Source of the DNA: an uncultured Acidobacteriota bacterium
Lineage (GTDB): Bacteria; Acidobacteriota; UBA6911
Length of the DNA stretch: 64,000 bases
Direction: 5' to 3'
Assembly: GCA_963809485.1 (NCBI GenBank)
Contig: CAWEJX010000008.1
Location: 224,001-288,000, forward strand
A model generated the notes under the pieces. That model was not told the origin of the DNA, ran no database searches, and saw only the letters and a program-made list of their open reading frames with translations. Both the position numbers and the translations under genes were made by a program. Below, one piece after another: positions 1 to 64,000 of this stretch (the stretch's first letter is position 1; the number at the start of each line of letters is the position of its first letter).

Positions 1-315
1 AAGCCGAAGCGCCGAGTACCCGCGCCCGCTCTGCCGCACCGAGCTCGTCATGAGCGGTGATGACAATGACTGGCACATTGATGTGGCTTGAGTTGAAAGC
101 CTCCAGCACGTCGAAACCACTAACCTGCGGCATCTGCAGGTCCAGCAGCAATAGATCGAGTGAGTGTGAATCCAGGGACGGCAAGGAGAGTTCGCCCCCT
201 CATACTCCTCGACATGAAAATCCCGGCCGGTCAGCAATCGGCGAAGGGCCTTTCGCATTTCCGGCTCGTTGTCCGGAACCGCAATAACTGGTGGTGTAGT
301 TTGCGCCTTTGGCAT
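1..315 (-). pseudogene. Receiver-domain response regulator, frameshifted near 195, runs off window edge
   Basis: Manual translation: MPKAQTTPPVIAVPDNEPEMRKALRRLL, then in another frame DLLLLDLQMPQVSGFDVL...VPVIVITAHD (receiver motifs). The frameshift may be a sequencing error. Confidence 0.75.
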
Positions 316-323
316 TGCAGCAA

Positions 324-388
324 AAGCCTATAGGAAATCGGTAATGCCATGCTACTAGACCTTAGTATAGTCCCCTATTTCAGGCTCT
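324..388 (-). promoter_or_regulatory. 65-bp duplicated upstream/promoter cassette, copy 1
   Basis: 62/65 identical to 3795-3859. Ends 8 nt before the ATG at 315. Contains imperfect palindrome CTAGAC-CTTA-GTATAG. Confidence 0.75.
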
Positions 389-393
389 TTCAC

Positions 394-510
394 CCGCTGG
401 ACGAATCCATCCGCTGGACGTAATCCATCCGCTGGACGTAATCGGCTCTTTTTGCAGCCCACGGAATCCGAAATCGCCGACCCCGTGCACGGCAACGGCT
501 GCGTCCATGG
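394..510. repeat. 3x ~18-bp tandem repeat merging into a degenerate GTGGAC/GTCCAC palindromic element
   Basis: CCGCTGGACG(T)AATCCAT x3, followed by GGACGTAATCGG..TTTTGCAGCCC..CCGAAA..GTGCAC, similar to 5771-5867 and 6008-6112. Confidence 0.65.
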
Positions 511-531
511 GGCTCATCCGGTATTTCCGGC

Positions 532-1912
532 TTAAAGGCCAAGGTAGTACAGCCACATATCCATTCTCAACATGATGCGGCCGATTATGTGAAACGAGGT
601 GACGTACTTTGTTAAAATGACCATCTCGCCGGTCGCGCCCAGATTGAGCGGCAGCGCTTTCCGGGACTCCTCATCCAGTGCCACCTTCACCGCAAAAAGC
701 TGCAGGTCGGACTCGCTCGGCGTCACCGGAGTCACCATCCCATTGATCGGAAGTTGGCCCTGGCCGACAGCCCGGACGACGTGCTCCACCTTGCCTCGGA
801 AGACGCGGCCCGGATAGAACCGGAAGATCATCTCGACCTGATCCCCAGCCTCGACCAACCCCAGCTTGCTCTGTTCGAACAGCCCGTAAATCCACCAATC
901 GTCCGTGCTTACCAGGCTCAGAACCGGCTGGTTCAATCCCGCAATGTACCCTTCCTTCAATTGCACGTCGGGGATGAAACCATTGGCGGGCGCGTAGACT
1001 ATGGACTCCTTCATTTTCCACTCGGCGCCGGCGAGGTTCGCTTTAACCTGGACGACACTGGAATGCTCTCCCTCAATTGTCGAATTGACGTTGAGCGCCG
1101 CGATGTCCTGCTGATTCTTAGCCTGACGAATCGCCTGTTCGGAGAGCGTTACCTTTTCAAGGGACTGTTTGAGGCCCTGTTCGGCCATCTCCTTGTTCCG
1201 GATCGCCTGTTGCATGTTCAGCTCAGCCACAGCCTGCTGGCCGATCGCCTGGTTGAGCGCCTCCTGGCTGATATCGCGCTTGGCTTTGGCGCTGTCCAGG
1301 TCCTGGGCCGCGACGGCCCCCTCCTCGAATGACTTTTGCATCCGTTCCAGCGTAGACCGGGCGAGCGCCAGGTCTACCTCGCGCTGCTTTACGCCCAAGC
1401 GGGCCACCTCGACATTCTTCTCGCTCTGCTCGATGGCGGCCTGGGCTTGGGCGACGTCCTTTTCGGCCTGGCTCGCGGCCAGTTCGGCAACCGCCAGATC
1501 CTTCTGCCGCTGAATCACGGCGGATCTGGCCGAATCGAGGGTTGGGGTTAGCTGCCGCGCTTTCTGCTGCGTATCTACCAGCGCACCTTTCAACGATTCG
1601 ACATCGTACCGGTACGGATCGGAGTCGACCTCAAACAGCTTATCGCCCATTTTCACAGCTTGCGACCCTTTGACGTAGACCTTGGTGACGCGTCCGCCGG
1701 ACCGCGATCCGAGCGGAATGACGTAGGTGGTGACCCGCAGGTTGCTGGTCATCGGCGATGTACGCTGAATGGTGAACCAGATAGCCAGTATCGCAATCAG
1801 GCCGATGCACAGCGACAATGATCTGGCGGGTCCTCGTGAACTCCATCAATTTCAGTTTGTAGAAGGCCAACCAGACAAAGCCGGCGTAAATCAGGGCTAG
1901 CATGATCAGCAT
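532..1912 (-). CDS. HlyD-family membrane fusion protein (YibH/YiaV-like), one frameshift near 1815
   Basis: N-terminal TM start MLIMLALIYAGFVWLAFYKLKL (1912) joins the 428-aa ORF with GRVTKVYV..VKMGDKLFEVD, a long coiled coil and IVYAPANG. Confidence 0.85.
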
Positions 1913-1962
1913 TGTCGAGTTCCTCCATGGGCGTATGCGGCGGCGTTATCACGCCGCTGGCT

Positions 1963-2229
1963 TCAATTGGCCTCGGCCGATTCCGGCTCCTCGGGCGGCG
2001 AAGCAATCGGTGCAGGCCTGGGCCTGATGTAGGCCCAGACCAATGCCACGGCCCACACGATTCCACCCGTCAACAGTCCCAGCCATCCCATTACCCTGAT
2101 GGCATCCGCCTGCCGATGTTGGCGCTGCCTGGCAATCCGGCCCGGCAAACCCCCGAGGCGGACGAGCACATAAATCACAGACACGGTGACAAAGAGCAGA
2201 ACGAGCAATGCCATGATGTTCAGCGCCAT
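1963..2229 (-). CDS. DUF3302 (YibI/YiaW-like) small membrane protein
   Basis: LPGRIARQRQHRQADAIRVMGWLGL...WAVALVWAY signature; directly upstream of hlyD. Confidence 0.85.
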   Translation of the reverse strand: MALNIMALLVLLFVTVSVIYVLVRLGGLPGRIARQRQHRQADAIRVMGWLGLLTGGIVWAVALVWAYIRPRPAPIASPPEEPESAEAN

Positions 2230-2297
2230 AACGCCCTCTTTATCCGGATGATCGAAGCAAATATCTTCAAGGCTATATCGAACTTCATTGCTTGAAA

Positions 2298-3786
2298 CTA
2301 AAAACCTCCGCCCAAAGCCTTGTAAAGCTGGGTCACAGCCACGACCTGGGCTAACCTGATGCGCGCCTCGCCGAGTTGAGCGCTATAAAGCTCCCGCTGA
2401 GAGTCGAGCACGGGGAGGAAGCTCGACAAGCCGCTGCGGAAACGAGACTCCGCAACCTGGCTGGCCCGGCGGAAGGCGGCCACATAGGCCTCCTGCTGAA
2501 GGAGCGATTCCCGCGCCTTACGGTGGGCCACCAGCGAATCCTCCACCTCCCGGAATGCCTGCTGGATCACCTGCTCGTACTGGATCAGCGACTGTTGCCG
2601 CAGCGCCTCAGCCGCCTTCACGGACGATTTGATCGCCCCGCCTGCGAAGAGGGGCTGGGCAATCTTGAGGGGAAATTGGTAAAAACCGCTTCCGCCGGTG
2701 AACAGGCCTGACAATTGCGAACTCTCCGTTCCCAGCGGCCCGGTCAGGCTGATCGCGGGGAAATAGGCCGCCTTAGCCACGCCGATCTGCGCATTGCTCG
2801 CAACCAGGATCTGTTCTGCTGAGCGGATATCGGGGCGCCGCTCGATCAATGACGAGGGCAAACCCGCCGGCACATCGGGCGGCACGGTGAAATCCTTCAG
2901 CTCGAAGCCGCGCCCGATGGGGCCGGGATACTGTCCGACCAGGATGCTGAGCGCGTTTTCGGTCTGGGAAATCGCGCGCTCGAGATCGGGAAGCGCGGCG
3001 GCGGTCGCAGCTACTGCGCCTTCGGCCTGCCGCAGATCCAGCTCGTTGGTAAGACCATTGCCATAGAGCACTCCCACGATCCGGGCCGTCTCCTGCCGGG
3101 TGGCGAGCGTGTTTCGGGTGATCTGCAGTTCGAGATCGAGTTCGCGCAGCTGGAGATAGGTCTGCGCAACGCTGCTCACCAGCGATATCGCGACCGCCTG
3201 GCGCACCTCTTCCGTCGCAAGCAATTCGCGCCCGAGCCGCCTCGGTCGCCCGGCGGTATTTGCCCCATAGATCTATCTCCCAGGCAAAGGTGAACCCGAC
3301 CCGGTACAACTGGGTCCTGCGGTCTTCTCCTTCCGGGACCGGACGGCCGCCGGTCTCGCTGCCGAGAGTGCCCGTGGCGCTGGCAGCCGCGCCGACCTGC
3401 GGATATCGGCCCGCGCCCACGATGCCCAATTGCGCGCGGGCCGCGTCAACTCGCGCGACAGCCAGCCTCAGGTCTTTGTTCTGATCAAGCGCAAGGCGAA
3501 TCAGTACTTGCAGTTGCGGGTCCTTGAAGAGGTCCCACCATTTCATGTCAACCAGCGGCGCCTGGTCTTTCGCAATCGTCGCCGCGCGGTAATCGGCGGG
3601 GATTTCCACCTTGGGACGCTTATAGTTGGGTCCGACCAAACAGCCGTTTTGCACAAGCATCAGAACCAGAAACGCTGCGCACAGTCTCTTTCCATCGATC
3701 CGTGCAATTACGCCCTCTAAACATGCCCCGACACGCTTCTTTGCCCCATAGTTCATCGCTGCGATCATTGGTGGTGTTGTTTGCAT
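2298..3786 (-). CDS. Efflux outer-membrane factor lipoprotein (NodT/OprM-like), one frameshift near 3225
   Basis: GCLVGPNYKRP lipobox, WWDLFKDPQL, WEIDLWGK, PSSLIERRPDIRSAE, LYKALGGG; split over ORFs 2773-3786 and 2298-3224. Confidence 0.9.
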
Positions 3787-3794
3787 CGCGTCAG

Positions 3795-3859
3795 AAGCCT
3801 ATAGGAAATCGGTAATGCAATGCTACTAGACCTTAGTGTAGTCCCCTATTTCAGTCTCT
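3795..3859 (-). promoter_or_regulatory. 65-bp duplicated upstream/promoter cassette, copy 2
   Basis: 62/65 identical to 324-388; ends 8 nt before the ATG at 3786. Confidence 0.75.
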
Positions 3860-3870
3860 CTCATCCAGCA

Positions 3871-3972
3871 GACGTGGACGTTGACGTGGTCTTGGGCGTA
3901 ACCGGTTTATTGTTTCGCAGTCCATTGAACCCAAACCACGGTCCCCGTCTACGGCAACGCGCACGCCCACCT
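3871..3972. repeat. Degenerate GTGGAC/GTCCAC hexamer-repeat palindromic element
   Basis: GACGTGGACGTTGACGTGGT...TTCGCAGTCC...CGTCTACGGCAACGCGCACGCCCAC resembles 6008-6112. Confidence 0.55.
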
Positions 3973-4184
3973 CCAGGAGATCAGGCACGGATTTTAAGAG
4001 AATACCCTCGAGGTAGTTCGGTCAAAATCACAGCCACTTGTGCGAGAAAGGGAGCAAAAGGATCGGCGATTTAGGCAGCTTCAACAGGCGAGGCGCTGGG
4101 ATTCCTATCCAGGGATGACATCAGGTCTGCCGGGAAAATGACGACGAGCCAACGATCCCCCGCAATTCTCCCGTCATTCATTTC

Positions 4185-4988
4185 TCATTTAATAAACAAC
4201 ATCTCGGACAGGAAATCGCGGGTCAGAAGGGCTGCGTCCTGCGGCCGATCCAGGAATGGACGGACATCGGCCGCGACGGCCTTCATATCGAGCGATGCCA
4301 ATTTGTCTTCCACCAGCTGCCGCCATTCGTGGGCTTTGCATTTGCCGGCCCCATAAGTTTGGTTCAAGGCTTTCTGAAGCAATTTCACGTTCACCTCGAT
4401 TGGCGGACGCTGCGTCAGGTACCACATGAGATCGTACCAGTCTCGCCCCTTGGCGTATTTTCGGGTGATGACTGCATGGATCTTACCGGCCAGCATGGAC
4501 GGCAGGTCGTAATATTGCAGCAGGAAGGTCACATTGCGCGTGATAATCCGTCGTTCGCAATGCGCCCCCGCCGGCGGACGCGTATCGATTTCCAATTTGA
4601 TGGCCAGCTTTTGCTCCGGCATTGCGGATAGCCCGGCCTCGTAAAGGAGGCCGGCCAGCCGGATCCACCCTGTATGGACGGCCTTGCGGTCATTCCAGGT
4701 TACCAGCGGATCGAATCCTGCCAGCGACATATCGCGCTTCACCTTCGCCATCCATTCCATTCCCGAGTAGCCTTTTGCTGAAACCATCGAGAAATCCAGA
4801 TCTTCTGAAAACCGTGGCAGGCCGTGCAGGAAACGCAAAGCCGTGCCTCCGACAAATGCCAAAGGTCGAAAGGCTTCGCACTCATGTAACGATCTCAATG
4901 CAAGCGTTTGCAGATACTCCCTCAAGAGGTTGAGAGCCTGTCCGGGGTCCCTGGCCGTGCGTGCTAATGCCAGCGCCTGCTCCTTCAT
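4185..4988 (-). CDS. abiEii: AbiEii/AbiGii-family nucleotidyltransferase toxin (type IV TA)
   Basis: FVGGTALRFLHGLPRFSEDLDF (GGT..RxSEDLD) and KGRDWYDL motifs; ATG at 4988 overlaps the upstream stop (ATGA). Confidence 0.9.
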   Translation of the reverse strand: MKEQALALARTARDPGQALNLLREYLQTLALRSLHECEAFRPLAFVGGTALRFLHGLPRFSEDLDFSMVSAKGYSGMEWMAKVKRDMSLAGFDPLVTWNDRKAVHTGWIRLAGLLYEAGLSAMPEQKLAIKLEIDTRPPAGAHCERRIITRNVTFLLQYYDLPSMLAGKIHAVITRKYAKGRDWYDLMWYLTQRPPIEVNVKLLQKALNQTYGAGKCKAHEWRQLVEDKLASLDMKAVAADVRPFLDRPQDAALLTRDFLSEMLFIK

Positions 4989-5626
4989 ACTGTTACCGTT
5001 CCCTTCTCCTCTTCGGCTGCTAATAGGATCCATCGCTCAACCGTCCGGCAAAGGCGGGGACTTTGAAAACGGTCTGCGTAAGCTCTGAGTTTGTCTTCGC
5101 ATACCTGTTGACAATTCTGGTATCGCATTTCCTCAAGACGCTCTTGAGTCCACTCTCCAGGAGTGAGATGCCAGTGATCCAATAATGCCTTTTCCGGTTC
5201 CGCCACCAGAACCTCCTTCCCGCTATATTGAACCGTTACGTATCCGAAAAAAACCTTCTGTTTAATGCTGCGGTAATCGAAAGTCCCGAACGGATTTTCA
5301 AAACGTCGCGGGACGCGCGGCGTCGCACTCGTCAACCACACCACACGCTCAGGAATCAGGTCATAGTAACCCAGAGCCCACAAGCCGCTCAGGTATGACG
5401 GGCGATACAGCTGATTTGCCAGCCTCGCCGGAACAAGCGATGCCCGGCGATAGGTGTCGGACAGCGTGTATATTCCGCGCCGTAAGCCGATGACCTTGCC
5501 ATCCTTCATCCAGCGGGACAGTTGCACCCGGATTCCCTCGCGTGGTCCCTTAAATCCCTGAACCAGCAACGGCAAATCGAAGCATTCCATCGCTCCCACG
5601 AGTTCCACAAGCGCTTCGTATTTCAT
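4985..5626 (-). CDS. abiEi: AbiEi-family antitoxin / transcriptional regulator
   Basis: LRRGIY, PSYLSGLWALGYYDLIPE and VAEPEKALLD motifs; translationally coupled to abiEii. Confidence 0.85.
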   Translation of the reverse strand: MKYEALVELVGAMECFDLPLLVQGFKGPREGIRVQLSRWMKDGKVIGLRRGIYTLSDTYRRASLVPARLANQLYRPSYLSGLWALGYYDLIPERVVWLTSATPRVPRRFENPFGTFDYRSIKQKVFFGYVTVQYSGKEVLVAEPEKALLDHWHLTPGEWTQERLEEMRYQNCQQVCEDKLRAYADRFQSPRLCRTVERWILLAAEEEKGTVTV

Positions 5627-5633
5627 ATGTAAA

Positions 5634-5668
5634 AGATAACATATATGTTATTTATTGTATATAAATAA
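5634..5668 (-). promoter_or_regulatory. AT-rich promoter with inverted repeats (probable AbiEi operator)
   Basis: Perfect 16-bp palindrome ATAACATATATGTTAT (5636-5651) and TTATTTAT-N5-ATAAATAA (5648-5668) just upstream of the ATG. Confidence 0.6.
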
Positions 5669-5770
5669 TCAGAGGGTTTGAGCCTGATACCGTCAACATC
5701 TTCAGGGATTGCGCCACAATAAATAACTGAAAGCAATACCGATAGATACAATATTATATGCAAAAATCCC

Positions 5771-5867
5771 GGACGTGGACGTAGTCGGATTTTTGTTTTG
5801 CAGTCCCTTTAGCCCGAAACGGCCGTCCACGTCTACGTTCACGTGCACGTCAACGTCCACGTTCACG
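5771..5867. repeat. GTGGAC/GTCCAC hexamer-repeat palindromic element
   Basis: (GTGGAC)n-GTAGTCGGATTTTTG..GCAGTCCCTTTAGCCCGAAACGGCC-(GTCCAC)n; core nearly the same as 6008-6112. Confidence 0.85.
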
Positions 5868-5889
5868 AAATCTGGCCTGCCGCGTCCCA

Positions 5890-5990
5890 TCAGATCCTCA
5901 TCATTTTGGATAGCATCGAGACGATTCGTTCGAGGAGATCGTGGCCTTTATCCAGAATTTCGGCATTGGCTGGACCGTGCAGGCATCTTG
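5890..5990 (-). pseudogene. Possible 3' remnant of a four-helix-bundle (IVP-like) protein gene
   Basis: Reads ...EILDKGHDLLERIVSMLSKMMRI*, like the C-terminal helix of four-helix-bundle proteins (from memory); lies between two GTGGAC elements. Confidence 0.45.
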
Positions 5991-6007
5991 GGCGATATTT
6001 TCTTTGT

Positions 6008-6112
6008 GTGGACGTGGTCGTGGACGTGGACGTAATCGGATTTTTGTCCCGCAGCCCTTTGGGCCCGAAACGGCCGTCCACGTCCACGTGCACGACCACG
6101 TCTACGTCCACG
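6008..6112. repeat. GTGGAC/GTCCAC hexamer-repeat palindromic element
   Basis: Second well-preserved copy of the 5771-5867 element. Confidence 0.85.
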
Positions 6113-6164
6113 AACCTGCGAAACTTTGTGGGAAATTCGATGGGAACTGGGCTGGAAGGTGCGG

Positions 6165-6782
6165 CTATTTTCCGATGCCGAGTCGCTCGGCAACGCGCAC
6201 AAGATCCGCGAGCGAGTCGACTCCCATCTTCCTCATGATCTGAGCGCGGTGCAGCTTGATATTCTGTTCTCCGGTTCCGAGGTCGAAAGCAATTTGCTTA
6301 TTGAGTTGCCCGGCGACGACATGCTTCATGACTTCGCGCTGCCGTGGCGTGAGGCTGGCCAGTCTGGCCGCCAATGCCGCGGTTTCAGCGGCCGCCTGAC
6401 GCCGGGTCTCGGCCATCTGCAGGGCTGCGCGCACAGCCTGGACCAGTGCGGCCGCGTCGACCGGCTTGGTCAGAAACTCCGTCGCGCCGGCCTTGATCGC
6501 GCGCACGCTCATGGGAATGTCACCGTGACCGGTGAGAAATATGATGGGTATGAGAATGCCCTGGTGTGTGAGACGCCGCTGCAACTCCAATCCGTCCAAC
6601 TCCGGCATCGACACGTCCAGCACAAGACAAGCGTTGTTCCCCGGGCGGCACGTTTCCAGGAATGCGCTCACGGATGTAAAACCAAGCGTCTCGAATCGCC
6701 TCGCCCGCAGCAAGCGCATAAGCGCCTTGACCATTTCAGGCTCGTCGTCGAGAACATATACCACACCGTCTGGAGTGCTCAT
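6165..6782 (-). CDS. FixJ/NodW-family response regulator (REC + LuxR HTH)
   Basis: VYVLDDE, CLVLDVSMP, IIFLTGHGDIPMSVRAIKAGATEFLTKP, LTPRQREV...NKQIAFDLG. Confidence 0.92.
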   Translation of the reverse strand: MSTPDGVVYVLDDEPEMVKALMRLLRARRFETLGFTSVSAFLETCRPGNNACLVLDVSMPELDGLELQRRLTHQGILIPIIFLTGHGDIPMSVRAIKAGATEFLTKPVDAAALVQAVRAALQMAETRRQAAAETAALAARLASLTPRQREVMKHVVAGQLNKQIAFDLGTGEQNIKLHRAQIMRKMGVDSLADLVRVAERLGIGK

Positions 6783-9214
6783 GGCTTCTCCGAGGACCCG
6801 GCGACGGGCAGTTCAAAGTGGAAAACGGCGCCGCCCTCCGGGTGTGGCTCCGCCCAAAGGCGGCCGTGATGCGCGTCCACGATGGAGCGGCAGATGGTCA
6901 AGCCTATGCCCAGTCCCTGGGTTTTGGTGGTGTAGAACGGCTGGAAGATCCGCTCCACGTCCCCGGGTAATCCGGCGCCCTCATCTCGCACGGAGGCACG
7001 AACGCGGTCCTGAAGCAGCATCGTTTGAAGATGGAGCCGGCGCGTGCCGGGCGGATTGCCGGCCATGGCATCGGCCCCGTTGAGGATGAGGTTGAGCACG
7101 AGTTGCTGCAGTTGCACGCGATCGCCGGCGATCTGCGGCAAACCGGGAGCCAGTTCGCGAATAACTTTGACGCCGCGCTCGATGAGATCGGTATTGGTGA
7201 GGCGCAGCACCTCCTCGATGACGTCGTTGAGCGGGAGCGGTTGCAGGGACAAATGGCCGCGCTTGAGCAACGCACGCAGCCGCTGGATGACCTCGCCTGC
7301 GCGGTGGTCCGCCGCTACGATGTCCGAGAGGATGGACTGCACTTCGGCTACATCCGGCGGTTCCTGGAGGAGCAGTTCCTGCGCGGCCTGGGCATTGCTG
7401 AGGATGATGCTCAGCGGTTGGTTCAACTCATGAGCCAGCGAGCCGGACAGCACGCTCATTGTGTTCACGCGCGTCAGGTGCGTCAGGTTGTCACGCAGTT
7501 CCTGGGTTTCCCTCTCTGCCCGTTTGGCTTCGGTGATGTCTCTCGTGACTTGAACTGCACCATGGATGTTCCCGGCAGGATCCCGAATGGGGTCCGTCGA
7601 GATTGACAGCCATTTGCCGCTGCCGGCGTGTAACAACTCGAGTTTCGAGCTCAGCCCTGTCTGAAAGGTCTTCTGACAGGGGCATCCATCCATCGGGCCA
7701 CTGGCTCCGTGCAGCACGGAATAGCATGCGCTTCCAACAATCCGCTCCATGGGTAGGCCAAGGAACCGCGTAGTCGCAGCGTTGAACCGGGTGATGCGAT
7801 ACTCAGGATCGACGATCATGACTGAATCCTGGATGGAATCGAAAGTTGCCTGCCATTCTTCGGCGGCGGATTGGAGCCGTTCCGATAATAACTTCCTGTC
7901 GGTGATATCGCGAATCACGCCGAACGTTCTGACGCCACTTCCGTTCGCCGTTCGGCTTGCGAGCCGGGCGAGGTGATGAACCCACTTCTGCCCCTGAGCC
8001 GGATGCAGATAGCGATACTCTTCCGAGATGCGTTCAACCTTTCCGTCGTGCAGCTTCTGTCGTTCGTCCAACAATCGTTGTCGGTCGTCGGGATGGACAT
8101 GCTCCAACCAGAAATTAGCCGGCTCAAGCTCCTGCCGCAGTTCGGGGGGGACACCGCAAATTTCCCGAAACCGCTCGTCCATGAAGCAGTTGCGTTCACC
8201 GTAGTCCACTTCATAATACCCGAGGCCGGCCAGATCCGTTCCCGCCGCTAAGCGAGCCTGGCTCATATGGAACGCCTCTTCGGCACTCTTGCGGTCGGTG
8301 ATGTCAAGGGAAACGCCCATGATGCGCTCCACTTCACCGTCCGGCGTGAAATAGGGCAGCCCACGGGATGCGATCCAGCGCATGCTGTCATCACTCAACC
8401 GAATGCGGTATTCCACATTCACGGGTTCACCTGCCCGCACGGATCGATCGAGGATCCCCTGAACGAGATGCAGATCGTCGGGATGAACCGAGGCTTCGAA
8501 ACGCCTCATGCTGATGATTTCGTCCGGCGAATACCCGAAGATCGCCCGAGCCTTCTCAGTAGCCCAAAAGATACCGGTGCGGCAATCCAACTCCCAGAGC
8601 CCCACTTCTGCGGAGGACGTCGCAAGGATCAGGCGCTGTTCGCTTTCGCGCAAGGACTGGTCCGCGTGTTTCCGGGCAAGCGCATTGGTGATGATTTGGG
8701 CCACCAGTTGCAGGCGTTTCACCAGGGCGTCCGGCCAATCGCGCTCCGCACGCATGGTATTCAGGCAAAAAGCGCCAATAGGAGGCTCGCCTCCCACCGA
8801 GAGCGGAAGGCTCAGATTTGACTTGATGCCCAATTGGCTGGAAGTTTCCCGGTCGCGGGCGGCCTCCGTCGGCAGACACTCCAGCGAATCAACGACAACC
8901 ATACGGCCGGCCGCTAATTGCTGTCCGACCCAAGGAAAATCTTCCTGGCTTATCTGTCTGGCAGACAGCGGACCTTGCTGGGCGCTGTAAAGGTGGGTAA
9001 GCATGAAGGAACCCGGGGTTGCGTCCGACCATTGCCAAAGTGCCAGGAGATCGAGGTCAAGGAACTCGCATATGCGGCGCAGGGCATCCATGATTTCACG
9101 GTCGACCTCGCCGGCGGGCAGATTGACGAATTTCGATGAAAGATCGGCAATCAGCGTCTCAAAGCGCAGCCGTTCTTCAAGTTCCGCATTCGGGTCGATC
9201 TTTCCCATTTCCAT
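6779..9214 (-). CDS. Cytoplasmic GAF/multi-PAS histidine kinase (FixL/NodV-like)
   Basis: GAF-like N-terminus, PAS/PAC repeats (VHPDD, DITDRK), LAHELNQPL H-box, PFYTTKTQGLGIGL; overlaps the RR start. Confidence 0.92.
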   Translation of the reverse strand: MEMGKIDPNAELEERLRFETLIADLSSKFVNLPAGEVDREIMDALRRICEFLDLDLLALWQWSDATPGSFMLTHLYSAQQGPLSARQISQEDFPWVGQQLAAGRMVVVDSLECLPTEAARDRETSSQLGIKSNLSLPLSVGGEPPIGAFCLNTMRAERDWPDALVKRLQLVAQIITNALARKHADQSLRESEQRLILATSSAEVGLWELDCRTGIFWATEKARAIFGYSPDEIISMRRFEASVHPDDLHLVQGILDRSVRAGEPVNVEYRIRLSDDSMRWIASRGLPYFTPDGEVERIMGVSLDITDRKSAEEAFHMSQARLAAGTDLAGLGYYEVDYGERNCFMDERFREICGVPPELRQELEPANFWLEHVHPDDRQRLLDERQKLHDGKVERISEEYRYLHPAQGQKWVHHLARLASRTANGSGVRTFGVIRDITDRKLLSERLQSAAEEWQATFDSIQDSVMIVDPEYRITRFNAATTRFLGLPMERIVGSACYSVLHGASGPMDGCPCQKTFQTGLSSKLELLHAGSGKWLSISTDPIRDPAGNIHGAVQVTRDITEAKRAERETQELRDNLTHLTRVNTMSVLSGSLAHELNQPLSIILSNAQAAQELLLQEPPDVAEVQSILSDIVAADHRAGEVIQRLRALLKRGHLSLQPLPLNDVIEEVLRLTNTDLIERGVKVIRELAPGLPQIAGDRVQLQQLVLNLILNGADAMAGNPPGTRRLHLQTMLLQDRVRASVRDEGAGLPGDVERIFQPFYTTKTQGLGIGLTICRSIVDAHHGRLWAEPHPEGGAVFHFELPVAGSSEKP

Positions 9215-9467
9215 CCTATCACCACTTCGCCGGGGGTGACCCTATTGCCTCACTCCCCATTGCGCGAGCTGGTTTCATTCGCAAAAAAAACTTAAGCAGT
9301 TCACCAGCCAGAGTCGGCTAATTGTGACAAGCCAATATCGAAAAGCTTTAAGCTCCTGCCAGGCTAACCCTTTATACTACTCAGATTAGCGGCGTTGGTC
9401 AATGATTAGGGAGGGGGTCATTAGAGGGGGACAGAATTGAGCGTTCACTGGGTGGACTCACATTCGA

Positions 9468-9862
9468 AGTCAGGCGACTCCGGCAAAGCCGGAGGCTTGA
9501 AAGATTGGAACCGCTCAAAGCGGTTGGAGGAGTTACGGTGGTCTTGAACGCTGACTTACGCGGGCAAAAGCCGATGAGGCGCTTCCGATCCCCCGCAGGG
9601 GCCAGCGCTCCGCCGCTGGACAGTTTTCTGCGGCGGCACTGTGGCAAACGCCCGCTTTCTCATACCCTACGTCTCCTTGCCGCACGGCGCTTGCCACAGT
9701 GCCGCCGCAGAAAACTCCATCGGAAGCACCTCATCGGCTTTTGCTCGCCGACCCTCGCTGAACAAAACGGCGTTTGTCAGCGCTTTTGTCAGCGTATCTC
9801 AGCGTTTCAAAATGCGGAGCTGTTAAACTCTATGAGTCCCCCTGGCTCTGCCGGGCTTTACC
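9468..9862 (-). mobile_element. IS200/IS605-like non-autonomous element (family A, full length, copy A1)
   Basis: Terminal hairpins CTCCGGC-AAA-GCCGGAG and a CCCGGC/GCCGGG-like hairpin, plus AACCGC-TCAAA-GCGGTT; related copies at 12082, 43549, 50714 and 55517; no transposase. Confidence 0.75.
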
Positions 9863-9869
9863 AATAGAA

Positions 9870-10208
9870 TCAAAGAAAGAACCTCTGTATCGCATCCCGA
9901 ACGCTTCTTCGTTCTTTCTCGCAGAGACGGCCGATCCTCTTCACGATAATTTCCTGATCGATCGTGGCGAACTTCATGCGAAGGAGCGAGGCTTTGGGCA
10001 ATCCCGACTCCTGCCAGAATCGGATCCGATAGTCACCCAAACCTGGAGAGACGTCCAATCGACTGGTGAGAAAGACGATGACGACATCCTGCCCCGACTT
10101 GTTATAGCTGCCCGGTGAAATGACAAGTGCGGGCCGCTTCTTGACCGTAGTCAGGTCCGTGAATGGGAAGGGAACAATAACAATGTCCCACTTCCTATAG
10201 GGTGTCAT
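9870..10208 (-). CDS. PemK/MazF-family toxin
   Basis: WDIVIVPFPFTDLTTVKKRPALVIS and SGLPKASLLRMKFATID motifs. Confidence 0.9.
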   Translation of the reverse strand: MTPYRKWDIVIVPFPFTDLTTVKKRPALVISPGSYNKSGQDVVIVFLTSRLDVSPGLGDYRIRFWQESGLPKASLLRMKFATIDQEIIVKRIGRLCEKERRSVRDAIQRFFL

Positions 10209-10437
10209 ACACCTCGTCCTCCTCGTTGTCCCATTCATCAAAAGACGATTCCGAAAGCTTCATCGCAGCCCAGGTCTCGGCAGACTTGCCCGATCGGATC
10301 AGTTGCGCTTGCCGCTTCCGGACGTACTCGCCCAGAAGCTCGGAGACAACCTCGGTCATTGTGCGCCCCTCCAGCGAGGCAAGAGCCTTTAGGAGTTTCC
10401 GCTCCTCATCCTTGATCCTGATACTCATCACTGCCAT
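10195..10437 (-). CDS. Putative antitoxin (ribbon-helix-helix N-terminus, acidic tail)
   Basis: MAVMSIRIKDEERKLLKALA; tail LSESSFDEWDNEEDEVYDTL; AGGAG RBS; overlaps the toxin start. Confidence 0.8.
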   Translation of the reverse strand: MAVMSIRIKDEERKLLKALASLEGRTMTEVVSELLGEYVRKRQAQLIRSGKSAETWAAMKLSESSFDEWDNEEDEVYDTL

Positions 10438-10446
10438 AAGGCATGC

Positions 10447-10496
10447 TCCTACATTCCTACATATCATAATGTAGGATATCTGGCTAATCCTGTCAA
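10447..10496 (-). promoter_or_regulatory. Sigma70-like promoter with overlapping operator
   Basis: TTGACA (10491-10496), 17-nt spacer, TACATT; inverted repeat TCCTACAT-N6-ATGTAGGA (10455-10476) plus an extra half-site. Confidence 0.7.
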
Positions 10497-10689
10497 CATG
10501 AACCCTTCTCTGATATTGGAGCCTGCGTTTATGATAGATCAGAAAGCTCTGTTTCAGCTGTCTGCTTTATGGCCCTATCAATTTCGCATTTTTCCAGCTT
10601 CGAGCTGGTAATGGTTGCCGCCTGTGCAAAGTGTGTGTTCCGGCATTCTGCCTTTCGATTCTGTTGACCGGCCACTGCCTACTGTTCAA

Positions 10690-11988
10690 TCAGAATGCCT
10701 CGGCGATCCCCATGCTGAATGTGTGGCCGACTCTTCCAATTCCATAGTCGACCCGGAAGTTGACCCGCTCCTTGTTCGTCAGCCTGAAACGGATGCCGCC
10801 TCCGCCGGCCGGCAGTAAATCTCCCCAACCGATCTCGGAGTATTTGGCGCCTACTCCGCCGAATCCGCCGAAGAAGACGAGGCCGAACCTGTCGAGGATT
10901 TTCTTGGGCGGCATGTTCAGGCGATATTCCGCTTGAGTCGCGAACATCCGCCGATCCTGGTAGCGCCCCCCGGTGTAACCGCGCAAATCGGCGCCGGTTC
11001 CAAACAGGCACAGGTCATAAATGGGAACGTGGTCTCCCGTAGCCAGACACGCCATGCCTCGAAAAGCAAAGACGTCGCGCTTACGCACTGTCTGGTATCT
11101 GTTAATTGCGATTTTCGTGTACTGATAAGTCCACCTGCTCCCAATGCCTTCCCCGAACAAGTCAATTCCTGAATCCAGATAAAATCCCCGCAACGGGTAG
11201 TAGTTGTTGTCGCGCGTGTCCCACTGGAAGCGAGGCCCGAGCGATACCGTCCGCTGTTTAAAAAAATCCGCAATTTCGTTTTTGATTTCCTCTAATCCCG
11301 GCGGCAGCTCGACGCCGCCTTCCGGAAGATCCAATTCCTCTTTATTCAGCGACAGAGTCAGATCGCGATATTGGAACCGGGCACCGAGATAGAATCCTTT
11401 TCTTAAACGGAAGAAAAGCGGCTCAAAGAATGACGCCGATCCATCAATTGTTAATGGCAGATAAAGCCCCCGGTCGCCGGCGCCTTTGCCGACTCCGTAA
11501 ATGTCTGCGTTGATCTTCGCCCTCCCGCCCGCCACGGTAAGCCGATACTTGTCATCCTTGAAGTACAGCCGCCCACCCGCTCCCAGGGCACGGCTCCCAT
11601 TGTTTGTGAACAGTCCCCCGACGCCCACAACTGACTTCGACGTGACCTTGTCCTCCTTGTTGAGGCGGAAAAGGTATCCCACCGCCCACTCCAGGCCGGA
11701 ACCGATCGCAGGGCTGGAAACCGGGATTGGCGCCGCAACCCATTCCGAATCTTTCTCTTTCTTCTCCTTCTTTTCCTCCTGATTCTGTTGCCGTGAACCC
11801 GCGGGGGCCGCCTCAGGCGATGACTCCTGCATTCCGCCGAATAAGGGAAAAGTGAAGGCAACGGCTGCGAAGAGGGGCAGGATCAGGCTGGTTTGAAATC
11901 GGCGTCGACCGCCGGCCGGATTGTCCGCCGTCCGGTCCCGGCGCTGCCTCTCACCTGTCCATGATGCGGCCATTAGAATTCCCTCCAT
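10690..11988 (-). CDS. Omp85 (BamA/TamA-superfamily) barrel without POTRA domains
   Basis: WDTRDNNYYPLRG, DLRGYTGGRYQDRR (VRGF/LRGY lid motif), C-terminal IAEAF. Confidence 0.85.
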   Translation of the reverse strand: MEGILMAASWTGERQRRDRTADNPAGGRRRFQTSLILPLFAAVAFTFPLFGGMQESSPEAAPAGSRQQNQEEKKEKKEKDSEWVAAPIPVSSPAIGSGLEWAVGYLFRLNKEDKVTSKSVVGVGGLFTNNGSRALGAGGRLYFKDDKYRLTVAGGRAKINADIYGVGKGAGDRGLYLPLTIDGSASFFEPLFFRLRKGFYLGARFQYRDLTLSLNKEELDLPEGGVELPPGLEEIKNEIADFFKQRTVSLGPRFQWDTRDNNYYPLRGFYLDSGIDLFGEGIGSRWTYQYTKIAINRYQTVRKRDVFAFRGMACLATGDHVPIYDLCLFGTGADLRGYTGGRYQDRRMFATQAEYRLNMPPKKILDRFGLVFFGGFGGVGAKYSEIGWGDLLPAGGGGIRFRLTNKERVNFRVDYGIGRVGHTFSMGIAEAF

Positions 11989-12081
11989 GTGTCAGTCTGG
12001 AACCAGCGGTTCATCAAACGCTTATATCATGGCTGTTGATTATAGTCATGCCGGCAACGAAATCCCATTGAAAATCCGGAA

Positions 12082-12298
12082 GTCAGGCGGCTCCGGCAAA
12101 GCCGGAGGCTTGAAAGAGTGGAACCGCTCAAAGCGGTTGGAGGAGTTACGCTGGTCTTGAACGCTGACTTACGCGGGCAAAAGCCGACCCTCGCCGAACA
12201 AATCGGCGTATGTCAGCGCTTTTATCAGCGTATCTCAGCGTTTCAAAATACGGAGCTGTCAAACTCTATGAGTCCACCGGCAGAGCCGGGGATTTACC
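12082..12298 (-). mobile_element. Family A element, internally shortened copy A2
   Basis: Same ends as A1, but the nested hairpin is absent and the sequence joins at GCCGA. Confidence 0.75.
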
Positions 12299-12458
12299 AA
12301 TAGAATCATCGCGGCCGCCCTGCAGGCGAAAAGGTACCCGCTGCATTCGTTTTGAAAACCTTGCAGCTGATCCGGCCGAAGGAGATGAAGCCGATGTTCG
12401 CTTCCAGGCCAGGCGGAGCAAGGATTTTGGGGACACTGATGATTGTCCTCTTCAACCC

Positions 12459-16060
<3,602 letters not shown>

Positions 16061-16148
16061 GGCTCTCTCCTTCAAGGCGAGGTCTTTTGGGGAGGGGCGC
16101 AAATGCACCGGCCCCTCCAGCCTCTGTCTATGTGTGGGTCGGTGAAGG

Positions 16149-16646
16149 TTATTCCAGCGGCTCCGTTACGCTCCACTCCGCATCCTCTAATCCCTGCTGA
16201 GGTTCCAGAATGAAGTTGATGAGGTGCTCGAGCGAAAATTGGTGTTTCCGCTGTTCTTCGGCAACCTCCAGGAATGCCTGCTTGAGTCGAGGATCTTTTA
16301 CCCGTGCGGCTCTTTTCCTGTAGAAGTCCTCACATTCCCTGTCCAACTCTTGACCGCTCCGATAAAGCTCAGCGGGCGGAAGATTCTCGTTTACCTTTTC
16401 CTCGCGGTCCAACCGCTTCAGCCTTCGGGAGAAGGGATTAAGGGCTCCAGCCAGGTTCTTGGCGTCCGGAAGCATCCTCCCCTCTGCCTTCTTCATCTTC
16501 TCAAAGTCGCGGCGGTGGGTCGCCTGGTCGTCGGCAAGCAAGACCATGATCTTGCGCAGGCCGGGTTTCTTCACCTTTTTGGCAAGGCCATGGAAAAACT
16601 TCTCTCCGTCGCGACTCATCTGAACGGCAAAGTCATAAGGGTTCAT
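16149..16646 (-). CDS. Ferritin-like / rubrerythrin-domain protein
   Basis: MNPYDFAVQMSRDGEKFF..LADDQATH and FY..VAEEQRKH; diiron ExxH ligands partly degenerate; GGAGG RBS. Confidence 0.75.
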   Translation of the reverse strand: MNPYDFAVQMSRDGEKFFHGLAKKVKKPGLRKIMVLLADDQATHRRDFEKMKKAEGRMLPDAKNLAGALNPFSRRLKRLDREEKVNENLPPAELYRSGQELDRECEDFYRKRAARVKDPRLKQAFLEVAEEQRKHQFSLEHLINFILEPQQGLEDAEWSVTEPLE

Positions 16647-16664
16647 CCCTCTTCCTCCCTTTGG

Positions 16665-16780
16665 GAGGGGGACAGTCACCAGTGTCCCCCGTTTACGGGC
16701 CCGGATCTTTGAGAGCCCTCGCGGAGCGGAGGTATGGGCGACACGCCGCTGCTTCGGGGACACTGGTGACTGTCCCCCTC
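16665..16780. repeat. 25-bp perfect inverted repeat (REP-like doublet)
   Basis: GAGGGGGACAGTCACCAGTGTCCCC (16665-16689) and its reverse complement (16756-16780), 66-nt spacer. Confidence 0.85.
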
Positions 16781-16783
16781 ACC

Positions 16784-17878
16784 TCATTGTACTTGGGGCG
16801 GCAACAGGTAAAGCGTCATGGCGAAGATCAAATACACCATCAGCACCAACACTCCGACGAACCATGCCGAGCGCCCGCTGTTGGTCACGAATGTTGCTGT
16901 AACCGTCGCAAGGAGCATCATCACCACAGCTCCCGGCCAGAACTGCAGGTTCATCGGCGTCGGACCCAGGACGTAGCTGCACAGCACAAGCACCGGCGCA
17001 ACGAAGAGGGCAATTTGAGACGCGCTCCCCAGGGCGATGCCCACGCTCAGGTCCAGCCGGTTCTTTCGCGCGCCGGAGAAAGCCGAAGCCATCTCCGCAG
17101 CCCCGCCGACTAGCGCCACGACGATGAAGCCCACGAACGCGGGGGTCATCCCGAACGCCTCCGCCGCCTTTTGAACTGACTCGACGAACACTTCGCTCAC
17201 CAATGCTACCAGCACCGTCACTCCGGCCAGGGTGGACAGGGCCAGGCCTATGGGCCACGGCACCTCGCCTTCTTCCGCGTGCTCGGCGGTGCCGAACAAT
17301 TCGCGATGCGTTTTGAGCGAGAACACCAAACCGAGCGCGTACGCAATGATGAGCAGCACGGCCAGGCCTACGCTTAAAGTGTTTGTGAACTCCACCTCCG
17401 TCCCAGAGCTTTTTTCGGCAACCGCCGAAGGAATCAGGATCGCAACCGTAGCAAGGAAGAGCATCCCCGCCTGGGTGCGGGCGCCGACACGGTTGAATTC
17501 CTGCACATGGTGTTTGAGGCCGCCGAGCAGGAACGACGCGCCCAACATGAACAGCGTGTTGGTGACAATCGCGCCGGCGATGGAAGCCTTCACCAGCATG
17601 TATTGCCCCGCCCGCAAAGCGGCGAGCGCGATGACGAGTTCGGTCAGGTTTCCCAGCGTGGCGTTGAGCAAGCCCCCAACCGCATCGCCCGTCTTGGCCG
17701 ACACCGATTCGGTCGCGTGACTGAGCAGCGTCGCCAGCGGCACGATGGCCAGCACAGACAGCACAAACAGCATTGTGTGCGCTTCGGGCTTGAGCATTTC
17801 GCTTACGAACAGCGCAGGCACGAATACCAGTAGCCACAACAGCGGATTGTGACGGATTGCGGAAAGCAGCAGTTTCAT
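16784..17878 (-). CDS. cax: Ca2+/H+ antiporter (CaCA family)
   Basis: GGLLNATLGNLTEL and VGGAAEM...SVGIALGSASQIALFVAP alpha-repeats. Confidence 0.92.
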   Translation of the reverse strand: MKLLLSAIRHNPLLWLLVFVPALFVSEMLKPEAHTMLFVLSVLAIVPLATLLSHATESVSAKTGDAVGGLLNATLGNLTELVIALAALRAGQYMLVKASIAGAIVTNTLFMLGASFLLGGLKHHVQEFNRVGARTQAGMLFLATVAILIPSAVAEKSSGTEVEFTNTLSVGLAVLLIIAYALGLVFSLKTHRELFGTAEHAEEGEVPWPIGLALSTLAGVTVLVALVSEVFVESVQKAAEAFGMTPAFVGFIVVALVGGAAEMASAFSGARKNRLDLSVGIALGSASQIALFVAPVLVLCSYVLGPTPMNLQFWPGAVVMMLLATVTATFVTNSGRSAWFVGVLVLMVYLIFAMTLYLLPPQVQ

Positions 17879-17913
17879 GAGCGTTTCCCCTTTCCCGGCG
17901 GATTGTTCCAGCG

Positions 17914-18861
17914 TCAGTTTGGTCGCCCCAGCCATGAATATTGCCACGCCACGCTGAGGTTGTGATAATCGCCGCCGAACCTGATGTAAGTGCCCCTGTT
18001 GTAACTCATCTTGATGGAATGGTTGCGGGTCAGCGGAATCGAGCCGGTCACTCCAAGACGCGAATTTTTCTGCAGCGTTGCAGGGTTTTCAACACCGTTC
18101 AGGCTGGTCCGGCCGCCGTACCAGAAGTTTCCGTCCAGCGAAACCCAGAACCGCGGTTTCACATCGTAACTCAGGTGCCCCTCAAGGGCCACGATGGGTT
18201 CCTGGGTTTGAGACTGGACGTAAGGAACGTATTCGTTCTGCGAAAAAAACTCCGGATTGCGGGTATAGAGCCAGACACCGCAGTACCCGTCCAGGATCCA
18301 GTGGCCCATTCTCCGCGAGTAGCCGAACTCCGGTTTGAATGCCCAGCGGTTGGCCCCATAGTTGATCAGCTTCCTGGGATCATACTGACCGGTTGGAGCG
18401 ACTACTTTCAGACTGGCTCCGAGTACCGTCTTCTGCTGGTACTTCCTGAACTCGCCGATGTCCATCGCCGGCCCGCCCTTCAGGTTCACGGCGAAGCGGA
18501 ACATCGTATCGAACAGGCCGGAGCGGTAGACGTTGGTCTCCTTGCCGAGGACGTTGCCCTCGAAGTTGCCGACCCCATAGGGCAGTGAGGCGGTGATATT
18601 GGCGGATCGGCCAAACAGGTTTAGCGAATGATACAGACTGAATATGGGCACGTTGACATCCGCAGTCGCATCGGTGATGGGCACCGTACCGTTGAACGCC
18701 AAATTGCCGGAAAAGAAGGAGTTCGTCAGGACGACCGCATTGGAGTGGATCGGGGTGATCACATAGGCCCGCGGCGAGAGGTCCTGCCCCTGGCAGACCA
18801 AGCAGGCCATAAAAGCACCAAAGAGGCAGCAGGCCAATCTCATTCCCAAGTGTTTTTTCAT
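17914..18861 (-). CDS. Outer-membrane 'transporter' (MetA-pathway/SphA-like beta-barrel)
   Basis: Signal peptide, QDLSPRAY, VAPTGQYDPRKLINYGANRWAFKPE, C-terminal AWQYSW. Confidence 0.75.
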   Translation of the reverse strand: MKKHLGMRLACCLFGAFMACLVCQGQDLSPRAYVITPIHSNAVVLTNSFFSGNLAFNGTVPITDATADVNVPIFSLYHSLNLFGRSANITASLPYGVGNFEGNVLGKETNVYRSGLFDTMFRFAVNLKGGPAMDIGEFRKYQQKTVLGASLKVVAPTGQYDPRKLINYGANRWAFKPEFGYSRRMGHWILDGYCGVWLYTRNPEFFSQNEYVPYVQSQTQEPIVALEGHLSYDVKPRFWVSLDGNFWYGGRTSLNGVENPATLQKNSRLGVTGSIPLTRNHSIKMSYNRGTYIRFGGDYHNLSVAWQYSWLGRPN

Positions 18862-19027
18862 TTTCCTTCCTGTTTGAACATGATACGCAGCTGTGCCCAT
18901 GTTCTAACACATTTTCTGATTGCCTGAAACCCGGCTCTGGATTCCGAATCGAGCATCAGCCAAGACTACGCTGTCGGTGGAACACCCGGAGGACAATATT
19001 TTCTGTTTCTCGCCTCCCCCGACACAA

Positions 19028-19043
19028 CTGTAAATATGTACAG
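19028..19043. promoter_or_regulatory. CTGTMA-N4-TKACAG operator (1 mismatch)
   Basis: CTGTAAATATGTACAG between the divergent transporter and VIT genes. Confidence 0.65.
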
Positions 19044-19063
19044 TATCGGGAAATCATTGGAAA

Positions 19064-19122
19064 TACGGTTTTTCACGGATCTCCACAGATTTGTATCCGT
19101 GAAGATCCGCGCGAATCTATGG
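19064..19122. repeat. CACGGAT/ATCCGTG ~10-nt periodic hairpin
   Basis: TTCACGGATCTCCACAGAT..ATCCGTGAAGATCCGCG; related to 25917-25966 and 29934-29980. Confidence 0.6.
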
Positions 19123-19256
19123 CCGATTCCCATTGCAGCTCAGCCCGATCCGTGCGGCACGTTGTCCGGGATTGGTTAACACGTATAATGTAATGCGCGT
19201 TCGACTTCACATAGAAAAATGCTATATAGTCAATTGTTGGCTGATCGGTATCCTCG

Positions 19257-19955
19257 GTGCAACAACAAACTAATGAGTCGGGAAGCGACGCTATGTTCTT
19301 AGACCACTCTCAGAATCCCAAACGCCTCCTGGATCCTATGGATCGCGTATCGGAAGTGCTGTTTGGGCTGATCATGGTGCTTACGTTCACCGGTTCGTTC
19401 AGCGCCGCCCAGGCGGGCCGTGCCGATATCCGCGAATTGCTGATCGGGGCGCTGGGCTGCAATCTTGCCTGGGGAATTATTGACGCCATCATGTATCTGA
19501 TGGCTTGTCTCAGCGAACGCGGACAGGGAATCCTCACTTTGCGCGCGGTACGCGGCGCCGGAATGGCTGCGGAAGCTCATCGCGCGATTGTCAGCGCGCT
19601 GCCCGAGGGCGTCGCGAGTGTACTTCAACCAACGGAACTGGAAACGATCCGCCAGAGGTTGAACCAACTGCCCGAACCCCCGGCGCGCCCGCGTCTGCAA
19701 AAGGATGACTGGCTTGGCGCTTTTGCGGTGTTCCTGTGGGTGTTTGCCTTCACCTTTCCTGTGGTCATCCCGTTTATATTCATGCACGATGCCCTGTTCG
19801 CTCTTCGGATCTCAAACATCATTGCCGTAGCGATGCTGTTTCTGACGGGGCACGCCTTCGGGCGTTGCGTTGGCTACCGCCCGTTAGTACTTGGATTCTC
19901 CATGGTCTTGCTTGGCATAGTGCTGGCAGGATTAGCCATCGCCCTTGGAGGATAA
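19257..19955 (+). CDS. VIT1/CCC1-like membrane protein
   Basis: LDPMDRVSEVLFGLIMVLTFT, ALGCNLAWGIIDAIMYL, about 5 TM segments; the start may be ATG 19293. Confidence 0.75.
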   Translation: MQQQTNESGSDAMFLDHSQNPKRLLDPMDRVSEVLFGLIMVLTFTGSFSAAQAGRADIRELLIGALGCNLAWGIIDAIMYLMACLSERGQGILTLRAVRGAGMAAEAHRAIVSALPEGVASVLQPTELETIRQRLNQLPEPPARPRLQKDDWLGAFAVFLWVFAFTFPVVIPFIFMHDALFALRISNIIAVAMLFLTGHAFGRCVGYRPLVLGFSMVLLGIVLAGLAIALGG

Positions 19956-20010
19956 GATTCAGGGGTTGTGTCCGGACATAATCCCTTCAGGGTAGTGATA
20001 CAGCATGCCC

Positions 20011-20266
20011 GAATCCATTGGGCCACCGGCTCTGCCGGTGACAGTTTGACAAATACCGGAGCATGCCTTTTACCCGGTTTTCTGACAGCAACCGGAAGAT
20101 AAGCAACGCAAACACTGAATATCGAATATCGAATGTCGAACCGCAGAAGTAATGACCTCGAAATTCATCCTTCGTTATTCGACATTCGATATTCAGTATT
20201 TCTGTCCAGTATTTGTCAAACGGATACTGCCTCACCGGCAGAGCCGAGGGATCTCCCGATGGATTA
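20011..20266. mobile_element. IS200/IS605-like remnant: two left-end-like hairpins facing each other around a heptamer hairpin
   Basis: CACCGGC-TCT-GCCGGTG..TTTGACAAATAC at 20024 and an inverted copy at ~20205-20266 matching 45115-45175; (ATATCGA)n/(TCGATAT)n inside. Confidence 0.6.
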
Positions 20267-22792
20267 GCGCCGGCGACGGCTCATCCCGCCTCCCGAAAAA
20301 TTGCGGTTAGAGGTTGTCCGCGTCTGTCCCATGGACCGGGCATCCCACTGGCGATTCAGGTTCTGGATTTCCTGACTACCAAGCATTTGCTGGGACTGCA
20401 TTTGCGCCGCTTGGCGATTCTGTTGGGTCCCGCGCTGCGCGGCAGCGTCCCGTGCCGCCCCGGTTCTGCTCTGCGCGTCGGCGCCGGCCGCGGACCTGTC
20501 CACTGAATTCCAGCCGCTTCCGGAGTTTTGCTCCCAACCGTCCGCCCCTTTTCGGTAGACGGTGCCGTCTTTTGCCGCATATACGCTGTCGCCAACCCTG
20601 GCAACAGCGCCGTTTTCACCGCGAAGGTAGGCGGCGCTGCCGCTCTCGCCCGAATCCGCGTTGCCCATGGTGATGCGGCCGCCTGTAACTGTATTTCCCG
20701 TGGCGCCGCTCGTGACCGAACCCCTGCTTCCATAGGCATAGTTGTCTGTATAGACGTTGTAAACGCCGGCACGCTGACCCGCGGCGATGTTGCCGTTTCT
20801 CGAGTTATAGGACATCCCCACCTGATTCGCCCACTGGTTTCCGGTCCAGGCATTGAAGCCCTGTGAGGTGCGCGTGACCGCGCCCGTATCGCCGTAACGG
20901 TGGTAGACGTTCCCTGTGGTCGCGGCAAAACCGCCGGGTCCCCATGCTACTGCCCCTCCGGGCCCCCACGCTACCCCGCCGTAAACGGGCACATAGTACG
21001 GGTAGGGGTAGTAGTATCCCCAACCTACCGGTCCCCACCAGGGGTATGGTCCCCAGCCCCAGCCCATCGGATACATGGGATAACCCCAAGACCAGCCGAA
21101 GCCGTAGCTGACCGCCCAACCGTTCCAGGGCGTGTAGGTGATGCTGCTTCCGCAGCCATAGGTAACCGGAGGCCCGAACCAGGTCGCACCCACCCATGGG
21201 GTATATGTGTAGCCCGTTCCGTACACCACGACGTATCCGGAACCCTGGGTCACTACGGTTCCGTAATATCCGGGCGTATAGCCGACATCCACTGTGGTCG
21301 TAGTGGAGCCGTAAACTTTCACATATGTGACATAATGCAGCGGCGCACTTGGCGGAATCTCATAAATCACGCCTGGAACGGAATCCGCGACAATCCAGGG
21401 ACCTTTGACGGATTCCGCCTTGAACCAGACGCCATTCTCAACGGCGTAGAACGTTTTGGCATCTACCCGGATTATGGGGGTGGCCGTATTGGCCGCATAT
21501 TGGAGGGGGGTGTCTTCCAACGGCTTGAGCTGAGGCTCGCCGTCGAATTGCGGCGGATTGAGCTTGACATCGCTGCGGCTGACTGTGGCGGTTTGCGGGA
21601 TATGAGCCGCTATCACCGCCTCCAACGCCTGCTGTGTGCCGGGAATGCTCGCCTTTACGTTTTCCTTCGGGCTGTCATCGGGAATTTTCAAAAAATCCGC
21701 CGGAAGCTTTCCCCCGGGAACAAATTCCCATGATCCCTTGCCGGAATCCGAGCGGAACCATCGTCCCGAGATTAAGGCATAGAGCTTGCTTTCCTGGTTG
21801 TCCCTGAAGAGGTGACCCGTGGTATTTTCTGCATAGGTCAGGTTGGTTCCAGGTATGGATACGAATTTCGGCGCTCCTTCGGTGACGATCAGTTCGGTCG
21901 GCGTGGTGGCCATGTAAACCACGGGAACGGGCTTCTTGGAAAGCGACGGCGGCGGCAGCTTGCTCTCCGGATCCGCTTTTCCTTCGAGGAGATCGACCTG
22001 GCCGGCCGCAATCGCTTCCTTCATGACCGCTGCAAGTACCTCCGGGGGCTTTTTGCACACTTTCCACGGACCCCCGAAAGCCTTCGATTCCATCCATCCG
22101 TCAAAAAGATGGAAATAGAATTTCCCGACCGTGTCCTTCAGGATCAGCGGGCGCGCGTTGACTACTCGAGTCAATGCCAGGTTCCCTACCGGGCGGTATG
22201 CCGGCGGACCATCCACATAGACGAGAATGGCCGGGACTTCAGAGTGAATGATCGCGGGCGGATCATTTTTCAAGGGGTATGCTTTGAATTTGTGCTCCGC
22301 TTCCATGACTGTGAGCGCAGTCTCGAAGCGGTCGAGCGAGATCTGCCGGACTTTCGGTATCACGTTGCTTTGCAGGATCCCAAGGTAGGATTCCTCACTA
22401 TCAGGGCTGGAGGGGAAAATTGCCTTAACGATTTTCACATCCACGAACTCGACCATGCGGGTTGATTTGTCAATGCTGGCACCGGCCGTCGCCCGCACTG
22501 CGCCATACAGCGTCTTGTCGCGTCCCTCGACCTTAACCTCGACGGCGGACAGCACCTCGACATTGCGGCCATCCCATGAATCTAACTGCGGCTGATGGAC
22601 TATAAACGTTGCATCGCCGCTTTTGATTTCCCGCGGCCAGGTGTCTTCGTCCGGAACCTGATCGGCCGGTTGCTGGGCTTTTGCCGCGCCGTTGACCTGA
22701 GAGGCTCCGTGTATCCATTCCCAGTTGAAAGCGCCAAGGAGCAAACTTCCTGTTGCCAGCATGATGAGAGCGAAACGCGGATGATTTAACAT
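20264..22792 (-). CDS. Large exported protein with Tyr/Gly/Trp-rich segment and low-complexity tail
   Basis: 842-aa ORF with signal peptide, WPREIK, SGRWFRS, GVWFKA, a YPYPYY/GWGWG-rich region and a GGGMSRRRR end. Confidence 0.8.
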   Translation of the reverse strand: MLNHPRFALIMLATGSLLLGAFNWEWIHGASQVNGAAKAQQPADQVPDEDTWPREIKSGDATFIVHQPQLDSWDGRNVEVLSAVEVKVEGRDKTLYGAVRATAGASIDKSTRMVEFVDVKIVKAIFPSSPDSEESYLGILQSNVIPKVRQISLDRFETALTVMEAEHKFKAYPLKNDPPAIIHSEVPAILVYVDGPPAYRPVGNLALTRVVNARPLILKDTVGKFYFHLFDGWMESKAFGGPWKVCKKPPEVLAAVMKEAIAAGQVDLLEGKADPESKLPPPSLSKKPVPVVYMATTPTELIVTEGAPKFVSIPGTNLTYAENTTGHLFRDNQESKLYALISGRWFRSDSGKGSWEFVPGGKLPADFLKIPDDSPKENVKASIPGTQQALEAVIAAHIPQTATVSRSDVKLNPPQFDGEPQLKPLEDTPLQYAANTATPIIRVDAKTFYAVENGVWFKAESVKGPWIVADSVPGVIYEIPPSAPLHYVTYVKVYGSTTTTVDVGYTPGYYGTVVTQGSGYVVVYGTGYTYTPWVGATWFGPPVTYGCGSSITYTPWNGWAVSYGFGWSWGYPMYPMGWGWGPYPWWGPVGWGYYYPYPYYVPVYGGVAWGPGGAVAWGPGGFAATTGNVYHRYGDTGAVTRTSQGFNAWTGNQWANQVGMSYNSRNGNIAAGQRAGVYNVYTDNYAYGSRGSVTSGATGNTVTGGRITMGNADSGESGSAAYLRGENGAVARVGDSVYAAKDGTVYRKGADGWEQNSGSGWNSVDRSAAGADAQSRTGAARDAAAQRGTQQNRQAAQMQSQQMLGSQEIQNLNRQWDARSMGQTRTTSNRNFSGGGMSRRRR

Positions 22793-22867
22793 GCATACCT
22801 CCCGATGAGGGTAGAACTATATCAGTTTTACAGGAATAGGGATCCTTCACATTTCAATCCTCTGCGC

Positions 22868-24584
22868 TTACAGTTTTTGAGGATCGGGCGGGGCCTCAGG
22901 TTCGGTGTAAAACTCGTGGTCCGGCAGTTTGTCTTCTTCACGCCACTTGCGCACCTTCATTGCAGCCTCGTCAGCCTTCCCGGAATCGAGCGGCTCATCT
23001 CTGGTAACGTAAGTGGTTTGGGACGGGAAAGCGATGCTCGTTCCGCTCTTAGCTATTATGTCCATAATCCGAAACAGAAGGTCTTCCTGGACTGCGAGGA
23101 ACTCGGGCACTCCGGCCGCCTTGATATAGGCGAAGATTTCAAGATCCAGAGAAGAGCTGCTCAACCCGACGAACCGGATCCTGGCATCATCCGGATCCAC
23201 CTTCGAATGCCCGCGGAGCATTGTGCGAACCTCGCCAAGCACATATCGCAGCTGGTCCGCCGAGGTTTCATATCGGAGCCCGATCATGTGACGGAACCAG
23301 AATTTATCCCGCATGGAATAGTTCTCGATATTCATTACGGCCAATTGACCATTCGGGATTGCGACAACCGTACGCGAGGGCGTACGGATGCGCGTGGACC
23401 GAATGCCGATGTCCTCAACGGTTCCCAGTTGATCCCCAATCCTGCAGAAGTCGCCCACGCGTATGGGTTCGTCGGAGATGATCATCATGCCGCCGAACAG
23501 GTTCTCGAGCGTCTTTTGGGCCCCCAATGCAACCGCAATACCTCCGACGCCGAGCCCGGTCAGGACTGCGGTCAGGTTTGCGCCCGCGCTATGCAAAAGA
23601 AGGAGGCCTGCCATTACGACTACGGCTGCCTTCAGCAGCCGGCCTAAAAGAGCCCACATTGCGATCTTGCCCTGCATCTGCCGCATCACCAGGTGCCTTG
23701 CGTGCAACGCCGACAGGATTCCTATAAGCTTGATCGCCAGCCATGCCGTACCGACCAGGGCTACCGTGCCGCCCGCGTTTCTCCAGAATTGGCGCATATA
23801 GAGCGTCGCGGACAGGTTTGAAAAAAGAAAAATGACAACGGAGATGAGCACCACACGTATCGGGGCTTTTATGGATGCAAGCCCGCGTTCATCTTCCTCC
23901 CCCGTCAGGCGTCGAAGCGCACGGCGAAGCAACGGGGAAAGCGCACGTGTAACCATCGAGCCGATGGCAATAGCAATGACGAGCGCCAGTACAAAGGCGA
24001 TCCAGCGATAGAGGGGAATCGAAAACAGCTTTGTCTGCACCAGCGACTGTGGAATATGTTTCTCAATCGCCCAATGTGTTGGTCTCTTCGGCCGCTCCGG
24101 GGATGAGGGCCAATGTTTCAGACGCAAACAGCCATATTGCGCCCTGCCCTTCACGTTCCACCCGATCCAGGAGGATATCCAGTTTGCCGGAACTTGTGTC
24201 GATGGTCCCGACCCGTTCCTGCGCATTTTCAAGTCCGTCTGCAAGTTCTCCCTCGGGTTTTCTGCTGAGCCTGGCAAGATCAACCTTCAAATGCCAATCC
24301 AGGACGGTCTGGAGCTGTTGCGCGAGTTTCTGCGCCTGCTCGCCTTTCTTTCGTGTGTGCAGGTATTGCGCGGCCTGAACGTAGTCGCCGAGTTCGGCGG
24401 ATCGGACGAAACCCTTCACCGCGCCGTAGGGCGTGGACCGGCCCAGGAGATCCTCGCCCGCCTTCTGCTTGGAGGCATCGGGCTGGATCCCAAGTGTCTT
24501 TGAAAGCTGTGCAGGGACAGGCCGGACCAGAATCGCGCTCATAACAATTATGAACACCGGCGCGAAAATCCATAACCGTTTCAT
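22868..24584 (-). CDS. mscS: MscS-family mechanosensitive channel with periplasmic N-domain, one frameshift near 24080
   Basis: GLGVGGIAVALGAQKTLENLFGG..PIRVGDFC..GTVEDIGIRSTRIRT, IAFPSQT; N-terminal part (LGRSTPYGAVKGF) in ORF 24063-24632. Confidence 0.88.
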
Positions 24585-24773
24585 ATCTGCCTCATTTATT
24601 GTTTTTATAAGCTTACTGCAATGTCTTGCCAATTCGTCCGTGTTCCTCAGCGCTTTTGTCAGCGTAGGTCAGCGTTGCTGATTTGCTGGAGCTATTACGC
24701 TTCATCAATCCCGCATAATGTGCTCCGGCATATTTGCCCTCTCTGCACCGATCTGAATCTTCTGCATTGGCCC

Positions 24774-25541
24774 CTATTTTGCCTGCTCTTTAAAGAATCG
24801 ACGTTGGTCACTTTCAAAATGATAGAGTTTCGCTACCTCGATTCGCTTGGCCAGGAAGCTGCAGCATAGGATACCAGCCAACATACCCAGTAGTGGACCC
24901 GCCCAATAGATCCACCATCCTTGCCACTGCCCCGAGATTACGGCCGGACCGAAGCTGCGGGCCGGATTTGTGCTTGTCCCTGAAATAGACGCCTCCAAAG
25001 GCACCATGACGGCATAAAGGACTGGCATCATCAGGGGCGTGAACGGACGAATTACTCTGAAACCAAGAAAAAGACACAAGGTGACTATCAACGCCATCGT
25101 TGTGACAGCCTCGCCCATCAGCACCGTAACTGTGCCGTAGCCCTGGCCGGGCAGCGTGGCACCGAACGCAACACTCCTTCCCATGGAGCCCCAGATCATC
25201 AGCGGCAGGCAGCCGATAAACGCTCCTGCCAGTTGCACTATGATATAGGCCAGAGTGGTACGCAAGTTAAGCTTGCCCATAAGACGGAATGCGAGAGTGA
25301 CGGCCGGATTAATATGAGCACCGCTGACTTTGCCGATAGGGGATATGGCAATCGACGCCCCGATACATCCAAACAGGAAACCGGTGATCATCTGCCTGAC
25401 TTTAATATTCGGGATGATTTGGGCTGCAAGGCTGCCCTCGCCAAACATAATTATTACCAGCGAAAGCCCAAAAAACAGCAGGAGCGCTGTGCCGACAAAC
25501 TCAGCCAGATATTCTCGCCAATGCAAGGTCCAGTTCGTCAT
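24774..25541 (-). CDS. Aquaporin / MIP family channel
   Basis: AEFVGT, SGAHINPAVT and STNPARSFGPA (two NPA motifs). Confidence 0.93.
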   Translation of the reverse strand: MTNWTLHWREYLAEFVGTALLLFFGLSLVIIMFGEGSLAAQIIPNIKVRQMITGFLFGCIGASIAISPIGKVSGAHINPAVTLAFRLMGKLNLRTTLAYIIVQLAGAFIGCLPLMIWGSMGRSVAFGATLPGQGYGTVTVLMGEAVTTMALIVTLCLFLGFRVIRPFTPLMMPVLYAVMVPLEASISGTSTNPARSFGPAVISGQWQGWWIYWAGPLLGMLAGILCCSFLAKRIEVAKLYHFESDQRRFFKEQAK

Positions 25542-25726
25542 ATATGTCACCCGGTTGACGGTCCAGTGAACGACGGAACCAGCAATCATCCGTCTATTTT
25601 GAATTTTTTCAGCAGGTGAAAATCGGCTGCCGGCCGCATTCACAGGGGTTTCCTTCCCGCGCCCTTTGTCCGCCGTTGTGGACTTTCACCTGCCTTATAT
25701 TATCCGATCATTTCCAGGGCGACGAA

Positions 25727-25742
25727 CTGTAACTTATGACAG
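25727..25742. promoter_or_regulatory. CTGTMA-N4-TKACAG operator
   Basis: CTGTAACTTATGACAG between the divergent aquaporin and OMP genes. Confidence 0.75.
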
Positions 25743-25916
25743 TAGCTTTATGACCCTGCCAGGATTTATCAAGATGCCGTGGCAAGCGGAGATATCGGCA
25801 GCGCATGATGCGCCCTGAATTGCACTCATTGGAGCGTCAATCGGCTGGTGATGCAAACGAAGCCCGGGCGCGATCAGCAGTGAAACGAGCCGGATGCAAT
25901 AGGAACAGTCTCGCGA

Positions 25917-25966
25917 ATACGGATCTCCATGGATTTCGAACCGTGAAAATCCGTGCAAATCTGTGT
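25917..25966. repeat. CACGGAT/ATCCGTG periodic hairpin
   Basis: ATACGGATCTCCATGGAT..CCGTGAAAATCCGTGCAAATCTGTG. Confidence 0.55.
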
Positions 25967-25995
25967 CCTGAAAATCGATACTAAAGCGGAATTCC

Positions 25996-26667
25996 ATGAA
26001 AAAAGTCTGGACACATCTTTTCCTGTTGATGTTGGTGGGGAGCTCCGCGGTTCTGGCGGAGGATTTCAAACGATTCGAATTCCAGCCTTTTGGCGGATAC
26101 ACCGTCAGCGGAAGCATCCCTCTGATGGGCGATGACGATGTTCAGCACGGATCCATCCATGTGAATAGTTCGTATAATGCCGGCGCAGCCTTTGCCATCA
26201 ATCTCAATGCGCTGGATGCGGTGGAATTGTTCTGGCAAAGACAATTTACGGAAGGCCGGCTGCCGGCGGAAATAATTGTCCCTGTTTCATCGGGAGACCC
26301 CGCCGCGTTCAATCTGAAAATCGACCAGTATCACTGCAATTTCCTGCATCACTATGAAATTTCCGTTCCCAATGCGCTGCCTTATGTCATGGCGGGCGTG
26401 GGGATAACCACCTACTATGCCCATCGCAGCGTGCAGAGCGGTTCAAGGTCATATTTCTCTTTTTCCCTGGGAGGGGGGATAAAATACTTTGTCACCCGCC
26501 ATATCGGATTTCGCGGCGAAGCCCGCTGGAGCCCGACGCTGGTGTCGGCCTCGGACAGCAGCTTTTGGTGCAGTATCGGCGGTGCGGGCGGCGCCTGCGT
26601 GATTCATCTGAAAACCGCTATGCAGGACCAACTGGATGTGACGGGAGGCATTATATTTCGGTTCTAG
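25996..26667 (+). CDS. Small outer-membrane beta-barrel protein
   Basis: Signal peptide, FEFQPFGGY, PYVMAGVG, LGGGIKYF, C-terminal GGIIFRF. Confidence 0.82.
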   Translation: MKKVWTHLFLLMLVGSSAVLAEDFKRFEFQPFGGYTVSGSIPLMGDDDVQHGSIHVNSSYNAGAAFAINLNALDAVELFWQRQFTEGRLPAEIIVPVSSGDPAAFNLKIDQYHCNFLHHYEISVPNALPYVMAGVGITTYYAHRSVQSGSRSYFSFSLGGGIKYFVTRHIGFRGEARWSPTLVSASDSSFWCSIGGAGGACVIHLKTAMQDQLDVTGGIIFRF

Positions 26668-26751
26668 CGGGTCCAACGTGTCGTCCACGCCGTAACGGCC
26701 GCGCAATTGCGGTGACAGGTGTCTCCCGGTCCACATCGACAATGGAGAGGC

Positions 26752-26767
26752 CTGTAAATCTTGACAG
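26752..26767. promoter_or_regulatory. CTGTMA-N4-TKACAG operator
   Basis: CTGTAAATCTTGACAG upstream of the Omp85/kinase-like pair. Confidence 0.75.
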
Positions 26768-27009
26768 TACGCAGTTTCACACCTAACCACTAGGATATGG
26801 AATTGATTTGTGATAGGTTTGGAGCTACTCCTTTAGCCATAAATGGAAAATGGTGATTGAGTTTTAGTAAAAGCAGCAAAATTATGCCAGAAGGCTTTGG
26901 AGCCTGCGTGCCACAGCCTGAAGCATCGATCAAACGCAGGACGGCAGTCGGGCGTCAGCGCCGACAAAATCATCCGGTGCGAAGCGATCCAAGGCGGAGC
27001 AAATTACCT

Positions 27010-28230
27010 ATGAAACTATTTAGACCGATATGGATGGCACTTGCCATGATTGGAGCCGTGCATGTTCTCCTGTGGACTCCGGTGGGGAGGGCTCAGGAGA
27101 GTCGCGCGAATTCCATAGCAAAACAGCAGGAAGACAAATCCAAGCAACTCCAGCCCGAGGTGCAGGATCGGGTCGAGCTGTTCATAAAAAAGTTGACGGA
27201 GGGTGGGTGGTTCTTCAGCGCGACTCCTCGGGGCTTATACCCGTATTTCGACAGCGTCTACTCGGGCGGCGGCTTCACCCTGGGCGCGGGTTACCGGAAA
27301 TATGTCGGGGATTACGCGTTCACGGAGGCGCGCGGCTTATACTCCTTCAAAAACTACAAGAGGATCGAGTTGCGGGCAGTATCGCCGAATCATGCGGCGG
27401 GGCTTCTCGACCTTGAAGCCACAGGCGGATGGATGGATGCCACGCAGATTCCTTACTACGGGCTGGGAATCGATTCGAGCAAAGACGCCGCGTCCAACTT
27501 CCGATTGCAGCAGACTTACATGAAAGGGGGGGTCACCCTGAAGCCGGCCCAGTGGTTTCACTTCCGGGCGACGACGGGCTATGACAAGTATTCGGAGAAG
27601 GAAGGCACGGGCGAATCTCCCACTGTTGGGGATCTTTACGGGCCCGCGACGGCGCCTGCCTTTAACGCCGATCCTTCGTACGTTCACACGGAAGCATCCG
27701 CATCCATTGTAACGGCGCCAGCAGAAGGGTATGCGCGCCGAGGCGGCGTTTACCGGTTCACATTGCACGATTACAGGAATGTGGCGGGGGAGCTTGATAG
27801 CTTCCAGGTGACGCGCGCAGAGGCGGTGCAGCACATCCCGATTCTGCGGGAAACATGGGTTCTCTCGTTTCGTGGCCGGCTGGAATCGGCGCATGGGCCT
27901 TACGAGGACATGCCTTATTACTTGTTGCCGTGGATTGGCAGCGGATCGACCCTGCGCGGCTATGGCACGGGCCGGTTTCGCGACAAGCACAGCCTGCTGA
28001 TGTCGGGTGAATGGAGGTGGATCCCGAACCGCTTCGCGGTGGACATGGCTCTGTTCTGCGATGCGGGAATGGTTGCTCCCCGTTTCAAGGACCTTCACTT
28101 CAGCGATCTGAAATACGACTACGGCGTCGGCATTCGATTTCACGGCCCGGCCATGACTCCGTTGAGATTCGACATTGCACACGGCGACGAGGGATTTCAC
28201 TTCGTTATCTCTTCCTCAGCCCCTTTCTAA
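27010..28230 (+). CDS. Omp85 (BamA/TamA-superfamily) barrel without POTRA domains
   Basis: Signal peptide, GSGSTLRGYGTGRFRD, YGVGIRF, LRFDIAHG, C-terminal Phe. Confidence 0.82.
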   Translation: MKLFRPIWMALAMIGAVHVLLWTPVGRAQESRANSIAKQQEDKSKQLQPEVQDRVELFIKKLTEGGWFFSATPRGLYPYFDSVYSGGGFTLGAGYRKYVGDYAFTEARGLYSFKNYKRIELRAVSPNHAAGLLDLEATGGWMDATQIPYYGLGIDSSKDAASNFRLQQTYMKGGVTLKPAQWFHFRATTGYDKYSEKEGTGESPTVGDLYGPATAPAFNADPSYVHTEASASIVTAPAEGYARRGGVYRFTLHDYRNVAGELDSFQVTRAEAVQHIPILRETWVLSFRGRLESAHGPYEDMPYYLLPWIGSGSTLRGYGTGRFRDKHSLLMSGEWRWIPNRFAVDMALFCDAGMVAPRFKDLHFSDLKYDYGVGIRFHGPAMTPLRFDIAHGDEGFHFVISSSAPF

Positions 28231-28251
28231 GGACAACCGGGAGATCTATAT

Positions 28252-29928
28252 ATGAATACTCAAACATTTATGAAACATGGAAGGCTGACACAGGCTGCAG
28301 CAATTATGCTGCTTGTGCTTGCCTCGCTGGCGAGCCCGGTTGGTGCGCAGCAGCCTAAATTCTACGATGATGACCCGATCGCGACGGAACCCAACATGTT
28401 CGACGCCTCCGGCGCTCTGGATCGCGACATTGACCTCATGTACGATCTGGCCAGGAACCTTTTTGCGGTGCCGCGAAATCCCACCCTGGTTCGGGCCAAG
28501 AACATCAATTCCATCGACGAAGTGCCCGATTCCGAATGGTTCACCAACCGTATCCTGGCCAGGCCGGTGAGTATTGATGAAGCGGTGAAAGGTCCCGACA
28601 CCAGCCAGGGCCCGGCGCCTGGTAAATTGATTGTTACACGTGCCAAGCGCTCCGGTGTAACCCCGGGATTCACGGTTAAAGACAGCGCCGGCGAGACATG
28701 GTTTATTCAGTTCGATGCTCCAGGACAGTCGGAGGCCGCAAGCGGCGCAACCGTCGTCGCTACAAAGCTATTTCATGCCCTGGGCTACTTCCAATCGGAA
28801 AACTACATCGGCTATCTCGATCCGTCCAACCTGGAAATCGACGCGAAGGCCAAGGTCGATACGCCCTCGGGGCGAGTGCGGGCCATGAAGATGGATGACA
28901 TTAGCAAGGTCCTCTCTCGAGCGGATAAACGGCCGGATGGCACGTACCGCATGCTTGCCAGCCGCAGCATTCCTGGCAGGATTATAGGCGGGTTCAAGTA
29001 TGCAGGGACGCGGAAGGACGATCCCAACGACATCGTGCCGCATGAGCACAGGCGCGAGTTGCGCGCTCTCAAGGTGTTTGGGGCGTGGACGAACCTTGTG
29101 GATATGAAGGCCGGCAATACTCTGGATACGGTGCTGACGCAAAACGGGCGCGGCATTATCCGGCATTATCTGCAGGACGTCGGTTCCACGTTTGGTACCG
29201 GTGCCCTCGCTCCTCGCGAATGGGACGAGGGGTATGAGTATATCTCTGAAAGTGACAAGGCAATAAAGCGCCTCTATACTTTAGGCTTCTATCTCCAGCC
29301 CTGGCAGACCATCCCATACACGGAATACAAGTCCATTGGCCGCTTCGAGGGTGACTACTTCAAGCCGGAGGAGTGGAAGTCGCGCATACCTACGGCAGCC
29401 GCGCTCAACGCGCGCGCGGACGATAATTTCTGGGCTGCCCGCCGTGTGATGGCATTCACCGACGAAATGATCCGGGCTATTGTCAAGACGGGCCAATACA
29501 GCGATCCCGCTGCCGAGAAACACCTGGCGGATGTCCTGATAAAGCGTCGTGACAAAATTGGACAAGCCTACCTGCCGGCCGTGAATCCTCTGGTGAATTT
29601 CCGGCTGGATGAATCGGGTGTTCTGACGTTCGAAAATGCCGCTGTAAGCGCCGGATTTGTGACCGCCCCGCGCGGAGGATACGAAGCACGCTGGTACCGT
29701 TTCGATAACAATACGGGTGCGACCACTCCCATCAGCTCGACCACGGCGCCGCAAGGTTTAAAAATGCAGGCTCCTGCCGCTCTTCCCTCGGGCAACACCG
29801 AGTTCGTCAAGGTTGAAGTGGCCGCAATAGATCCACCCAACAGCTCATGGACTGTTCCCGTGCAAGCTTATTTCCGTAGGCTCGCAGCCGGGTGGAAACT
29901 TGTCGGCCTGCAGCGCCTGCCGGATTAG
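28252..29928 (+). CDS. Exported hypothetical protein with protein-kinase-like (HipA/PI3K/CotH-like) motifs
   Basis: Signal peptide; SGVTPGF Gly loop; WTNLVDMKAGNT (DxKxxN); YLQDVGSTFG (DFG-like). ORF is certain, the fold is inferred. Confidence 0.65.
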   Translation: MNTQTFMKHGRLTQAAAIMLLVLASLASPVGAQQPKFYDDDPIATEPNMFDASGALDRDIDLMYDLARNLFAVPRNPTLVRAKNINSIDEVPDSEWFTNRILARPVSIDEAVKGPDTSQGPAPGKLIVTRAKRSGVTPGFTVKDSAGETWFIQFDAPGQSEAASGATVVATKLFHALGYFQSENYIGYLDPSNLEIDAKAKVDTPSGRVRAMKMDDISKVLSRADKRPDGTYRMLASRSIPGRIIGGFKYAGTRKDDPNDIVPHEHRRELRALKVFGAWTNLVDMKAGNTLDTVLTQNGRGIIRHYLQDVGSTFGTGALAPREWDEGYEYISESDKAIKRLYTLGFYLQPWQTIPYTEYKSIGRFEGDYFKPEEWKSRIPTAAALNARADDNFWAARRVMAFTDEMIRAIVKTGQYSDPAAEKHLADVLIKRRDKIGQAYLPAVNPLVNFRLDESGVLTFENAAVSAGFVTAPRGGYEARWYRFDNNTGATTPISSTTAPQGLKMQAPAALPSGNTEFVKVEVAAIDPPNSSWTVPVQAYFRRLAAGWKLVGLQRLPD

Positions 29929-29933
29929 GATTC

Positions 29934-29980
29934 GGAAACACGGACCTTCATGGAGACAAATCCGTGAAGGTCCGTGTTCC
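29934..29980 (+). terminator. Stem-loop immediately after the kinase-like gene (CACGGA repeat family)
   Basis: AACACGGACCTTCATGGA / TCCGTGAAGGTCCGTGTT 18-bp stem with one G-U pair; T-run about 7 nt downstream. Confidence 0.55.
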
Positions 29981-30300
29981 ATCTCAGTTTTTGGCCTGAG
30001 CCAATCGACCCAAAATCCTTTGAAAAGCTGTAATGTATGATATTCATGCCGCGCTTCGCGGCGTCCAGGTTCGTTTCAGCGATTAGGCAGGGCGGCTATG
30101 CCGGCGTGCCTCGCCGGAAAAATCTGCATTAATCTGCGCTTTTTTCTCTTTGCCATTTCCCAAAAACCTTCGCTTCCCTATAAGTCTTAACGAGTTCCGA
30201 AGGTCCCGCACAGCAGTTTGCGGATTACAGCAGGGACCGGATCTGCTATATTTGCGACCACCCGGGCTTTTTAAGGGCATGAACTTTGGGAGGAAAACCG

Positions 30301-31827
30301 ATGAAGCGGCATGCAGCATTACCGGCCTTTCTAGTCACATCTCTGCTTCTGTTGGCAGCAGCCTGCACGAAAGATTCCACAGAACCGGCCGCCACGCCCC
30401 AAAAGGCAGAGAAACCGCCGGCCGCGGTCCCGAGCGAAACCCCGAGCGGGACGGAGGAAAGCGGCGCTGCGCTGCAAAGGCTAACTGCGCGCGAGCGTAT
30501 CCTCAACAAGTGGACGGGCGACCTGGACGGAATGATCCAGCGGCGCATCATTCGCGTCCTTACAACCTACTCTAAGACGCAATACTTTGTCGACCAGGGC
30601 ACCCAGCGCGGACTCGTCTTCGATACCGCCACCCAGTTCGAGGAAAACCTGAACAAAAAGCTCAAACAAAAGAACATCCGGGTGCACGTAATGATGCTTC
30701 CGGTCTCGCACGATGACCTCATTCCGGCATTGCTCGAAGGGCGGGGGGACATCGTGGCGGCCGGCACGATGATCACGGACCCGCGCAAGGAAAAGGTCGA
30801 CTTCACCAATCCGACCAGAACCGGTGTTTCGGCTATTGTCGTCACCGCACCCGATGCTCCCCCCGTTGCCAAAGTGGAAGACCTCGCGGGCAGGGAGGTG
30901 TACCTCCAGCTGTCCATGGTCTCCTCTCAGGGAATCAAACGCTTCAACGACCAGCTCGCCGGTAAAGGCCTGGCGCCCGTTAAGATCAAACCTGCACCCG
31001 AAGTTCTTGCCGAAGAGGACATTCTCGAGATGGTCAACGCCGGCCTCGTCAAAACAACCATCGCGTTCGACTACATCGCCGAGTTCTGGCAGCAGATATT
31101 CCCGAAGCTTGTCCTAAACAAGGGTGCAGCCGTCAAAACGGACGGCCAGATCGCCATGATGATTCGAAAGAACAGCCCTAAGCTCAAAACCGAATTGAAC
31201 GAGTTTATCGCCCTTTTCCCCGAAGGCTCCGCCCAACGCAACATGCTGCTTCAAAGGTATCTGAAGAGTGTCAAGTACGCGAAGGCCGCAACAGCCCGAA
31301 CGGAGGCAGCCAAGCTTGAGCGCACTCTCGCTTTCTTCCGCAAATACGGTGACAAATATGCCCTCGATTACCTGTTGATGATGGCACAGGGATACCAGGA
31401 ATCGCAGCTCGACCAGAATGCAAAGAGCCACGTAGGGGCGATCGGCGTGATGCAGGTTATGCCCGAAACCGGAAATGAATTGAAGGTCGGAGACATTACG
31501 AAACTTGAACCCAATATCCATGCCGGAGTAAAGTACATCCGCTTCATGATGGACAAGTATTATGCGAACGAGCCCATGGATCGTCTTAACAAGGGATTGT
31601 TCACCTTCGCATCCTACAATGCGGGCCCGGCGCGAATCAGCAAGCTGCGCACACAGGCGGCTGAACGCGGCTTCGATCCCAACAAATGGTTCAACAATGT
31701 GGAAGTCCTGGCAGCGGAATCCATCGGGCGCGAGACGGTGCAATACGTCGCCAGCATATATAAATACTATCTAGCCTACCAGATGTACGCGGAAGAGCAG
31801 GAACGCCGGCTTAAGGCGAAGCAGTAA
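30301..31827 (+). CDS. mltF: MltF-like lytic transglycosylase (substrate-binding + SLT domains), lipoprotein
   Basis: LAAAC lipobox, WTGDLDGMIQRRIIRVL, GYQESQL, GAIGVMQVMP, ASYNAGP, GRETVQYV. Confidence 0.88.
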   Translation: MKRHAALPAFLVTSLLLLAAACTKDSTEPAATPQKAEKPPAAVPSETPSGTEESGAALQRLTARERILNKWTGDLDGMIQRRIIRVLTTYSKTQYFVDQGTQRGLVFDTATQFEENLNKKLKQKNIRVHVMMLPVSHDDLIPALLEGRGDIVAAGTMITDPRKEKVDFTNPTRTGVSAIVVTAPDAPPVAKVEDLAGREVYLQLSMVSSQGIKRFNDQLAGKGLAPVKIKPAPEVLAEEDILEMVNAGLVKTTIAFDYIAEFWQQIFPKLVLNKGAAVKTDGQIAMMIRKNSPKLKTELNEFIALFPEGSAQRNMLLQRYLKSVKYAKAATARTEAAKLERTLAFFRKYGDKYALDYLLMMAQGYQESQLDQNAKSHVGAIGVMQVMPETGNELKVGDITKLEPNIHAGVKYIRFMMDKYYANEPMDRLNKGLFTFASYNAGPARISKLRTQAAERGFDPNKWFNNVEVLAAESIGRETVQYVASIYKYYLAYQMYAEEQERRLKAKQ

Positions 31828-31898
31828 AGATTATCGTTCGTCCGTGCCTTTTTCAGCGTATGGATGGGTTCGTTGGCCGGAGGAATGCAATCTCCGCC

Positions 31899-32869
31899 CT
31901 AATCTTCGGTGCGGGTCCAGGTCTTGTCGGGATTGTATCTCTCGATCTGCTTGGCGATGTTGACAGAATCCGGACCCAGGTCCTTCTGGTAGACGATGCC
32001 GTTGTGACTGACGATGAATGTCTGTATGCCCGTCACTCCGTATTCGGCGGGCACGGCGATGAGCGCGAACCCGCCAATCATCATTCCTTTGATAATGTAG
32101 TCAAGTTCACCCATGGGCGCCGCGGAGCCCTGGCCCTTCAGAAGCCGGAAATAGTAGCCGCTGTAGGCCGATCCCGGACTCAGCGAGTAGCCTTCCTCGA
32201 TCGCTTTCGCTACACTCTTTGCTGATCGGACCGCCCGGCGTGCCGTCGGCATTCTCCCAATACAAACCATCCTGCTTGCCGGGAGCGCTGATGAGCTTTT
32301 GCGCATACTGATTAATTCCGGAATTGTCATGAATTGTCGATGCATATTCCAGTTCCGCTTCCACGAATCCACGGCATACCTCGATCGCATTCAGCTCGTT
32401 GGCCCCAATGCGCCGGTAGAGTATCTCGTCATGGCCGGCCTTGGAGTCGAAGTACCATTTGCCCTCCCGCTTGACAATCGGAATTGGCATCGGCCAATCC
32501 AGCTTTCCTACCGAGAGAATTTAGCGGTTCTTGTCCGAAGGATCTTTTGCAGGGACTGCTTTTCGCGAGCCGCTCTCCGCGAATGCCGTTGCGTTGTTCT
32601 TATCCAGAACAGGATCTTCCGTGCTCACCAGGCTCTTGCCATCGGGCCCGAGAATTTCCAGCAGCGCAGGCAAATCATAGCTCTCCGCCGCTTTAATCAG
32701 CGCTTCGGCTGCTTCCTTCGGCTTGGCAAATCCCTTCTGCGCAACCGCTGCCGGTTCGCTTGACTGCTGCGGCTGCGCCTGACAGGATTGCCGGAAGACA
32801 GAACAGCGCAGCCATGAGTACGGCAAGAACAAGTTTATTTTCTATATGGATCGATGATTTTGATTTCAT
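31899..32869 (-). CDS. DUF2950 protein, several frameshifts
   Basis: PIPIVKREGKWYFDSKAGHDEILYRRIGANEL, GKQDGLYW, GYYFRLLKGQG, GGFALIAVPAEYGVTGIQTFIV and YQKDLG in four fragments. Confidence 0.85.
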
Positions 32870-32894
32870 ATCTTTTCCCTCAGTCATGGCTCAC

Positions 32895-34239
32895 TTACCT
32901 CCGTCCACCGCCGCCGCCGCGGCCCCCTCCACCGCCTCCGCAGCTTCGGCACCGCCTCCGAAGCTGGAAGAGCCTCTGCTGCTGCTGGATCGAGCGGAAC
33001 TTCCGCTGGTGCGATTCGAGGCGCCGCCGAATGCGCTGCTGCTTCGGCTGCTGGAAGAGGGAGAGACACTCCGATTTCCGACGCGGTCTCCTCCTGAACT
33101 GCCGACGGCTTCTATCCATGGAGCCGGCGCTGGCTCCACTCCGGCTGCCGCCATAGTTTCCTGAGCCGCGATCCATCGTGCCGGACTGATACCCTGCCCC
33201 CCTGTTGGCCGATGCTCTGGCGTGCACTTGCCTGGCGCGTTGCGACTGGAATCACCGCGGGCGGAGCCACCATATTTATTTGCCGTGGCGCGATCCGAGT
33301 AAGGCGCAGCACCGCGATGTTGCGAATTGTGCTGCCACTTGCTATTGCCGCTGCCCACGTTCGTCCTGTTGCCGCTGCCGCTGTTGATGGTATTATCGCC
33401 CCTGTTGATATTGGTGTTCCGGTTGAAATCATTGTTGATATCTATGTCGATATCATTGTGGCCCCAGCCGCAACCCCAGCCCCAGCCTCCGCCCCAGGCG
33501 GCCCCCATCGCGATGCCGACACCGAAGGAAATCGCCATCCCTGCAGCGTAATAGCCCGCCGGAGGATAATAAATTGGAGGGTACGGGTAAATGGGCGGGC
33601 CATAGACATATACGGGATCGTAGCTGGGAACATAGACGACCTGGGGATTAGCCTGTTCCACCACGATTACGGTTTTGGTTTCTACCACCTTGGTCTCAAC
33701 CTTTTGCTGCTCGGTGGTTTTCAGGTTTCCCTTATCCGCGGCCTTCTTTGCGCATGCGTTGCACCGCATCCATAACATCGGCTTGTTGCGCCAGAAAGGC
33801 ATTGCCCGAGATCGGTAGTCCACCGTATGTCATCCGCCAGCCGCTTGACCACGTCGGGAAGCGCAGCCATGGCCTGGATGCTTGGGTCCCAGTTCTGCTT
33901 CTTGACAGCATCCGCCAGGGCCTGGTCCTTCAAATCCTTATTCTTCGCCAGCCATTGCTGAAGCTGGATGATTTCCAGCGGATAGGTCGAAGCGGCAAGC
34001 ACCTGCGCCAGAAGAGGATCCGGATAAAGCGCGATCGGCGCTACCAGAGAGTCCAACTGGTCTGCAGGAATCTTGACGGCGGTCTCCGGAGCAGGCGTCG
34101 TTGGCGTTGTTTGTGTTGTTGCCTGCTGCGCCGCCCAGGATAGTGAATTCCCGGGAACGAGCAATGCGGCGCATAATAGCGCCACAAGACAGCGGGAAGC
34201 ATGATTCATGAAGCAGAGTCGAACACTTTTGGGATTCAT
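32895..34239 (-). CDS. DUF3300 protein, several frameshifts
   Basis: LDSLVAPIALYPDPLLAQVLAASTYPLEI, WDPSIQAM, VYVPSYDPVYVYG, WQHNSQHR, GGGGGRR tail. Confidence 0.88.
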
Positions 34240-34288
34240 GGTGTACTCCTGTCTAATCGATGATCAATGAACCCGTCCCATCAGGCAA

Positions 34289-34304
34289 CTGTAAGTTTTT
34301 ACAG
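34289..34304. promoter_or_regulatory. CTGTMA-N4-TKACAG operator
   Basis: CTGTAAGTTTTTACAG, 50 nt upstream of the DUF3300 start. Confidence 0.75.
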
Positions 34305-34446
34305 ACGGATTCCAAGCCTTCTGCAGACCCGGTTTCCGCAATTTCTCCCGGATGCCTATTGGATGATCATACCCAATCGAGGCTCTATTCCAGAGAATAC
34401 CGTGTCGCCCCTTTGGTCATGTTTATCAAGCTAAGGGCCAGATTCC

Positions 34447-34627
34447 GGCCGCGGAGCGGCCGCCTGAATTTAGGCCGTCCTTTCAAGGCCGGCACATAGT
34501 CGGAGGAGAAATCGAGTCGCGTTAGCGACCCCTGAATTCAGTCGTCGCTGGTGCGACGGACCCTGTCCCTCCTTGCTGCATGGGCCTTAAAAGGCCCGGC
34601 TACATTCAACTTGCCGCTACGCGGCAA
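34447..34627. repeat. Composite REP-like palindromic element, copy 1
   Basis: GCCGCGGAGCGGC..CCTTTCAAGGCCGG..GTCGCGTTAGCGAC..GGGCCTTAAAAGGCCC..GCCGCTACGCGGC; same layout at 50946-51124. Confidence 0.8.
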
Positions 34628-34756
34628 TAAATCCTCATCGCTTGATGCGCATGCCCTTTGGGGCTGAGAGTTGAGAGTTTATCAGCATATTGCTTGATTA
34701 TGAATAGCGCCTTCCACCTTCCACATGAAAGCTGCTCGAGATCCAGGGAAATAGGC

Positions 34757-35407
34757 TTACTTGCTGACGAGGCCGGCTTTCTGCAATTCTTTGCCGGCTG
34801 CCTTTATCAGTTCTTGCACAAACTTATGAATGTCCTTCGGATTGGTGGATTCGCTTTGTCCGGCCCAGATCAGCTCGTCCTTGTCGATAGAATATATCAG
34901 GGTTTCCAGCGTGATAACCTTATCGGTCCATGTATATCCCGAGGTGTAGACCGCCGACCATCCGTAGCCCCAATAGTTATAGAAACCCTGATAGTATGGT
35001 TGCGAGTACCACACGGTCGTGGCAGCGGATGAGGTGGTCCTTTCCTCATCTCCAATCAAGCGCACCATGACAACGCCGCTGATTCCGGCTTTTTCAAGGA
35101 ACTGCTTTGATTTTTCCCTGTCCCGGACCAAAGGTCCGGGCAGGATCATGTATCCCGCGATGCAATCAACGCCCCGATTGCGCAGTTCGGCTGCCAGCGT
35201 CTCCTCGCGGCCTTCGCGGAATTCCTCGGCGGGTATGATCACAAATGCCGCCACTTTTTTCCCCCTGAGCTCGGTCAGGCCGGCGCGGGGACTTCGGAAA
35301 ACTGAAACATACTTGGTCGATCCCGCCCACAACAAAGTGCAAGTTTGAATAACGACAAAGAACACCCAAAAGCATTTTTTGATCCGCATCATTTGCATAG
35401 GATCCAT
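34757..35407 (-). CDS. Exported hypothetical protein (DUF4136-like fold possible)
   Basis: Signal-like N-terminus, Tyr-rich loop, LETLIYSIDKDELIWAGQSESTNP. Confidence 0.7.
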   Translation of the reverse strand: MDPMQMMRIKKCFWVFFVVIQTCTLLWAGSTKYVSVFRSPRAGLTELRGKKVAAFVIIPAEEFREGREETLAAELRNRGVDCIAGYMILPGPLVRDREKSKQFLEKAGISGVVMVRLIGDEERTTSSAATTVWYSQPYYQGFYNYWGYGWSAVYTSGYTWTDKVITLETLIYSIDKDELIWAGQSESTNPKDIHKFVQELIKAAGKELQKAGLVSK

Positions 35408-35461
35408 CCGCAGTTTATAGGGGCGGCTCCGGCATTCAGTGTGCGCGATGCCGCTCCAGGA

Positions 35462-35818
35462 TTACTTGATCCAGGCTCTGGCTACATCTATTTCGGAAGG
35501 AGCAAAGAACCGGATATCCATCGATCGCAGGCCCTTCCCCACGAACACCTCGGCCATTTCCTGCCATCTCTTTTCGCCGACCATGGCGATCTTTTCTATC
35601 TGCTCGTCGTATTGCGATTGGAAAGACACATCCCCCCAATTGCCCTTGTTATCCCACCCCTGAAAGCTCTCAATGATTATGAGGATTCTTACTTTGCCTG
35701 CCGATCCCATAGCCTCAATCGCGACTTTTTCCGCCTGCGCAATCTCCGCTCTCTTCAGCAGGCCGCTGATCTTAAGAGTGATGAGGCCTTCCCTGTTCTC
35801 CAGGACTTCGCATGGCAT
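35462..35818 (-). CDS. STAS/SEC14 (SpoIIAA-like) domain protein
   Basis: ISGLLKRAE, ILIIIESFQGW, IEKIAMVGEKRW, IRFFAPSEIDVARAWI. Confidence 0.85.
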   Translation of the reverse strand: MPCEVLENREGLITLKISGLLKRAEIAQAEKVAIEAMGSAGKVRILIIIESFQGWDNKGNWGDVSFQSQYDEQIEKIAMVGEKRWQEMAEVFVGKGLRSMDIRFFAPSEIDVARAWIK

Positions 35819-35881
35819 ATATTCCCCCTTTAGTGAGGCTCTGCGCACGATAAAGATAAAATCTTTTGCCTATGCCGGGGA

Positions 35882-35897
35882 CTGTCAGTTTTGACAG
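35882..35897. promoter_or_regulatory. CTGTMA-N4-TKACAG operator
   Basis: ACTGTCAGTTTTGACAGT between the divergent STAS gene and PAS kinase. Confidence 0.75.
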
Positions 35898-36025
35898 TAA
35901 GTATAAGTTCCCGGGGGGCTTTAGTCAAAGGAAGCAACAAGCAATGTCCTGAATGGGTGCTTGACAGAGAAAGCTTTGTTGGGAGAATATTTTGGGTTGC
36001 CCCGGTCGGGGGAGGCACTGCTGAT

Positions 36026-38260
36026 ATGGATCCAATTGAAGTCTGTTTGCGGTCACTTTTCGCCCACGCGTCGATTGCCGTAAGTGTCAGTCGCGATGGC
36101 GCGATCCTCTATGTCAATAATGCATATCTGAAAATGTTTGGATTCGATCGCCCGGACGAAATCGAAAGCATGCCGGCTGCCGGTCGCTGGTCCCCCGGAT
36201 ATCAGGCATTTATGCGTGAAGACGCTCAGCAAAATTCGAGAGGAAATCCCGCTCCTTCCGAATACGAAGCTCTCGCCTCGAGCAGAGAAGGTTCACAGTT
36301 CCCCGTGCACGTCATCGTGACGACGTTGGATCTTGCAGATGGGCCGGCAATAGTGGAGTTCATCACCGATCTCACCCGGCGCAAACAGGCAGAGCAGGCA
36401 CTGCGGTGGAAGAACCAGAATATTGAGACCATCCCGGATGAAGCACCCATCGGCTTTGCGGTGCACACGATTGATGATGGCGTGGGCCGGATTGTCAGTG
36501 CCCGATTCGAGGAAATTTATGGCGTTCCCCGCGGCACGATAGATTCCCATAGCACTTTTTTTGACAAGGTGTGGCCCTACCATCCGGATTTTCGAGAGCA
36601 GATCCGCAAGCGCGTGGTAGCTGACATGACTTCAGGCGACGTCTCCCGGATGCACTGGGAAAATGTTCCGGTCTGGGACGCCAAAGGCGTAGTCCGCTAC
36701 ATCAACGCAATGAACATTCCTTTGCTGGATCAGAACTTGATGGTTTCCACTGTCCAGGATGCCACGGAACATGTTCGCGCACAGGAGGCGCTGCGGAAAA
36801 GCGAGGAGCGATTCCGCGGCATCTTTGAAAGTTCCATCGAAGGCATCTATTCGAGCTCGTTGGAGGGGAACGTCCTGGCGATGAATCCTGCCATGGCGAA
36901 GATGCTCGGATATGACTCCCCGCAGGCAGCGATCCGAAACATTCGAGATTTGGGCCAACAAATCTGGACAAATCCCCAAGAGCGCTCCTACTATCTCCAA
37001 CGACTCGATGAGCAGGGCGCGGTCCGGGGTTACGAGTGTCAGTTCAGGCGCAAGGACGATACACGGATATGGGTGTCGCTCAATGGCCGCTCCATTCGCG
37101 GTCCCGATGGACAGGTTGCCCACTATTTAATGTCTGCATCAGATGTCACCGAGCGAAAAAACGCGGAGCAGGCCCTGGAAAAGAACCGGAATCTGCTCAT
37201 GCAGATTGAAAGGATCGGAAGGGTCGGCGCGTGGGAGATTGATCTGGCCACGATGAAACTGACATGGACGACCGAGGTCTACGCCATCCATGAGGTTGAT
37301 TCCGCCTACGAACCGACGGTGGAAAAGGCGATCCAGTTCTATACGCCCGCTTCCAGGTCGGTGATTCAGCGGCTGTTGCGCTGGGCTACAGAACAGGGCG
37401 AGCCGTACGATACAGAACTGGAGATTGTTACCGCAAAGGGCAATATCCGCAGCGTTCATGCTATAGGAAAAGCGGACCTGCAGGAGCGCAGGGTTTATGG
37501 TTTCTTCCAGGACATCACCAAGTCGAAGGAGAACGAGCGTGAGATGTCCCAGTTGCGCTTTGAGCTAACGCATCTGGCCCGAGTCCTGACGCTGAACGAG
37601 ATTTCAGGCGCCCTGGCCCACGAAATCAATCAGCCGCTGGGGGCAATCCTGAATAACGCCGAGGCGGCGAGGCTGCTGCTGACCCAAAATCAGGACAATT
37701 GGGTGGAAATGCCCGAAATTGTGGAGGAAATCATTCAAGCCTCCCGGCGGGCAGGGGATGTAGTCCGCAAACTTCGGACCTTGGTAAAAAAAGGCGATAC
37801 GGCGTTCGAGCCTTTGGCCATCAATGTCCTCATCGAGGAAGTCCTGGTTCTGTTGCATAGCACCGTCACCATAAATAATGTTACGCTTCAGCTGGATCTG
37901 AAGCCGGATCTCGCTAATGTCAGAGGAGACCGTATCCGCTTGCAGCAGGTTCTGTTGAACCTCGTAACGAACGCCATCGAGGCCATGAAGGAAGCATCCT
38001 CAAGGGTATTAGCGGTCCGCTCCGCTATGCGGGATACGAATGTGGTTGTTGTCAGCGTAAGCGATTCCGGACCGGGAATCGCCGAGGCCCGGCGAGCGGT
38101 ACTTTACAAGCCATTCTTTACAACAAAAAGGGATGGTCTGGGGCTCGGTTTATCCATCTGCAAATCGATTATAGAGGAACATGGGGGATGGATGTGTGAG
38201 GAGAACAATCCGGCCGGGGGCGCAACATTTTCGTTTTCCCTGAAAGCCTCGCCGCAGTGA
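36026..38260 (+). CDS. Multi-PAS histidine kinase (FixL/NodV-like)
   Basis: About four PAS/PAC repeats, LAHEINQPL, QQVLLNLVTNA, PFFTTKRDGLGLGL; GGAGG RBS before ATG 36026. Confidence 0.92.
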   Translation: MDPIEVCLRSLFAHASIAVSVSRDGAILYVNNAYLKMFGFDRPDEIESMPAAGRWSPGYQAFMREDAQQNSRGNPAPSEYEALASSREGSQFPVHVIVTTLDLADGPAIVEFITDLTRRKQAEQALRWKNQNIETIPDEAPIGFAVHTIDDGVGRIVSARFEEIYGVPRGTIDSHSTFFDKVWPYHPDFREQIRKRVVADMTSGDVSRMHWENVPVWDAKGVVRYINAMNIPLLDQNLMVSTVQDATEHVRAQEALRKSEERFRGIFESSIEGIYSSSLEGNVLAMNPAMAKMLGYDSPQAAIRNIRDLGQQIWTNPQERSYYLQRLDEQGAVRGYECQFRRKDDTRIWVSLNGRSIRGPDGQVAHYLMSASDVTERKNAEQALEKNRNLLMQIERIGRVGAWEIDLATMKLTWTTEVYAIHEVDSAYEPTVEKAIQFYTPASRSVIQRLLRWATEQGEPYDTELEIVTAKGNIRSVHAIGKADLQERRVYGFFQDITKSKENEREMSQLRFELTHLARVLTLNEISGALAHEINQPLGAILNNAEAARLLLTQNQDNWVEMPEIVEEIIQASRRAGDVVRKLRTLVKKGDTAFEPLAINVLIEEVLVLLHSTVTINNVTLQLDLKPDLANVRGDRIRLQQVLLNLVTNAIEAMKEASSRVLAVRSAMRDTNVVVVSVSDSGPGIAEARRAVLYKPFFTTKRDGLGLGLSICKSIIEEHGGWMCEENNPAGGATFSFSLKASPQ

Positions 38261-38376
38261 TCCGCGCAAGTGTCTGCAAAATGCCCACGGGTAAAGGCGC
38301 CGGGGCTTCCGTGCTGATGCAGATATCTCTTCGGCAACGATGGCCGGCCAGGCAGAACACCTAAATAAAAAGAAAC

Positions 38377-38766
38377 TCAGGGTTGGGGATCGGACTCCTC
38401 CATTTCTTCCTTGCGAACCAATTCCAGCAGAGAGTCCCCCGAAAACGGCTTCTGAAGAAATCCCACCACGCCGCTTTGTATGGCCCGCTCTCTCGCATCG
38501 GCTTCCATGTATCCCGTCATGAATATCACAGGCATGCTATAGTGCAGATCACGCATTTTCTTTAATAAATCAAAGCCATCACAACCAGGCATGCGAATAT
38601 CAATGACGGCGTAGCCTGGCTGTTCCGGAGGCACAGAATCGATGAAGGATTGGGCCGAGCCGAAGTACTCGGCGCGAAATCCTCTGCAGCTCAGCATCCG
38701 CCTGAGCGACCTGCCGAACGGCAGATCGTCGTCGATAATCCAAAAACAAACGGAGGATTTACCCAT
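38377..38766 (-). CDS. Single-domain response regulator
   Basis: IIDDD, VIDIRMPGCDG, VIFMTG, FLQKPF. Confidence 0.9.
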   Translation of the reverse strand: MGKSSVCFWIIDDDLPFGRSLRRMLSCRGFRAEYFGSAQSFIDSVPPEQPGYAVIDIRMPGCDGFDLLKKMRDLHYSMPVIFMTGYMEADARERAIQSGVVGFLQKPFSGDSLLELVRKEEMEESDPQP

Positions 38767-39078
38767 TTTATTTCTCTGATAGAACCCTGCATGCCGCGCA
38801 AAGGTTGTTTAAGCAATCATAATTTGTACAAGGGCATTGTCGAATACGGATATACAGGCGAATGATGCATCCAAAGACCGAAAAGCGTCCAAAGCAGCAA
38901 CTCTGCCTGCGTCAGTTTATGGAGTGCCGTCCGGCCAGGCATCATTTCCGGAATCAAAATCTGACTGGCATGTCGTGCGGGTACCCCTTGCCCGTACCCG
39001 CACGACACCAACCGCCTTTTTTTCGGCACAGGCCGCTTGTCTGCACTTACATACCGGCACCGAACACTTGTTACTCAA

Positions 39079-39690
39079 CTAAAACTTGATGACTGCACCC
39101 AGCTGGTAGCGTAAGTTATGAAACATTCCGGGGGCGCCGCCGGCGCTTGTCAAATCCTGGATGTCCGAATCAATCAACACGTAATCAAACTGTGCCGGAC
39201 GCAGGGCAAAATTCTTGCCCAGGTTGATATCCACGCCTCCGCCAACAGCCATGGCGTATTGCCACGCAGTATACGAGTTGTAGTTGAATTGGCCGATGTC
39301 ATCGTCCAGTTTTGTGGTGCCTGCACCCAGCAGGACGTGGCCGAATATTGTGACGGGCTTGGTGCGGTAGGAAACCCGCGGCCCAAACAGGATCGTCTGG
39401 ATCCTCGTATCAAGCTTCGGAATAGAATAAACTCGCCCGTCCTGTTGAAAACTATGGGGCCCCGATTCCCCGTGAGTCGCGTTCCACTCCCCGACCAGGC
39501 CGAAATACTTATTGACGTTATACTGCGCGCCGATCCCGTATCCCCACATGGTCTCATTGTCAAGTATATCAACATCAGCAACCAGCATGGACGCCATCCC
39601 TGAAAGCTCGAACTTGGGATAGTCATCCTGAGCATAGACAGAAACAGACGCAATAAACAGCATAGCGACAACTACAAAAACTTTCTTCAT
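39079..39690 (-). CDS. Small outer-membrane beta-barrel protein
   Basis: AGGAG RBS, signal peptide MKKVFVVVAML..AQDDYPKFE, LFGPR, GGGVDI, C-terminal GAVIKF. Confidence 0.82.
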   Translation of the reverse strand: MKKVFVVVAMLFIASVSVYAQDDYPKFELSGMASMLVADVDILDNETMWGYGIGAQYNVNKYFGLVGEWNATHGESGPHSFQQDGRVYSIPKLDTRIQTILFGPRVSYRTKPVTIFGHVLLGAGTTKLDDDIGQFNYNSYTAWQYAMAVGGGVDINLGKNFALRPAQFDYVLIDSDIQDLTSAGGAPGMFHNLRYQLGAVIKF

Positions 39691-39751
39691 CCAATTCTCC
39701 TTTCTAATTTGTAATGACCTCGATAATATGGGCACGATCAGAGCTGAGAAA

Positions 39752-39767
39752 CTGTCAGAACTGACAG
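39752..39767. promoter_or_regulatory. CTGTMA-N4-TKACAG operator
   Basis: CTGTCAGAACTGACAG, 62 nt upstream of the OMP start. Confidence 0.75.
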
Positions 39768-39939
39768 GGGTGCTCCCGTTCATGCCTGAACCGGCTGCGA
39801 TCACCGGGTACAAACCGCAATAAATGGAGTTCACCAGCGCTTTTGTCCCCTGTATGCCTGCATTGTCAAATAATGAATCTGCCAATGGTTTAGGTCCCGC
39901 AATAATTCGGGTGGAGGGCTGCTGAATCAACAGCACCCT

Positions 39940-40998
39940 TTAGTATTTCAATCCTACGGAGCGCGGCGAATACAGGTTGAAGTCGAGGGCGTCGGCAAAG
40001 TACTCAATGACCTTCTGAGCCTTTACGCTATTCCCCGCTTCATCAAGCGGCGGAGCAAAAACCGCCATAGCTCCCTTGCCCGGGACGATGGCAACAATTC
40101 CGCCACCGACTCCGCTCTTGGCCGGAAGGCCGACATGCCATGCCCAGCTGCCCGAACCGTCATACAATCCCGCCATCATCATGGTTGAAAGAATGTATGG
40201 GACATTTTCCGCCTTGATGATCTGCTCGCCGGATGCAGGATTCTTGCCGCTGTTCGCCAGCGTTGCCCCCATGCGAGCCAGTTGGGCCACGTTCACGCCA
40301 ACGGAGCACTGCTTGGTGTAGACATCGACTGATTCAAACGGATCGGCGTAGATGCGTTCATATTTCGCCAGCAGCATTGCCAGCGCCTTATTTCCGGTGT
40401 TGGTCGCGGCTTCCGACTTGTAGACCTCGTCGATCAGTTTCAGCTTTGCGCCCGCACACCGGCTGTAATAGTCCAGGATCTTGTTCCACTTCTCATCCGC
40501 CGTCTTTGCGGAAATCAAACTGACGGTAGCGATCGCACCGGCGTTTACAAACGGGTTACCCGTGTGCGTCGGCATGTCCGCAACCGCAAAAACCGAATTA
40601 AAAGCCCGTCCGGTGGGCTCGGATCCGATTTTCTCGAAAACCCTTGCGGCGCCCAATTCGTCCATTGCCATCGCCATGGAGAACACCTTAGAGATCGACT
40701 GAATCGAAAACGAGTAGTCGATATCACCCATTGTCAGGACCTGGTTGTCGGTCGTTACTATCGCAATGCCAAAGAGGTTTGAGGGAACTTTGGCCAGGTA
40801 GGGAATGTAGTCCGCGTTTTTGCCTCCCGGGTCCTTCTTGAATTTGTCGTACGCCTCCCGAACGGCCGCCTCCGCCCTGGCCCTGTTGGGTGCAACCGGG
40901 CTGGACTTCTGAGCAAGGACCGGCAGAGGCGATGACGCAAAAGTCATGACAATAAAAAGTGCGACAAGCATCCGTGTTTGAATTTTTTCCCTCAACAT
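39940..40998 (-). CDS. glsA: Glutaminase A with N-terminal signal peptide
   Basis: NADYIPYL, FSIQSISK (SxxK), EPTGRAFNS, NPFVNAGAI, GLPAKSGVGGG, PPLDEAGNSV. Confidence 0.95.
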   Translation of the reverse strand: MLREKIQTRMLVALFIVMTFASSPLPVLAQKSSPVAPNRARAEAAVREAYDKFKKDPGGKNADYIPYLAKVPSNLFGIAIVTTDNQVLTMGDIDYSFSIQSISKVFSMAMAMDELGAARVFEKIGSEPTGRAFNSVFAVADMPTHTGNPFVNAGAIATVSLISAKTADEKWNKILDYYSRCAGAKLKLIDEVYKSEAATNTGNKALAMLLAKYERIYADPFESVDVYTKQCSVGVNVAQLARMGATLANSGKNPASGEQIIKAENVPYILSTMMMAGLYDGSGSWAWHVGLPAKSGVGGGIVAIVPGKGAMAVFAPPLDEAGNSVKAQKVIEYFADALDFNLYSPRSVGLKY

Positions 40999-41078
40999 GG
41001 AATTTCCTCCTCCAATATCGACCGATGCGGTTTGGTTGCCTGGCCGATTATTTCATCCGAGCAACTTGGTTTTCGAAA

Positions 41079-41094
41079 CTGTCAAAACTTACAG
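41079..41094. promoter_or_regulatory. CTGTMA-N4-TKACAG operator
   Basis: CTGTCAAAACTTACAG, 81 nt upstream of glsA. Confidence 0.75.
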
Positions 41095-41272
41095 ATAAAG
41101 TCCATTGAGCAGTTCAAGGCATGTCTGGAGATATTAGATCAATTGCTTCAAGGAGATCAGCGGAGGATCGGAAGGCAAGAAAACGGCAAAGAAGGTTGTG
41201 GGGGGGCGGCAGACCAGGCGCCATTGCCGGAGGAATCGCGGGCGGATGCAGGGGAAACTGCTAAAGAACCGA

Positions 41273-41288
41273 CTGTAATAAATGACAG
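41273..41288. promoter_or_regulatory. CTGTMA-N4-TKACAG operator
   Basis: CTGTAATAAATGACAG in the glsA/DUF4136 divergent region. Confidence 0.7.
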
Positions 41289-41691
41289 TTTCGCGCTACG
41301 TACCGTTGACCTTAATCTGTGCTTTATGGAATGAGCCAGCCTGTAAAAACCGGTTGGCCGCGGTGCAATTGGGATGCTTGGATAACGGGAAAAGACAGTG
41401 CAAACCATATTCATCCGCATTTATCACATGGCATTGATTTGGAGGCGGAATCCCAGCTGTTCTTCGTGGCATTTCGTGCCTGCCTCCCATGGTTGGCTAA
41501 GTCGGCGGCTACGACTGCCGGTTCTTAAAATTGCAAAATCCGAAAAGGGATTCGCATTGGGGATCGGCAGATCCCGCCGCGCAGCAATAATTGCGAGGGC
41601 GATGGAGAACGTGCAATAATTCCGACAATATTATATTTTGTGCTTCGAACAGGTAACAATAGCTTTCAAATATGGCAAGGAGAATATAAAA

Positions 41692-42237
41692 ATGACCAAC
41701 AGGAGGATGACGCTATTGGCCTTTTTGGGATTGGGCTTCGTGCTCTGTTTCTGCGCGCTTCTACAGGCGCAGGATGTCAAATACAACTATGATCCGGGCA
41801 CGGACTTTTCAAAATTCAAAACCTACAAGTGGGTCGATGTCCCGGATGCCCGGTACCCCGATCAATTGACTTCCAATATGATTAAACAGGCCATCGATGG
41901 ACAGCTGGTGTCGAAAGGGCTAACCAAGACTGAGGACGACAAAGCCGATTTGTATGTCGCCTATCAGATAGCTGTTAGTGAAGAGACGCAGTGGTATGCG
42001 ACAGGATATGGCGGCCGCTATCGTACGATGGGTGGCATGGGAACGGCAACCAGTTCGACTATCAAAATCGGCACGCTGGTTTTGGACATGTACGACGTGA
42101 CGGACAAAAAGCAGGTCTGGCACGGAGATGCCACCAAGACCCTGGACCCAAGCAAGGATCCCAAAAAGAACCAGGAGAAAATGGAAAAAGTTGCCAAGAA
42201 GCTTCTGAAGAACTATCCGCCTCCGGTCAAGAAATAG
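41692..42237 (+). CDS. DUF4136 domain protein
   Basis: Signal peptide, YDPGTDFSKFKTYKW, GTLVLDMYD..VWHG, KLLKNYPP; AAGGAG RBS. Confidence 0.88.
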   Translation: MTNRRMTLLAFLGLGFVLCFCALLQAQDVKYNYDPGTDFSKFKTYKWVDVPDARYPDQLTSNMIKQAIDGQLVSKGLTKTEDDKADLYVAYQIAVSEETQWYATGYGGRYRTMGGMGTATSSTIKIGTLVLDMYDVTDKKQVWHGDATKTLDPSKDPKKNQEKMEKVAKKLLKNYPPPVKK

Positions 42238-42455
42238 AGGACGTCAGCATGTACGCCTGAGTCTGGCAGCATGACGGCAGCCGAAAAGGCTCGAGGTTTT
42301 TCAGCCTGGCTGTCAGTCATAACTGTCATGGAAAAGGCTCCTTACTGCAGATGGGCACAGAGCTCGGGCTTTCTCTCTAAAGCCTGCGCTTCGCCTCCGC
42401 GAAGTTTGGTGTTCTCCGCGCATCTGCAGCTCGCCCTAATGTGGGAAAAAGGTTC

Positions 42456-43508
42456 ATGCATACTGCCCGTTTGAATCCACTCTGTTTCTACGTTTTGCTA
42501 ACCGTCACTTGCGTCATCCTGCCGGTGTCCGCGCGCGAGAAGACAGACGTGGTTATCCTGAAAAACGGAGACCATATCTTCGGTGAGATCAAGAGCCTGG
42601 AGAGGGGCATGCTCAACGTCAAGACCGATTCGATGAGCACCGTCTCGATCAAATGGCAGGACGTCAAAAGCGTCACAAGCAATTTTCTCTACACAATTCA
42701 GGACACCCAGGGCCTGATCTATGTCGGAAGCCTGCAGCCTGCCGCTGACGAGCGGCATATGAACATCGAAGGTTTGCAGGGGGAGTGGGTCGCATACCTG
42801 GACCCCATTTCCATTGTGCAAATCCAGGAACTGGGGATCAGCCGGTGGAAGCGCTTTTCGGGCTCCGCCGATCTCGGCTACACTTTCACAAAAGCCAGTG
42901 ATCGCACCCAATTTAACTTTTCGGGAGATGTCACCTACCGCACCCAGCATTACTCAAGCCAGCTGTACTACAGTTCCATATTTGGCACCTCGCAGGGAGA
43001 AACTGACGCAGATCGGAAACTCCTAACTCTCAACGGCACGCGGGAGTTTACAGGGAAATGGCTGGCATATGGGCAGGCGGGCTTTGAACACAACCTGGAG
43101 CTTCAACTGGACCGTCGATATTCATTTCTCGGAGGGCCGGGTTACAGGATTGCGCAAAGCAACAGGTCACTGGTTACGGCGATCGCGGCCGCTGCTTTCA
43201 CTCGTGAAAGTTACTATGGCGAGGTTTCCATGAAAAACGCCGAGGGCTTCTTCGGAATCGACGCACAATTCTTCAAGCTCTATTCGCCGAAGTTCGACAT
43301 CGTCAATCAACTTGTGTTTCTGCCCAATTTCACAACCAGGGGCCGACGCCGTTTGGAGTATAACGCGAAGGTCCGTCTGGAGGTCTTCAGGGACTTTTTC
43401 GTCACGCTGACCTTCTACGACAGTTACGACAGCAAGCCTCCATCGGCAAATGCTTCCCAAAACGATTACGGCTTTACCACCGGCCTCAGCTGGTCCTTCC
43501 GACGATAG
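42456..43508 (+). CDS. DUF481-like outer-membrane beta-barrel
   Basis: DVVILKNGDHIFGEIK, GSADLGYTF, YDSKPP, C-terminal TTGLSWSF. Confidence 0.8.
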   Translation: MHTARLNPLCFYVLLTVTCVILPVSAREKTDVVILKNGDHIFGEIKSLERGMLNVKTDSMSTVSIKWQDVKSVTSNFLYTIQDTQGLIYVGSLQPAADERHMNIEGLQGEWVAYLDPISIVQIQELGISRWKRFSGSADLGYTFTKASDRTQFNFSGDVTYRTQHYSSQLYYSSIFGTSQGETDADRKLLTLNGTREFTGKWLAYGQAGFEHNLELQLDRRYSFLGGPGYRIAQSNRSLVTAIAAAAFTRESYYGEVSMKNAEGFFGIDAQFFKLYSPKFDIVNQLVFLPNFTTRGRRRLEYNAKVRLEVFRDFFVTLTFYDSYDSKPPSANASQNDYGFTTGLSWSFRR

Positions 43509-43548
43509 GCAATTCAGATCACAAACCCTTGCAGATCTCGGCCGATGC

Positions 43549-43941
43549 AGTCAGGCACCTCCGGCAAAGCCGGAGGCTTGAAAGATTTGAACCGCTCAAA
43601 GCGGTTGGACTAGTTTCGCCGGTCTTGAACGCTGACTTACGCGGGCAAAAGCCGATGAGGCGCTTCCGATCCCCGCAGGGGCCAGCGCTCCGCGCTGGAC
43701 AGTTTTCTGCGGCGGCACTGTGGCAAGCGCCGTGCGGCAAGCAGATGAAGGGTATGAGAAACCGGGCGTTTGCCACAGTGCCGCCGCAGAAAACTCCATC
43801 GGAAGCGCCTCATCGGCTTTTGCTCGCCGACCCTCGCCGAACAAATCGGCGTTTGTCAGCGCTTTTATCAGCGTTTCTCAGCGTTTCAAATTACGGAACT
43901 GTCAAACTCTTTGAGTCCCCCGGCAGAGCCGATGGTTTACC
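43549..43941 (-). mobile_element. Family A element, full length, copy A3
   Basis: Colinear with A1 except that the central 43-bp loop (43727-43769) is inverted. Confidence 0.78.
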
Positions 43942-44115
43942 AATGTAATTATGACAACCCGTGAAAACCCGTGAACGATCGAGAAGCGGATGCGATAGTC
44001 TGCCTGAGGATGATCCGGATGGAAAACCGGAAAGGCAGACAACAACATCCAGCAAAGCAGTGGGAGTACCGATGTATTTATATGTCCTGCCCGGAATCCA
44101 GCGCGGCGCGGCATA

Positions 44116-44131
44116 CTGTCACAACTGCCAG
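44116..44131. promoter_or_regulatory. CTGTMA-N4-TKACAG operator (1 mismatch)
   Basis: CTGTCACAACTGCCAG, about 66 nt upstream of 44197. Confidence 0.55.
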
Positions 44132-44196
44132 TTGTCCATTACCGTCCGCCGGCAGTATCACTCTGCAAAAAATTTCGATTACCGCATGGAGGAGAG

Positions 44197-45117
44197 ATGA
44201 TTTGGTTGAGCATCGGTGAATCAATTCGAGGCTGTGGCGCCGTAACCCTGTCGATACTCTTGTTGACGGCTCTTTGGATTTGTCCCTGTCTTGCCGCCAA
44301 TCTTGAGGAAACAAGTACTGTACCGGAAGATAGAGGAACCGATGCTGCAAAGCAGGTTGAATCGGCTTCGCTGAATACCCCGATCTCCGACCAGTTGGCC
44401 AGACCTGAAAGCAGTCTTCCAGCCCTGAATACAATGGCAGCCAGTACAAACGCAATTGAAGCCGTGGAGGCTCCGCGCCGCCATATAGACTGGTCGGGGC
44501 TCATCAACCAGTCCGCCCTTTTCCTATCCATCGAACAGGGTTTCCGTTTGGGAACCCAGCCGGGCACAAGGGAAGCTTTGAAAGGTCCCTTCTTCGATGA
44601 CTGGTTTACCAGCGTCAAGTCGACGAAAGGGTGGGGGGATGCGGATGATTTCCTGGCCAATTACATCGGCCACCCGATGCAGGGTTCCGTAACCGGCCAT
44701 ATATTTGTGCAAAACGATCCCGGCGGCCGCTATCAGACCTTCAACTGGTCTTCCGCCTACTGGAACAGCCGGCTCAAGGCCACGCTGTGGAGCGCAATAT
44801 ACAGCACACAATTCGAGCTCGGACCGATCAGCGAAGCATCCATAGGCAATGTCGGCTATCCCGGATCATCGTTGAGCGGGGCCGTGGATCTGGTCATGAC
44901 GCCTCTGGGTGGGCTCGGTTGGCAGGTCGGCGAAGATGCTCTCGACAAGTATCTTGTCATGAGGATCGAAACCTGGACCAGCAACCCCGTTATACTGATG
45001 TTGGCTCGCGGATTTCTGAATCCTACCCGGTCCTTCGCCAACGTCATGCGCTTGAAGGTTCCCTGGCACCGCGACACTCGCCCGGGAATATGGAACACCT
45101 CCGTTGACAATCGTTAA
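44197..45117 (+). CDS. Exported/membrane hypothetical protein (DUF3943-like)
   Basis: GGAGGAG RBS; WGDADDFLANYIGHPMQGS, FELGPISEASIGN, DLVMTPLGG. Family assignment tentative. Confidence 0.65.
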   Translation: MIWLSIGESIRGCGAVTLSILLLTALWICPCLAANLEETSTVPEDRGTDAAKQVESASLNTPISDQLARPESSLPALNTMAASTNAIEAVEAPRRHIDWSGLINQSALFLSIEQGFRLGTQPGTREALKGPFFDDWFTSVKSTKGWGDADDFLANYIGHPMQGSVTGHIFVQNDPGGRYQTFNWSSAYWNSRLKATLWSAIYSTQFELGPISEASIGNVGYPGSSLSGAVDLVMTPLGGLGWQVGEDALDKYLVMRIETWTSNPVILMLARGFLNPTRSFANVMRLKVPWHRDTRPGIWNTSVDNR

Positions 45118-45423
45118 TCCGTTGGGAGATCCCCCGGCTCTGCCGGGAGGCAGTATGAGCTTGACAAATCCTGGATATTTTTTGTTCCCGGGTCCGGACA
45201 ATAATCCAGAGGGTAAACACTGGAATATCGAATGTCGAATTTCGAATATTGAACCGCAGAAGTTGGCGCCACACTTCGAGATTCATCGTTCGCTATTCGA
45301 CATTCTGCGGTTCCAAAACATCTATAGTGTATGGAACCTCTTTCATCTTTTGTCGGATGCAATCCGGCCCCTTTGAGGGCCTGGCCACCGTAAAGCCTTC
45401 GGCTCTGCCAGAGGATACTTACT
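45115..45423 (+). mobile_element. IS200/IS605-like non-autonomous element (family B)
   Basis: Left end TAATCCGTTGGGAGATCCCCCGGC-TCT-GCCGGG..TTGACAAAT; right end CCCCTTTGAGGG..AAGCCTTCGGCTCTGCCAGAGGATACTTACT; internal heptamer hairpin. Confidence 0.65.
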
Positions 45424-45499
45424 TTGAAGATTCGTGTCCGGAGTATTTCTGTTTGGGTCATAAAAATCGACTTGGGGAAATCCTCAGGGGAAATGAGGC

Positions 45500-46951
45500 C
45501 TAGCGACGGATACCGGAACTGACGTACCCTTCCCCTCGAAGGACGGTCTTCGCCGCCTGCAAAAGCTCGATTCCGACGTCCACCTTGAGAACGTAGCCCA
45601 GCGCTCCGGCCCTGAGCGCCGCACCGACAAAGTCCGGGGAATCATGCTGGGTGAGGAAAAGTATTTTCGCATCGGGGGCAACGGTGCGTATCCTGGAGGC
45701 CGCTTCCAATCCGTGGACCAATGGAAGGCCGATATCCAGCAGTACCAGGTCGGGTTTCAGTTCCGCCGCCTTTTGGACCGCTTCCGCCCCGTCCGCAGCC
45801 TCGGCCAGGAGTTTCAATTCAGGCAGTTCTTTCAATATTGTGGAGACAGCCTTGCGGAATGCCTGCCTGTCATCGGCAACGAGTATCGTTATCCCCTGCG
45901 ACTGTTGCCCGGCTTCGCTCTTGAAATCCCGATGTTCCGCAATCTCAAGCGCCGGCTGGAAAGCTCTTTCCAAAGGCAAAGCCACGTGAAATGCAGCGCC
46001 ACGGTCGGCATTATTTTCAGCCCATATCCTTCCGTTGTGTCCAAGCACAATGGAACGGCTCAGAAAAAGCCCCATGCCCAACCGGTCCGGTTTGGTTGTG
46101 ACGAATACTTTGAAGATCGAGTCAAGACTCTCTTCAGGGATTCCGGCGCCCGTGTCCACCACATCCAGGATAGCTTCCCTTTCGGTTGCCCGGGTTTTCA
46201 GGACCATCTTCCGGGGCTGGTCGGCAGATTCCATCGCTTCAAACGCGTTGACAATGAGACTCAGGATTACCTGCTGCAACTGGATGCGGTCCCCGGCAAT
46301 CGAGGGAATGGATGCGCCGAAATCCAGATCGACGGCAATTTTCCGGATAAGGAAATCATTGCGCAGGATCGACAGGACTTCCTCAATCAGTTCATTGAAC
46401 CCAAGCGGCCGGCGCTCAGTCCCAGCAGGCTTAAGCATGGATCTCAAGCCACGAACCACTTCCGCAGCCCGCCGGTCATCGGCAACAATATCCTCGACGA
46501 TTTCCTCCAATTCCTTTTTGTCCGCTGCTCCGCTTCCCATCAATAGCTGCGCCGCTTCCGCATTGCCCAGAATGGCCGCCAGCGGTTGGTTGATCTCGTG
46601 CGCCAGCGAGGATAAAAGCTCCCGCACCGCGGCGACACGCGAGAAACCTGCAAGTTCGCGGCGCAGCCGCTCCTGGCTTGCGCGAATCAATCCTTCCTTG
46701 CGTCGCCGTCCGGCAGATTTTACCAGCAAAGCGACAATGAGTATTGTCTCGATCAGGAGCAGCAATGCGATACCGGCAAGCCACCATTGGTACGATTGCC
46801 AGAATGTCGCAGCGCTGCGATCAGATTCGACAATTGACGTGGCTGCCCGTAATCCTGGTGCGGCTTGACCGGCAATGGAAATCAGCCACACGAGTTTAAT
46901 CGATCGTGCCACGTTATTGCGAGCATTGGGCATTACGGGTGAATATGTCAC
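45500..46951 (-). CDS. Hybrid membrane histidine kinase with C-terminal NarL-type receiver
   Basis: One TM segment (WWLAGIALLLLIETILIVALL), LAHEINQPL, HATPase, then ILVADD..VLLDIGLP..FLTQH..GYVLK. Start uncertain. Confidence 0.85.
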   Translation of the reverse strand: MTYSPVMPNARNNVARSIKLVWLISIAGQAAPGLRAATSIVESDRSAATFWQSYQWWLAGIALLLLIETILIVALLVKSAGRRRKEGLIRASQERLRRELAGFSRVAAVRELLSSLAHEINQPLAAILGNAEAAQLLMGSGAADKKELEEIVEDIVADDRRAAEVVRGLRSMLKPAGTERRPLGFNELIEEVLSILRNDFLIRKIAVDLDFGASIPSIAGDRIQLQQVILSLIVNAFEAMESADQPRKMVLKTRATEREAILDVVDTGAGIPEESLDSIFKVFVTTKPDRLGMGLFLSRSIVLGHNGRIWAENNADRGAAFHVALPLERAFQPALEIAEHRDFKSEAGQQSQGITILVADDRQAFRKAVSTILKELPELKLLAEAADGAEAVQKAAELKPDLVLLDIGLPLVHGLEAASRIRTVAPDAKILFLTQHDSPDFVGAALRAGALGYVLKVDVGIELLQAAKTVLRGEGYVSSGIRR

Positions 46952-47132
46952 GGGTCATCTATTGCGTCAAGCAACAAACAGTTACCCGATGGATCCAAAT
47001 TCCTTGAGTCCTGGAGGCTTGGAAGTTAACAATAATGCGGATTCTCCCACGCCGGAGTTCCTTCAAGGCATTGACACCCGCTATTGCCTGTGGTTTGCTG
47101 GAAGGCAGGGCGGTGAACGAGGGATATACTAT

Positions 47133-48161
47133 ATGGAAGAAAAGACAAACCAGTTTTGCGCCACGACGGATGAGCTGCCGGCCATGATCTGGGCGTCAGG
47201 CCCGGATGGGCTCCGGATATACTTCAACAGGCGTTGGCTTGATTTCACCGGGCGGCCCATTCAATTGGAACTCCATGGCCGGTGGACCGAAGGTGTTCAC
47301 CCGGATGACCTCACGCGCTGCCTGGGTCTCTATTCCAGAATCCTTGATCTACGGCAGGAATTTCGGGTCGAATACAGATTGCGCCGCTTTGACGGGCAAT
47401 ATCGCTGGGTGCTTGAAACCGGCGCCCCTTGCCTTGACACAGACGGATCGTTGACCGGCTACAGCGCGGTCTGCTTCGACATCACGGAAAGCAAGGCTGA
47501 CGCCGAAGCACTCTCGCGAGCCACCCGGCGTCTTATTGAGGCACTGGACCAGGAACGCATTCGAATCGCAGGAGAGCTTCACGAAGACATCGGTTCCTCA
47601 CTGTCAATCCTGGGCATTGAGCTGATGAGAGCCGGCCAGCCGGTTGAGGGCTCATCCGGGGTAAAATATCCGGACATGCAGGAGATCTATCAAAAGCTGC
47701 AGGAAATTGGATCAAAGGTTAGCCGCCTTTCCAATCAATTGCAGCCCTCGATACTGAAGTACTTCGGGCTGGCAAAAGCGGCCGAAAGCGAATGCCGGGA
47801 GTTTTCCAAAATGCACCAGGTACCTGTATCTTGTTCCTGCAACAGTATCCCCGCCAGGCTGGATCCTGATGTTGCGCTCAATTTCTACAGAGTTTTGCAG
47901 GAAGCACTCAGCAATGCGGCCAGACATGGCCACGCCATCGGCATAGCCGTGGATTTGACCGGAACCTCCGATGAACTCCATCTCGTGGTGTCGGATGACG
48001 GGATTGGCTTCGATGCGGGGCATGAATGCTTTCCGGGTGGGCTTGGCCTGATCAGCATGCGGGAGAGAATGCGACGGGTCGGCGGCCAATTGGAAATATC
48101 TTCCCGGCCGGGCCGGGGGGCAAAAATATCGTGCCGCGCACCACTGGCTCCATCCATATAG
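47133..48161 (+). CDS. PAS + HisKA_3 (NarX/UhpB-type) histidine kinase
   Basis: PAMIWASGPDG..VHPDD..EYRLRR, ERIRIAGELHEDIG, QEALSNAARH, DDGIGFD, GLGLISMRER. Confidence 0.9.
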   Translation: MEEKTNQFCATTDELPAMIWASGPDGLRIYFNRRWLDFTGRPIQLELHGRWTEGVHPDDLTRCLGLYSRILDLRQEFRVEYRLRRFDGQYRWVLETGAPCLDTDGSLTGYSAVCFDITESKADAEALSRATRRLIEALDQERIRIAGELHEDIGSSLSILGIELMRAGQPVEGSSGVKYPDMQEIYQKLQEIGSKVSRLSNQLQPSILKYFGLAKAAESECREFSKMHQVPVSCSCNSIPARLDPDVALNFYRVLQEALSNAARHGHAIGIAVDLTGTSDELHLVVSDDGIGFDAGHECFPGGLGLISMRERMRRVGGQLEISSRPGRGAKISCRAPLAPSI

Positions 48162-48372
48162 CCGCCAGAGCGTTACAGCAGGCACTGCGCGGTATAAAGC
48201 TTGAGGGAGTTTTTCCTTCGCCCTCCTCCTGCGGCAAGCTTTTCCAGGCTTAACCAAAGTATAAATTGAAAAACTCGCCAAAATCTGCAAAATTGACTTC
48301 TGGACGCAAGAGAATATTGGCCAAGCGGCAGGCAGAGGGCTCTCTGTTGATCTCCATGGGAGAAAAATAGCA

Positions 48373-49032
48373 GTGGCAAAATTCCGCGTAGTGCTTGCGG
48401 ATGACCACAAATTGGTGTTGCAGGCGTGCGCCAAGATGCTGGAATCCGAATTCGATGTTCCCGCAGTCTTTACGGATGGACGGGCTCTGCTCAAGGCCGT
48501 GCCTGCGCTCAAGCCGGATGCCATCGTACTCGATATCGGCATGCCTCTCTTGAACGGATTGGATGCCGGCAGACAGTTGAAAACGCTGCTGCCATCGGTG
48601 AAGCTGATCTTTCTTACGATGCATGAGGATCCCGGCCTTGCCCACGAAGCGATCCAGGCCGGAGCCTCGGCCTTTTTGCTCAAGACATCCGCCGCCGCAG
48701 AACTCTCCAAAGCTATCCGCGAAGCACTCAAGGGACGCGTGTACGTGACGCCGGCCATAGCCAGGAAGATGGAGGAATCGTTTATCCGCAATCCGGAGGC
48801 CAAGCATGCCTCAAGGGAATTAACCCCGCGCCAGCGCGAGGTCCTGCAGTTGCTGGCCGAAGGCCGCCCGATGAAAGAAGCAGCTTACATACTGAAGGTG
48901 AGCACCCGAACCATCGCGTTCCACAAGTATCGAATGATGGAACAACTGGGATTGAAAAGCTCTGCAGAGCTCATCCAGTTCGCCGTCAGCCAGCATCTTG
49001 TATCCCGGCAGCCTGACCTGACGCTGGATTGA
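48373..49032 (+). CDS. NarL/LuxR-family response regulator
   Basis: VVLADDH, LDIGMPLLNGLDA, FLTMH, LTPRQREVLQLLAEGRPMKEAA..TIAFHKYRMM; GTG start. Confidence 0.93.
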   Translation: MAKFRVVLADDHKLVLQACAKMLESEFDVPAVFTDGRALLKAVPALKPDAIVLDIGMPLLNGLDAGRQLKTLLPSVKLIFLTMHEDPGLAHEAIQAGASAFLLKTSAAAELSKAIREALKGRVYVTPAIARKMEESFIRNPEAKHASRELTPRQREVLQLLAEGRPMKEAAYILKVSTRTIAFHKYRMMEQLGLKSSAELIQFAVSQHLVSRQPDLTLD

Positions 49033-49197
49033 TTGGCTGAATCAAGGCTGGCAAGGAGATTGGGTTCTGCCATATCCGCGTTTGCTTAATGCCTGGCCTG
49101 TTCGTGTCCGCAGACCTGGCCAAACCCATCCGTGGAAAGCCCCGGGCCTGGAAATCAGTAAATTCTGGAGTCTTTGAGGCAGAGGCCGGGCAAACCA

Positions 49198-49213
49198 CTG
49201 TCATTGTTTACAG
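49198..49213. promoter_or_regulatory. CTGTMA-N4-TKACAG operator
   Basis: CTGTCATTGTTTACAG upstream of 49406. Confidence 0.72.
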
Positions 49214-49280
49214 TCCCTCCGGGATTCGTGCCCTGGGTTGCCGCCCCGGTTGCGTCCGCACTTCATACGCTGCCGATCGA

Positions 49281-49296
49281 CTGTAACAATTGACAG
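49281..49296. promoter_or_regulatory. CTGTMA-N4-TKACAG operator
   Basis: CTGTAACAATTGACAG; its TTGACA could double as a -35 with TAAAAT at 49311 (short spacer). Confidence 0.72.
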
Positions 49297-49405
49297 TTCG
49301 CAAGAGCCGGTAAAATAGTGAAAAATCCCCCTGCATGAAGCGCCTCGGAAACTTTCGAGGATACGTAGTTAGTTTACGGATGTCACCTAATCATGGAGGA
49401 AAGCT

Positions 49406-49891
49406 ATGAGACATCGCGGAGTCATGTTGATGCTTGTTGCCGCCGCATGTTTGTTCACCGGAACCGGATGGGCACAGACTGCCAGCGAGGATGGGGTTCA
49501 AACCTACCTCGATCTGATGCGCAAAGACATGCGCAAGGAAAAACAGTCGATCGTGGATCAGGCTATGGAGCTCGAGGCCGCCCAAAAATCTCAATTCTGG
49601 GCAATTTACAAGGACTACCAGGCCGCGCTTGATGCGATCTGGGACCAGCGAATCGCCAACATCAAGATGTACGCGGACAACGCCGAAAAAATGACGGACG
49701 CGGTTGCCGATCAACTCGCGGCCAAAATGGTGGATCTCGAAACCCAGAGGACAGCACTCAGGAAGAAATATTATGACGTGTACAAACAGAAAATGGGATC
49801 GCGCATAGCTGCGCGTTTCCTTCAGGTCGAATTTTCGCTCGCATGCCTCATCGACCTTCAGCTTGCATCGGAGATACCGCTGCTGCAGTAG
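49406..49891 (+). CDS. Exported alpha-helical protein (Spy/CpxP-like)
   Basis: GGAGGA RBS, signal peptide, MELEAAQKSQFWAIYKDYQ, AARFLQVE, LQLASEIPL. Confidence 0.75.
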   Translation: MRHRGVMLMLVAAACLFTGTGWAQTASEDGVQTYLDLMRKDMRKEKQSIVDQAMELEAAQKSQFWAIYKDYQAALDAIWDQRIANIKMYADNAEKMTDAVADQLAAKMVDLETQRTALRKKYYDVYKQKMGSRIAARFLQVEFSLACLIDLQLASEIPLLQ

Positions 49892-50048
49892 GGCTTATGC
49901 CCTTGCCGGGGAATCCTGAGATCTTTCGCTCCTTGGCTTCCCGGCGCTTTAATGAACCTGAGTTGCAGGACCGAGGATATTGCACATGCCATACATGATT
50001 CTGCCCGGTATTAGAAACATCCGATGTCGGAGAAAAGGAGCTATATAG

Positions 50049-50282
50049 ATGTGCCTTTCGCCTGAAATGTTCTGCTGCGGGTGTCTGATGGAATCCTTCG
50101 GGCAGTTACTCCGATATCCCGTTGAAGAGATTGAAAATGGGTTAAGGCTGTGCTCCAAGCATAAGCTGGAATATCTTGCAAAGACGCTGACGCTGAATTT
50201 CCCGGCCGTTGGCGGCGGGGGCATTGCAGTGCCTCCGTCGCAATCGGCTTTGCCGTCGTCCTCGTCATTTATCCGGATATAG
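50049..50282 (+). CDS. Small hypothetical Cys-rich protein
   Basis: AAGGAG RBS; CCGC..LCSKH; same strand as the downstream zf-HC2 gene. Confidence 0.4.
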   Translation: MCLSPEMFCCGCLMESFGQLLRYPVEEIENGLRLCSKHKLEYLAKTLTLNFPAVGGGGIAVPPSQSALPSSSSFIRI

Positions 50283-50346
50283 CGGAAAAACCGGCGAGTC
50301 AAAGGACCTTCGCGGGATTCTACCCGCCAAGAAGGGAGGCTGAATC

Positions 50347-50568
50347 GTGAAATGCAGTTTTGAGAGCTTGTGCGCATATCTCAACGACCAATTGAACGAG
50401 CGACGCAACCATGAGGTATTCGCACATCTCCAGGAATGTGAAATATGCCTGGAGGCCGTGGTTACAATGCTCCAGGACCGTGATTTCGCCAAATGCTCCG
50501 CGAGCGTCCCTGAAATCCATAGCCCGGAACCGACAGGCCTACCCATGACCCGCCAGGTATCGCTATAG
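50347..50568 (+). CDS. zf-HC2 (ZAS anti-sigma-like) small protein
   Basis: GGAGG RBS, GTG start; LCAYLNDQL...HLQECEIC (HxxxCxxC). Confidence 0.72.
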   Translation: MKCSFESLCAYLNDQLNERRNHEVFAHLQECEICLEAVVTMLQDRDFAKCSASVPEIHSPEPTGLPMTRQVSL

Positions 50569-50713
50569 ACGCCTTCGGCCGCAGTCCAATATTGCCGATT
50601 CCAGCATATTCGACCTTTCTCACCATATTTATGCAAAGGAAATCGGCAACCTCCGGTAAAGCCAAATACTTGATGGCAGGCCCCTTAAAGCGGTCGCATG
50701 AGCTTCACTAGCC

Positions 50714-50885
50714 GTAAGTATCCTCCGTCAGAGCCGGAGGCAAGACTTGAACCGCTCAAAGCGGTTGGAGGAGTTACGCCGACCCTCGCCGAACAAATCG
50801 GCCTTTGTCAGCGCTTTTGTCAGCGTATCTCAGCGTTTCAAAATACGTCAGACTCTGTGAGCCCCAGCAAAGCCGGGTGATTTCC
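50714..50885 (-). mobile_element. Family A element, minimal/chimeric copy A4
   Basis: AACCGCTCAAAGCGGTT core and CAGCG repeats as in A1; interior joined at CGCCG; outer end GTAAGTATCCTCCG matches the family B right end. Confidence 0.65.
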
Positions 50886-50945
50886 GATGCACTCAGGATG
50901 GGTTTACATCCATCCTACCTAGTTTCTGTCGCGAAACTGGTTTGT

Positions 50946-51124
50946 GCCGCGTAGCGGCACTATGATTTTAGCCCGGCCTTTCAAGGCCGGGAACCATGGT
51001 ACAGCGAGCAGCGCGTCGCGTAGCGACGCCTGAGATTCAGCCGTCGCTACGCGACGGAAAACTTAACTCCTTTCGACCCAGGCCTTAAAAGGCCTGGCTA
51101 AATTCAGCTGGCCGCTACGCGGCC
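50946..51124. repeat. Composite REP-like palindromic element, copy 2
   Basis: GCCGCGTAGCGGC..CCCGGCCTTTCAAGGCCGGG..CGTCGCGTAGCGACG..CCAGGCCTTAAAAGGCCTGG..GCCGCTACGCGGC. Confidence 0.82.
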
Positions 51125-51218
51125 TGACTCCAATTATCGGCTTCTATGTAATATCAAATATCCTATTGACGGTTGAAAAATCTGGCTTTTTCACAAAACC
51201 CGAGTTTCGCGACGAAAA

Positions 51219-51920
51219 CTACCTGGGAGTCGTTTTCTTTTTTTTCAGGATTACGCGGCAGGGGCCGGCATCTCCCTTTTCTATCCGCAGCGGCAAACAT
51301 ATAAGCTCGTATCTCCCCGGCTTGACTCCGGCCAGATTCAGCGCTTCGAGGATATAGATGCCGTTGCCTAAAAAGGCCTTGTGGACATCGCCGACATTTT
51401 CCATCGGATCCGCGCTGGCGACAGAAATATAGTCGATCCCAACCAGCCGTATCTTTTTTTCCGCCAGGTATCGGGCAGCCTCGAGCGAGATCGTGACGAA
51501 CTTTCCGGCATATTGCCTTGTAGCCCAGACTCCAGGTGAATTTTTCGTCTTGAACAGGATGCGTTCACCGGCCCTGATTTTATAGGGTTTGAGTTCCTTC
51601 ACCGTAACCGATTGATCATTCTTGATTCCGATAACCCGGCAAGGACCGATTGTGGTGTCCAGGGGCATCGCGTCGATCGTCGTACCGCCCGGGATAAAGT
51701 GCAGGGGAGCATCGATGTGGGTGCCGTCATGCGATGTCATTTCGATGCGCGACATTGTCACCTTGTCGCCTTTGTCCACATCGAAAAAGCGGTACACCGT
51801 CGCCAGCGGGACGCTGACTTCAGGAGGCGGCGGCTGCCCGGGCTGCGGTGGCATTGCCGGCGGGATAGGAATTTCCTTATTCAGAGGAAGGGTAATGTCG
51901 AACCATTCTGTTTTTGCCAT
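51219..51920 (-). CDS. Cyclase-family metal hydrolase (kynurenine formamidase-like)
   Basis: SHDGTHIDAPLHF (HxGTHxDxPxH), LVGIDYIS, ILEALNL, LPLRIEKGDAGPCR. Confidence 0.9.
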   Translation of the reverse strand: MAKTEWFDITLPLNKEIPIPPAMPPQPGQPPPPEVSVPLATVYRFFDVDKGDKVTMSRIEMTSHDGTHIDAPLHFIPGGTTIDAMPLDTTIGPCRVIGIKNDQSVTVKELKPYKIRAGERILFKTKNSPGVWATRQYAGKFVTISLEAARYLAEKKIRLVGIDYISVASADPMENVGDVHKAFLGNGIYILEALNLAGVKPGRYELICLPLRIEKGDAGPCRVILKKKKTTPR

Positions 51921-51982
51921 TTTATATACCCCCAAGATTGAAGAATGTGAAAAGCGGGTGCCGGGTAATGAACCGTCCTGGT

Positions 51983-54067
51983 TCACGGCGTTACTTTGCT
52001 CTCCAGGACAACGATGCTCCGCGCATCCACCCGGTAGTGCCCAAGGCGGACAACCGGCTGCCGTGTCTTTTCGACAATGTCCGCCTGGGAAGGCTGCGAC
52101 GTGTCAACAGCCCGGTACCATTGCAAGCCGGGTACGGCCGGCACCTCCATCTCGACCGCTTTGTCGGACATATTCAGCATGATATGCAGGTCCTCCTCGG
52201 CTTCCGTCAATCGGCCAAGCGTATACGCAAGGACATGCGCATTGCAGTCGTTCCAGCACGGCTCATGAAGCCGCCGGCCATGCCAGGTCACATCGGGAAG
52301 CCTTCCGGCTGCCGGCTGCCCCGTCAGGAATGACGTCCTTGCAAGACACGGATGCCGCCCGCGAAAAGCGATCATCTCCGTTACAAAACGGAGCATATCG
52401 CTGTTCTCCTCCGTCAATTTCCAATCGAGCCAGCTCAATTCGTTGTCCTGGCAGTATCCGTTGTTGTTGCCGCGCTGGGTTCCAAAAACCTCGTCGCCGG
52501 ACCGGAGCATGGGGATTCCATGGCTCAGGAAAAGCAGGGCAATGAAATTCTTCGCCTGGCGCTTTCTCAGCCTCCTGATTTCGGGATCATTGGTTTCCCC
52601 TTCCGCGCCGCAGTTCCAGCTCGCATTGTCATTGCAGCCGTCTCTGTTGCCCTCGCCGTTTTCTTCATTATGCTTGCTGCTGTAAGTGACAAGATCCCTG
52701 AGCGTGAATCCGTCGTGGCACGTTACGAAATTGATGCTGTTAATCGGGAGCCTCCCATCCGGCTCATACAGATCGCTGCTGCCCGAAAGACGTGTTGCGA
52801 CCTCGCCGATCAAACCCGGATCGCCGCGCACGAAGCGCCGCATGACATCCCTGTACCGCCCGTTCCACTCCGCCCACCGTAATCCCGGAAACCCTCCGAC
52901 CTGGTAGAGGCCGCCGGCGTCCCACGCTTCCGCGATGAGCCTCGCATTGCCGAGGACGTGGGAAAGCTCGATGTACCAGGGCATGGGCGCATACTGCAGC
53001 GGGGCGCCGTCCGTCCCCCTGACGAGAACGCTGGCCAGATCGAACCGGAAGCCGTCCACGTGCATCTCGCGCACCCAATATTCCAGGCAATCCATCAAAA
53101 AAACCGTCACTATGGGAAAGTTGCAGTTGATGGTATTGCCGCAGCCCGTGTAGTCCCGGTAGACGGAGAGATCGTTGGGATCCAGGTGATAAAAATTCCG
53201 GTTGCCAAGCCCCTTAAAATTGATTGTGGCCCCGTCGGCGCCTCCCTCCGCCGTATGATTCAGGACGACATCCAGAATCACCGCGATGCCTGCTTTGTGC
53301 AGAGCCTTAACCATATCCCGGAATTCGAGCACATGGGTTCCCTTCTCCGCCGACACGCAGTAGCCGGGATGAGGCGAGAAAAAACTGTGGGTGCTGTAAC
53401 CCCAGTAGTTAGTCAGTCCCCTTGCTGCAACAGCTTTGGGAACATCCTGCTCGTCGAAAGCCATGACGGGCATCAACTCCAAATCCGTAACCCCAAGCGA
53501 TTTCAGATAGGGGATTTTCTCGACAACCCCGGAAAAGGTGCCTGGATGCCTAACCCCGGACGAGGCATGGCGCGTAAAGCCCCCAACGTGCATTTCATAA
53601 ATGATGGACTGCTCCGCAGGCCGATGAACCGGCTGATCCCCTTCCCAATCATATCCGTCGTCGCAGACTACAATGCCACGTATCGACGCGTCGGTGTTGT
53701 CCCCGATCCTGCCGGCGCGCTGCCGGTCCCATAAAAGATCGCAGACGGCGCGCGCCCGCGGATCCACGAGAGCCTTTTGCCTGTCAAAACGATATCCCGA
53801 CCGCCCGTTCTGCGGGCCGCCGATTCTCCAGGCATAGAACACACCGGGGGGCAATCCGTAAAGATACACATGCCAGAATGAATAGGTCCGGTTCTTGACC
53901 GGATCAAGAGTTACGATCTGGAAAGGCTCCCGGCTGTCGGCGCACTCGAAAAGCAATAGTTCCGCACTTGTCGACCGCGTGCCCCACAGAGTGAAATTTG
54001 TTCCTTCGGCATCCGTCGTTACGCCGAATGGAGAGCGGCTTCCCGGACCTACAGGGTATTGCTTCAT
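51983..54067 (-). CDS. glgX: Glycogen debranching enzyme (GH13)
   Basis: IYEMHVGGFT, NYWGYST, DVVLNHTAEG, VDGFRFDLAS, AEAWDAGG, NFVTCHDGFTL, GNNNGYCQDN. Confidence 0.95.
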   Translation of the reverse strand: MKQYPVGPGSRSPFGVTTDAEGTNFTLWGTRSTSAELLLFECADSREPFQIVTLDPVKNRTYSFWHVYLYGLPPGVFYAWRIGGPQNGRSGYRFDRQKALVDPRARAVCDLLWDRQRAGRIGDNTDASIRGIVVCDDGYDWEGDQPVHRPAEQSIIYEMHVGGFTRHASSGVRHPGTFSGVVEKIPYLKSLGVTDLELMPVMAFDEQDVPKAVAARGLTNYWGYSTHSFFSPHPGYCVSAEKGTHVLEFRDMVKALHKAGIAVILDVVLNHTAEGGADGATINFKGLGNRNFYHLDPNDLSVYRDYTGCGNTINCNFPIVTVFLMDCLEYWVREMHVDGFRFDLASVLVRGTDGAPLQYAPMPWYIELSHVLGNARLIAEAWDAGGLYQVGGFPGLRWAEWNGRYRDVMRRFVRGDPGLIGEVATRLSGSSDLYEPDGRLPINSINFVTCHDGFTLRDLVTYSSKHNEENGEGNRDGCNDNASWNCGAEGETNDPEIRRLRKRQAKNFIALLFLSHGIPMLRSGDEVFGTQRGNNNGYCQDNELSWLDWKLTEENSDMLRFVTEMIAFRGRHPCLARTSFLTGQPAAGRLPDVTWHGRRLHEPCWNDCNAHVLAYTLGRLTEAEEDLHIMLNMSDKAVEMEVPAVPGLQWYRAVDTSQPSQADIVEKTRQPVVRLGHYRVDARSIVVLESKVTP

Positions 54068-54074
54068 GTTTTTC

Positions 54075-55487
54075 CTATCTCACCACCTCGATTTTAATCA
54101 GATTCGTGGTGCCCGGACGGTTTATGGGAATCCCCGCCGTAATAACCACCGTCTGCCCCTTCTTGATGAGGCCCGTTTCCAGTGCGGATCTCAATGCAGC
54201 GTCAACAATTTTGTCACTGCCTGCTATCTCCGCTCCCAGAACCGGAAGAACGCCCCTGCATAGAGCCAGTTGCCGCCTTGTTTTCTCCACCGGCGTGTGG
54301 GCCAGAATGAGCTCATCCGGCCGGCAGCGGGAAACAAGTCGGGCGGTGCTTCCAGACTGGGTTATGGTAATTATGGCGGCCGCCCCGATGCTGGCCGCAA
54401 GATTTGCCGCCGCGCATGCAACTGCGCTCGGGAGCGAACCGGGGATCGGATCGATACATACGAATCGGGACCCGGCACCCGGTGCCATTTCGGCTTCCCG
54501 GGCGATGCGGGACATCATCGCTACAGCCTCGACCGGATATTTTCCCATGGCGGTTTCCTCGGACAGCATTACCGCATCGGTACCGTCCAAAATGGCATTC
54601 GCCACATCGGTCACTTCCGCGCGCGTCGGCCGCGGACTTTCGACCATGGAGCGCAGCATCTGAGTAGCGGTAATAACGGGTTTGCCCGCAGCCAGGGACT
54701 TTCGTATGATGGCCTTCTGGACCTGAGGGATCTTCTCGAGCGGCGTTTCCACCCCCAGATCCCCGCGGGCGACCATAAGACCGTCTGCGGCATCGATAAT
54801 TGCATCCATGTTCTCCAAAGCTTCGTGTTTCTCGATTTTCGCAATCACAGGGGCTGCCCCCCCGCAGCGCCTGATGTGGCGCCGGACGGCTGCAATGTCG
54901 CCCACACTCCGCACGAAGGACATGGCGACATAGTCGACGTCATTTTCAAGCCCGAACCGCAAGTCATCCCTGTCCTTGGCCGTCAGGCAGGGCGCTCGAA
55001 GGGTTCCGGTCGGAAGATTGATTCCCTTGAAGGAACTCAGCGGGCCCCCGATGACGACCTTGCAGCGGATGTCCTTGCCGCTTACGGAAGCGACCTCGAG
55101 CTCGAGCGCCCCGTCGCTCAGCAGGAGGGTGTCGCCCTTGCCGACGTCGGCAGCCATGGCCGGGTAGCTTATCGAGGCGGTCCGCGCGTCTCCGGGCACC
55201 TTTCGGCCCGTCAAGGTAAAGATGGCTCCCGGTTCGAGGACAACGGGGCCGTTGGCTATCCGGCCAATCCGTATCTTGGGCCCCGCCAGATCCTGCAGTA
55301 CGGCGACCGGCTTATTCAAGCGGCGGGATATGCGCCTTATGAGCGCGATGACCCGGGCGTGTTCAGCCTGGGTGCCGTGCGAAAAATTCAGCCGGGCCAC
55401 GTTCATTCCGGCCCGTATCAGCCGCTCCAGAACGTCGGCAGAGTTCGATGCAGGGCCGATGGTACATACGATCTTTGTTTTGTTCAA
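54075..55487 (-). CDS. pyk: Pyruvate kinase
   Basis: KTKIVCTIGPAS, ARLNFSHG, IAKIEK, MVARGDLGVE, ATQMLRSM, PTRAEVTDVANA; TTG start after GGAGG. Confidence 0.97.
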   Translation of the reverse strand: MNKTKIVCTIGPASNSADVLERLIRAGMNVARLNFSHGTQAEHARVIALIRRISRRLNKPVAVLQDLAGPKIRIGRIANGPVVLEPGAIFTLTGRKVPGDARTASISYPAMAADVGKGDTLLLSDGALELEVASVSGKDIRCKVVIGGPLSSFKGINLPTGTLRAPCLTAKDRDDLRFGLENDVDYVAMSFVRSVGDIAAVRRHIRRCGGAAPVIAKIEKHEALENMDAIIDAADGLMVARGDLGVETPLEKIPQVQKAIIRKSLAAGKPVITATQMLRSMVESPRPTRAEVTDVANAILDGTDAVMLSEETAMGKYPVEAVAMMSRIAREAEMAPGAGSRFVCIDPIPGSLPSAVACAAANLAASIGAAAIITITQSGSTARLVSRCRPDELILAHTPVEKTRRQLALCRGVLPVLGAEIAGSDKIVDAALRSALETGLIKKGQTVVITAGIPINRPGTTNLIKIEVVR

Positions 55488-55516
55488 TTCCGCACCTCCC
55501 GGATGGGTCTTCCTCC

Positions 55517-55909
55517 AGTCAGATACCTCCGGCAAAAGCCGGAGGATTGAAAGATTTGAACCGCTCAAAGCGGTTGGAGGAGCTACGCCGGTCTTGAACG
55601 CTGACTTACGCGGGCAAAAGCCGATGAGGCGCTTCCGATCCCCTCAGAGGCCAGCGCTCCGCGCTGGACAGTTTTCTGCGGCGGCACTGTGGCAAGCGCC
55701 GTGCGGCACGGAGATGAAGGGTATGAGAAACCGGGCGTTTGCCACAGTGCCGCCGCAGAAAACTCCATCGGAAGCGCCTCATCGGCTTTTGCTCGCCGAC
55801 CCTCGCCGAACAAATCCGCGTTTGTCAGCGCTTTTATCAGCGTTTATCAGCGTCTCAAAATACGGAGCAGTCAAATTCTTTGAGTCCCCCGGCAGAGCCG
55901 AAGTTTACC
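55517..55909 (-). mobile_element. Family A element, full length, copy A5
   Basis: Colinear with A3 (loop 55696-55738 in A3 orientation); lies 30 nt upstream of the pyk start. Confidence 0.78.
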
Positions 55910-56178
55910 GTATAATTATAGGGCAAAACCGGAGTGAGGTTTTCGGAATTTGTTTAACACAAAATACGCAAGGTCCCCAGTCTCCGGCTGTGCCGGAGGA
56001 TTCCTGCTGCCTAAACTTTCATCATTGGGGTCAGGAGACCGGTCCGCACCATAATCTGGAGGAGGGAAATTGATGCCGCCTTGACGTGTGCTTGCGGATA
56101 CAGTTAATTTATATGTAAATTGATGCATGATTTGAAATTCCCTTTATCCCAACGGCCGCCATCGGGAGGAAGTGACGA

Positions 56179-58056
56179 TTGGAAAACCATCAAAAAGTCC
56201 TGTTTGTAGAGCCGGCGAGCGGCTTCTACCGGATGAGACGTTACGCAATCGGGGACTATTTCGGTCCCGTCGACCTCGGGCTCCACATTTCCGGCCGGAC
56301 ACAAAGCCTCAACATCGGCGTCGGATTGTTCGCCGGATCGATCATCCCGGGATCAAACAGGCTGTTTGTGACCGGTTATTCCCCCTGCTGGCGCGGATTC
56401 TACGTGTCCTCCATGGGCGGCGCGGGGCTTATCTTCGACAATTTGGGGATTAACATGGTCAGCCTGGTCGGAAAGGCGCCCGTCCCTTCCGTGCTCTACC
56501 TCAACCGGAGCCACGGGGAAGAAATCGAGGTCGAGGTCGAACCGGTCGACGTGAATGCTGTCTGGGCTACCGGCCGCGGCGGCGTTTACACTCTCCTGGA
56601 ATACGTTCAGGCAAAATACGCCTCCCGCTACGAGAACGATCCGCGCATCCTGGCGGTCGGACCGGCTGCGCAGTCCACCGATTTCGGCGCGATAGTTTCT
56701 GTTCCGATGGCCCATGGGAAGCTGAGCTTCGTCGACACCTGGGCGGGCCGCGGGGGACTTGGATCCAAAATGCTCCAGGACCACGGTATTGCCGCGGTCA
56801 TCTACGGCGGAACCTACCTTGACGAGGATTTCCGCGATCGCAAGGTAGCCGATGAATGGTTCGACGTGAAATACAAGCAGAGACTCGCCATCAAGGATTT
56901 CGAGGGCACGACCAAGTACCGCTTCGACCCGAAATTCGATACGGGCGGCACATTTGGCGTCAATTATGCAACGATGGGGGGACGCATTATGGCGTTCAAC
57001 TACCGGACCATCCATTGGTCCGAAGAAGAACGTCTGAAGCTGCACGAGCAGTTCATCGTGGCGCACTACCTCAAGCAGTTCAACGAAGAGACGATTCGCA
57101 CCAAACAGCAGACCAACTGCGGCGAGCCCTGCGCGGCTGTCTGCAAAAAACTGAACGGCGAATATAAAAAGGACTATGAGCCTTATCAGACGCTGGGACC
57201 GCTCTGCGGAATCTTCGATCAGCGCGCGGCCGAAAAACTCAACCACTGCGGCGACGCTTCCGGATTCGACGCGATCAGCCTGGGAGGTGTGCTTGCCTGG
57301 CTGATGGATTGCCTGGACCGTGGGCTTGTTTCCACGGAGGAACTGGGAGTGACGAAGCTGCCCCGATGGGATCACGCCCGCCTCGATCCTGTCGCGGATT
57401 CCATGCATAACGCGGAACTGGGCGTCGAGCTTGTGCATTCAATCCTTCAGAAGCGCGGGATACTCGATTTGTCCGAGGGGATCAGGAAATGGGGGAGAAG
57501 TTACCGGAAGCGGAAAGGGATCGACATCCTGGATCATTGCCTTTACAGCGCGTTCGGCCGCAAGGGCTGGATGGTTCCGAATCAATACTGGACGCCGGGC
57601 GTTCTCGTCCCCATGGCCATAATGGGGAAATATTACATGCATTACGGCACTGACTTTCTGCCTCCCCGCGAACTGGGACGATATTGCGCAGTCCGGCTGC
57701 GCAAGGAACTCAACATGGATAATGCGGGGATCTGCCGCTTCCACCGGGCGTGGGCCGAAGAGATGATGCCCGATGTCATTGAATCCCTGTACGGGCTCAA
57801 AGCACAATTTCTCCAGGCCAATGCCATCTGCGCGAGCCGCATTAACAGCCGGAATGCCGGGGTTTTCTGGGAGAGCGAGCTCAATGTCGACTTCGTTCTG
57901 GCCTTCCTTAAGAGAAAACGCGACATCGACGGGGAGGTTCATCCGGACCTTGCCCATTGGATCGAGCGCTTCGAGAGGGACAGGAAAGACGCATCGCTGG
58001 ATTACTGGTTTGAGATCCGCAAAGGCATCGACGAATCGCTGCGTGATTTCAACTGA
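56179..58056 (+). CDS. Aldehyde:ferredoxin oxidoreductase superfamily, GAPOR-like
   Basis: FAGSIIPGSNRL, SSMGGAG, WAGRGG, KYRFDPKFDTGGTFG, CGEPCAAVCKK, DYEPYQ, GFDAI and CRFHRAW match archaeal GAPOR motifs as I recall them. Confidence 0.85.
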   Translation: MENHQKVLFVEPASGFYRMRRYAIGDYFGPVDLGLHISGRTQSLNIGVGLFAGSIIPGSNRLFVTGYSPCWRGFYVSSMGGAGLIFDNLGINMVSLVGKAPVPSVLYLNRSHGEEIEVEVEPVDVNAVWATGRGGVYTLLEYVQAKYASRYENDPRILAVGPAAQSTDFGAIVSVPMAHGKLSFVDTWAGRGGLGSKMLQDHGIAAVIYGGTYLDEDFRDRKVADEWFDVKYKQRLAIKDFEGTTKYRFDPKFDTGGTFGVNYATMGGRIMAFNYRTIHWSEEERLKLHEQFIVAHYLKQFNEETIRTKQQTNCGEPCAAVCKKLNGEYKKDYEPYQTLGPLCGIFDQRAAEKLNHCGDASGFDAISLGGVLAWLMDCLDRGLVSTEELGVTKLPRWDHARLDPVADSMHNAELGVELVHSILQKRGILDLSEGIRKWGRSYRKRKGIDILDHCLYSAFGRKGWMVPNQYWTPGVLVPMAIMGKYYMHYGTDFLPPRELGRYCAVRLRKELNMDNAGICRFHRAWAEEMMPDVIESLYGLKAQFLQANAICASRINSRNAGVFWESELNVDFVLAFLKRKRDIDGEVHPDLAHWIERFERDRKDASLDYWFEIRKGIDESLRDFN

Positions 58057-58311
58057 CCTTACAGAATCCGAGAAAAAAAGGATTGGATTCGGAGGGCTTG
58101 GCAAGTCGCACGGGAGATTCAGATCCGGAATAAAAGGCGCCGATTAGCCAGGATATGAGGATCGCTCTGCGGCGGCGAATCCAGGCATGCCTGTCCGCAT
58201 CCTTAATCCAGGAGGGCAGGTGACAACAGGTCCCACTGGAAAACCCGCGAGCTGGAATCAATAAATGCCCATTTACGCCGCCGCGCCGCGAACTCCCGTA
58301 AAAAATCCGGT

Positions 58312-59157
58312 CTAGTGCATGAGGGTTCCGCCGGTCACATTGATGGCCTGGCCCGTCATATATTGTGACAGGTCGCTGACCAGGAAATAAACCACATCGG
58401 CGATATCCTCGACTTTGCCCATGCGCTTGAGGGGAACCGTGGCGGTAAGCGCCTTGTATTCATCTTCACGGAATTTTTCTATCGTGATGCCTGCCTTCTG
58501 GCTCCTCATCGTTGCATCATCGTCGCGCAGGTTGGTCGCGAAGAAACCCGGATTAATGGCATTGACCCGGATTTTGTAAGGAGCCAGCTCCAGAGCCAGA
58601 GCTTGCGTGATGCCGATAACGGCCCATTTGGAGGCCGCATAGGCGGCGCTGCCCGGGCAGGCCAGTTTTCCCGCTGCGGAAGCAATGTGGACGATATTGC
58701 CTCCTTCGTTCCTGCGGATCATATCTTTGGCAACCGCCTTGGACACGATCATGGTGCCCAGCGTGTTCACGTCAAACAGCAGCCGCCAGTCTTTTTCATC
58801 GCCGTCCGCAATATTCACACCCACCGGGCCGCGTGTCCCAGCCAGGTTGACCACGATGTCGATCTTGCCGAACGTGTCCAGAGTTTTCTTCACGGCAGCC
58901 TCGACTTCTTTTGAGTTTTCCACGCCGGCCACCGCATAGGCCGCTTTGCGGCCTAAAGCTTCGATCTCTTTGACAACATCCTCCAAACCCCTCCAGCCTT
59001 CGTCTCCGGCCCACGCGCTTTTGGGAGCGGCGAACTTATCGGTCACCATCACATCGGCTCCTTCTTTCGCCAACCGCAACGCGACCGCCCGCCCCATACC
59101 CCGTTTTGCCGCTGCGCCCGTGATAAATGCAACTTTTCCGCTTAACGCATTGCCCAT
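58312..59157 (-). CDS. SDR-family oxidoreductase
   Basis: TGAAAKRGMG, VNLAG, YAASK, VNAINPG. Confidence 0.93.
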   Translation of the reverse strand: MGNALSGKVAFITGAAAKRGMGRAVALRLAKEGADVMVTDKFAAPKSAWAGDEGWRGLEDVVKEIEALGRKAAYAVAGVENSKEVEAAVKKTLDTFGKIDIVVNLAGTRGPVGVNIADGDEKDWRLLFDVNTLGTMIVSKAVAKDMIRRNEGGNIVHIASAAGKLACPGSAAYAASKWAVIGITQALALELAPYKIRVNAINPGFFATNLRDDDATMRSQKAGITIEKFREDEYKALTATVPLKRMGKVEDIADVVYFLVSDLSQYMTGQAINVTGGTLMH

Positions 59158-59189
59158 AGGACTGCCTCCTTGTTTTGTCTCAAAGCACC

Positions 59190-60560
59190 TTATGTTAGAA
59201 GACGTATCATTTCCCGGATATCCTCCAGCCGCTCGAGCTGGCCGACCCGTTGTATGATTCCTTCAATCCGCCCGGCCTCCAGGCTCCTGGCGCAATCTCT
59301 GAATTTCCGTGCGCAATCCTCGAAGGACATCGGCCGCTCGAGGCTGCCCAGGGGATTCTCCACCACCTTTGCAAACTCCTTCCCGTCGTTCGTAATTACC
59401 TTCACGCGCGTGGGCTCCGGGCCGGGTTTGTGAAGCGTGTTGTCCACCTCCACGCGCATCTTTTGAGTAACCTCCAGCACTTCCCGATTCCTGATGGCGT
59501 TTTCCGTAAAGTCATCCAGGCCGACGCGCCTGCCGACGATGGCCGAGGCCACTCCCCAGGGAATGCTGAACTGCGCGTCTACGGGGCTTCTCGGCGTCCG
59601 CTTGGATTCCAGAGGCTGGCAAAGCAGCGAAAGATGCGCGTCGGTGACCGAAAGCACGATCTCCTTTATGTCTTTGCTCCGGATATTCTGCTCGGTTGCC
59701 AGAGCCAAAGCGGCGTCAATGGCCGGATGGATGCCCCGGCAGCACGGATAGGGCTTGATCGCGACGTTGACACCCTCGAAACGTTTGCCAAGCTCGGCCG
59801 TAAGTATTTCCCGACTGTAATCCCCGTGCATGTATTGCCTATAGAAACCCCACTCGCCTTCCAGGCTGTTTTGGGCGCCCGTGACACCGGCCTTAGCCAA
59901 GAGCGCGGCCGTGATGCCTCCCTTTACGGCGAATCCGGGTCCAAGCCTCTTGGTTAACGCGCCATCCTTGACACACTGGCCGTTGCCCCCGCACTGGTGA
60001 TAACCGATGCCGATGGCATCGACCGTCTTCTCTTCGCCTAAGCCCATGATCCTGGCAGCCGTCGCGGCAGAACCCATAAAGCCGAACAAGGATGTCAGGT
60101 GCCATCCCAGCTCGACCGGGCTCCTGCCCGGGGTAGTTGCCAAAGCCAGCCGGCACATCATATCGACGCCCAGCGCCGTGCTGGTAATGAATTCCCTGCC
60201 GCTCAAGTTTCCCTGCGCTTCCGCCACAGCCATAGCGACAGGTATGGATGCTATTCCCGGATGCATGACAGCCGCTTCGTGGACATCATCAAAGTCCAGG
60301 GCATGAGCCATCGTGGCGTTGGCCTGCGCGGCATTGGGCGCGGGCACCTTCTGCCGGCTGCCGATGAGACTGCTCTCTTCCTTGCCGCCCCAGTCCTTTA
60401 CGAGTTGGCATACATGCGTCGCGCCCGGCTGAGAGGCGCCGCCCAGTGCAACTCCCAATAAATCCAGGATCTCCTTTTTTGTAGCCTCCACCACTTCCGA
60501 CGTAAGATCCTCGAACTTCGTGTTTGCGAAGTTCCTGGCGAATAAAAAGGCAGCGTCCAT
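59190..60560 (-). CDS. MmgE/PrpD family protein
   Basis: AHALDFDDVH, HPG, IKPYPCCRGIH, AQFSIPW. Confidence 0.93.
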   Translation of the reverse strand: MDAAFLFARNFANTKFEDLTSEVVEATKKEILDLLGVALGGASQPGATHVCQLVKDWGGKEESSLIGSRQKVPAPNAAQANATMAHALDFDDVHEAAVMHPGIASIPVAMAVAEAQGNLSGREFITSTALGVDMMCRLALATTPGRSPVELGWHLTSLFGFMGSAATAARIMGLGEEKTVDAIGIGYHQCGGNGQCVKDGALTKRLGPGFAVKGGITAALLAKAGVTGAQNSLEGEWGFYRQYMHGDYSREILTAELGKRFEGVNVAIKPYPCCRGIHPAIDAALALATEQNIRSKDIKEIVLSVTDAHLSLLCQPLESKRTPRSPVDAQFSIPWGVASAIVGRRVGLDDFTENAIRNREVLEVTQKMRVEVDNTLHKPGPEPTRVKVITNDGKEFAKVVENPLGSLERPMSFEDCARKFRDCARSLEAGRIEGIIQRVGQLERLEDIREMIRLLT

Positions 60561-60568
60561 ATCTTTCC

Positions 60569-60649
60569 CCAGTCTCCAGTCTCCAGTTTCCAGTTGCCAG
60601 TTTTGAGATTTGTTTTTAACTGAAAACTGGGAACTCTGAACTGGAAACT
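60569..60649. repeat. Heptamer-periodic intergenic hairpin
   Basis: (CCAGTYT)n ... (AACTGRR)n between the ECH and PrpD genes. Confidence 0.75.
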
Positions 60650-60655
60650 CGATTC

Positions 60656-61534
60656 CTATTTGTCGAAATCATCCAGCACTTTGAAATAATCGTGTTTTTC
60701 GTGGGCGGCTTCCCGGACCCCTTTGTCCCTTCGCAGTTTGAAAAAGTTGAGTTCGCCTTCGTCGAGCACTTTATTGGTCTGAAAGCTGTGCATGATGTAG
60801 TGCTCCACCAGGCCCCGGTCGATTCCCATGGTGTGATAAATCAATTCCCGGGTAGCTTTGCCCAATGCAATACCGTCTTTGGGATGGAGGCAGAGCCCAT
60901 GAGCCAGGTTCCGGACTTCCTCATCGAGTTTGTCGGCCGGCACGGCTTTGTTGATCAGATTGTATTGCGCCGCCTTGATGCCGTTGAATCTGCGTCCGGT
61001 GAGGCAAAGCTCCATCGCTCGCGTCAGGCCGCACCGCAGGATCATCATGGGCGTAAGCGTCATGCCGCCCTGGCCCAGACGTTCCTCGACATGCCCCATC
61101 TGGCAGTCTTCGCTGGCGATGATCAGGTCGCAGAAACTCACGAGATTGAATGCGACGCCCAGACAATAGGTGTGCAGCTGCGCGATCGTGATCTTCTTGC
61201 AGTAAAGTATTCTCCTGTGGAAATCCACAAAAAGGTTCCTGTCGAATTCCAGCTTAACCCGCTGCGGAATGCGCTGCTTGCCCTTTTCGCCGGGTTTCGG
61301 CTCCCTCATGCCGTAAACAAATCCCACGCCGGTTAAATCGGCGCCGGCGCTGAAGGCGCGTCCTGCGCCTTTGAAAACGACGACTTTCACGTCATCATCC
61401 CGTTCCGCTTCGTTTAATGCCGCCGTCCAATCCCGGAAAATTTCGGGGCCGATGGCGTTGAGCCGGTCCGGCCGGTTCAGGGTGATAAATGCTACCTGTT
61501 TGTCTTTTTCGTATTTTATAAACTCCAGTTCCAT
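60656..61534 (-). CDS. Enoyl-CoA hydratase/isomerase (crotonase) family protein
   Basis: ITLNRPDRLNAI, GAGRAFSAGADL, GHVEERLG. Confidence 0.92.
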   Translation of the reverse strand: MELEFIKYEKDKQVAFITLNRPDRLNAIGPEIFRDWTAALNEAERDDDVKVVVFKGAGRAFSAGADLTGVGFVYGMREPKPGEKGKQRIPQRVKLEFDRNLFVDFHRRILYCKKITIAQLHTYCLGVAFNLVSFCDLIIASEDCQMGHVEERLGQGGMTLTPMMILRCGLTRAMELCLTGRRFNGIKAAQYNLINKAVPADKLDEEVRNLAHGLCLHPKDGIALGKATRELIYHTMGIDRGLVEHYIMHSFQTNKVLDEGELNFFKLRRDKGVREAAHEKHDYFKVLDDFDK

Positions 61535-61551
61535 GATGAGACCTCCGTTAT

Positions 61552-62769
61552 TTATTCAAGCACCCCTGAGGCAAGAAGCTCGACGAACTCCTCATCTGTC
61601 TTGCCCAGGATCTTCGTTAAGACATATTCGTTGTGCTCGCCCATGCAAGGGCTTGGCGTCGATGCCTGTGCCGGCGTCTTTGACAGAACCATGCTCGATC
61701 CCAGATGAGTGAACACGCCCATCTCACTGTGTTCCATGGGCCAGAAAAGTCCGCGCGCCCGCAACTGCGGATCTTCGAACAGGTCCGCCGAGTTTTCGAC
61801 GATGCCCGCAGGAACGCCTGCCGCCTGCAAAGCCGCCATTGCCTCCTCCGCTGTCCGGCCGGCCGTCCATGCATCAATCAAAGCATCCAGGGCCGCTTCA
61901 TTTTCTTTCCTGTGCTGCAGGGTGTCGAACTGGGGATCCTCAGCCAAATCCGGACGGCCCATGGTTTTGCATAGTGCAGACCACTGGCGGTCGTCGCTCA
62001 CAGCAATTGTGCACCACCGTTCCTTTCCCTTGCAGGGATACACATTGTGCGGTGCGCCATGCGGTACCGCGTTGCCCTTCCGGACCGGCTCCCTTCCGTT
62101 GACCGCCGCATCGAGGAGTCCGGGCAGCAGAAAGTAGAGCGCAGTTTCAAATTGCGCCAGATCGATGAGCTGGCCCTTTCCCGTTTTATCGCGATATTCC
62201 AGGGCCGCAATAAGGGCGGCCGAGGCGAAACGCGGACTGATACAGTCGGTGTAGGCGCCTACGCCAATCGGAAGCGGTCCCCTGTCCGGCCACCCGATGT
62301 AATTGGGAATGCCCGCAATGGCCGCCAGAATCATTCCGAAAGCTGCCAGATTTTTGTAGGGGCCTTCTGTCCCGAACCCGTTCTGCCGTACCATAATGAT
62401 GTCCGGCTTGATCTTCGTCAGGGCCTCGTACCCAAGCCCCCATTTGTCCATGACGCCCGGCGTGAAGTTTTCCATCACAACGTCGGCCCAGAAGATAAGG
62501 TCTTTGGCAACGCCGACCCCCTGAGGGCTGTTCATATTGAGCGAAAGGCTCATCATGTTAGCGCTGAAATGATTGAAGTAGCCGCTTCTGTTGAGACCGG
62601 GGACATTATCCTTGAAAGGCGCCGACGTCCTTGTGACACAAGGGCGATGACTGGTTTCCACCCGGACGACGGTTGCCCCGTAATCTGCAAAAAATTTCAG
62701 CGTCAGCGGCCCCACCATCGCCCAGTTAAACGCCGCTATCTTCAGATTGTCGAATACTTGATTGTTCAT
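61552..62769 (-). CDS. Family III CoA-transferase (CaiB/BbsF-like)
   Basis: GPLTLKFFADYGATVVRVE, ADVVMENFTPG, GAYTD (catalytic Asp position), PCMGEHN; GAGGAG RBS. Confidence 0.92.
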   Translation of the reverse strand: MNNQVFDNLKIAAFNWAMVGPLTLKFFADYGATVVRVETSHRPCVTRTSAPFKDNVPGLNRSGYFNHFSANMMSLSLNMNSPQGVGVAKDLIFWADVVMENFTPGVMDKWGLGYEALTKIKPDIIMVRQNGFGTEGPYKNLAAFGMILAAIAGIPNYIGWPDRGPLPIGVGAYTDCISPRFASAALIAALEYRDKTGKGQLIDLAQFETALYFLLPGLLDAAVNGREPVRKGNAVPHGAPHNVYPCKGKERWCTIAVSDDRQWSALCKTMGRPDLAEDPQFDTLQHRKENEAALDALIDAWTAGRTAEEAMAALQAAGVPAGIVENSADLFEDPQLRARGLFWPMEHSEMGVFTHLGSSMVLSKTPAQASTPSPCMGEHNEYVLTKILGKTDEEFVELLASGVLE

Positions 62770-62780
62770 CCACTCCTCGC

Positions 62781-62860
62781 CGTTTCGCGTTTCCCGTTTC
62801 CGGTTTCCCGTTAAAGCCTTCCATTCCAAACGCGGAACCGGAAACGGGAAACGTGAAACG
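62781..62860. repeat. Heptamer-periodic intergenic hairpin
   Basis: (CGTTTCN)n ... (NGAAACG)n between the OYE and CoA-transferase genes. Confidence 0.8.
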
Positions 62861-62865
62861 TTTTT

Positions 62866-64000
62866 TTATATTTCACGGGCTGTGCGGAGGCCGGTGCCGA
62901 TTGCATCCGCAATCAGCAGGGGATCTTTGCAGTCGCCGATGGCATAGACTTCAGGCACTTTGCGCTTGAGGCTTTCGAGCAGATCGTTGTTTGGCGTCAG
63001 AGGCAAAGCCGTCACGATGCTGTCGGCCTCGATCGTCTGTCTCTTGCCGTCACCCGCAATAATGGTCAAGCCTCTATCGGTGACTTCCACGTACTCCTTG
63101 ACTCCGCTTATCAAAGTCACTCCCTTTTTCCTGAACCAGATTAGGAGATAGGCCTGAAGTGCATCCACCATGCCATCGCCGATCGTCGGCTTGGTCTCCA
63201 CGACGGTTACTTTTCGGCCCCGTTTGGTGAGAAATTCGGCAAGTTCGGCGCCCTGGATGGCTCCGCCGATTACGACAACCCTTTTCCCGACCGGCATGTA
63301 AAACCGGGTCAGGTCCCGTATGGTCTCGGGTTTAAAAAACTTCAAGTAAAACTTTAACTTTTGATGCAAAGCCACGCCGCTGACTACAATCGGCTTATCG
63401 ATGCCCGGGATTTTCGGGATTGTAGACGTAGCGCCGGTGGCCAGGAAAACCACGTCGGGTTTAAGCCTGTCGACCACGGAGAGATCCGCCTCCTGCCCGA
63501 GCTCGATTTTCACGCCAAGCTTGGCAAGCTGACGTGAAAAATAATTGATGATGAGCGACAGGTCTTCCGGATGGGTTCCCTTCACAATCGACGCTATGGG
63601 AAGCAATCCCCCGAGCGCGCTTGACTTTTCGTGAAGCGTTACATCGTGGCCCCTCAGAGCGGAGACCCTGGCTGCCGACATCCCTGCGGGCCCGCCGCCG
63701 ATCACGAGGACTTTTTTCCTTTTCTCCGCTTTTTCAATGGTGTTATAGGGGGTGCCCAACAAGCCGTTTATTCTGCATCTTCGGCTTCCGAGACAGTTGT
63801 CGCAGCCGGTGCACGGCTGGATGTCCTCCAGCCTTCCCTCCGCGATCTTTTTGGGATAATCCGGGTCGGCCAGAAGGCGCCGGGTCATCGCGATGAAATC
63901 AACCTTGCCCTCGCGGAGCAATCCTTCGCCGATGTCGGCATCGAGTTTGGCTACAACCGTAACAGGTATGGATACGGCGCTTTTGATCCCTGCGGCCGCG
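62866..64000 (-). CDS. NADH:flavin oxidoreductase (OYE + FAD domain; FadH/BaiCD-like), 5' part outside window
   Basis: RRLLADPD, CTGCDNC..C (Fe-S), VIGGGPAGM, VVIGGAIQGAELAE, IGDC. Confidence 0.9.
   Translation of the reverse strand, partial: AAAGIKSAVSIPVTVVAKLDADIGEGLLREGKVDFIAMTRRLLADPDYPKKIAEGRLEDIQPCTGCDNCLGSRRCRINGLLGTPYNTIEKAEKRKKVLVIGGGPAGMSAARVSALRGHDVTLHEKSSALGGLLPIASIVKGTHPEDLSLIINYFSRQLAKLGVKIELGQEADLSVVDRLKPDVVFLATGATSTIPKIPGIDKPIVVSGVALHQKLKFYLKFFKPETIRDLTRFYMPVGKRVVVIGGAIQGAELAEFLTKRGRKVTVVETKPTIGDGMVDALQAYLLIWFRKKGVTLISGVKEYVEVTDRGLTIIAGDGKRQTIEADSIVTALPLTPNNDLLESLKRKVPEVYAIGDCKDPLLIADAIGTGLRTAREI

Follow-up and report, generated by a model that had tools for sequence, protein, structure and literature searches.

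The 64-kb window, i.e., the whole stretch of DNA of a soil Acidobacteriota bacterium that was analyzed, contains a dispersed 16-bp palindrome, CTGTMA-N4-TKACAG, that is always found between genes and upstream of a gene start. The palindrome is probably the operator of a NarL/FixJ-type response regulator encoded at 48373-49032 within the same cluster, which would act on it as a class II activator. The regulon has not been described previously, while the proposed mechanism is of an ordinary kind. To our knowledge, hardly any transcriptional regulons are defined in the phylum Acidobacteriota.

The palindrome and its predicted target genes

Nine exact copies of the motif are present in the window (starting at 25727, 26752, 34289, 35882, 39752, 41079, 41273, 49198, and 49281), against 0.01 on average, and never more than 1, in 100 dinucleotide shuffles. 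Two one-mismatch copies, at 19028 and 44116, bring the total to 11 sites; when one mismatch is allowed, the shuffled sequences contain 0.29 on average and at most 3. A pattern search reproduced all coordinates of the original prediction, whose estimate of the copies expected by chance, about 0.015 in 64 kb with equal base frequencies, is arithmetically correct (4^-10 x 2^-2 x 64000). A 22-nt weight matrix, trained on the 14 exact sites of the genome, gives the 11 sites 18.2-26.7 bits, whereas no other position in the window exceeds 9.2 bits. No further copies were found in the window with this matrix, in agreement with the earlier statement that none lies outside 19-49.3 kb. As had also been claimed, all 11 sites are intergenic and precede gene starts. 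The extended consensus of the palindrome is A-CTGTCA-wwww-TGACAG-T.

In the following, -10-like hexamers are given by their offset in nt past the site. The one-mismatch site at 19028-19043 (distal half CTGTAC; 21.5 bits) lies 127 nt before the start of a Phenol_MetA_deg-type outer-membrane protein gene (17914-18900, minus strand), the end of which is overlapped by a Na/Ca exchanger gene (16784-17947); its -10 hexamer is indistinct. The site at 25727-25742, with TAATAT at +25 on its minus side, is located 83 nt before an aquaporin (MIP) gene (24774-25643), which is presumably co-transcribed with the MscS channel gene that follows (22868-24283; row 22868-25643, minus strand). On the plus strand, the site at 26752-26767 (TAGGAT at +24) lies 89 nt before an Omp85-like gene (26857-28230), which forms a row (26857-29928) with a gene whose exported product matches no known family (28252-29928). 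The earlier description of the latter as kinase-like finds no support, as the protein has no Pfam or NCBIfam match. A row of DUF3300 and then DUF2950 genes (31899-34239, minus strand), both of which appear as two ORFs (33721-34239 and 32891-33823; 32521-32832 and 31899-32390), starts 49 nt after the site at 34289-34304. The site at 35882-35897, with TATCTT at +24 on its minus side, is only 33 nt away from a STAS (SpoIIAA-like) gene (35462-35848), whose true start is probably later than annotated and which is followed by a weakly DUF4136-like gene (34757-35407; row 34757-35848, minus strand).

The site at 39752-39767 (TATTAT at +24) is located 61 nt before the gene of an outer-membrane beta-barrel protein with a signal peptide (39079-39690, minus strand). 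It is intergenic because the real start of this gene is the ATG at 39690 (MKKVFVVVAML...) and not that of the longest ORF, 39079-39936(-). Next, the site at 41079-41094 lies 80 nt before a glutaminase gene (39940-40998, minus strand), the product of which has an N-terminal signal-like segment, and the site at 41273-41288 lies 109 or 349 nt before the start of a plus-strand row (41638-43948) encoding a DUF4136 lipoprotein-like protein, a DUF481 outer-membrane protein and a 139-aa ORF. The second one-mismatch site (44116-44131; 18.2 bits) is found 65 nt before a gene (44197-45117, plus strand) whose exported product likewise has no known family; other loci have at least 10 further sites with its TGCCAG half. 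Lastly, a tandem pair at 49198-49213 and 49281-49296, spaced 83 bp centre to centre, lies 192 and 109 nt before a gene for an exported four-helix protein of 161 aa and of an unnamed family (49406-49891, plus strand).

The distribution in the whole genome, a MAG of 6.04 Mb that is 95.7% complete, is strongly uneven. There are 14 exact copies and 22 matrix matches of at least 17 bits, 17 of which are on the contig of the window (C8) between 135,392 and 273,296, a span of 138 kb or 2.3% of the genome. Six matches form a second cluster on this contig, at 80-110 kb upstream of the window, and another contig carries one good match, which shows that the regulon is wider than the 30-kb island originally proposed. 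The box lies before about twenty promoters in this genome and is predicted to switch on about 16, of which 15 are on one contig. Most of the predicted targets are envelope proteins, including the aquaporin, five outer-membrane proteins, DUF3300/DUF2950, DUF4136, a BON protein, two exported enzymes (the glutaminase and an amidohydrolase), and an aspartase-like lyase that comes with a C4-dicarboxylate carrier. Signaling proteins are found among them as well, namely the STAS protein and a Crp-type factor with a PP2C phosphatase.

The regulator and its association with the palindrome

According to Pfam, the protein encoded at 48373-49032 (plus strand) consists of a receiver domain (PF00072, E 4.8e-24), with all receiver residues present in the translation as read by eye (D10, D11, D54, T82, and K104), and a GerE/LuxR-C helix-turn-helix domain (PF00196, E 6.1e-16, residues 150-204). 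By sequence, it belongs to the NarL/FixJ (LuxR-C/GerE) response regulators. None of the NCBIfam equivalogs NarL, UvrY/GacA, MctR, UhpA, FixJ, RcsB, and EvgA reaches its curated cut-off with this protein; the top scores are those of MctR (129 of 300 bits) and PRK15369 (122 of 242 bits), with UvrY/SirA/GacA third (110 of 280 bits). The best sequence matches in the PDB are VraR (3.9e-26), DesR (2.6e-22), RcsB (8.8e-22), NarL (2e-21), and EvgA (5.4e-17). The recognition helix, RTIAFHKYRMME, follows the pattern RTxAFHKYRMME, which is near-invariant in 80 homologs of the regulator and occurs a single time in a six-frame scan of this genome, where 11 GerE proteins score above the cut-off.

The regulator gene adjoins the gene of a histidine kinase of the HisKA_3 (NarX/DesK) type (46875-48161, plus strand), the presumed cognate sensor. 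This kinase has no membrane segment and is composed of PAS_3, HisKA_3 (E 8.1e-4, under the curated cut-off) and HATPase_c domains, with NCBIfam matches to MctS, UhpB, and NarQ/NarX over residues 201-423. Its real start is probably further downstream, since the ORF as read runs into that of a divergent neighbor (45500-46951, minus strand), a hybrid histidine kinase (HisKA, HATPase, and REC) with a putative role in the same system. The cytoplasmic PAS/HisKA_3 kinase would phosphorylate the regulator on Asp54, and other kinases of the cluster may feed the regulator too.

The motif travels with orthologs of the regulator, both at the genus and at the phylum level. Firstly, 24 genomes of the same genus were searched for the regulator ortholog and for exact sites. 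Orthologs with 68-78% identity are present in three of these genomes only (G005, G018, and G010), the best match in the other 21 being 49% identical. The three genomes contain 4, 5, and 3 exact sites, respectively, of which 2, 4, and 3 are on the contig of the regulator, and they are the only ones of the 24 in which sites are clustered beside it. The other 21 have 0-3 scattered exact sites, and 16 of them have none. Secondly, 80 public loci around regulator homologs (52-78% identity; 1,358,357 bases) contain 36 exact sites, spread over 23 loci, while a reversed control pattern gives zero, and of 89 matrix matches in these loci, 70 fall outside crude ORF calls that cover 87% of the DNA. As the loci were chosen by the regulator, this enrichment alone cannot separate the regulator from co-travelling genes; 39 of the 80 loci, many of them from high-GC lineages, have no match of at least 17 bits within 10 kb. 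Thirdly, in a sample of 400 genomes from the phylum, a hand tally gave 34 exact sites in the 11 genomes with a regulator homolog at E<=1e-65 and 101 in the other 389; three of the 11 have zero. The negatives of this sample are soft, because only 7 first-look candidates were scored per genome. Two of the six 'negative' genomes with at least three sites (G157 and G424) do carry a site-flanked homolog. In four genomes with 4-6 exact sites a regulator homolog is absent at E<=1e-45, which speaks against the association.

The sites are retained upstream of related genes in other genomes as well. Within the loci around regulator homologs, they precede orthologs of the Phenol_MetA outer-membrane protein (L020, L024, and L026), homologs of DUF3300 (L014, L015, and L020), orthologs of DUF4136 (L013) and DUF481 (L014), an ortholog of a GH63 target (L058) and homologs of the 161-aa protein (L027 and L039), the family of which also adjoins regulator homologs in other genomes. 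A second DUF3300 homolog in the genome itself (C8:161056) is equally preceded by a site.

The genes that are most frequently preceded by a box are the regulator and its kinase type. In a set of 101 ORFs that follow a site, receiver domains are encoded by 18, GerE domains by 9 and HisKA_3 domains by 6; the regulator gene itself is preceded by a site in five loci (L023, L027, L028, L029, and L036) and its kinase type in six. The argument from autoregulation rests on other genomes, because no site was found with the matrix upstream of the kinase-regulator operon of this genome, the best score near the kinase start being 1.4 bits. Altogether, the co-occurrence, the uniqueness of the recognition helix, the autoregulation elsewhere and the promoter geometry favor the regulator as candidate activator, as originally put forward.

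Promoter geometry and competing explanations

Of 70 oriented sites, 29 are followed by a TANNNT hexamer that begins at +24 (20 sites) or +25 (9 sites), against 0-3 of 70 for each remaining offset between 1 and 60. The flank that points away from the gene has the hexamer 7 times at +24 and once at +25 (8 of 70). In a distant genome, G254, whose regulator is 56% identical, each of the 17 matrix matches shows TANNNT at +24 or +25 when read in one orientation but not in the other, and these sites do not adjoin its regulator gene. A T directly follows the site in 54 of 70 cases at +1 and in 41 of 70 at +2, and the -35 position beside the box is weakly conserved as TT(g). In the genome studied here, TANNNT is seen at +24 to +26 in just 9 of 17 oriented sites. 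As the hexamer lies exactly 24 or 25 nt past the site, the centre of the site would be near -43.5, the position of a class II activator. With the transcription start predicted from the -10-like hexamer, the site would have a fixed class II position. A phosphorylated regulator dimer would bind the two half-sites, TGTCA and TGACA, and would recruit RNA polymerase as a class II activator, because the box abuts a weak -35 (TTg...) with its centre near -43.5.

NarL-family proteins both activate and repress, and the regulator could bind the box to repress or to work both ways, e.g., by occluding a -35 element within it. The promoter-proximal half of several sites reads TTGACA, and at 49281, the strongest promoter-proximal site of the window, the sole TANNNT is TAAAAT at +15, which would give the internal TTGACA a 15-nt spacer. 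The dominant -10 position (+24/+25 in 29 of 70, and in 17 of 17 in G254) disfavors such a box-internal -35, because a gap of 24-25 nt exceeds the sigma-70 spacer. In addition, the actual -35 beside the box is weakly conserved (TTg), which is typical of activator-dependent promoters. Repression or a dual action is therefore considered unlikely.

It is quite improbable that another factor binds the box while the regulator merely travels with it. The first to consider is the Crp/Fnr-type factor encoded in the second cluster (C8:151767-152465), since this family typically binds 5-N4-5 palindromes and TGTCA-N4-TGACA has the FNR-type 5-4-5 layout. A Crp-type gene has a box upstream of it in this genome and in L019, L023, and L027, and adjoins the regulator in about 10 of the 80 loci. 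Its co-occurrence with the box nevertheless fails: an ortholog is present in 11 of the 80 loci, and among 40 relatives it is found in G018 only, i.e., in one of the three congeners with box clusters, and is absent at E<=1e-30 in the other two, G005 and G010. Moreover, the five closest loci (L013-L017) have no Crp-type gene within 10 kb, although each has 2-4 matches, and the preference of the box for the regulator and its kinase type counts against a Crp-type binder as well.

Two well-known systems resemble the box in sequence. Its core, CTGT-N8-ACAG, matches the core of the gammaproteobacterial SOS box, and it also resembles the lux box, which would make the copies LexA operators or targets of an AHL-dependent LuxR receptor. 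Both readings fail and are very hard to believe: CTGT-N8-ACAG is missing from the 500-600 nt that precede lexA and recA, each a single gene (best matrix scores -4.0 and -1.6 bits), there is no DNA-repair gene among the targets, and the autoinducer-binding domain PF03472 is unmatched in the whole genome (95.7% complete). A location mainly before recA and lexA, which the original prediction had named as speaking against it, was thus not observed. That the copies are a non-regulatory short dispersed repeat (REP or MITE ends) can practically be dismissed, since, despite their clustering and the presence of other repeat families in the genome, including a hairpin repeat, the shared part is just 16-18 bp with differing flanks in every copy and a variable central 4 nt, 70 of 89 matches avoid ORFs, and the -10 hexamer has a fixed gene-side distance.

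With the regulator as the activator that would bind the box, the physiological role can be guessed at only, with low confidence, as an envelope, osmotic or acid stress program, because distant genomes do not have the same set of targets. The target sets of this genome and of G254 differ greatly, which weakens any single physiological reading. A tentative idea, to which we give less than even credence, is that of a portable, Acidobacteriota-wide cassette in which the regulator family with its invariant recognition helix (RTxAFHKYRMME), the 16-bp box and the class II geometry are constant, while the targets are freely swapped between lineages. In this doubtful but possible case, the constant parts hold from 52% to 78% protein identity and the targets tend toward chromosomal clusters. 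If true, the cassette would serve as master switch for an accessory stress program (envelope, osmotic or acid) and would provide a sequence rule that predicts co-regulated gene sets directly from metagenome bins.

Comparison with known regulatory systems

DosR/DevR of Mycobacterium tuberculosis belongs to the NarL family, has a palindromic box and is served by more than one sensor kinase; its targets number some tens and are partly clustered on the chromosome. The system described here is similar in these respects, but the box sequence and the targets are different, the match to the DevR structure (PDB 3c3w) is just E 5.7e-20, and the kinases have PAS domains, whereas those of DosR/DevR are GAF sensors.

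LuxR and TraR share with the present system the GerE/LuxR-C fold, the CTG...CAG dyad of the lux box and, by prediction, its place just upstream of the -35. The lux box of Vibrio fischeri luxI spans 20 nt, with its centre 42.5 nt upstream of the start (PMC7585371). The box described here is 16-18 bp long with an AT-rich 4-nt centre, and its centre would be at about -43.5 as judged from the -10-like hexamer. In contrast to LuxR and TraR, which have an autoinducer-binding domain and of which LuxR responds to a diffusible signal, the regulator has a phospho-receiver domain and its input would come from a histidine kinase. The lux-box parallel that had been drawn earlier is one of likeness in the DNA site and the geometry, but not of family membership.

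UvrY/SirA/GacA has the same REC and GerE architecture, and the letters of its half-sites, TGTAA/TTACA, are common to both systems. Its 18-nt palindrome is TGTAAGNNNNNNCTTACA, and UvrY acts on small-RNA genes from a site centred near -180 (PMC4682653). Compared with the UvrY box (TGTAAG-N6-CTTACA), the half-sites of TGTMA-N4-TKACA are 4 nt closer, and where the targets of UvrY in that account are small-RNA genes, those predicted here are protein genes with the box in a class II position. The score of the regulator for this family is also far under the cut-off (110 vs. 280 bits). Lastly, NarL, VraR/LiaR, DesR, RcsB, and EvgA have the two-domain architecture in common with the regulator, while the recognition helix RTxAFHKYRMME is specific to its own family.

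The box and its two clusters on contig C8

All nine exact copies of the 16-bp palindrome CTGTMANNNNTKACAG that the original prediction placed in the window were confirmed, as were the two single-mismatch copies at 19028 and 44116. In dinucleotide-preserving shuffles of the window, the mean count is 0.01 for exact copies and 0.29 when one mismatch is allowed. When scored with a 22-nt weight matrix, trained on the 14 exact copies present in the whole genome (6.04 Mb in 21 contigs, 55.6% G+C), the eleven window sites reach 18.2–26.7 bits and the runner-up position in the window 9.2 bits. The window set is sharply bounded. Apart from a preferred A 5′ and T 3′ of the core, the flanks are unlike in each copy, which characterizes the box as a short operator-like element and not as a longer repeat. 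tRNA genes that could serve as island borders were not found in the window. Among the sequencing runs listed for this stretch there was no RNA run, and the DNA runs have only 0.05–0.09 of the sampled words in common with it.

Across the genome, 22 matches of at least 17 bits were identified, 17 of which are located on contig C8, between 135,392 and 273,296; the window itself corresponds to C8:224001–288000. The 17 comprise the eleven window sites and a second cluster of six (C8:135392, 142660, 144197, 151699, 161002 and 165381; loci L093 and L094), 80–110 kb upstream of the window. In the original prediction, no copy had been seen by eye outside 19–49.3 kb; this holds within the window, but not for the contig, and the presumed 30-kb island is thus only one cluster, out of two, in a larger regulon. 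The five matches outside C8 are found on contigs C21 (one), C20 (three) and C7 (one). Those at C20:1120561, C20:1265102 and C7:42511 have no −10 element at +24 or +25 from the box in either orientation and are probably chance matches.

The top-scoring box of the genome (C8:135392–135407, corresponding to L093:4392–4407; 27.2 bits) is positioned where two ORFs, encoding an AI-2E transporter and a 177-aa product according to crude ORF calls, converge with their 3′ ends, and has a TANNNT hexamer at +24 on each side. A small or antisense RNA might be transcribed from this box; alternatively, the ORF calls may be wrong.

The reversed box pattern, used as a control, matches the genome eight times, in each case within an unrelated hairpin repeat, GGGGACAGTCACGAATGTCCCC. 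This repeat, and not base composition, is the source of the high control counts. It is present at eight places in the genome (e.g., C1:535266, C4:166983 and C7:302590) and in 10–26 copies in other genomes of the genus (G011, G017 and G331).

Genes downstream of the boxes

The first genes downstream of the boxes were assigned by means of Pfam and NCBIfam. In the window, they encode a Phenol_MetA_deg-type outer-membrane protein (17914–18900, −), an aquaporin (24774–25643, −) followed on the same strand by an MscS channel, an Omp85-like protein (26857–28230, +) followed by an exported protein of no known family, a DUF3300 protein (gene to 34239, −) followed by a DUF2950 protein, a STAS protein (35462–35848, −), a beta-barrel outer-membrane protein whose start codon was re-assigned (39079–39690, −), a glutaminase (39940–40998, −), a DUF4136 protein (41638 onwards, +) followed by a DUF481 protein, an exported protein of no known family (44197–45117, +) and, behind two sites, an exported helical protein of 161 aa (49406–49891, +). 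In the second cluster, the first genes encode an Amidohydro_2 protein (C8:142728–143831), a GH63/MGH1-like glycosidase, a Crp-type factor followed by a SpoIIE-type phosphatase, a second DUF3300 protein, and a DcuA/DcuB carrier followed by an aspartase/fumarase-class lyase (C8:166849–168333). A BON-domain protein completes the first genes of the second cluster and the C21 site. On a crude hydrophobicity-window check and inspection by eye, the products of 13 of these 16 first genes, among them the glutaminase and the Amidohydro_2 protein, have a signal-like segment at the N terminus or span the membrane several times. For the glutaminase, the Amidohydro_2 protein and, in addition, the aspartase/fumarase-class lyase, the feature is a signal-peptide-like N-terminal segment. 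If its predicted export is right, the aspartase-like enzyme is an unusual one.

Two of these genes are each read as a pair of ORFs. The DUF2950 gene (31899–32832, −) is divided over two ORFs that cover profile positions 1–61 and 173–273, and the N-terminal ORF of DUF3300 (32891–34239, −) overlaps its C-terminal ORF. These could be frameshifts, possibly assembly errors of the long-read MAG; the related locus L014 has a separate 168-aa N-terminal ORF as well. Just past the first row of box-controlled genes, the window encodes pyruvate:ferredoxin oxidoreductase subunits and a rubrerythrin-like protein (13334–16763, −), which, as part of the basis, hints at an anaerobic or microaerobic lifestyle.

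The 161-aa protein has no Pfam or NCBIfam match. The leads from a protein atlas are LTXXQ/CpxP-like and Metal_resist clusters, with scores of only 0.84–0.86. An AlphaFold2 model, built from a 7-sequence alignment, consists of four long helices (mean pLDDT 78.8), and Foldseek found no PDB structure matching this model at E ≤ 1e-3. A Spy/CpxP-like nature is therefore a lead only. Together with proteins from six regulator-homologue loci (L023, L027, L031, L039, L040 and L060), the protein makes up an unnamed family of exported, four-helix proteins of about 135 residues, with F64, W65, Y68, Y71, R137, Q140 and P158 among the invariant positions. Genes of this family repeatedly adjoin those of the regulator family.

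The candidate regulator and its predicted promoters

At the edge of the window cluster, a hybrid kinase (45500–46951, −), a PAS/HisKA_3 kinase without membrane segments (46875–48161, +) and a REC+GerE response regulator (48373–49032, +) are encoded. Since the 5′ ends of the two kinase ORFs share 77 nt, at least one of their starts has been called too early; residues 1–86 of the PAS/HisKA_3 kinase lack a domain match. The regulator retains its receiver residues. Its recognition helix, RTxAFHKYRMME, is near-invariant across all 80 homologues collected, occurs once in a six-frame scan of the genome, and differs from the helices of a 50% identical paralogue on C20 and of the second REC+GerE protein of the window (6165–6782). 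No named NCBIfam equivalog reached its cut-off for the regulator; the nearest solved relatives are VraR, DesR, RcsB, NarL and DevR (E = 1e-26 to 1e-20). The C20 paralogue (C20:1262671–1268267, locus L096; recognition helix KTVEFHKAKLMRE) is flanked by genes for a hybrid PAS kinase and a lone receiver protein, with a 19.3-bit box between these two that has no −10 element at the usual distance. The box at C20:1265102 is 2.5 kb away from the paralogue.

The distribution of the box follows that of the regulator. Among 24 congeneric genomes, G005, G018 and G010 encode an orthologue with 68–78% identity, the best identity elsewhere being 49%. These three carry four, five and three exact boxes, respectively, mostly on the contig of the regulator and no more than a few kb from its gene, and the other 21 carry 0–3 scattered ones (none in 16). 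In 80 public loci around regulator homologues (52–78% identity, 1.36 Mb in total), 36 exact boxes were found in 23 loci, compared to none for the control pattern. The matrix yielded 89 matches in these loci, 70 of which fall outside crude ORF calls that cover 87% of the DNA. By comparison, the source genome has five matrix matches in the ~5.9 Mb outside both clusters. Silvibacterium-type loci, for instance L084, encode a homologue with 53% identity.

In an even draw of 400 genomes from the phylum, the 11 genomes with a homologue at E ≤ 1e-65 contain 34 exact boxes (1, 1, 4, 0, 14, 2, 1, 10, 1, 0 and 0), and the other 389 contain 101 (hand tally). As this search scored seven candidates per genome, six apparent negatives with at least three boxes each were searched again. 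Two of them, G157 and G424, do possess a homologue, with boxes beside it; in the remaining four (G193, G062, G178 and G328), no homologue was detected at E ≤ 1e-45. The background of these tallies includes G034 and G186, which are flagged as unpublished and on which no specific result depends.

In other genomes, the genes most frequently preceded by a box are those of the regulator and its kinase type: 101 ORFs downstream of boxes include 18 with a receiver domain, nine with GerE and six with HisKA_3. The regulator gene itself has a box upstream in L023, L027, L028, L029 and L036, and such autoregulation is the pattern expected of a box-binding protein. The kinase–regulator operon of the source genome has no box upstream. 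Altogether, co-occurrence, autoregulation elsewhere and the unique helix favor this regulator as the probable binder, as originally predicted.

The serious rival is the Crp-type factor of the second cluster, which is disfavored. Its gene is itself a conserved box target and the 5-N4-5 layout of the box would suit such a protein; however, of the three congeners that carry boxes, only one yielded an orthologue, and the gene is absent from the five closest homologue loci. An SOS reading is rejected, as no box precedes the single lexA gene or the single recA gene, and so is quorum sensing through an AHL-type LuxR, as the autoinducer-binding domain is absent from the genome.

Seventy sites, 17 from the source genome and 53 from the homologue loci, could be oriented to a single downstream gene. 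Twenty of them have a TANNNT hexamer beginning at +24 and nine have one beginning at +25, with at most three at each of the remaining offsets between 1 and 60; the gene-distal side gives seven and one, respectively. In G254, a genome from another family in which the regulator (56% identical) is encoded on a contig other than that of the boxes, for each of the 17 matrix matches, one orientation, and one only, places TANNNT at +24 or +25. The source genome is less regular, with a clean TANNNT at +24 to +26 in only nine of 17 sites and, for site 49281, a sole TANNNT at +15. Together with the flank comparison and the avoidance of ORFs, the fixed spacing led us to reject a repeat element as the origin of the boxes. 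With TANNNT taken as the −10 element at −12 to −7, the box spans approximately −51 to −36, centered at −43.5 (range −42.5 to −44.5). The −35 position then falls on the six bases next to the box on its downstream side, where only TT(g) is kept (T at +1 in 54 and at +2 in 41 of the 70 sites). This predicted layout is that of a class II activator-dependent promoter. In the proposed mechanism, the cytoplasmic PAS kinase would act as the sensor, and the regulator at 48373–49032 would bind the box and activate the promoters from the class II position. From the comparative evidence, we consider it fairly probable that this regulator both binds the box and activates the promoters.

Physiological meaning and relation to known systems

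The targets in the source genome mostly concern the envelope: water and mechanosensitive channels, the BON protein, outer-membrane proteins and exported ammonia-releasing enzymes (glutaminase and the aspartase-like lyase). Such a set may point to a program for osmotic, acid or general envelope stress. In G254, however, the targets are an ABC1 kinase, a TLC-type carrier, a radical-SAM/SPASM enzyme, an MscS channel, and AIM24, DUF2092 and DUF3616 proteins, so that MscS alone is common to both sets, which weakens any single physiological reading. Conservation extends to the cis-regulatory logic but not to the cargo.

Acidobacteriota rank with the most abundant bacteria in soil, and few have been cultured. 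To our knowledge, hardly anything has been established about their gene regulation, and the accessible portions of the open-access literature yielded no description of a regulon or box of this kind in Acidobacteria. Sequence alone here provides a precise predicted operator, a likely regulator and kinase, and a promoter architecture. In the source genome, approximately 16 promoters, including those of the exported ammonia-releasing enzymes, are predicted to be co-regulated. This would give a shared expression context to several families whose function is not known, namely DUF3300, DUF2950, DUF4136, DUF481 and the unnamed exported four-helix protein, and the box can be used as a search pattern in any Acidobacteriota genome.

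The proposed mechanism is a textbook one, combining a two-component activator, a palindromic box and a class II site. LuxR has the same DNA-binding fold as the regulator, and its lux box is reported to be centered at −42.5 (PMC7585371), compared to a predicted −43.5 for the box described here. The box of UvrY/GacA, TGTAAGN6CTTACA (PMC4682653), shares the half-site letters TGTAA/TTACA with the acidobacterial one, in which the half-sites are 4 nt closer together.
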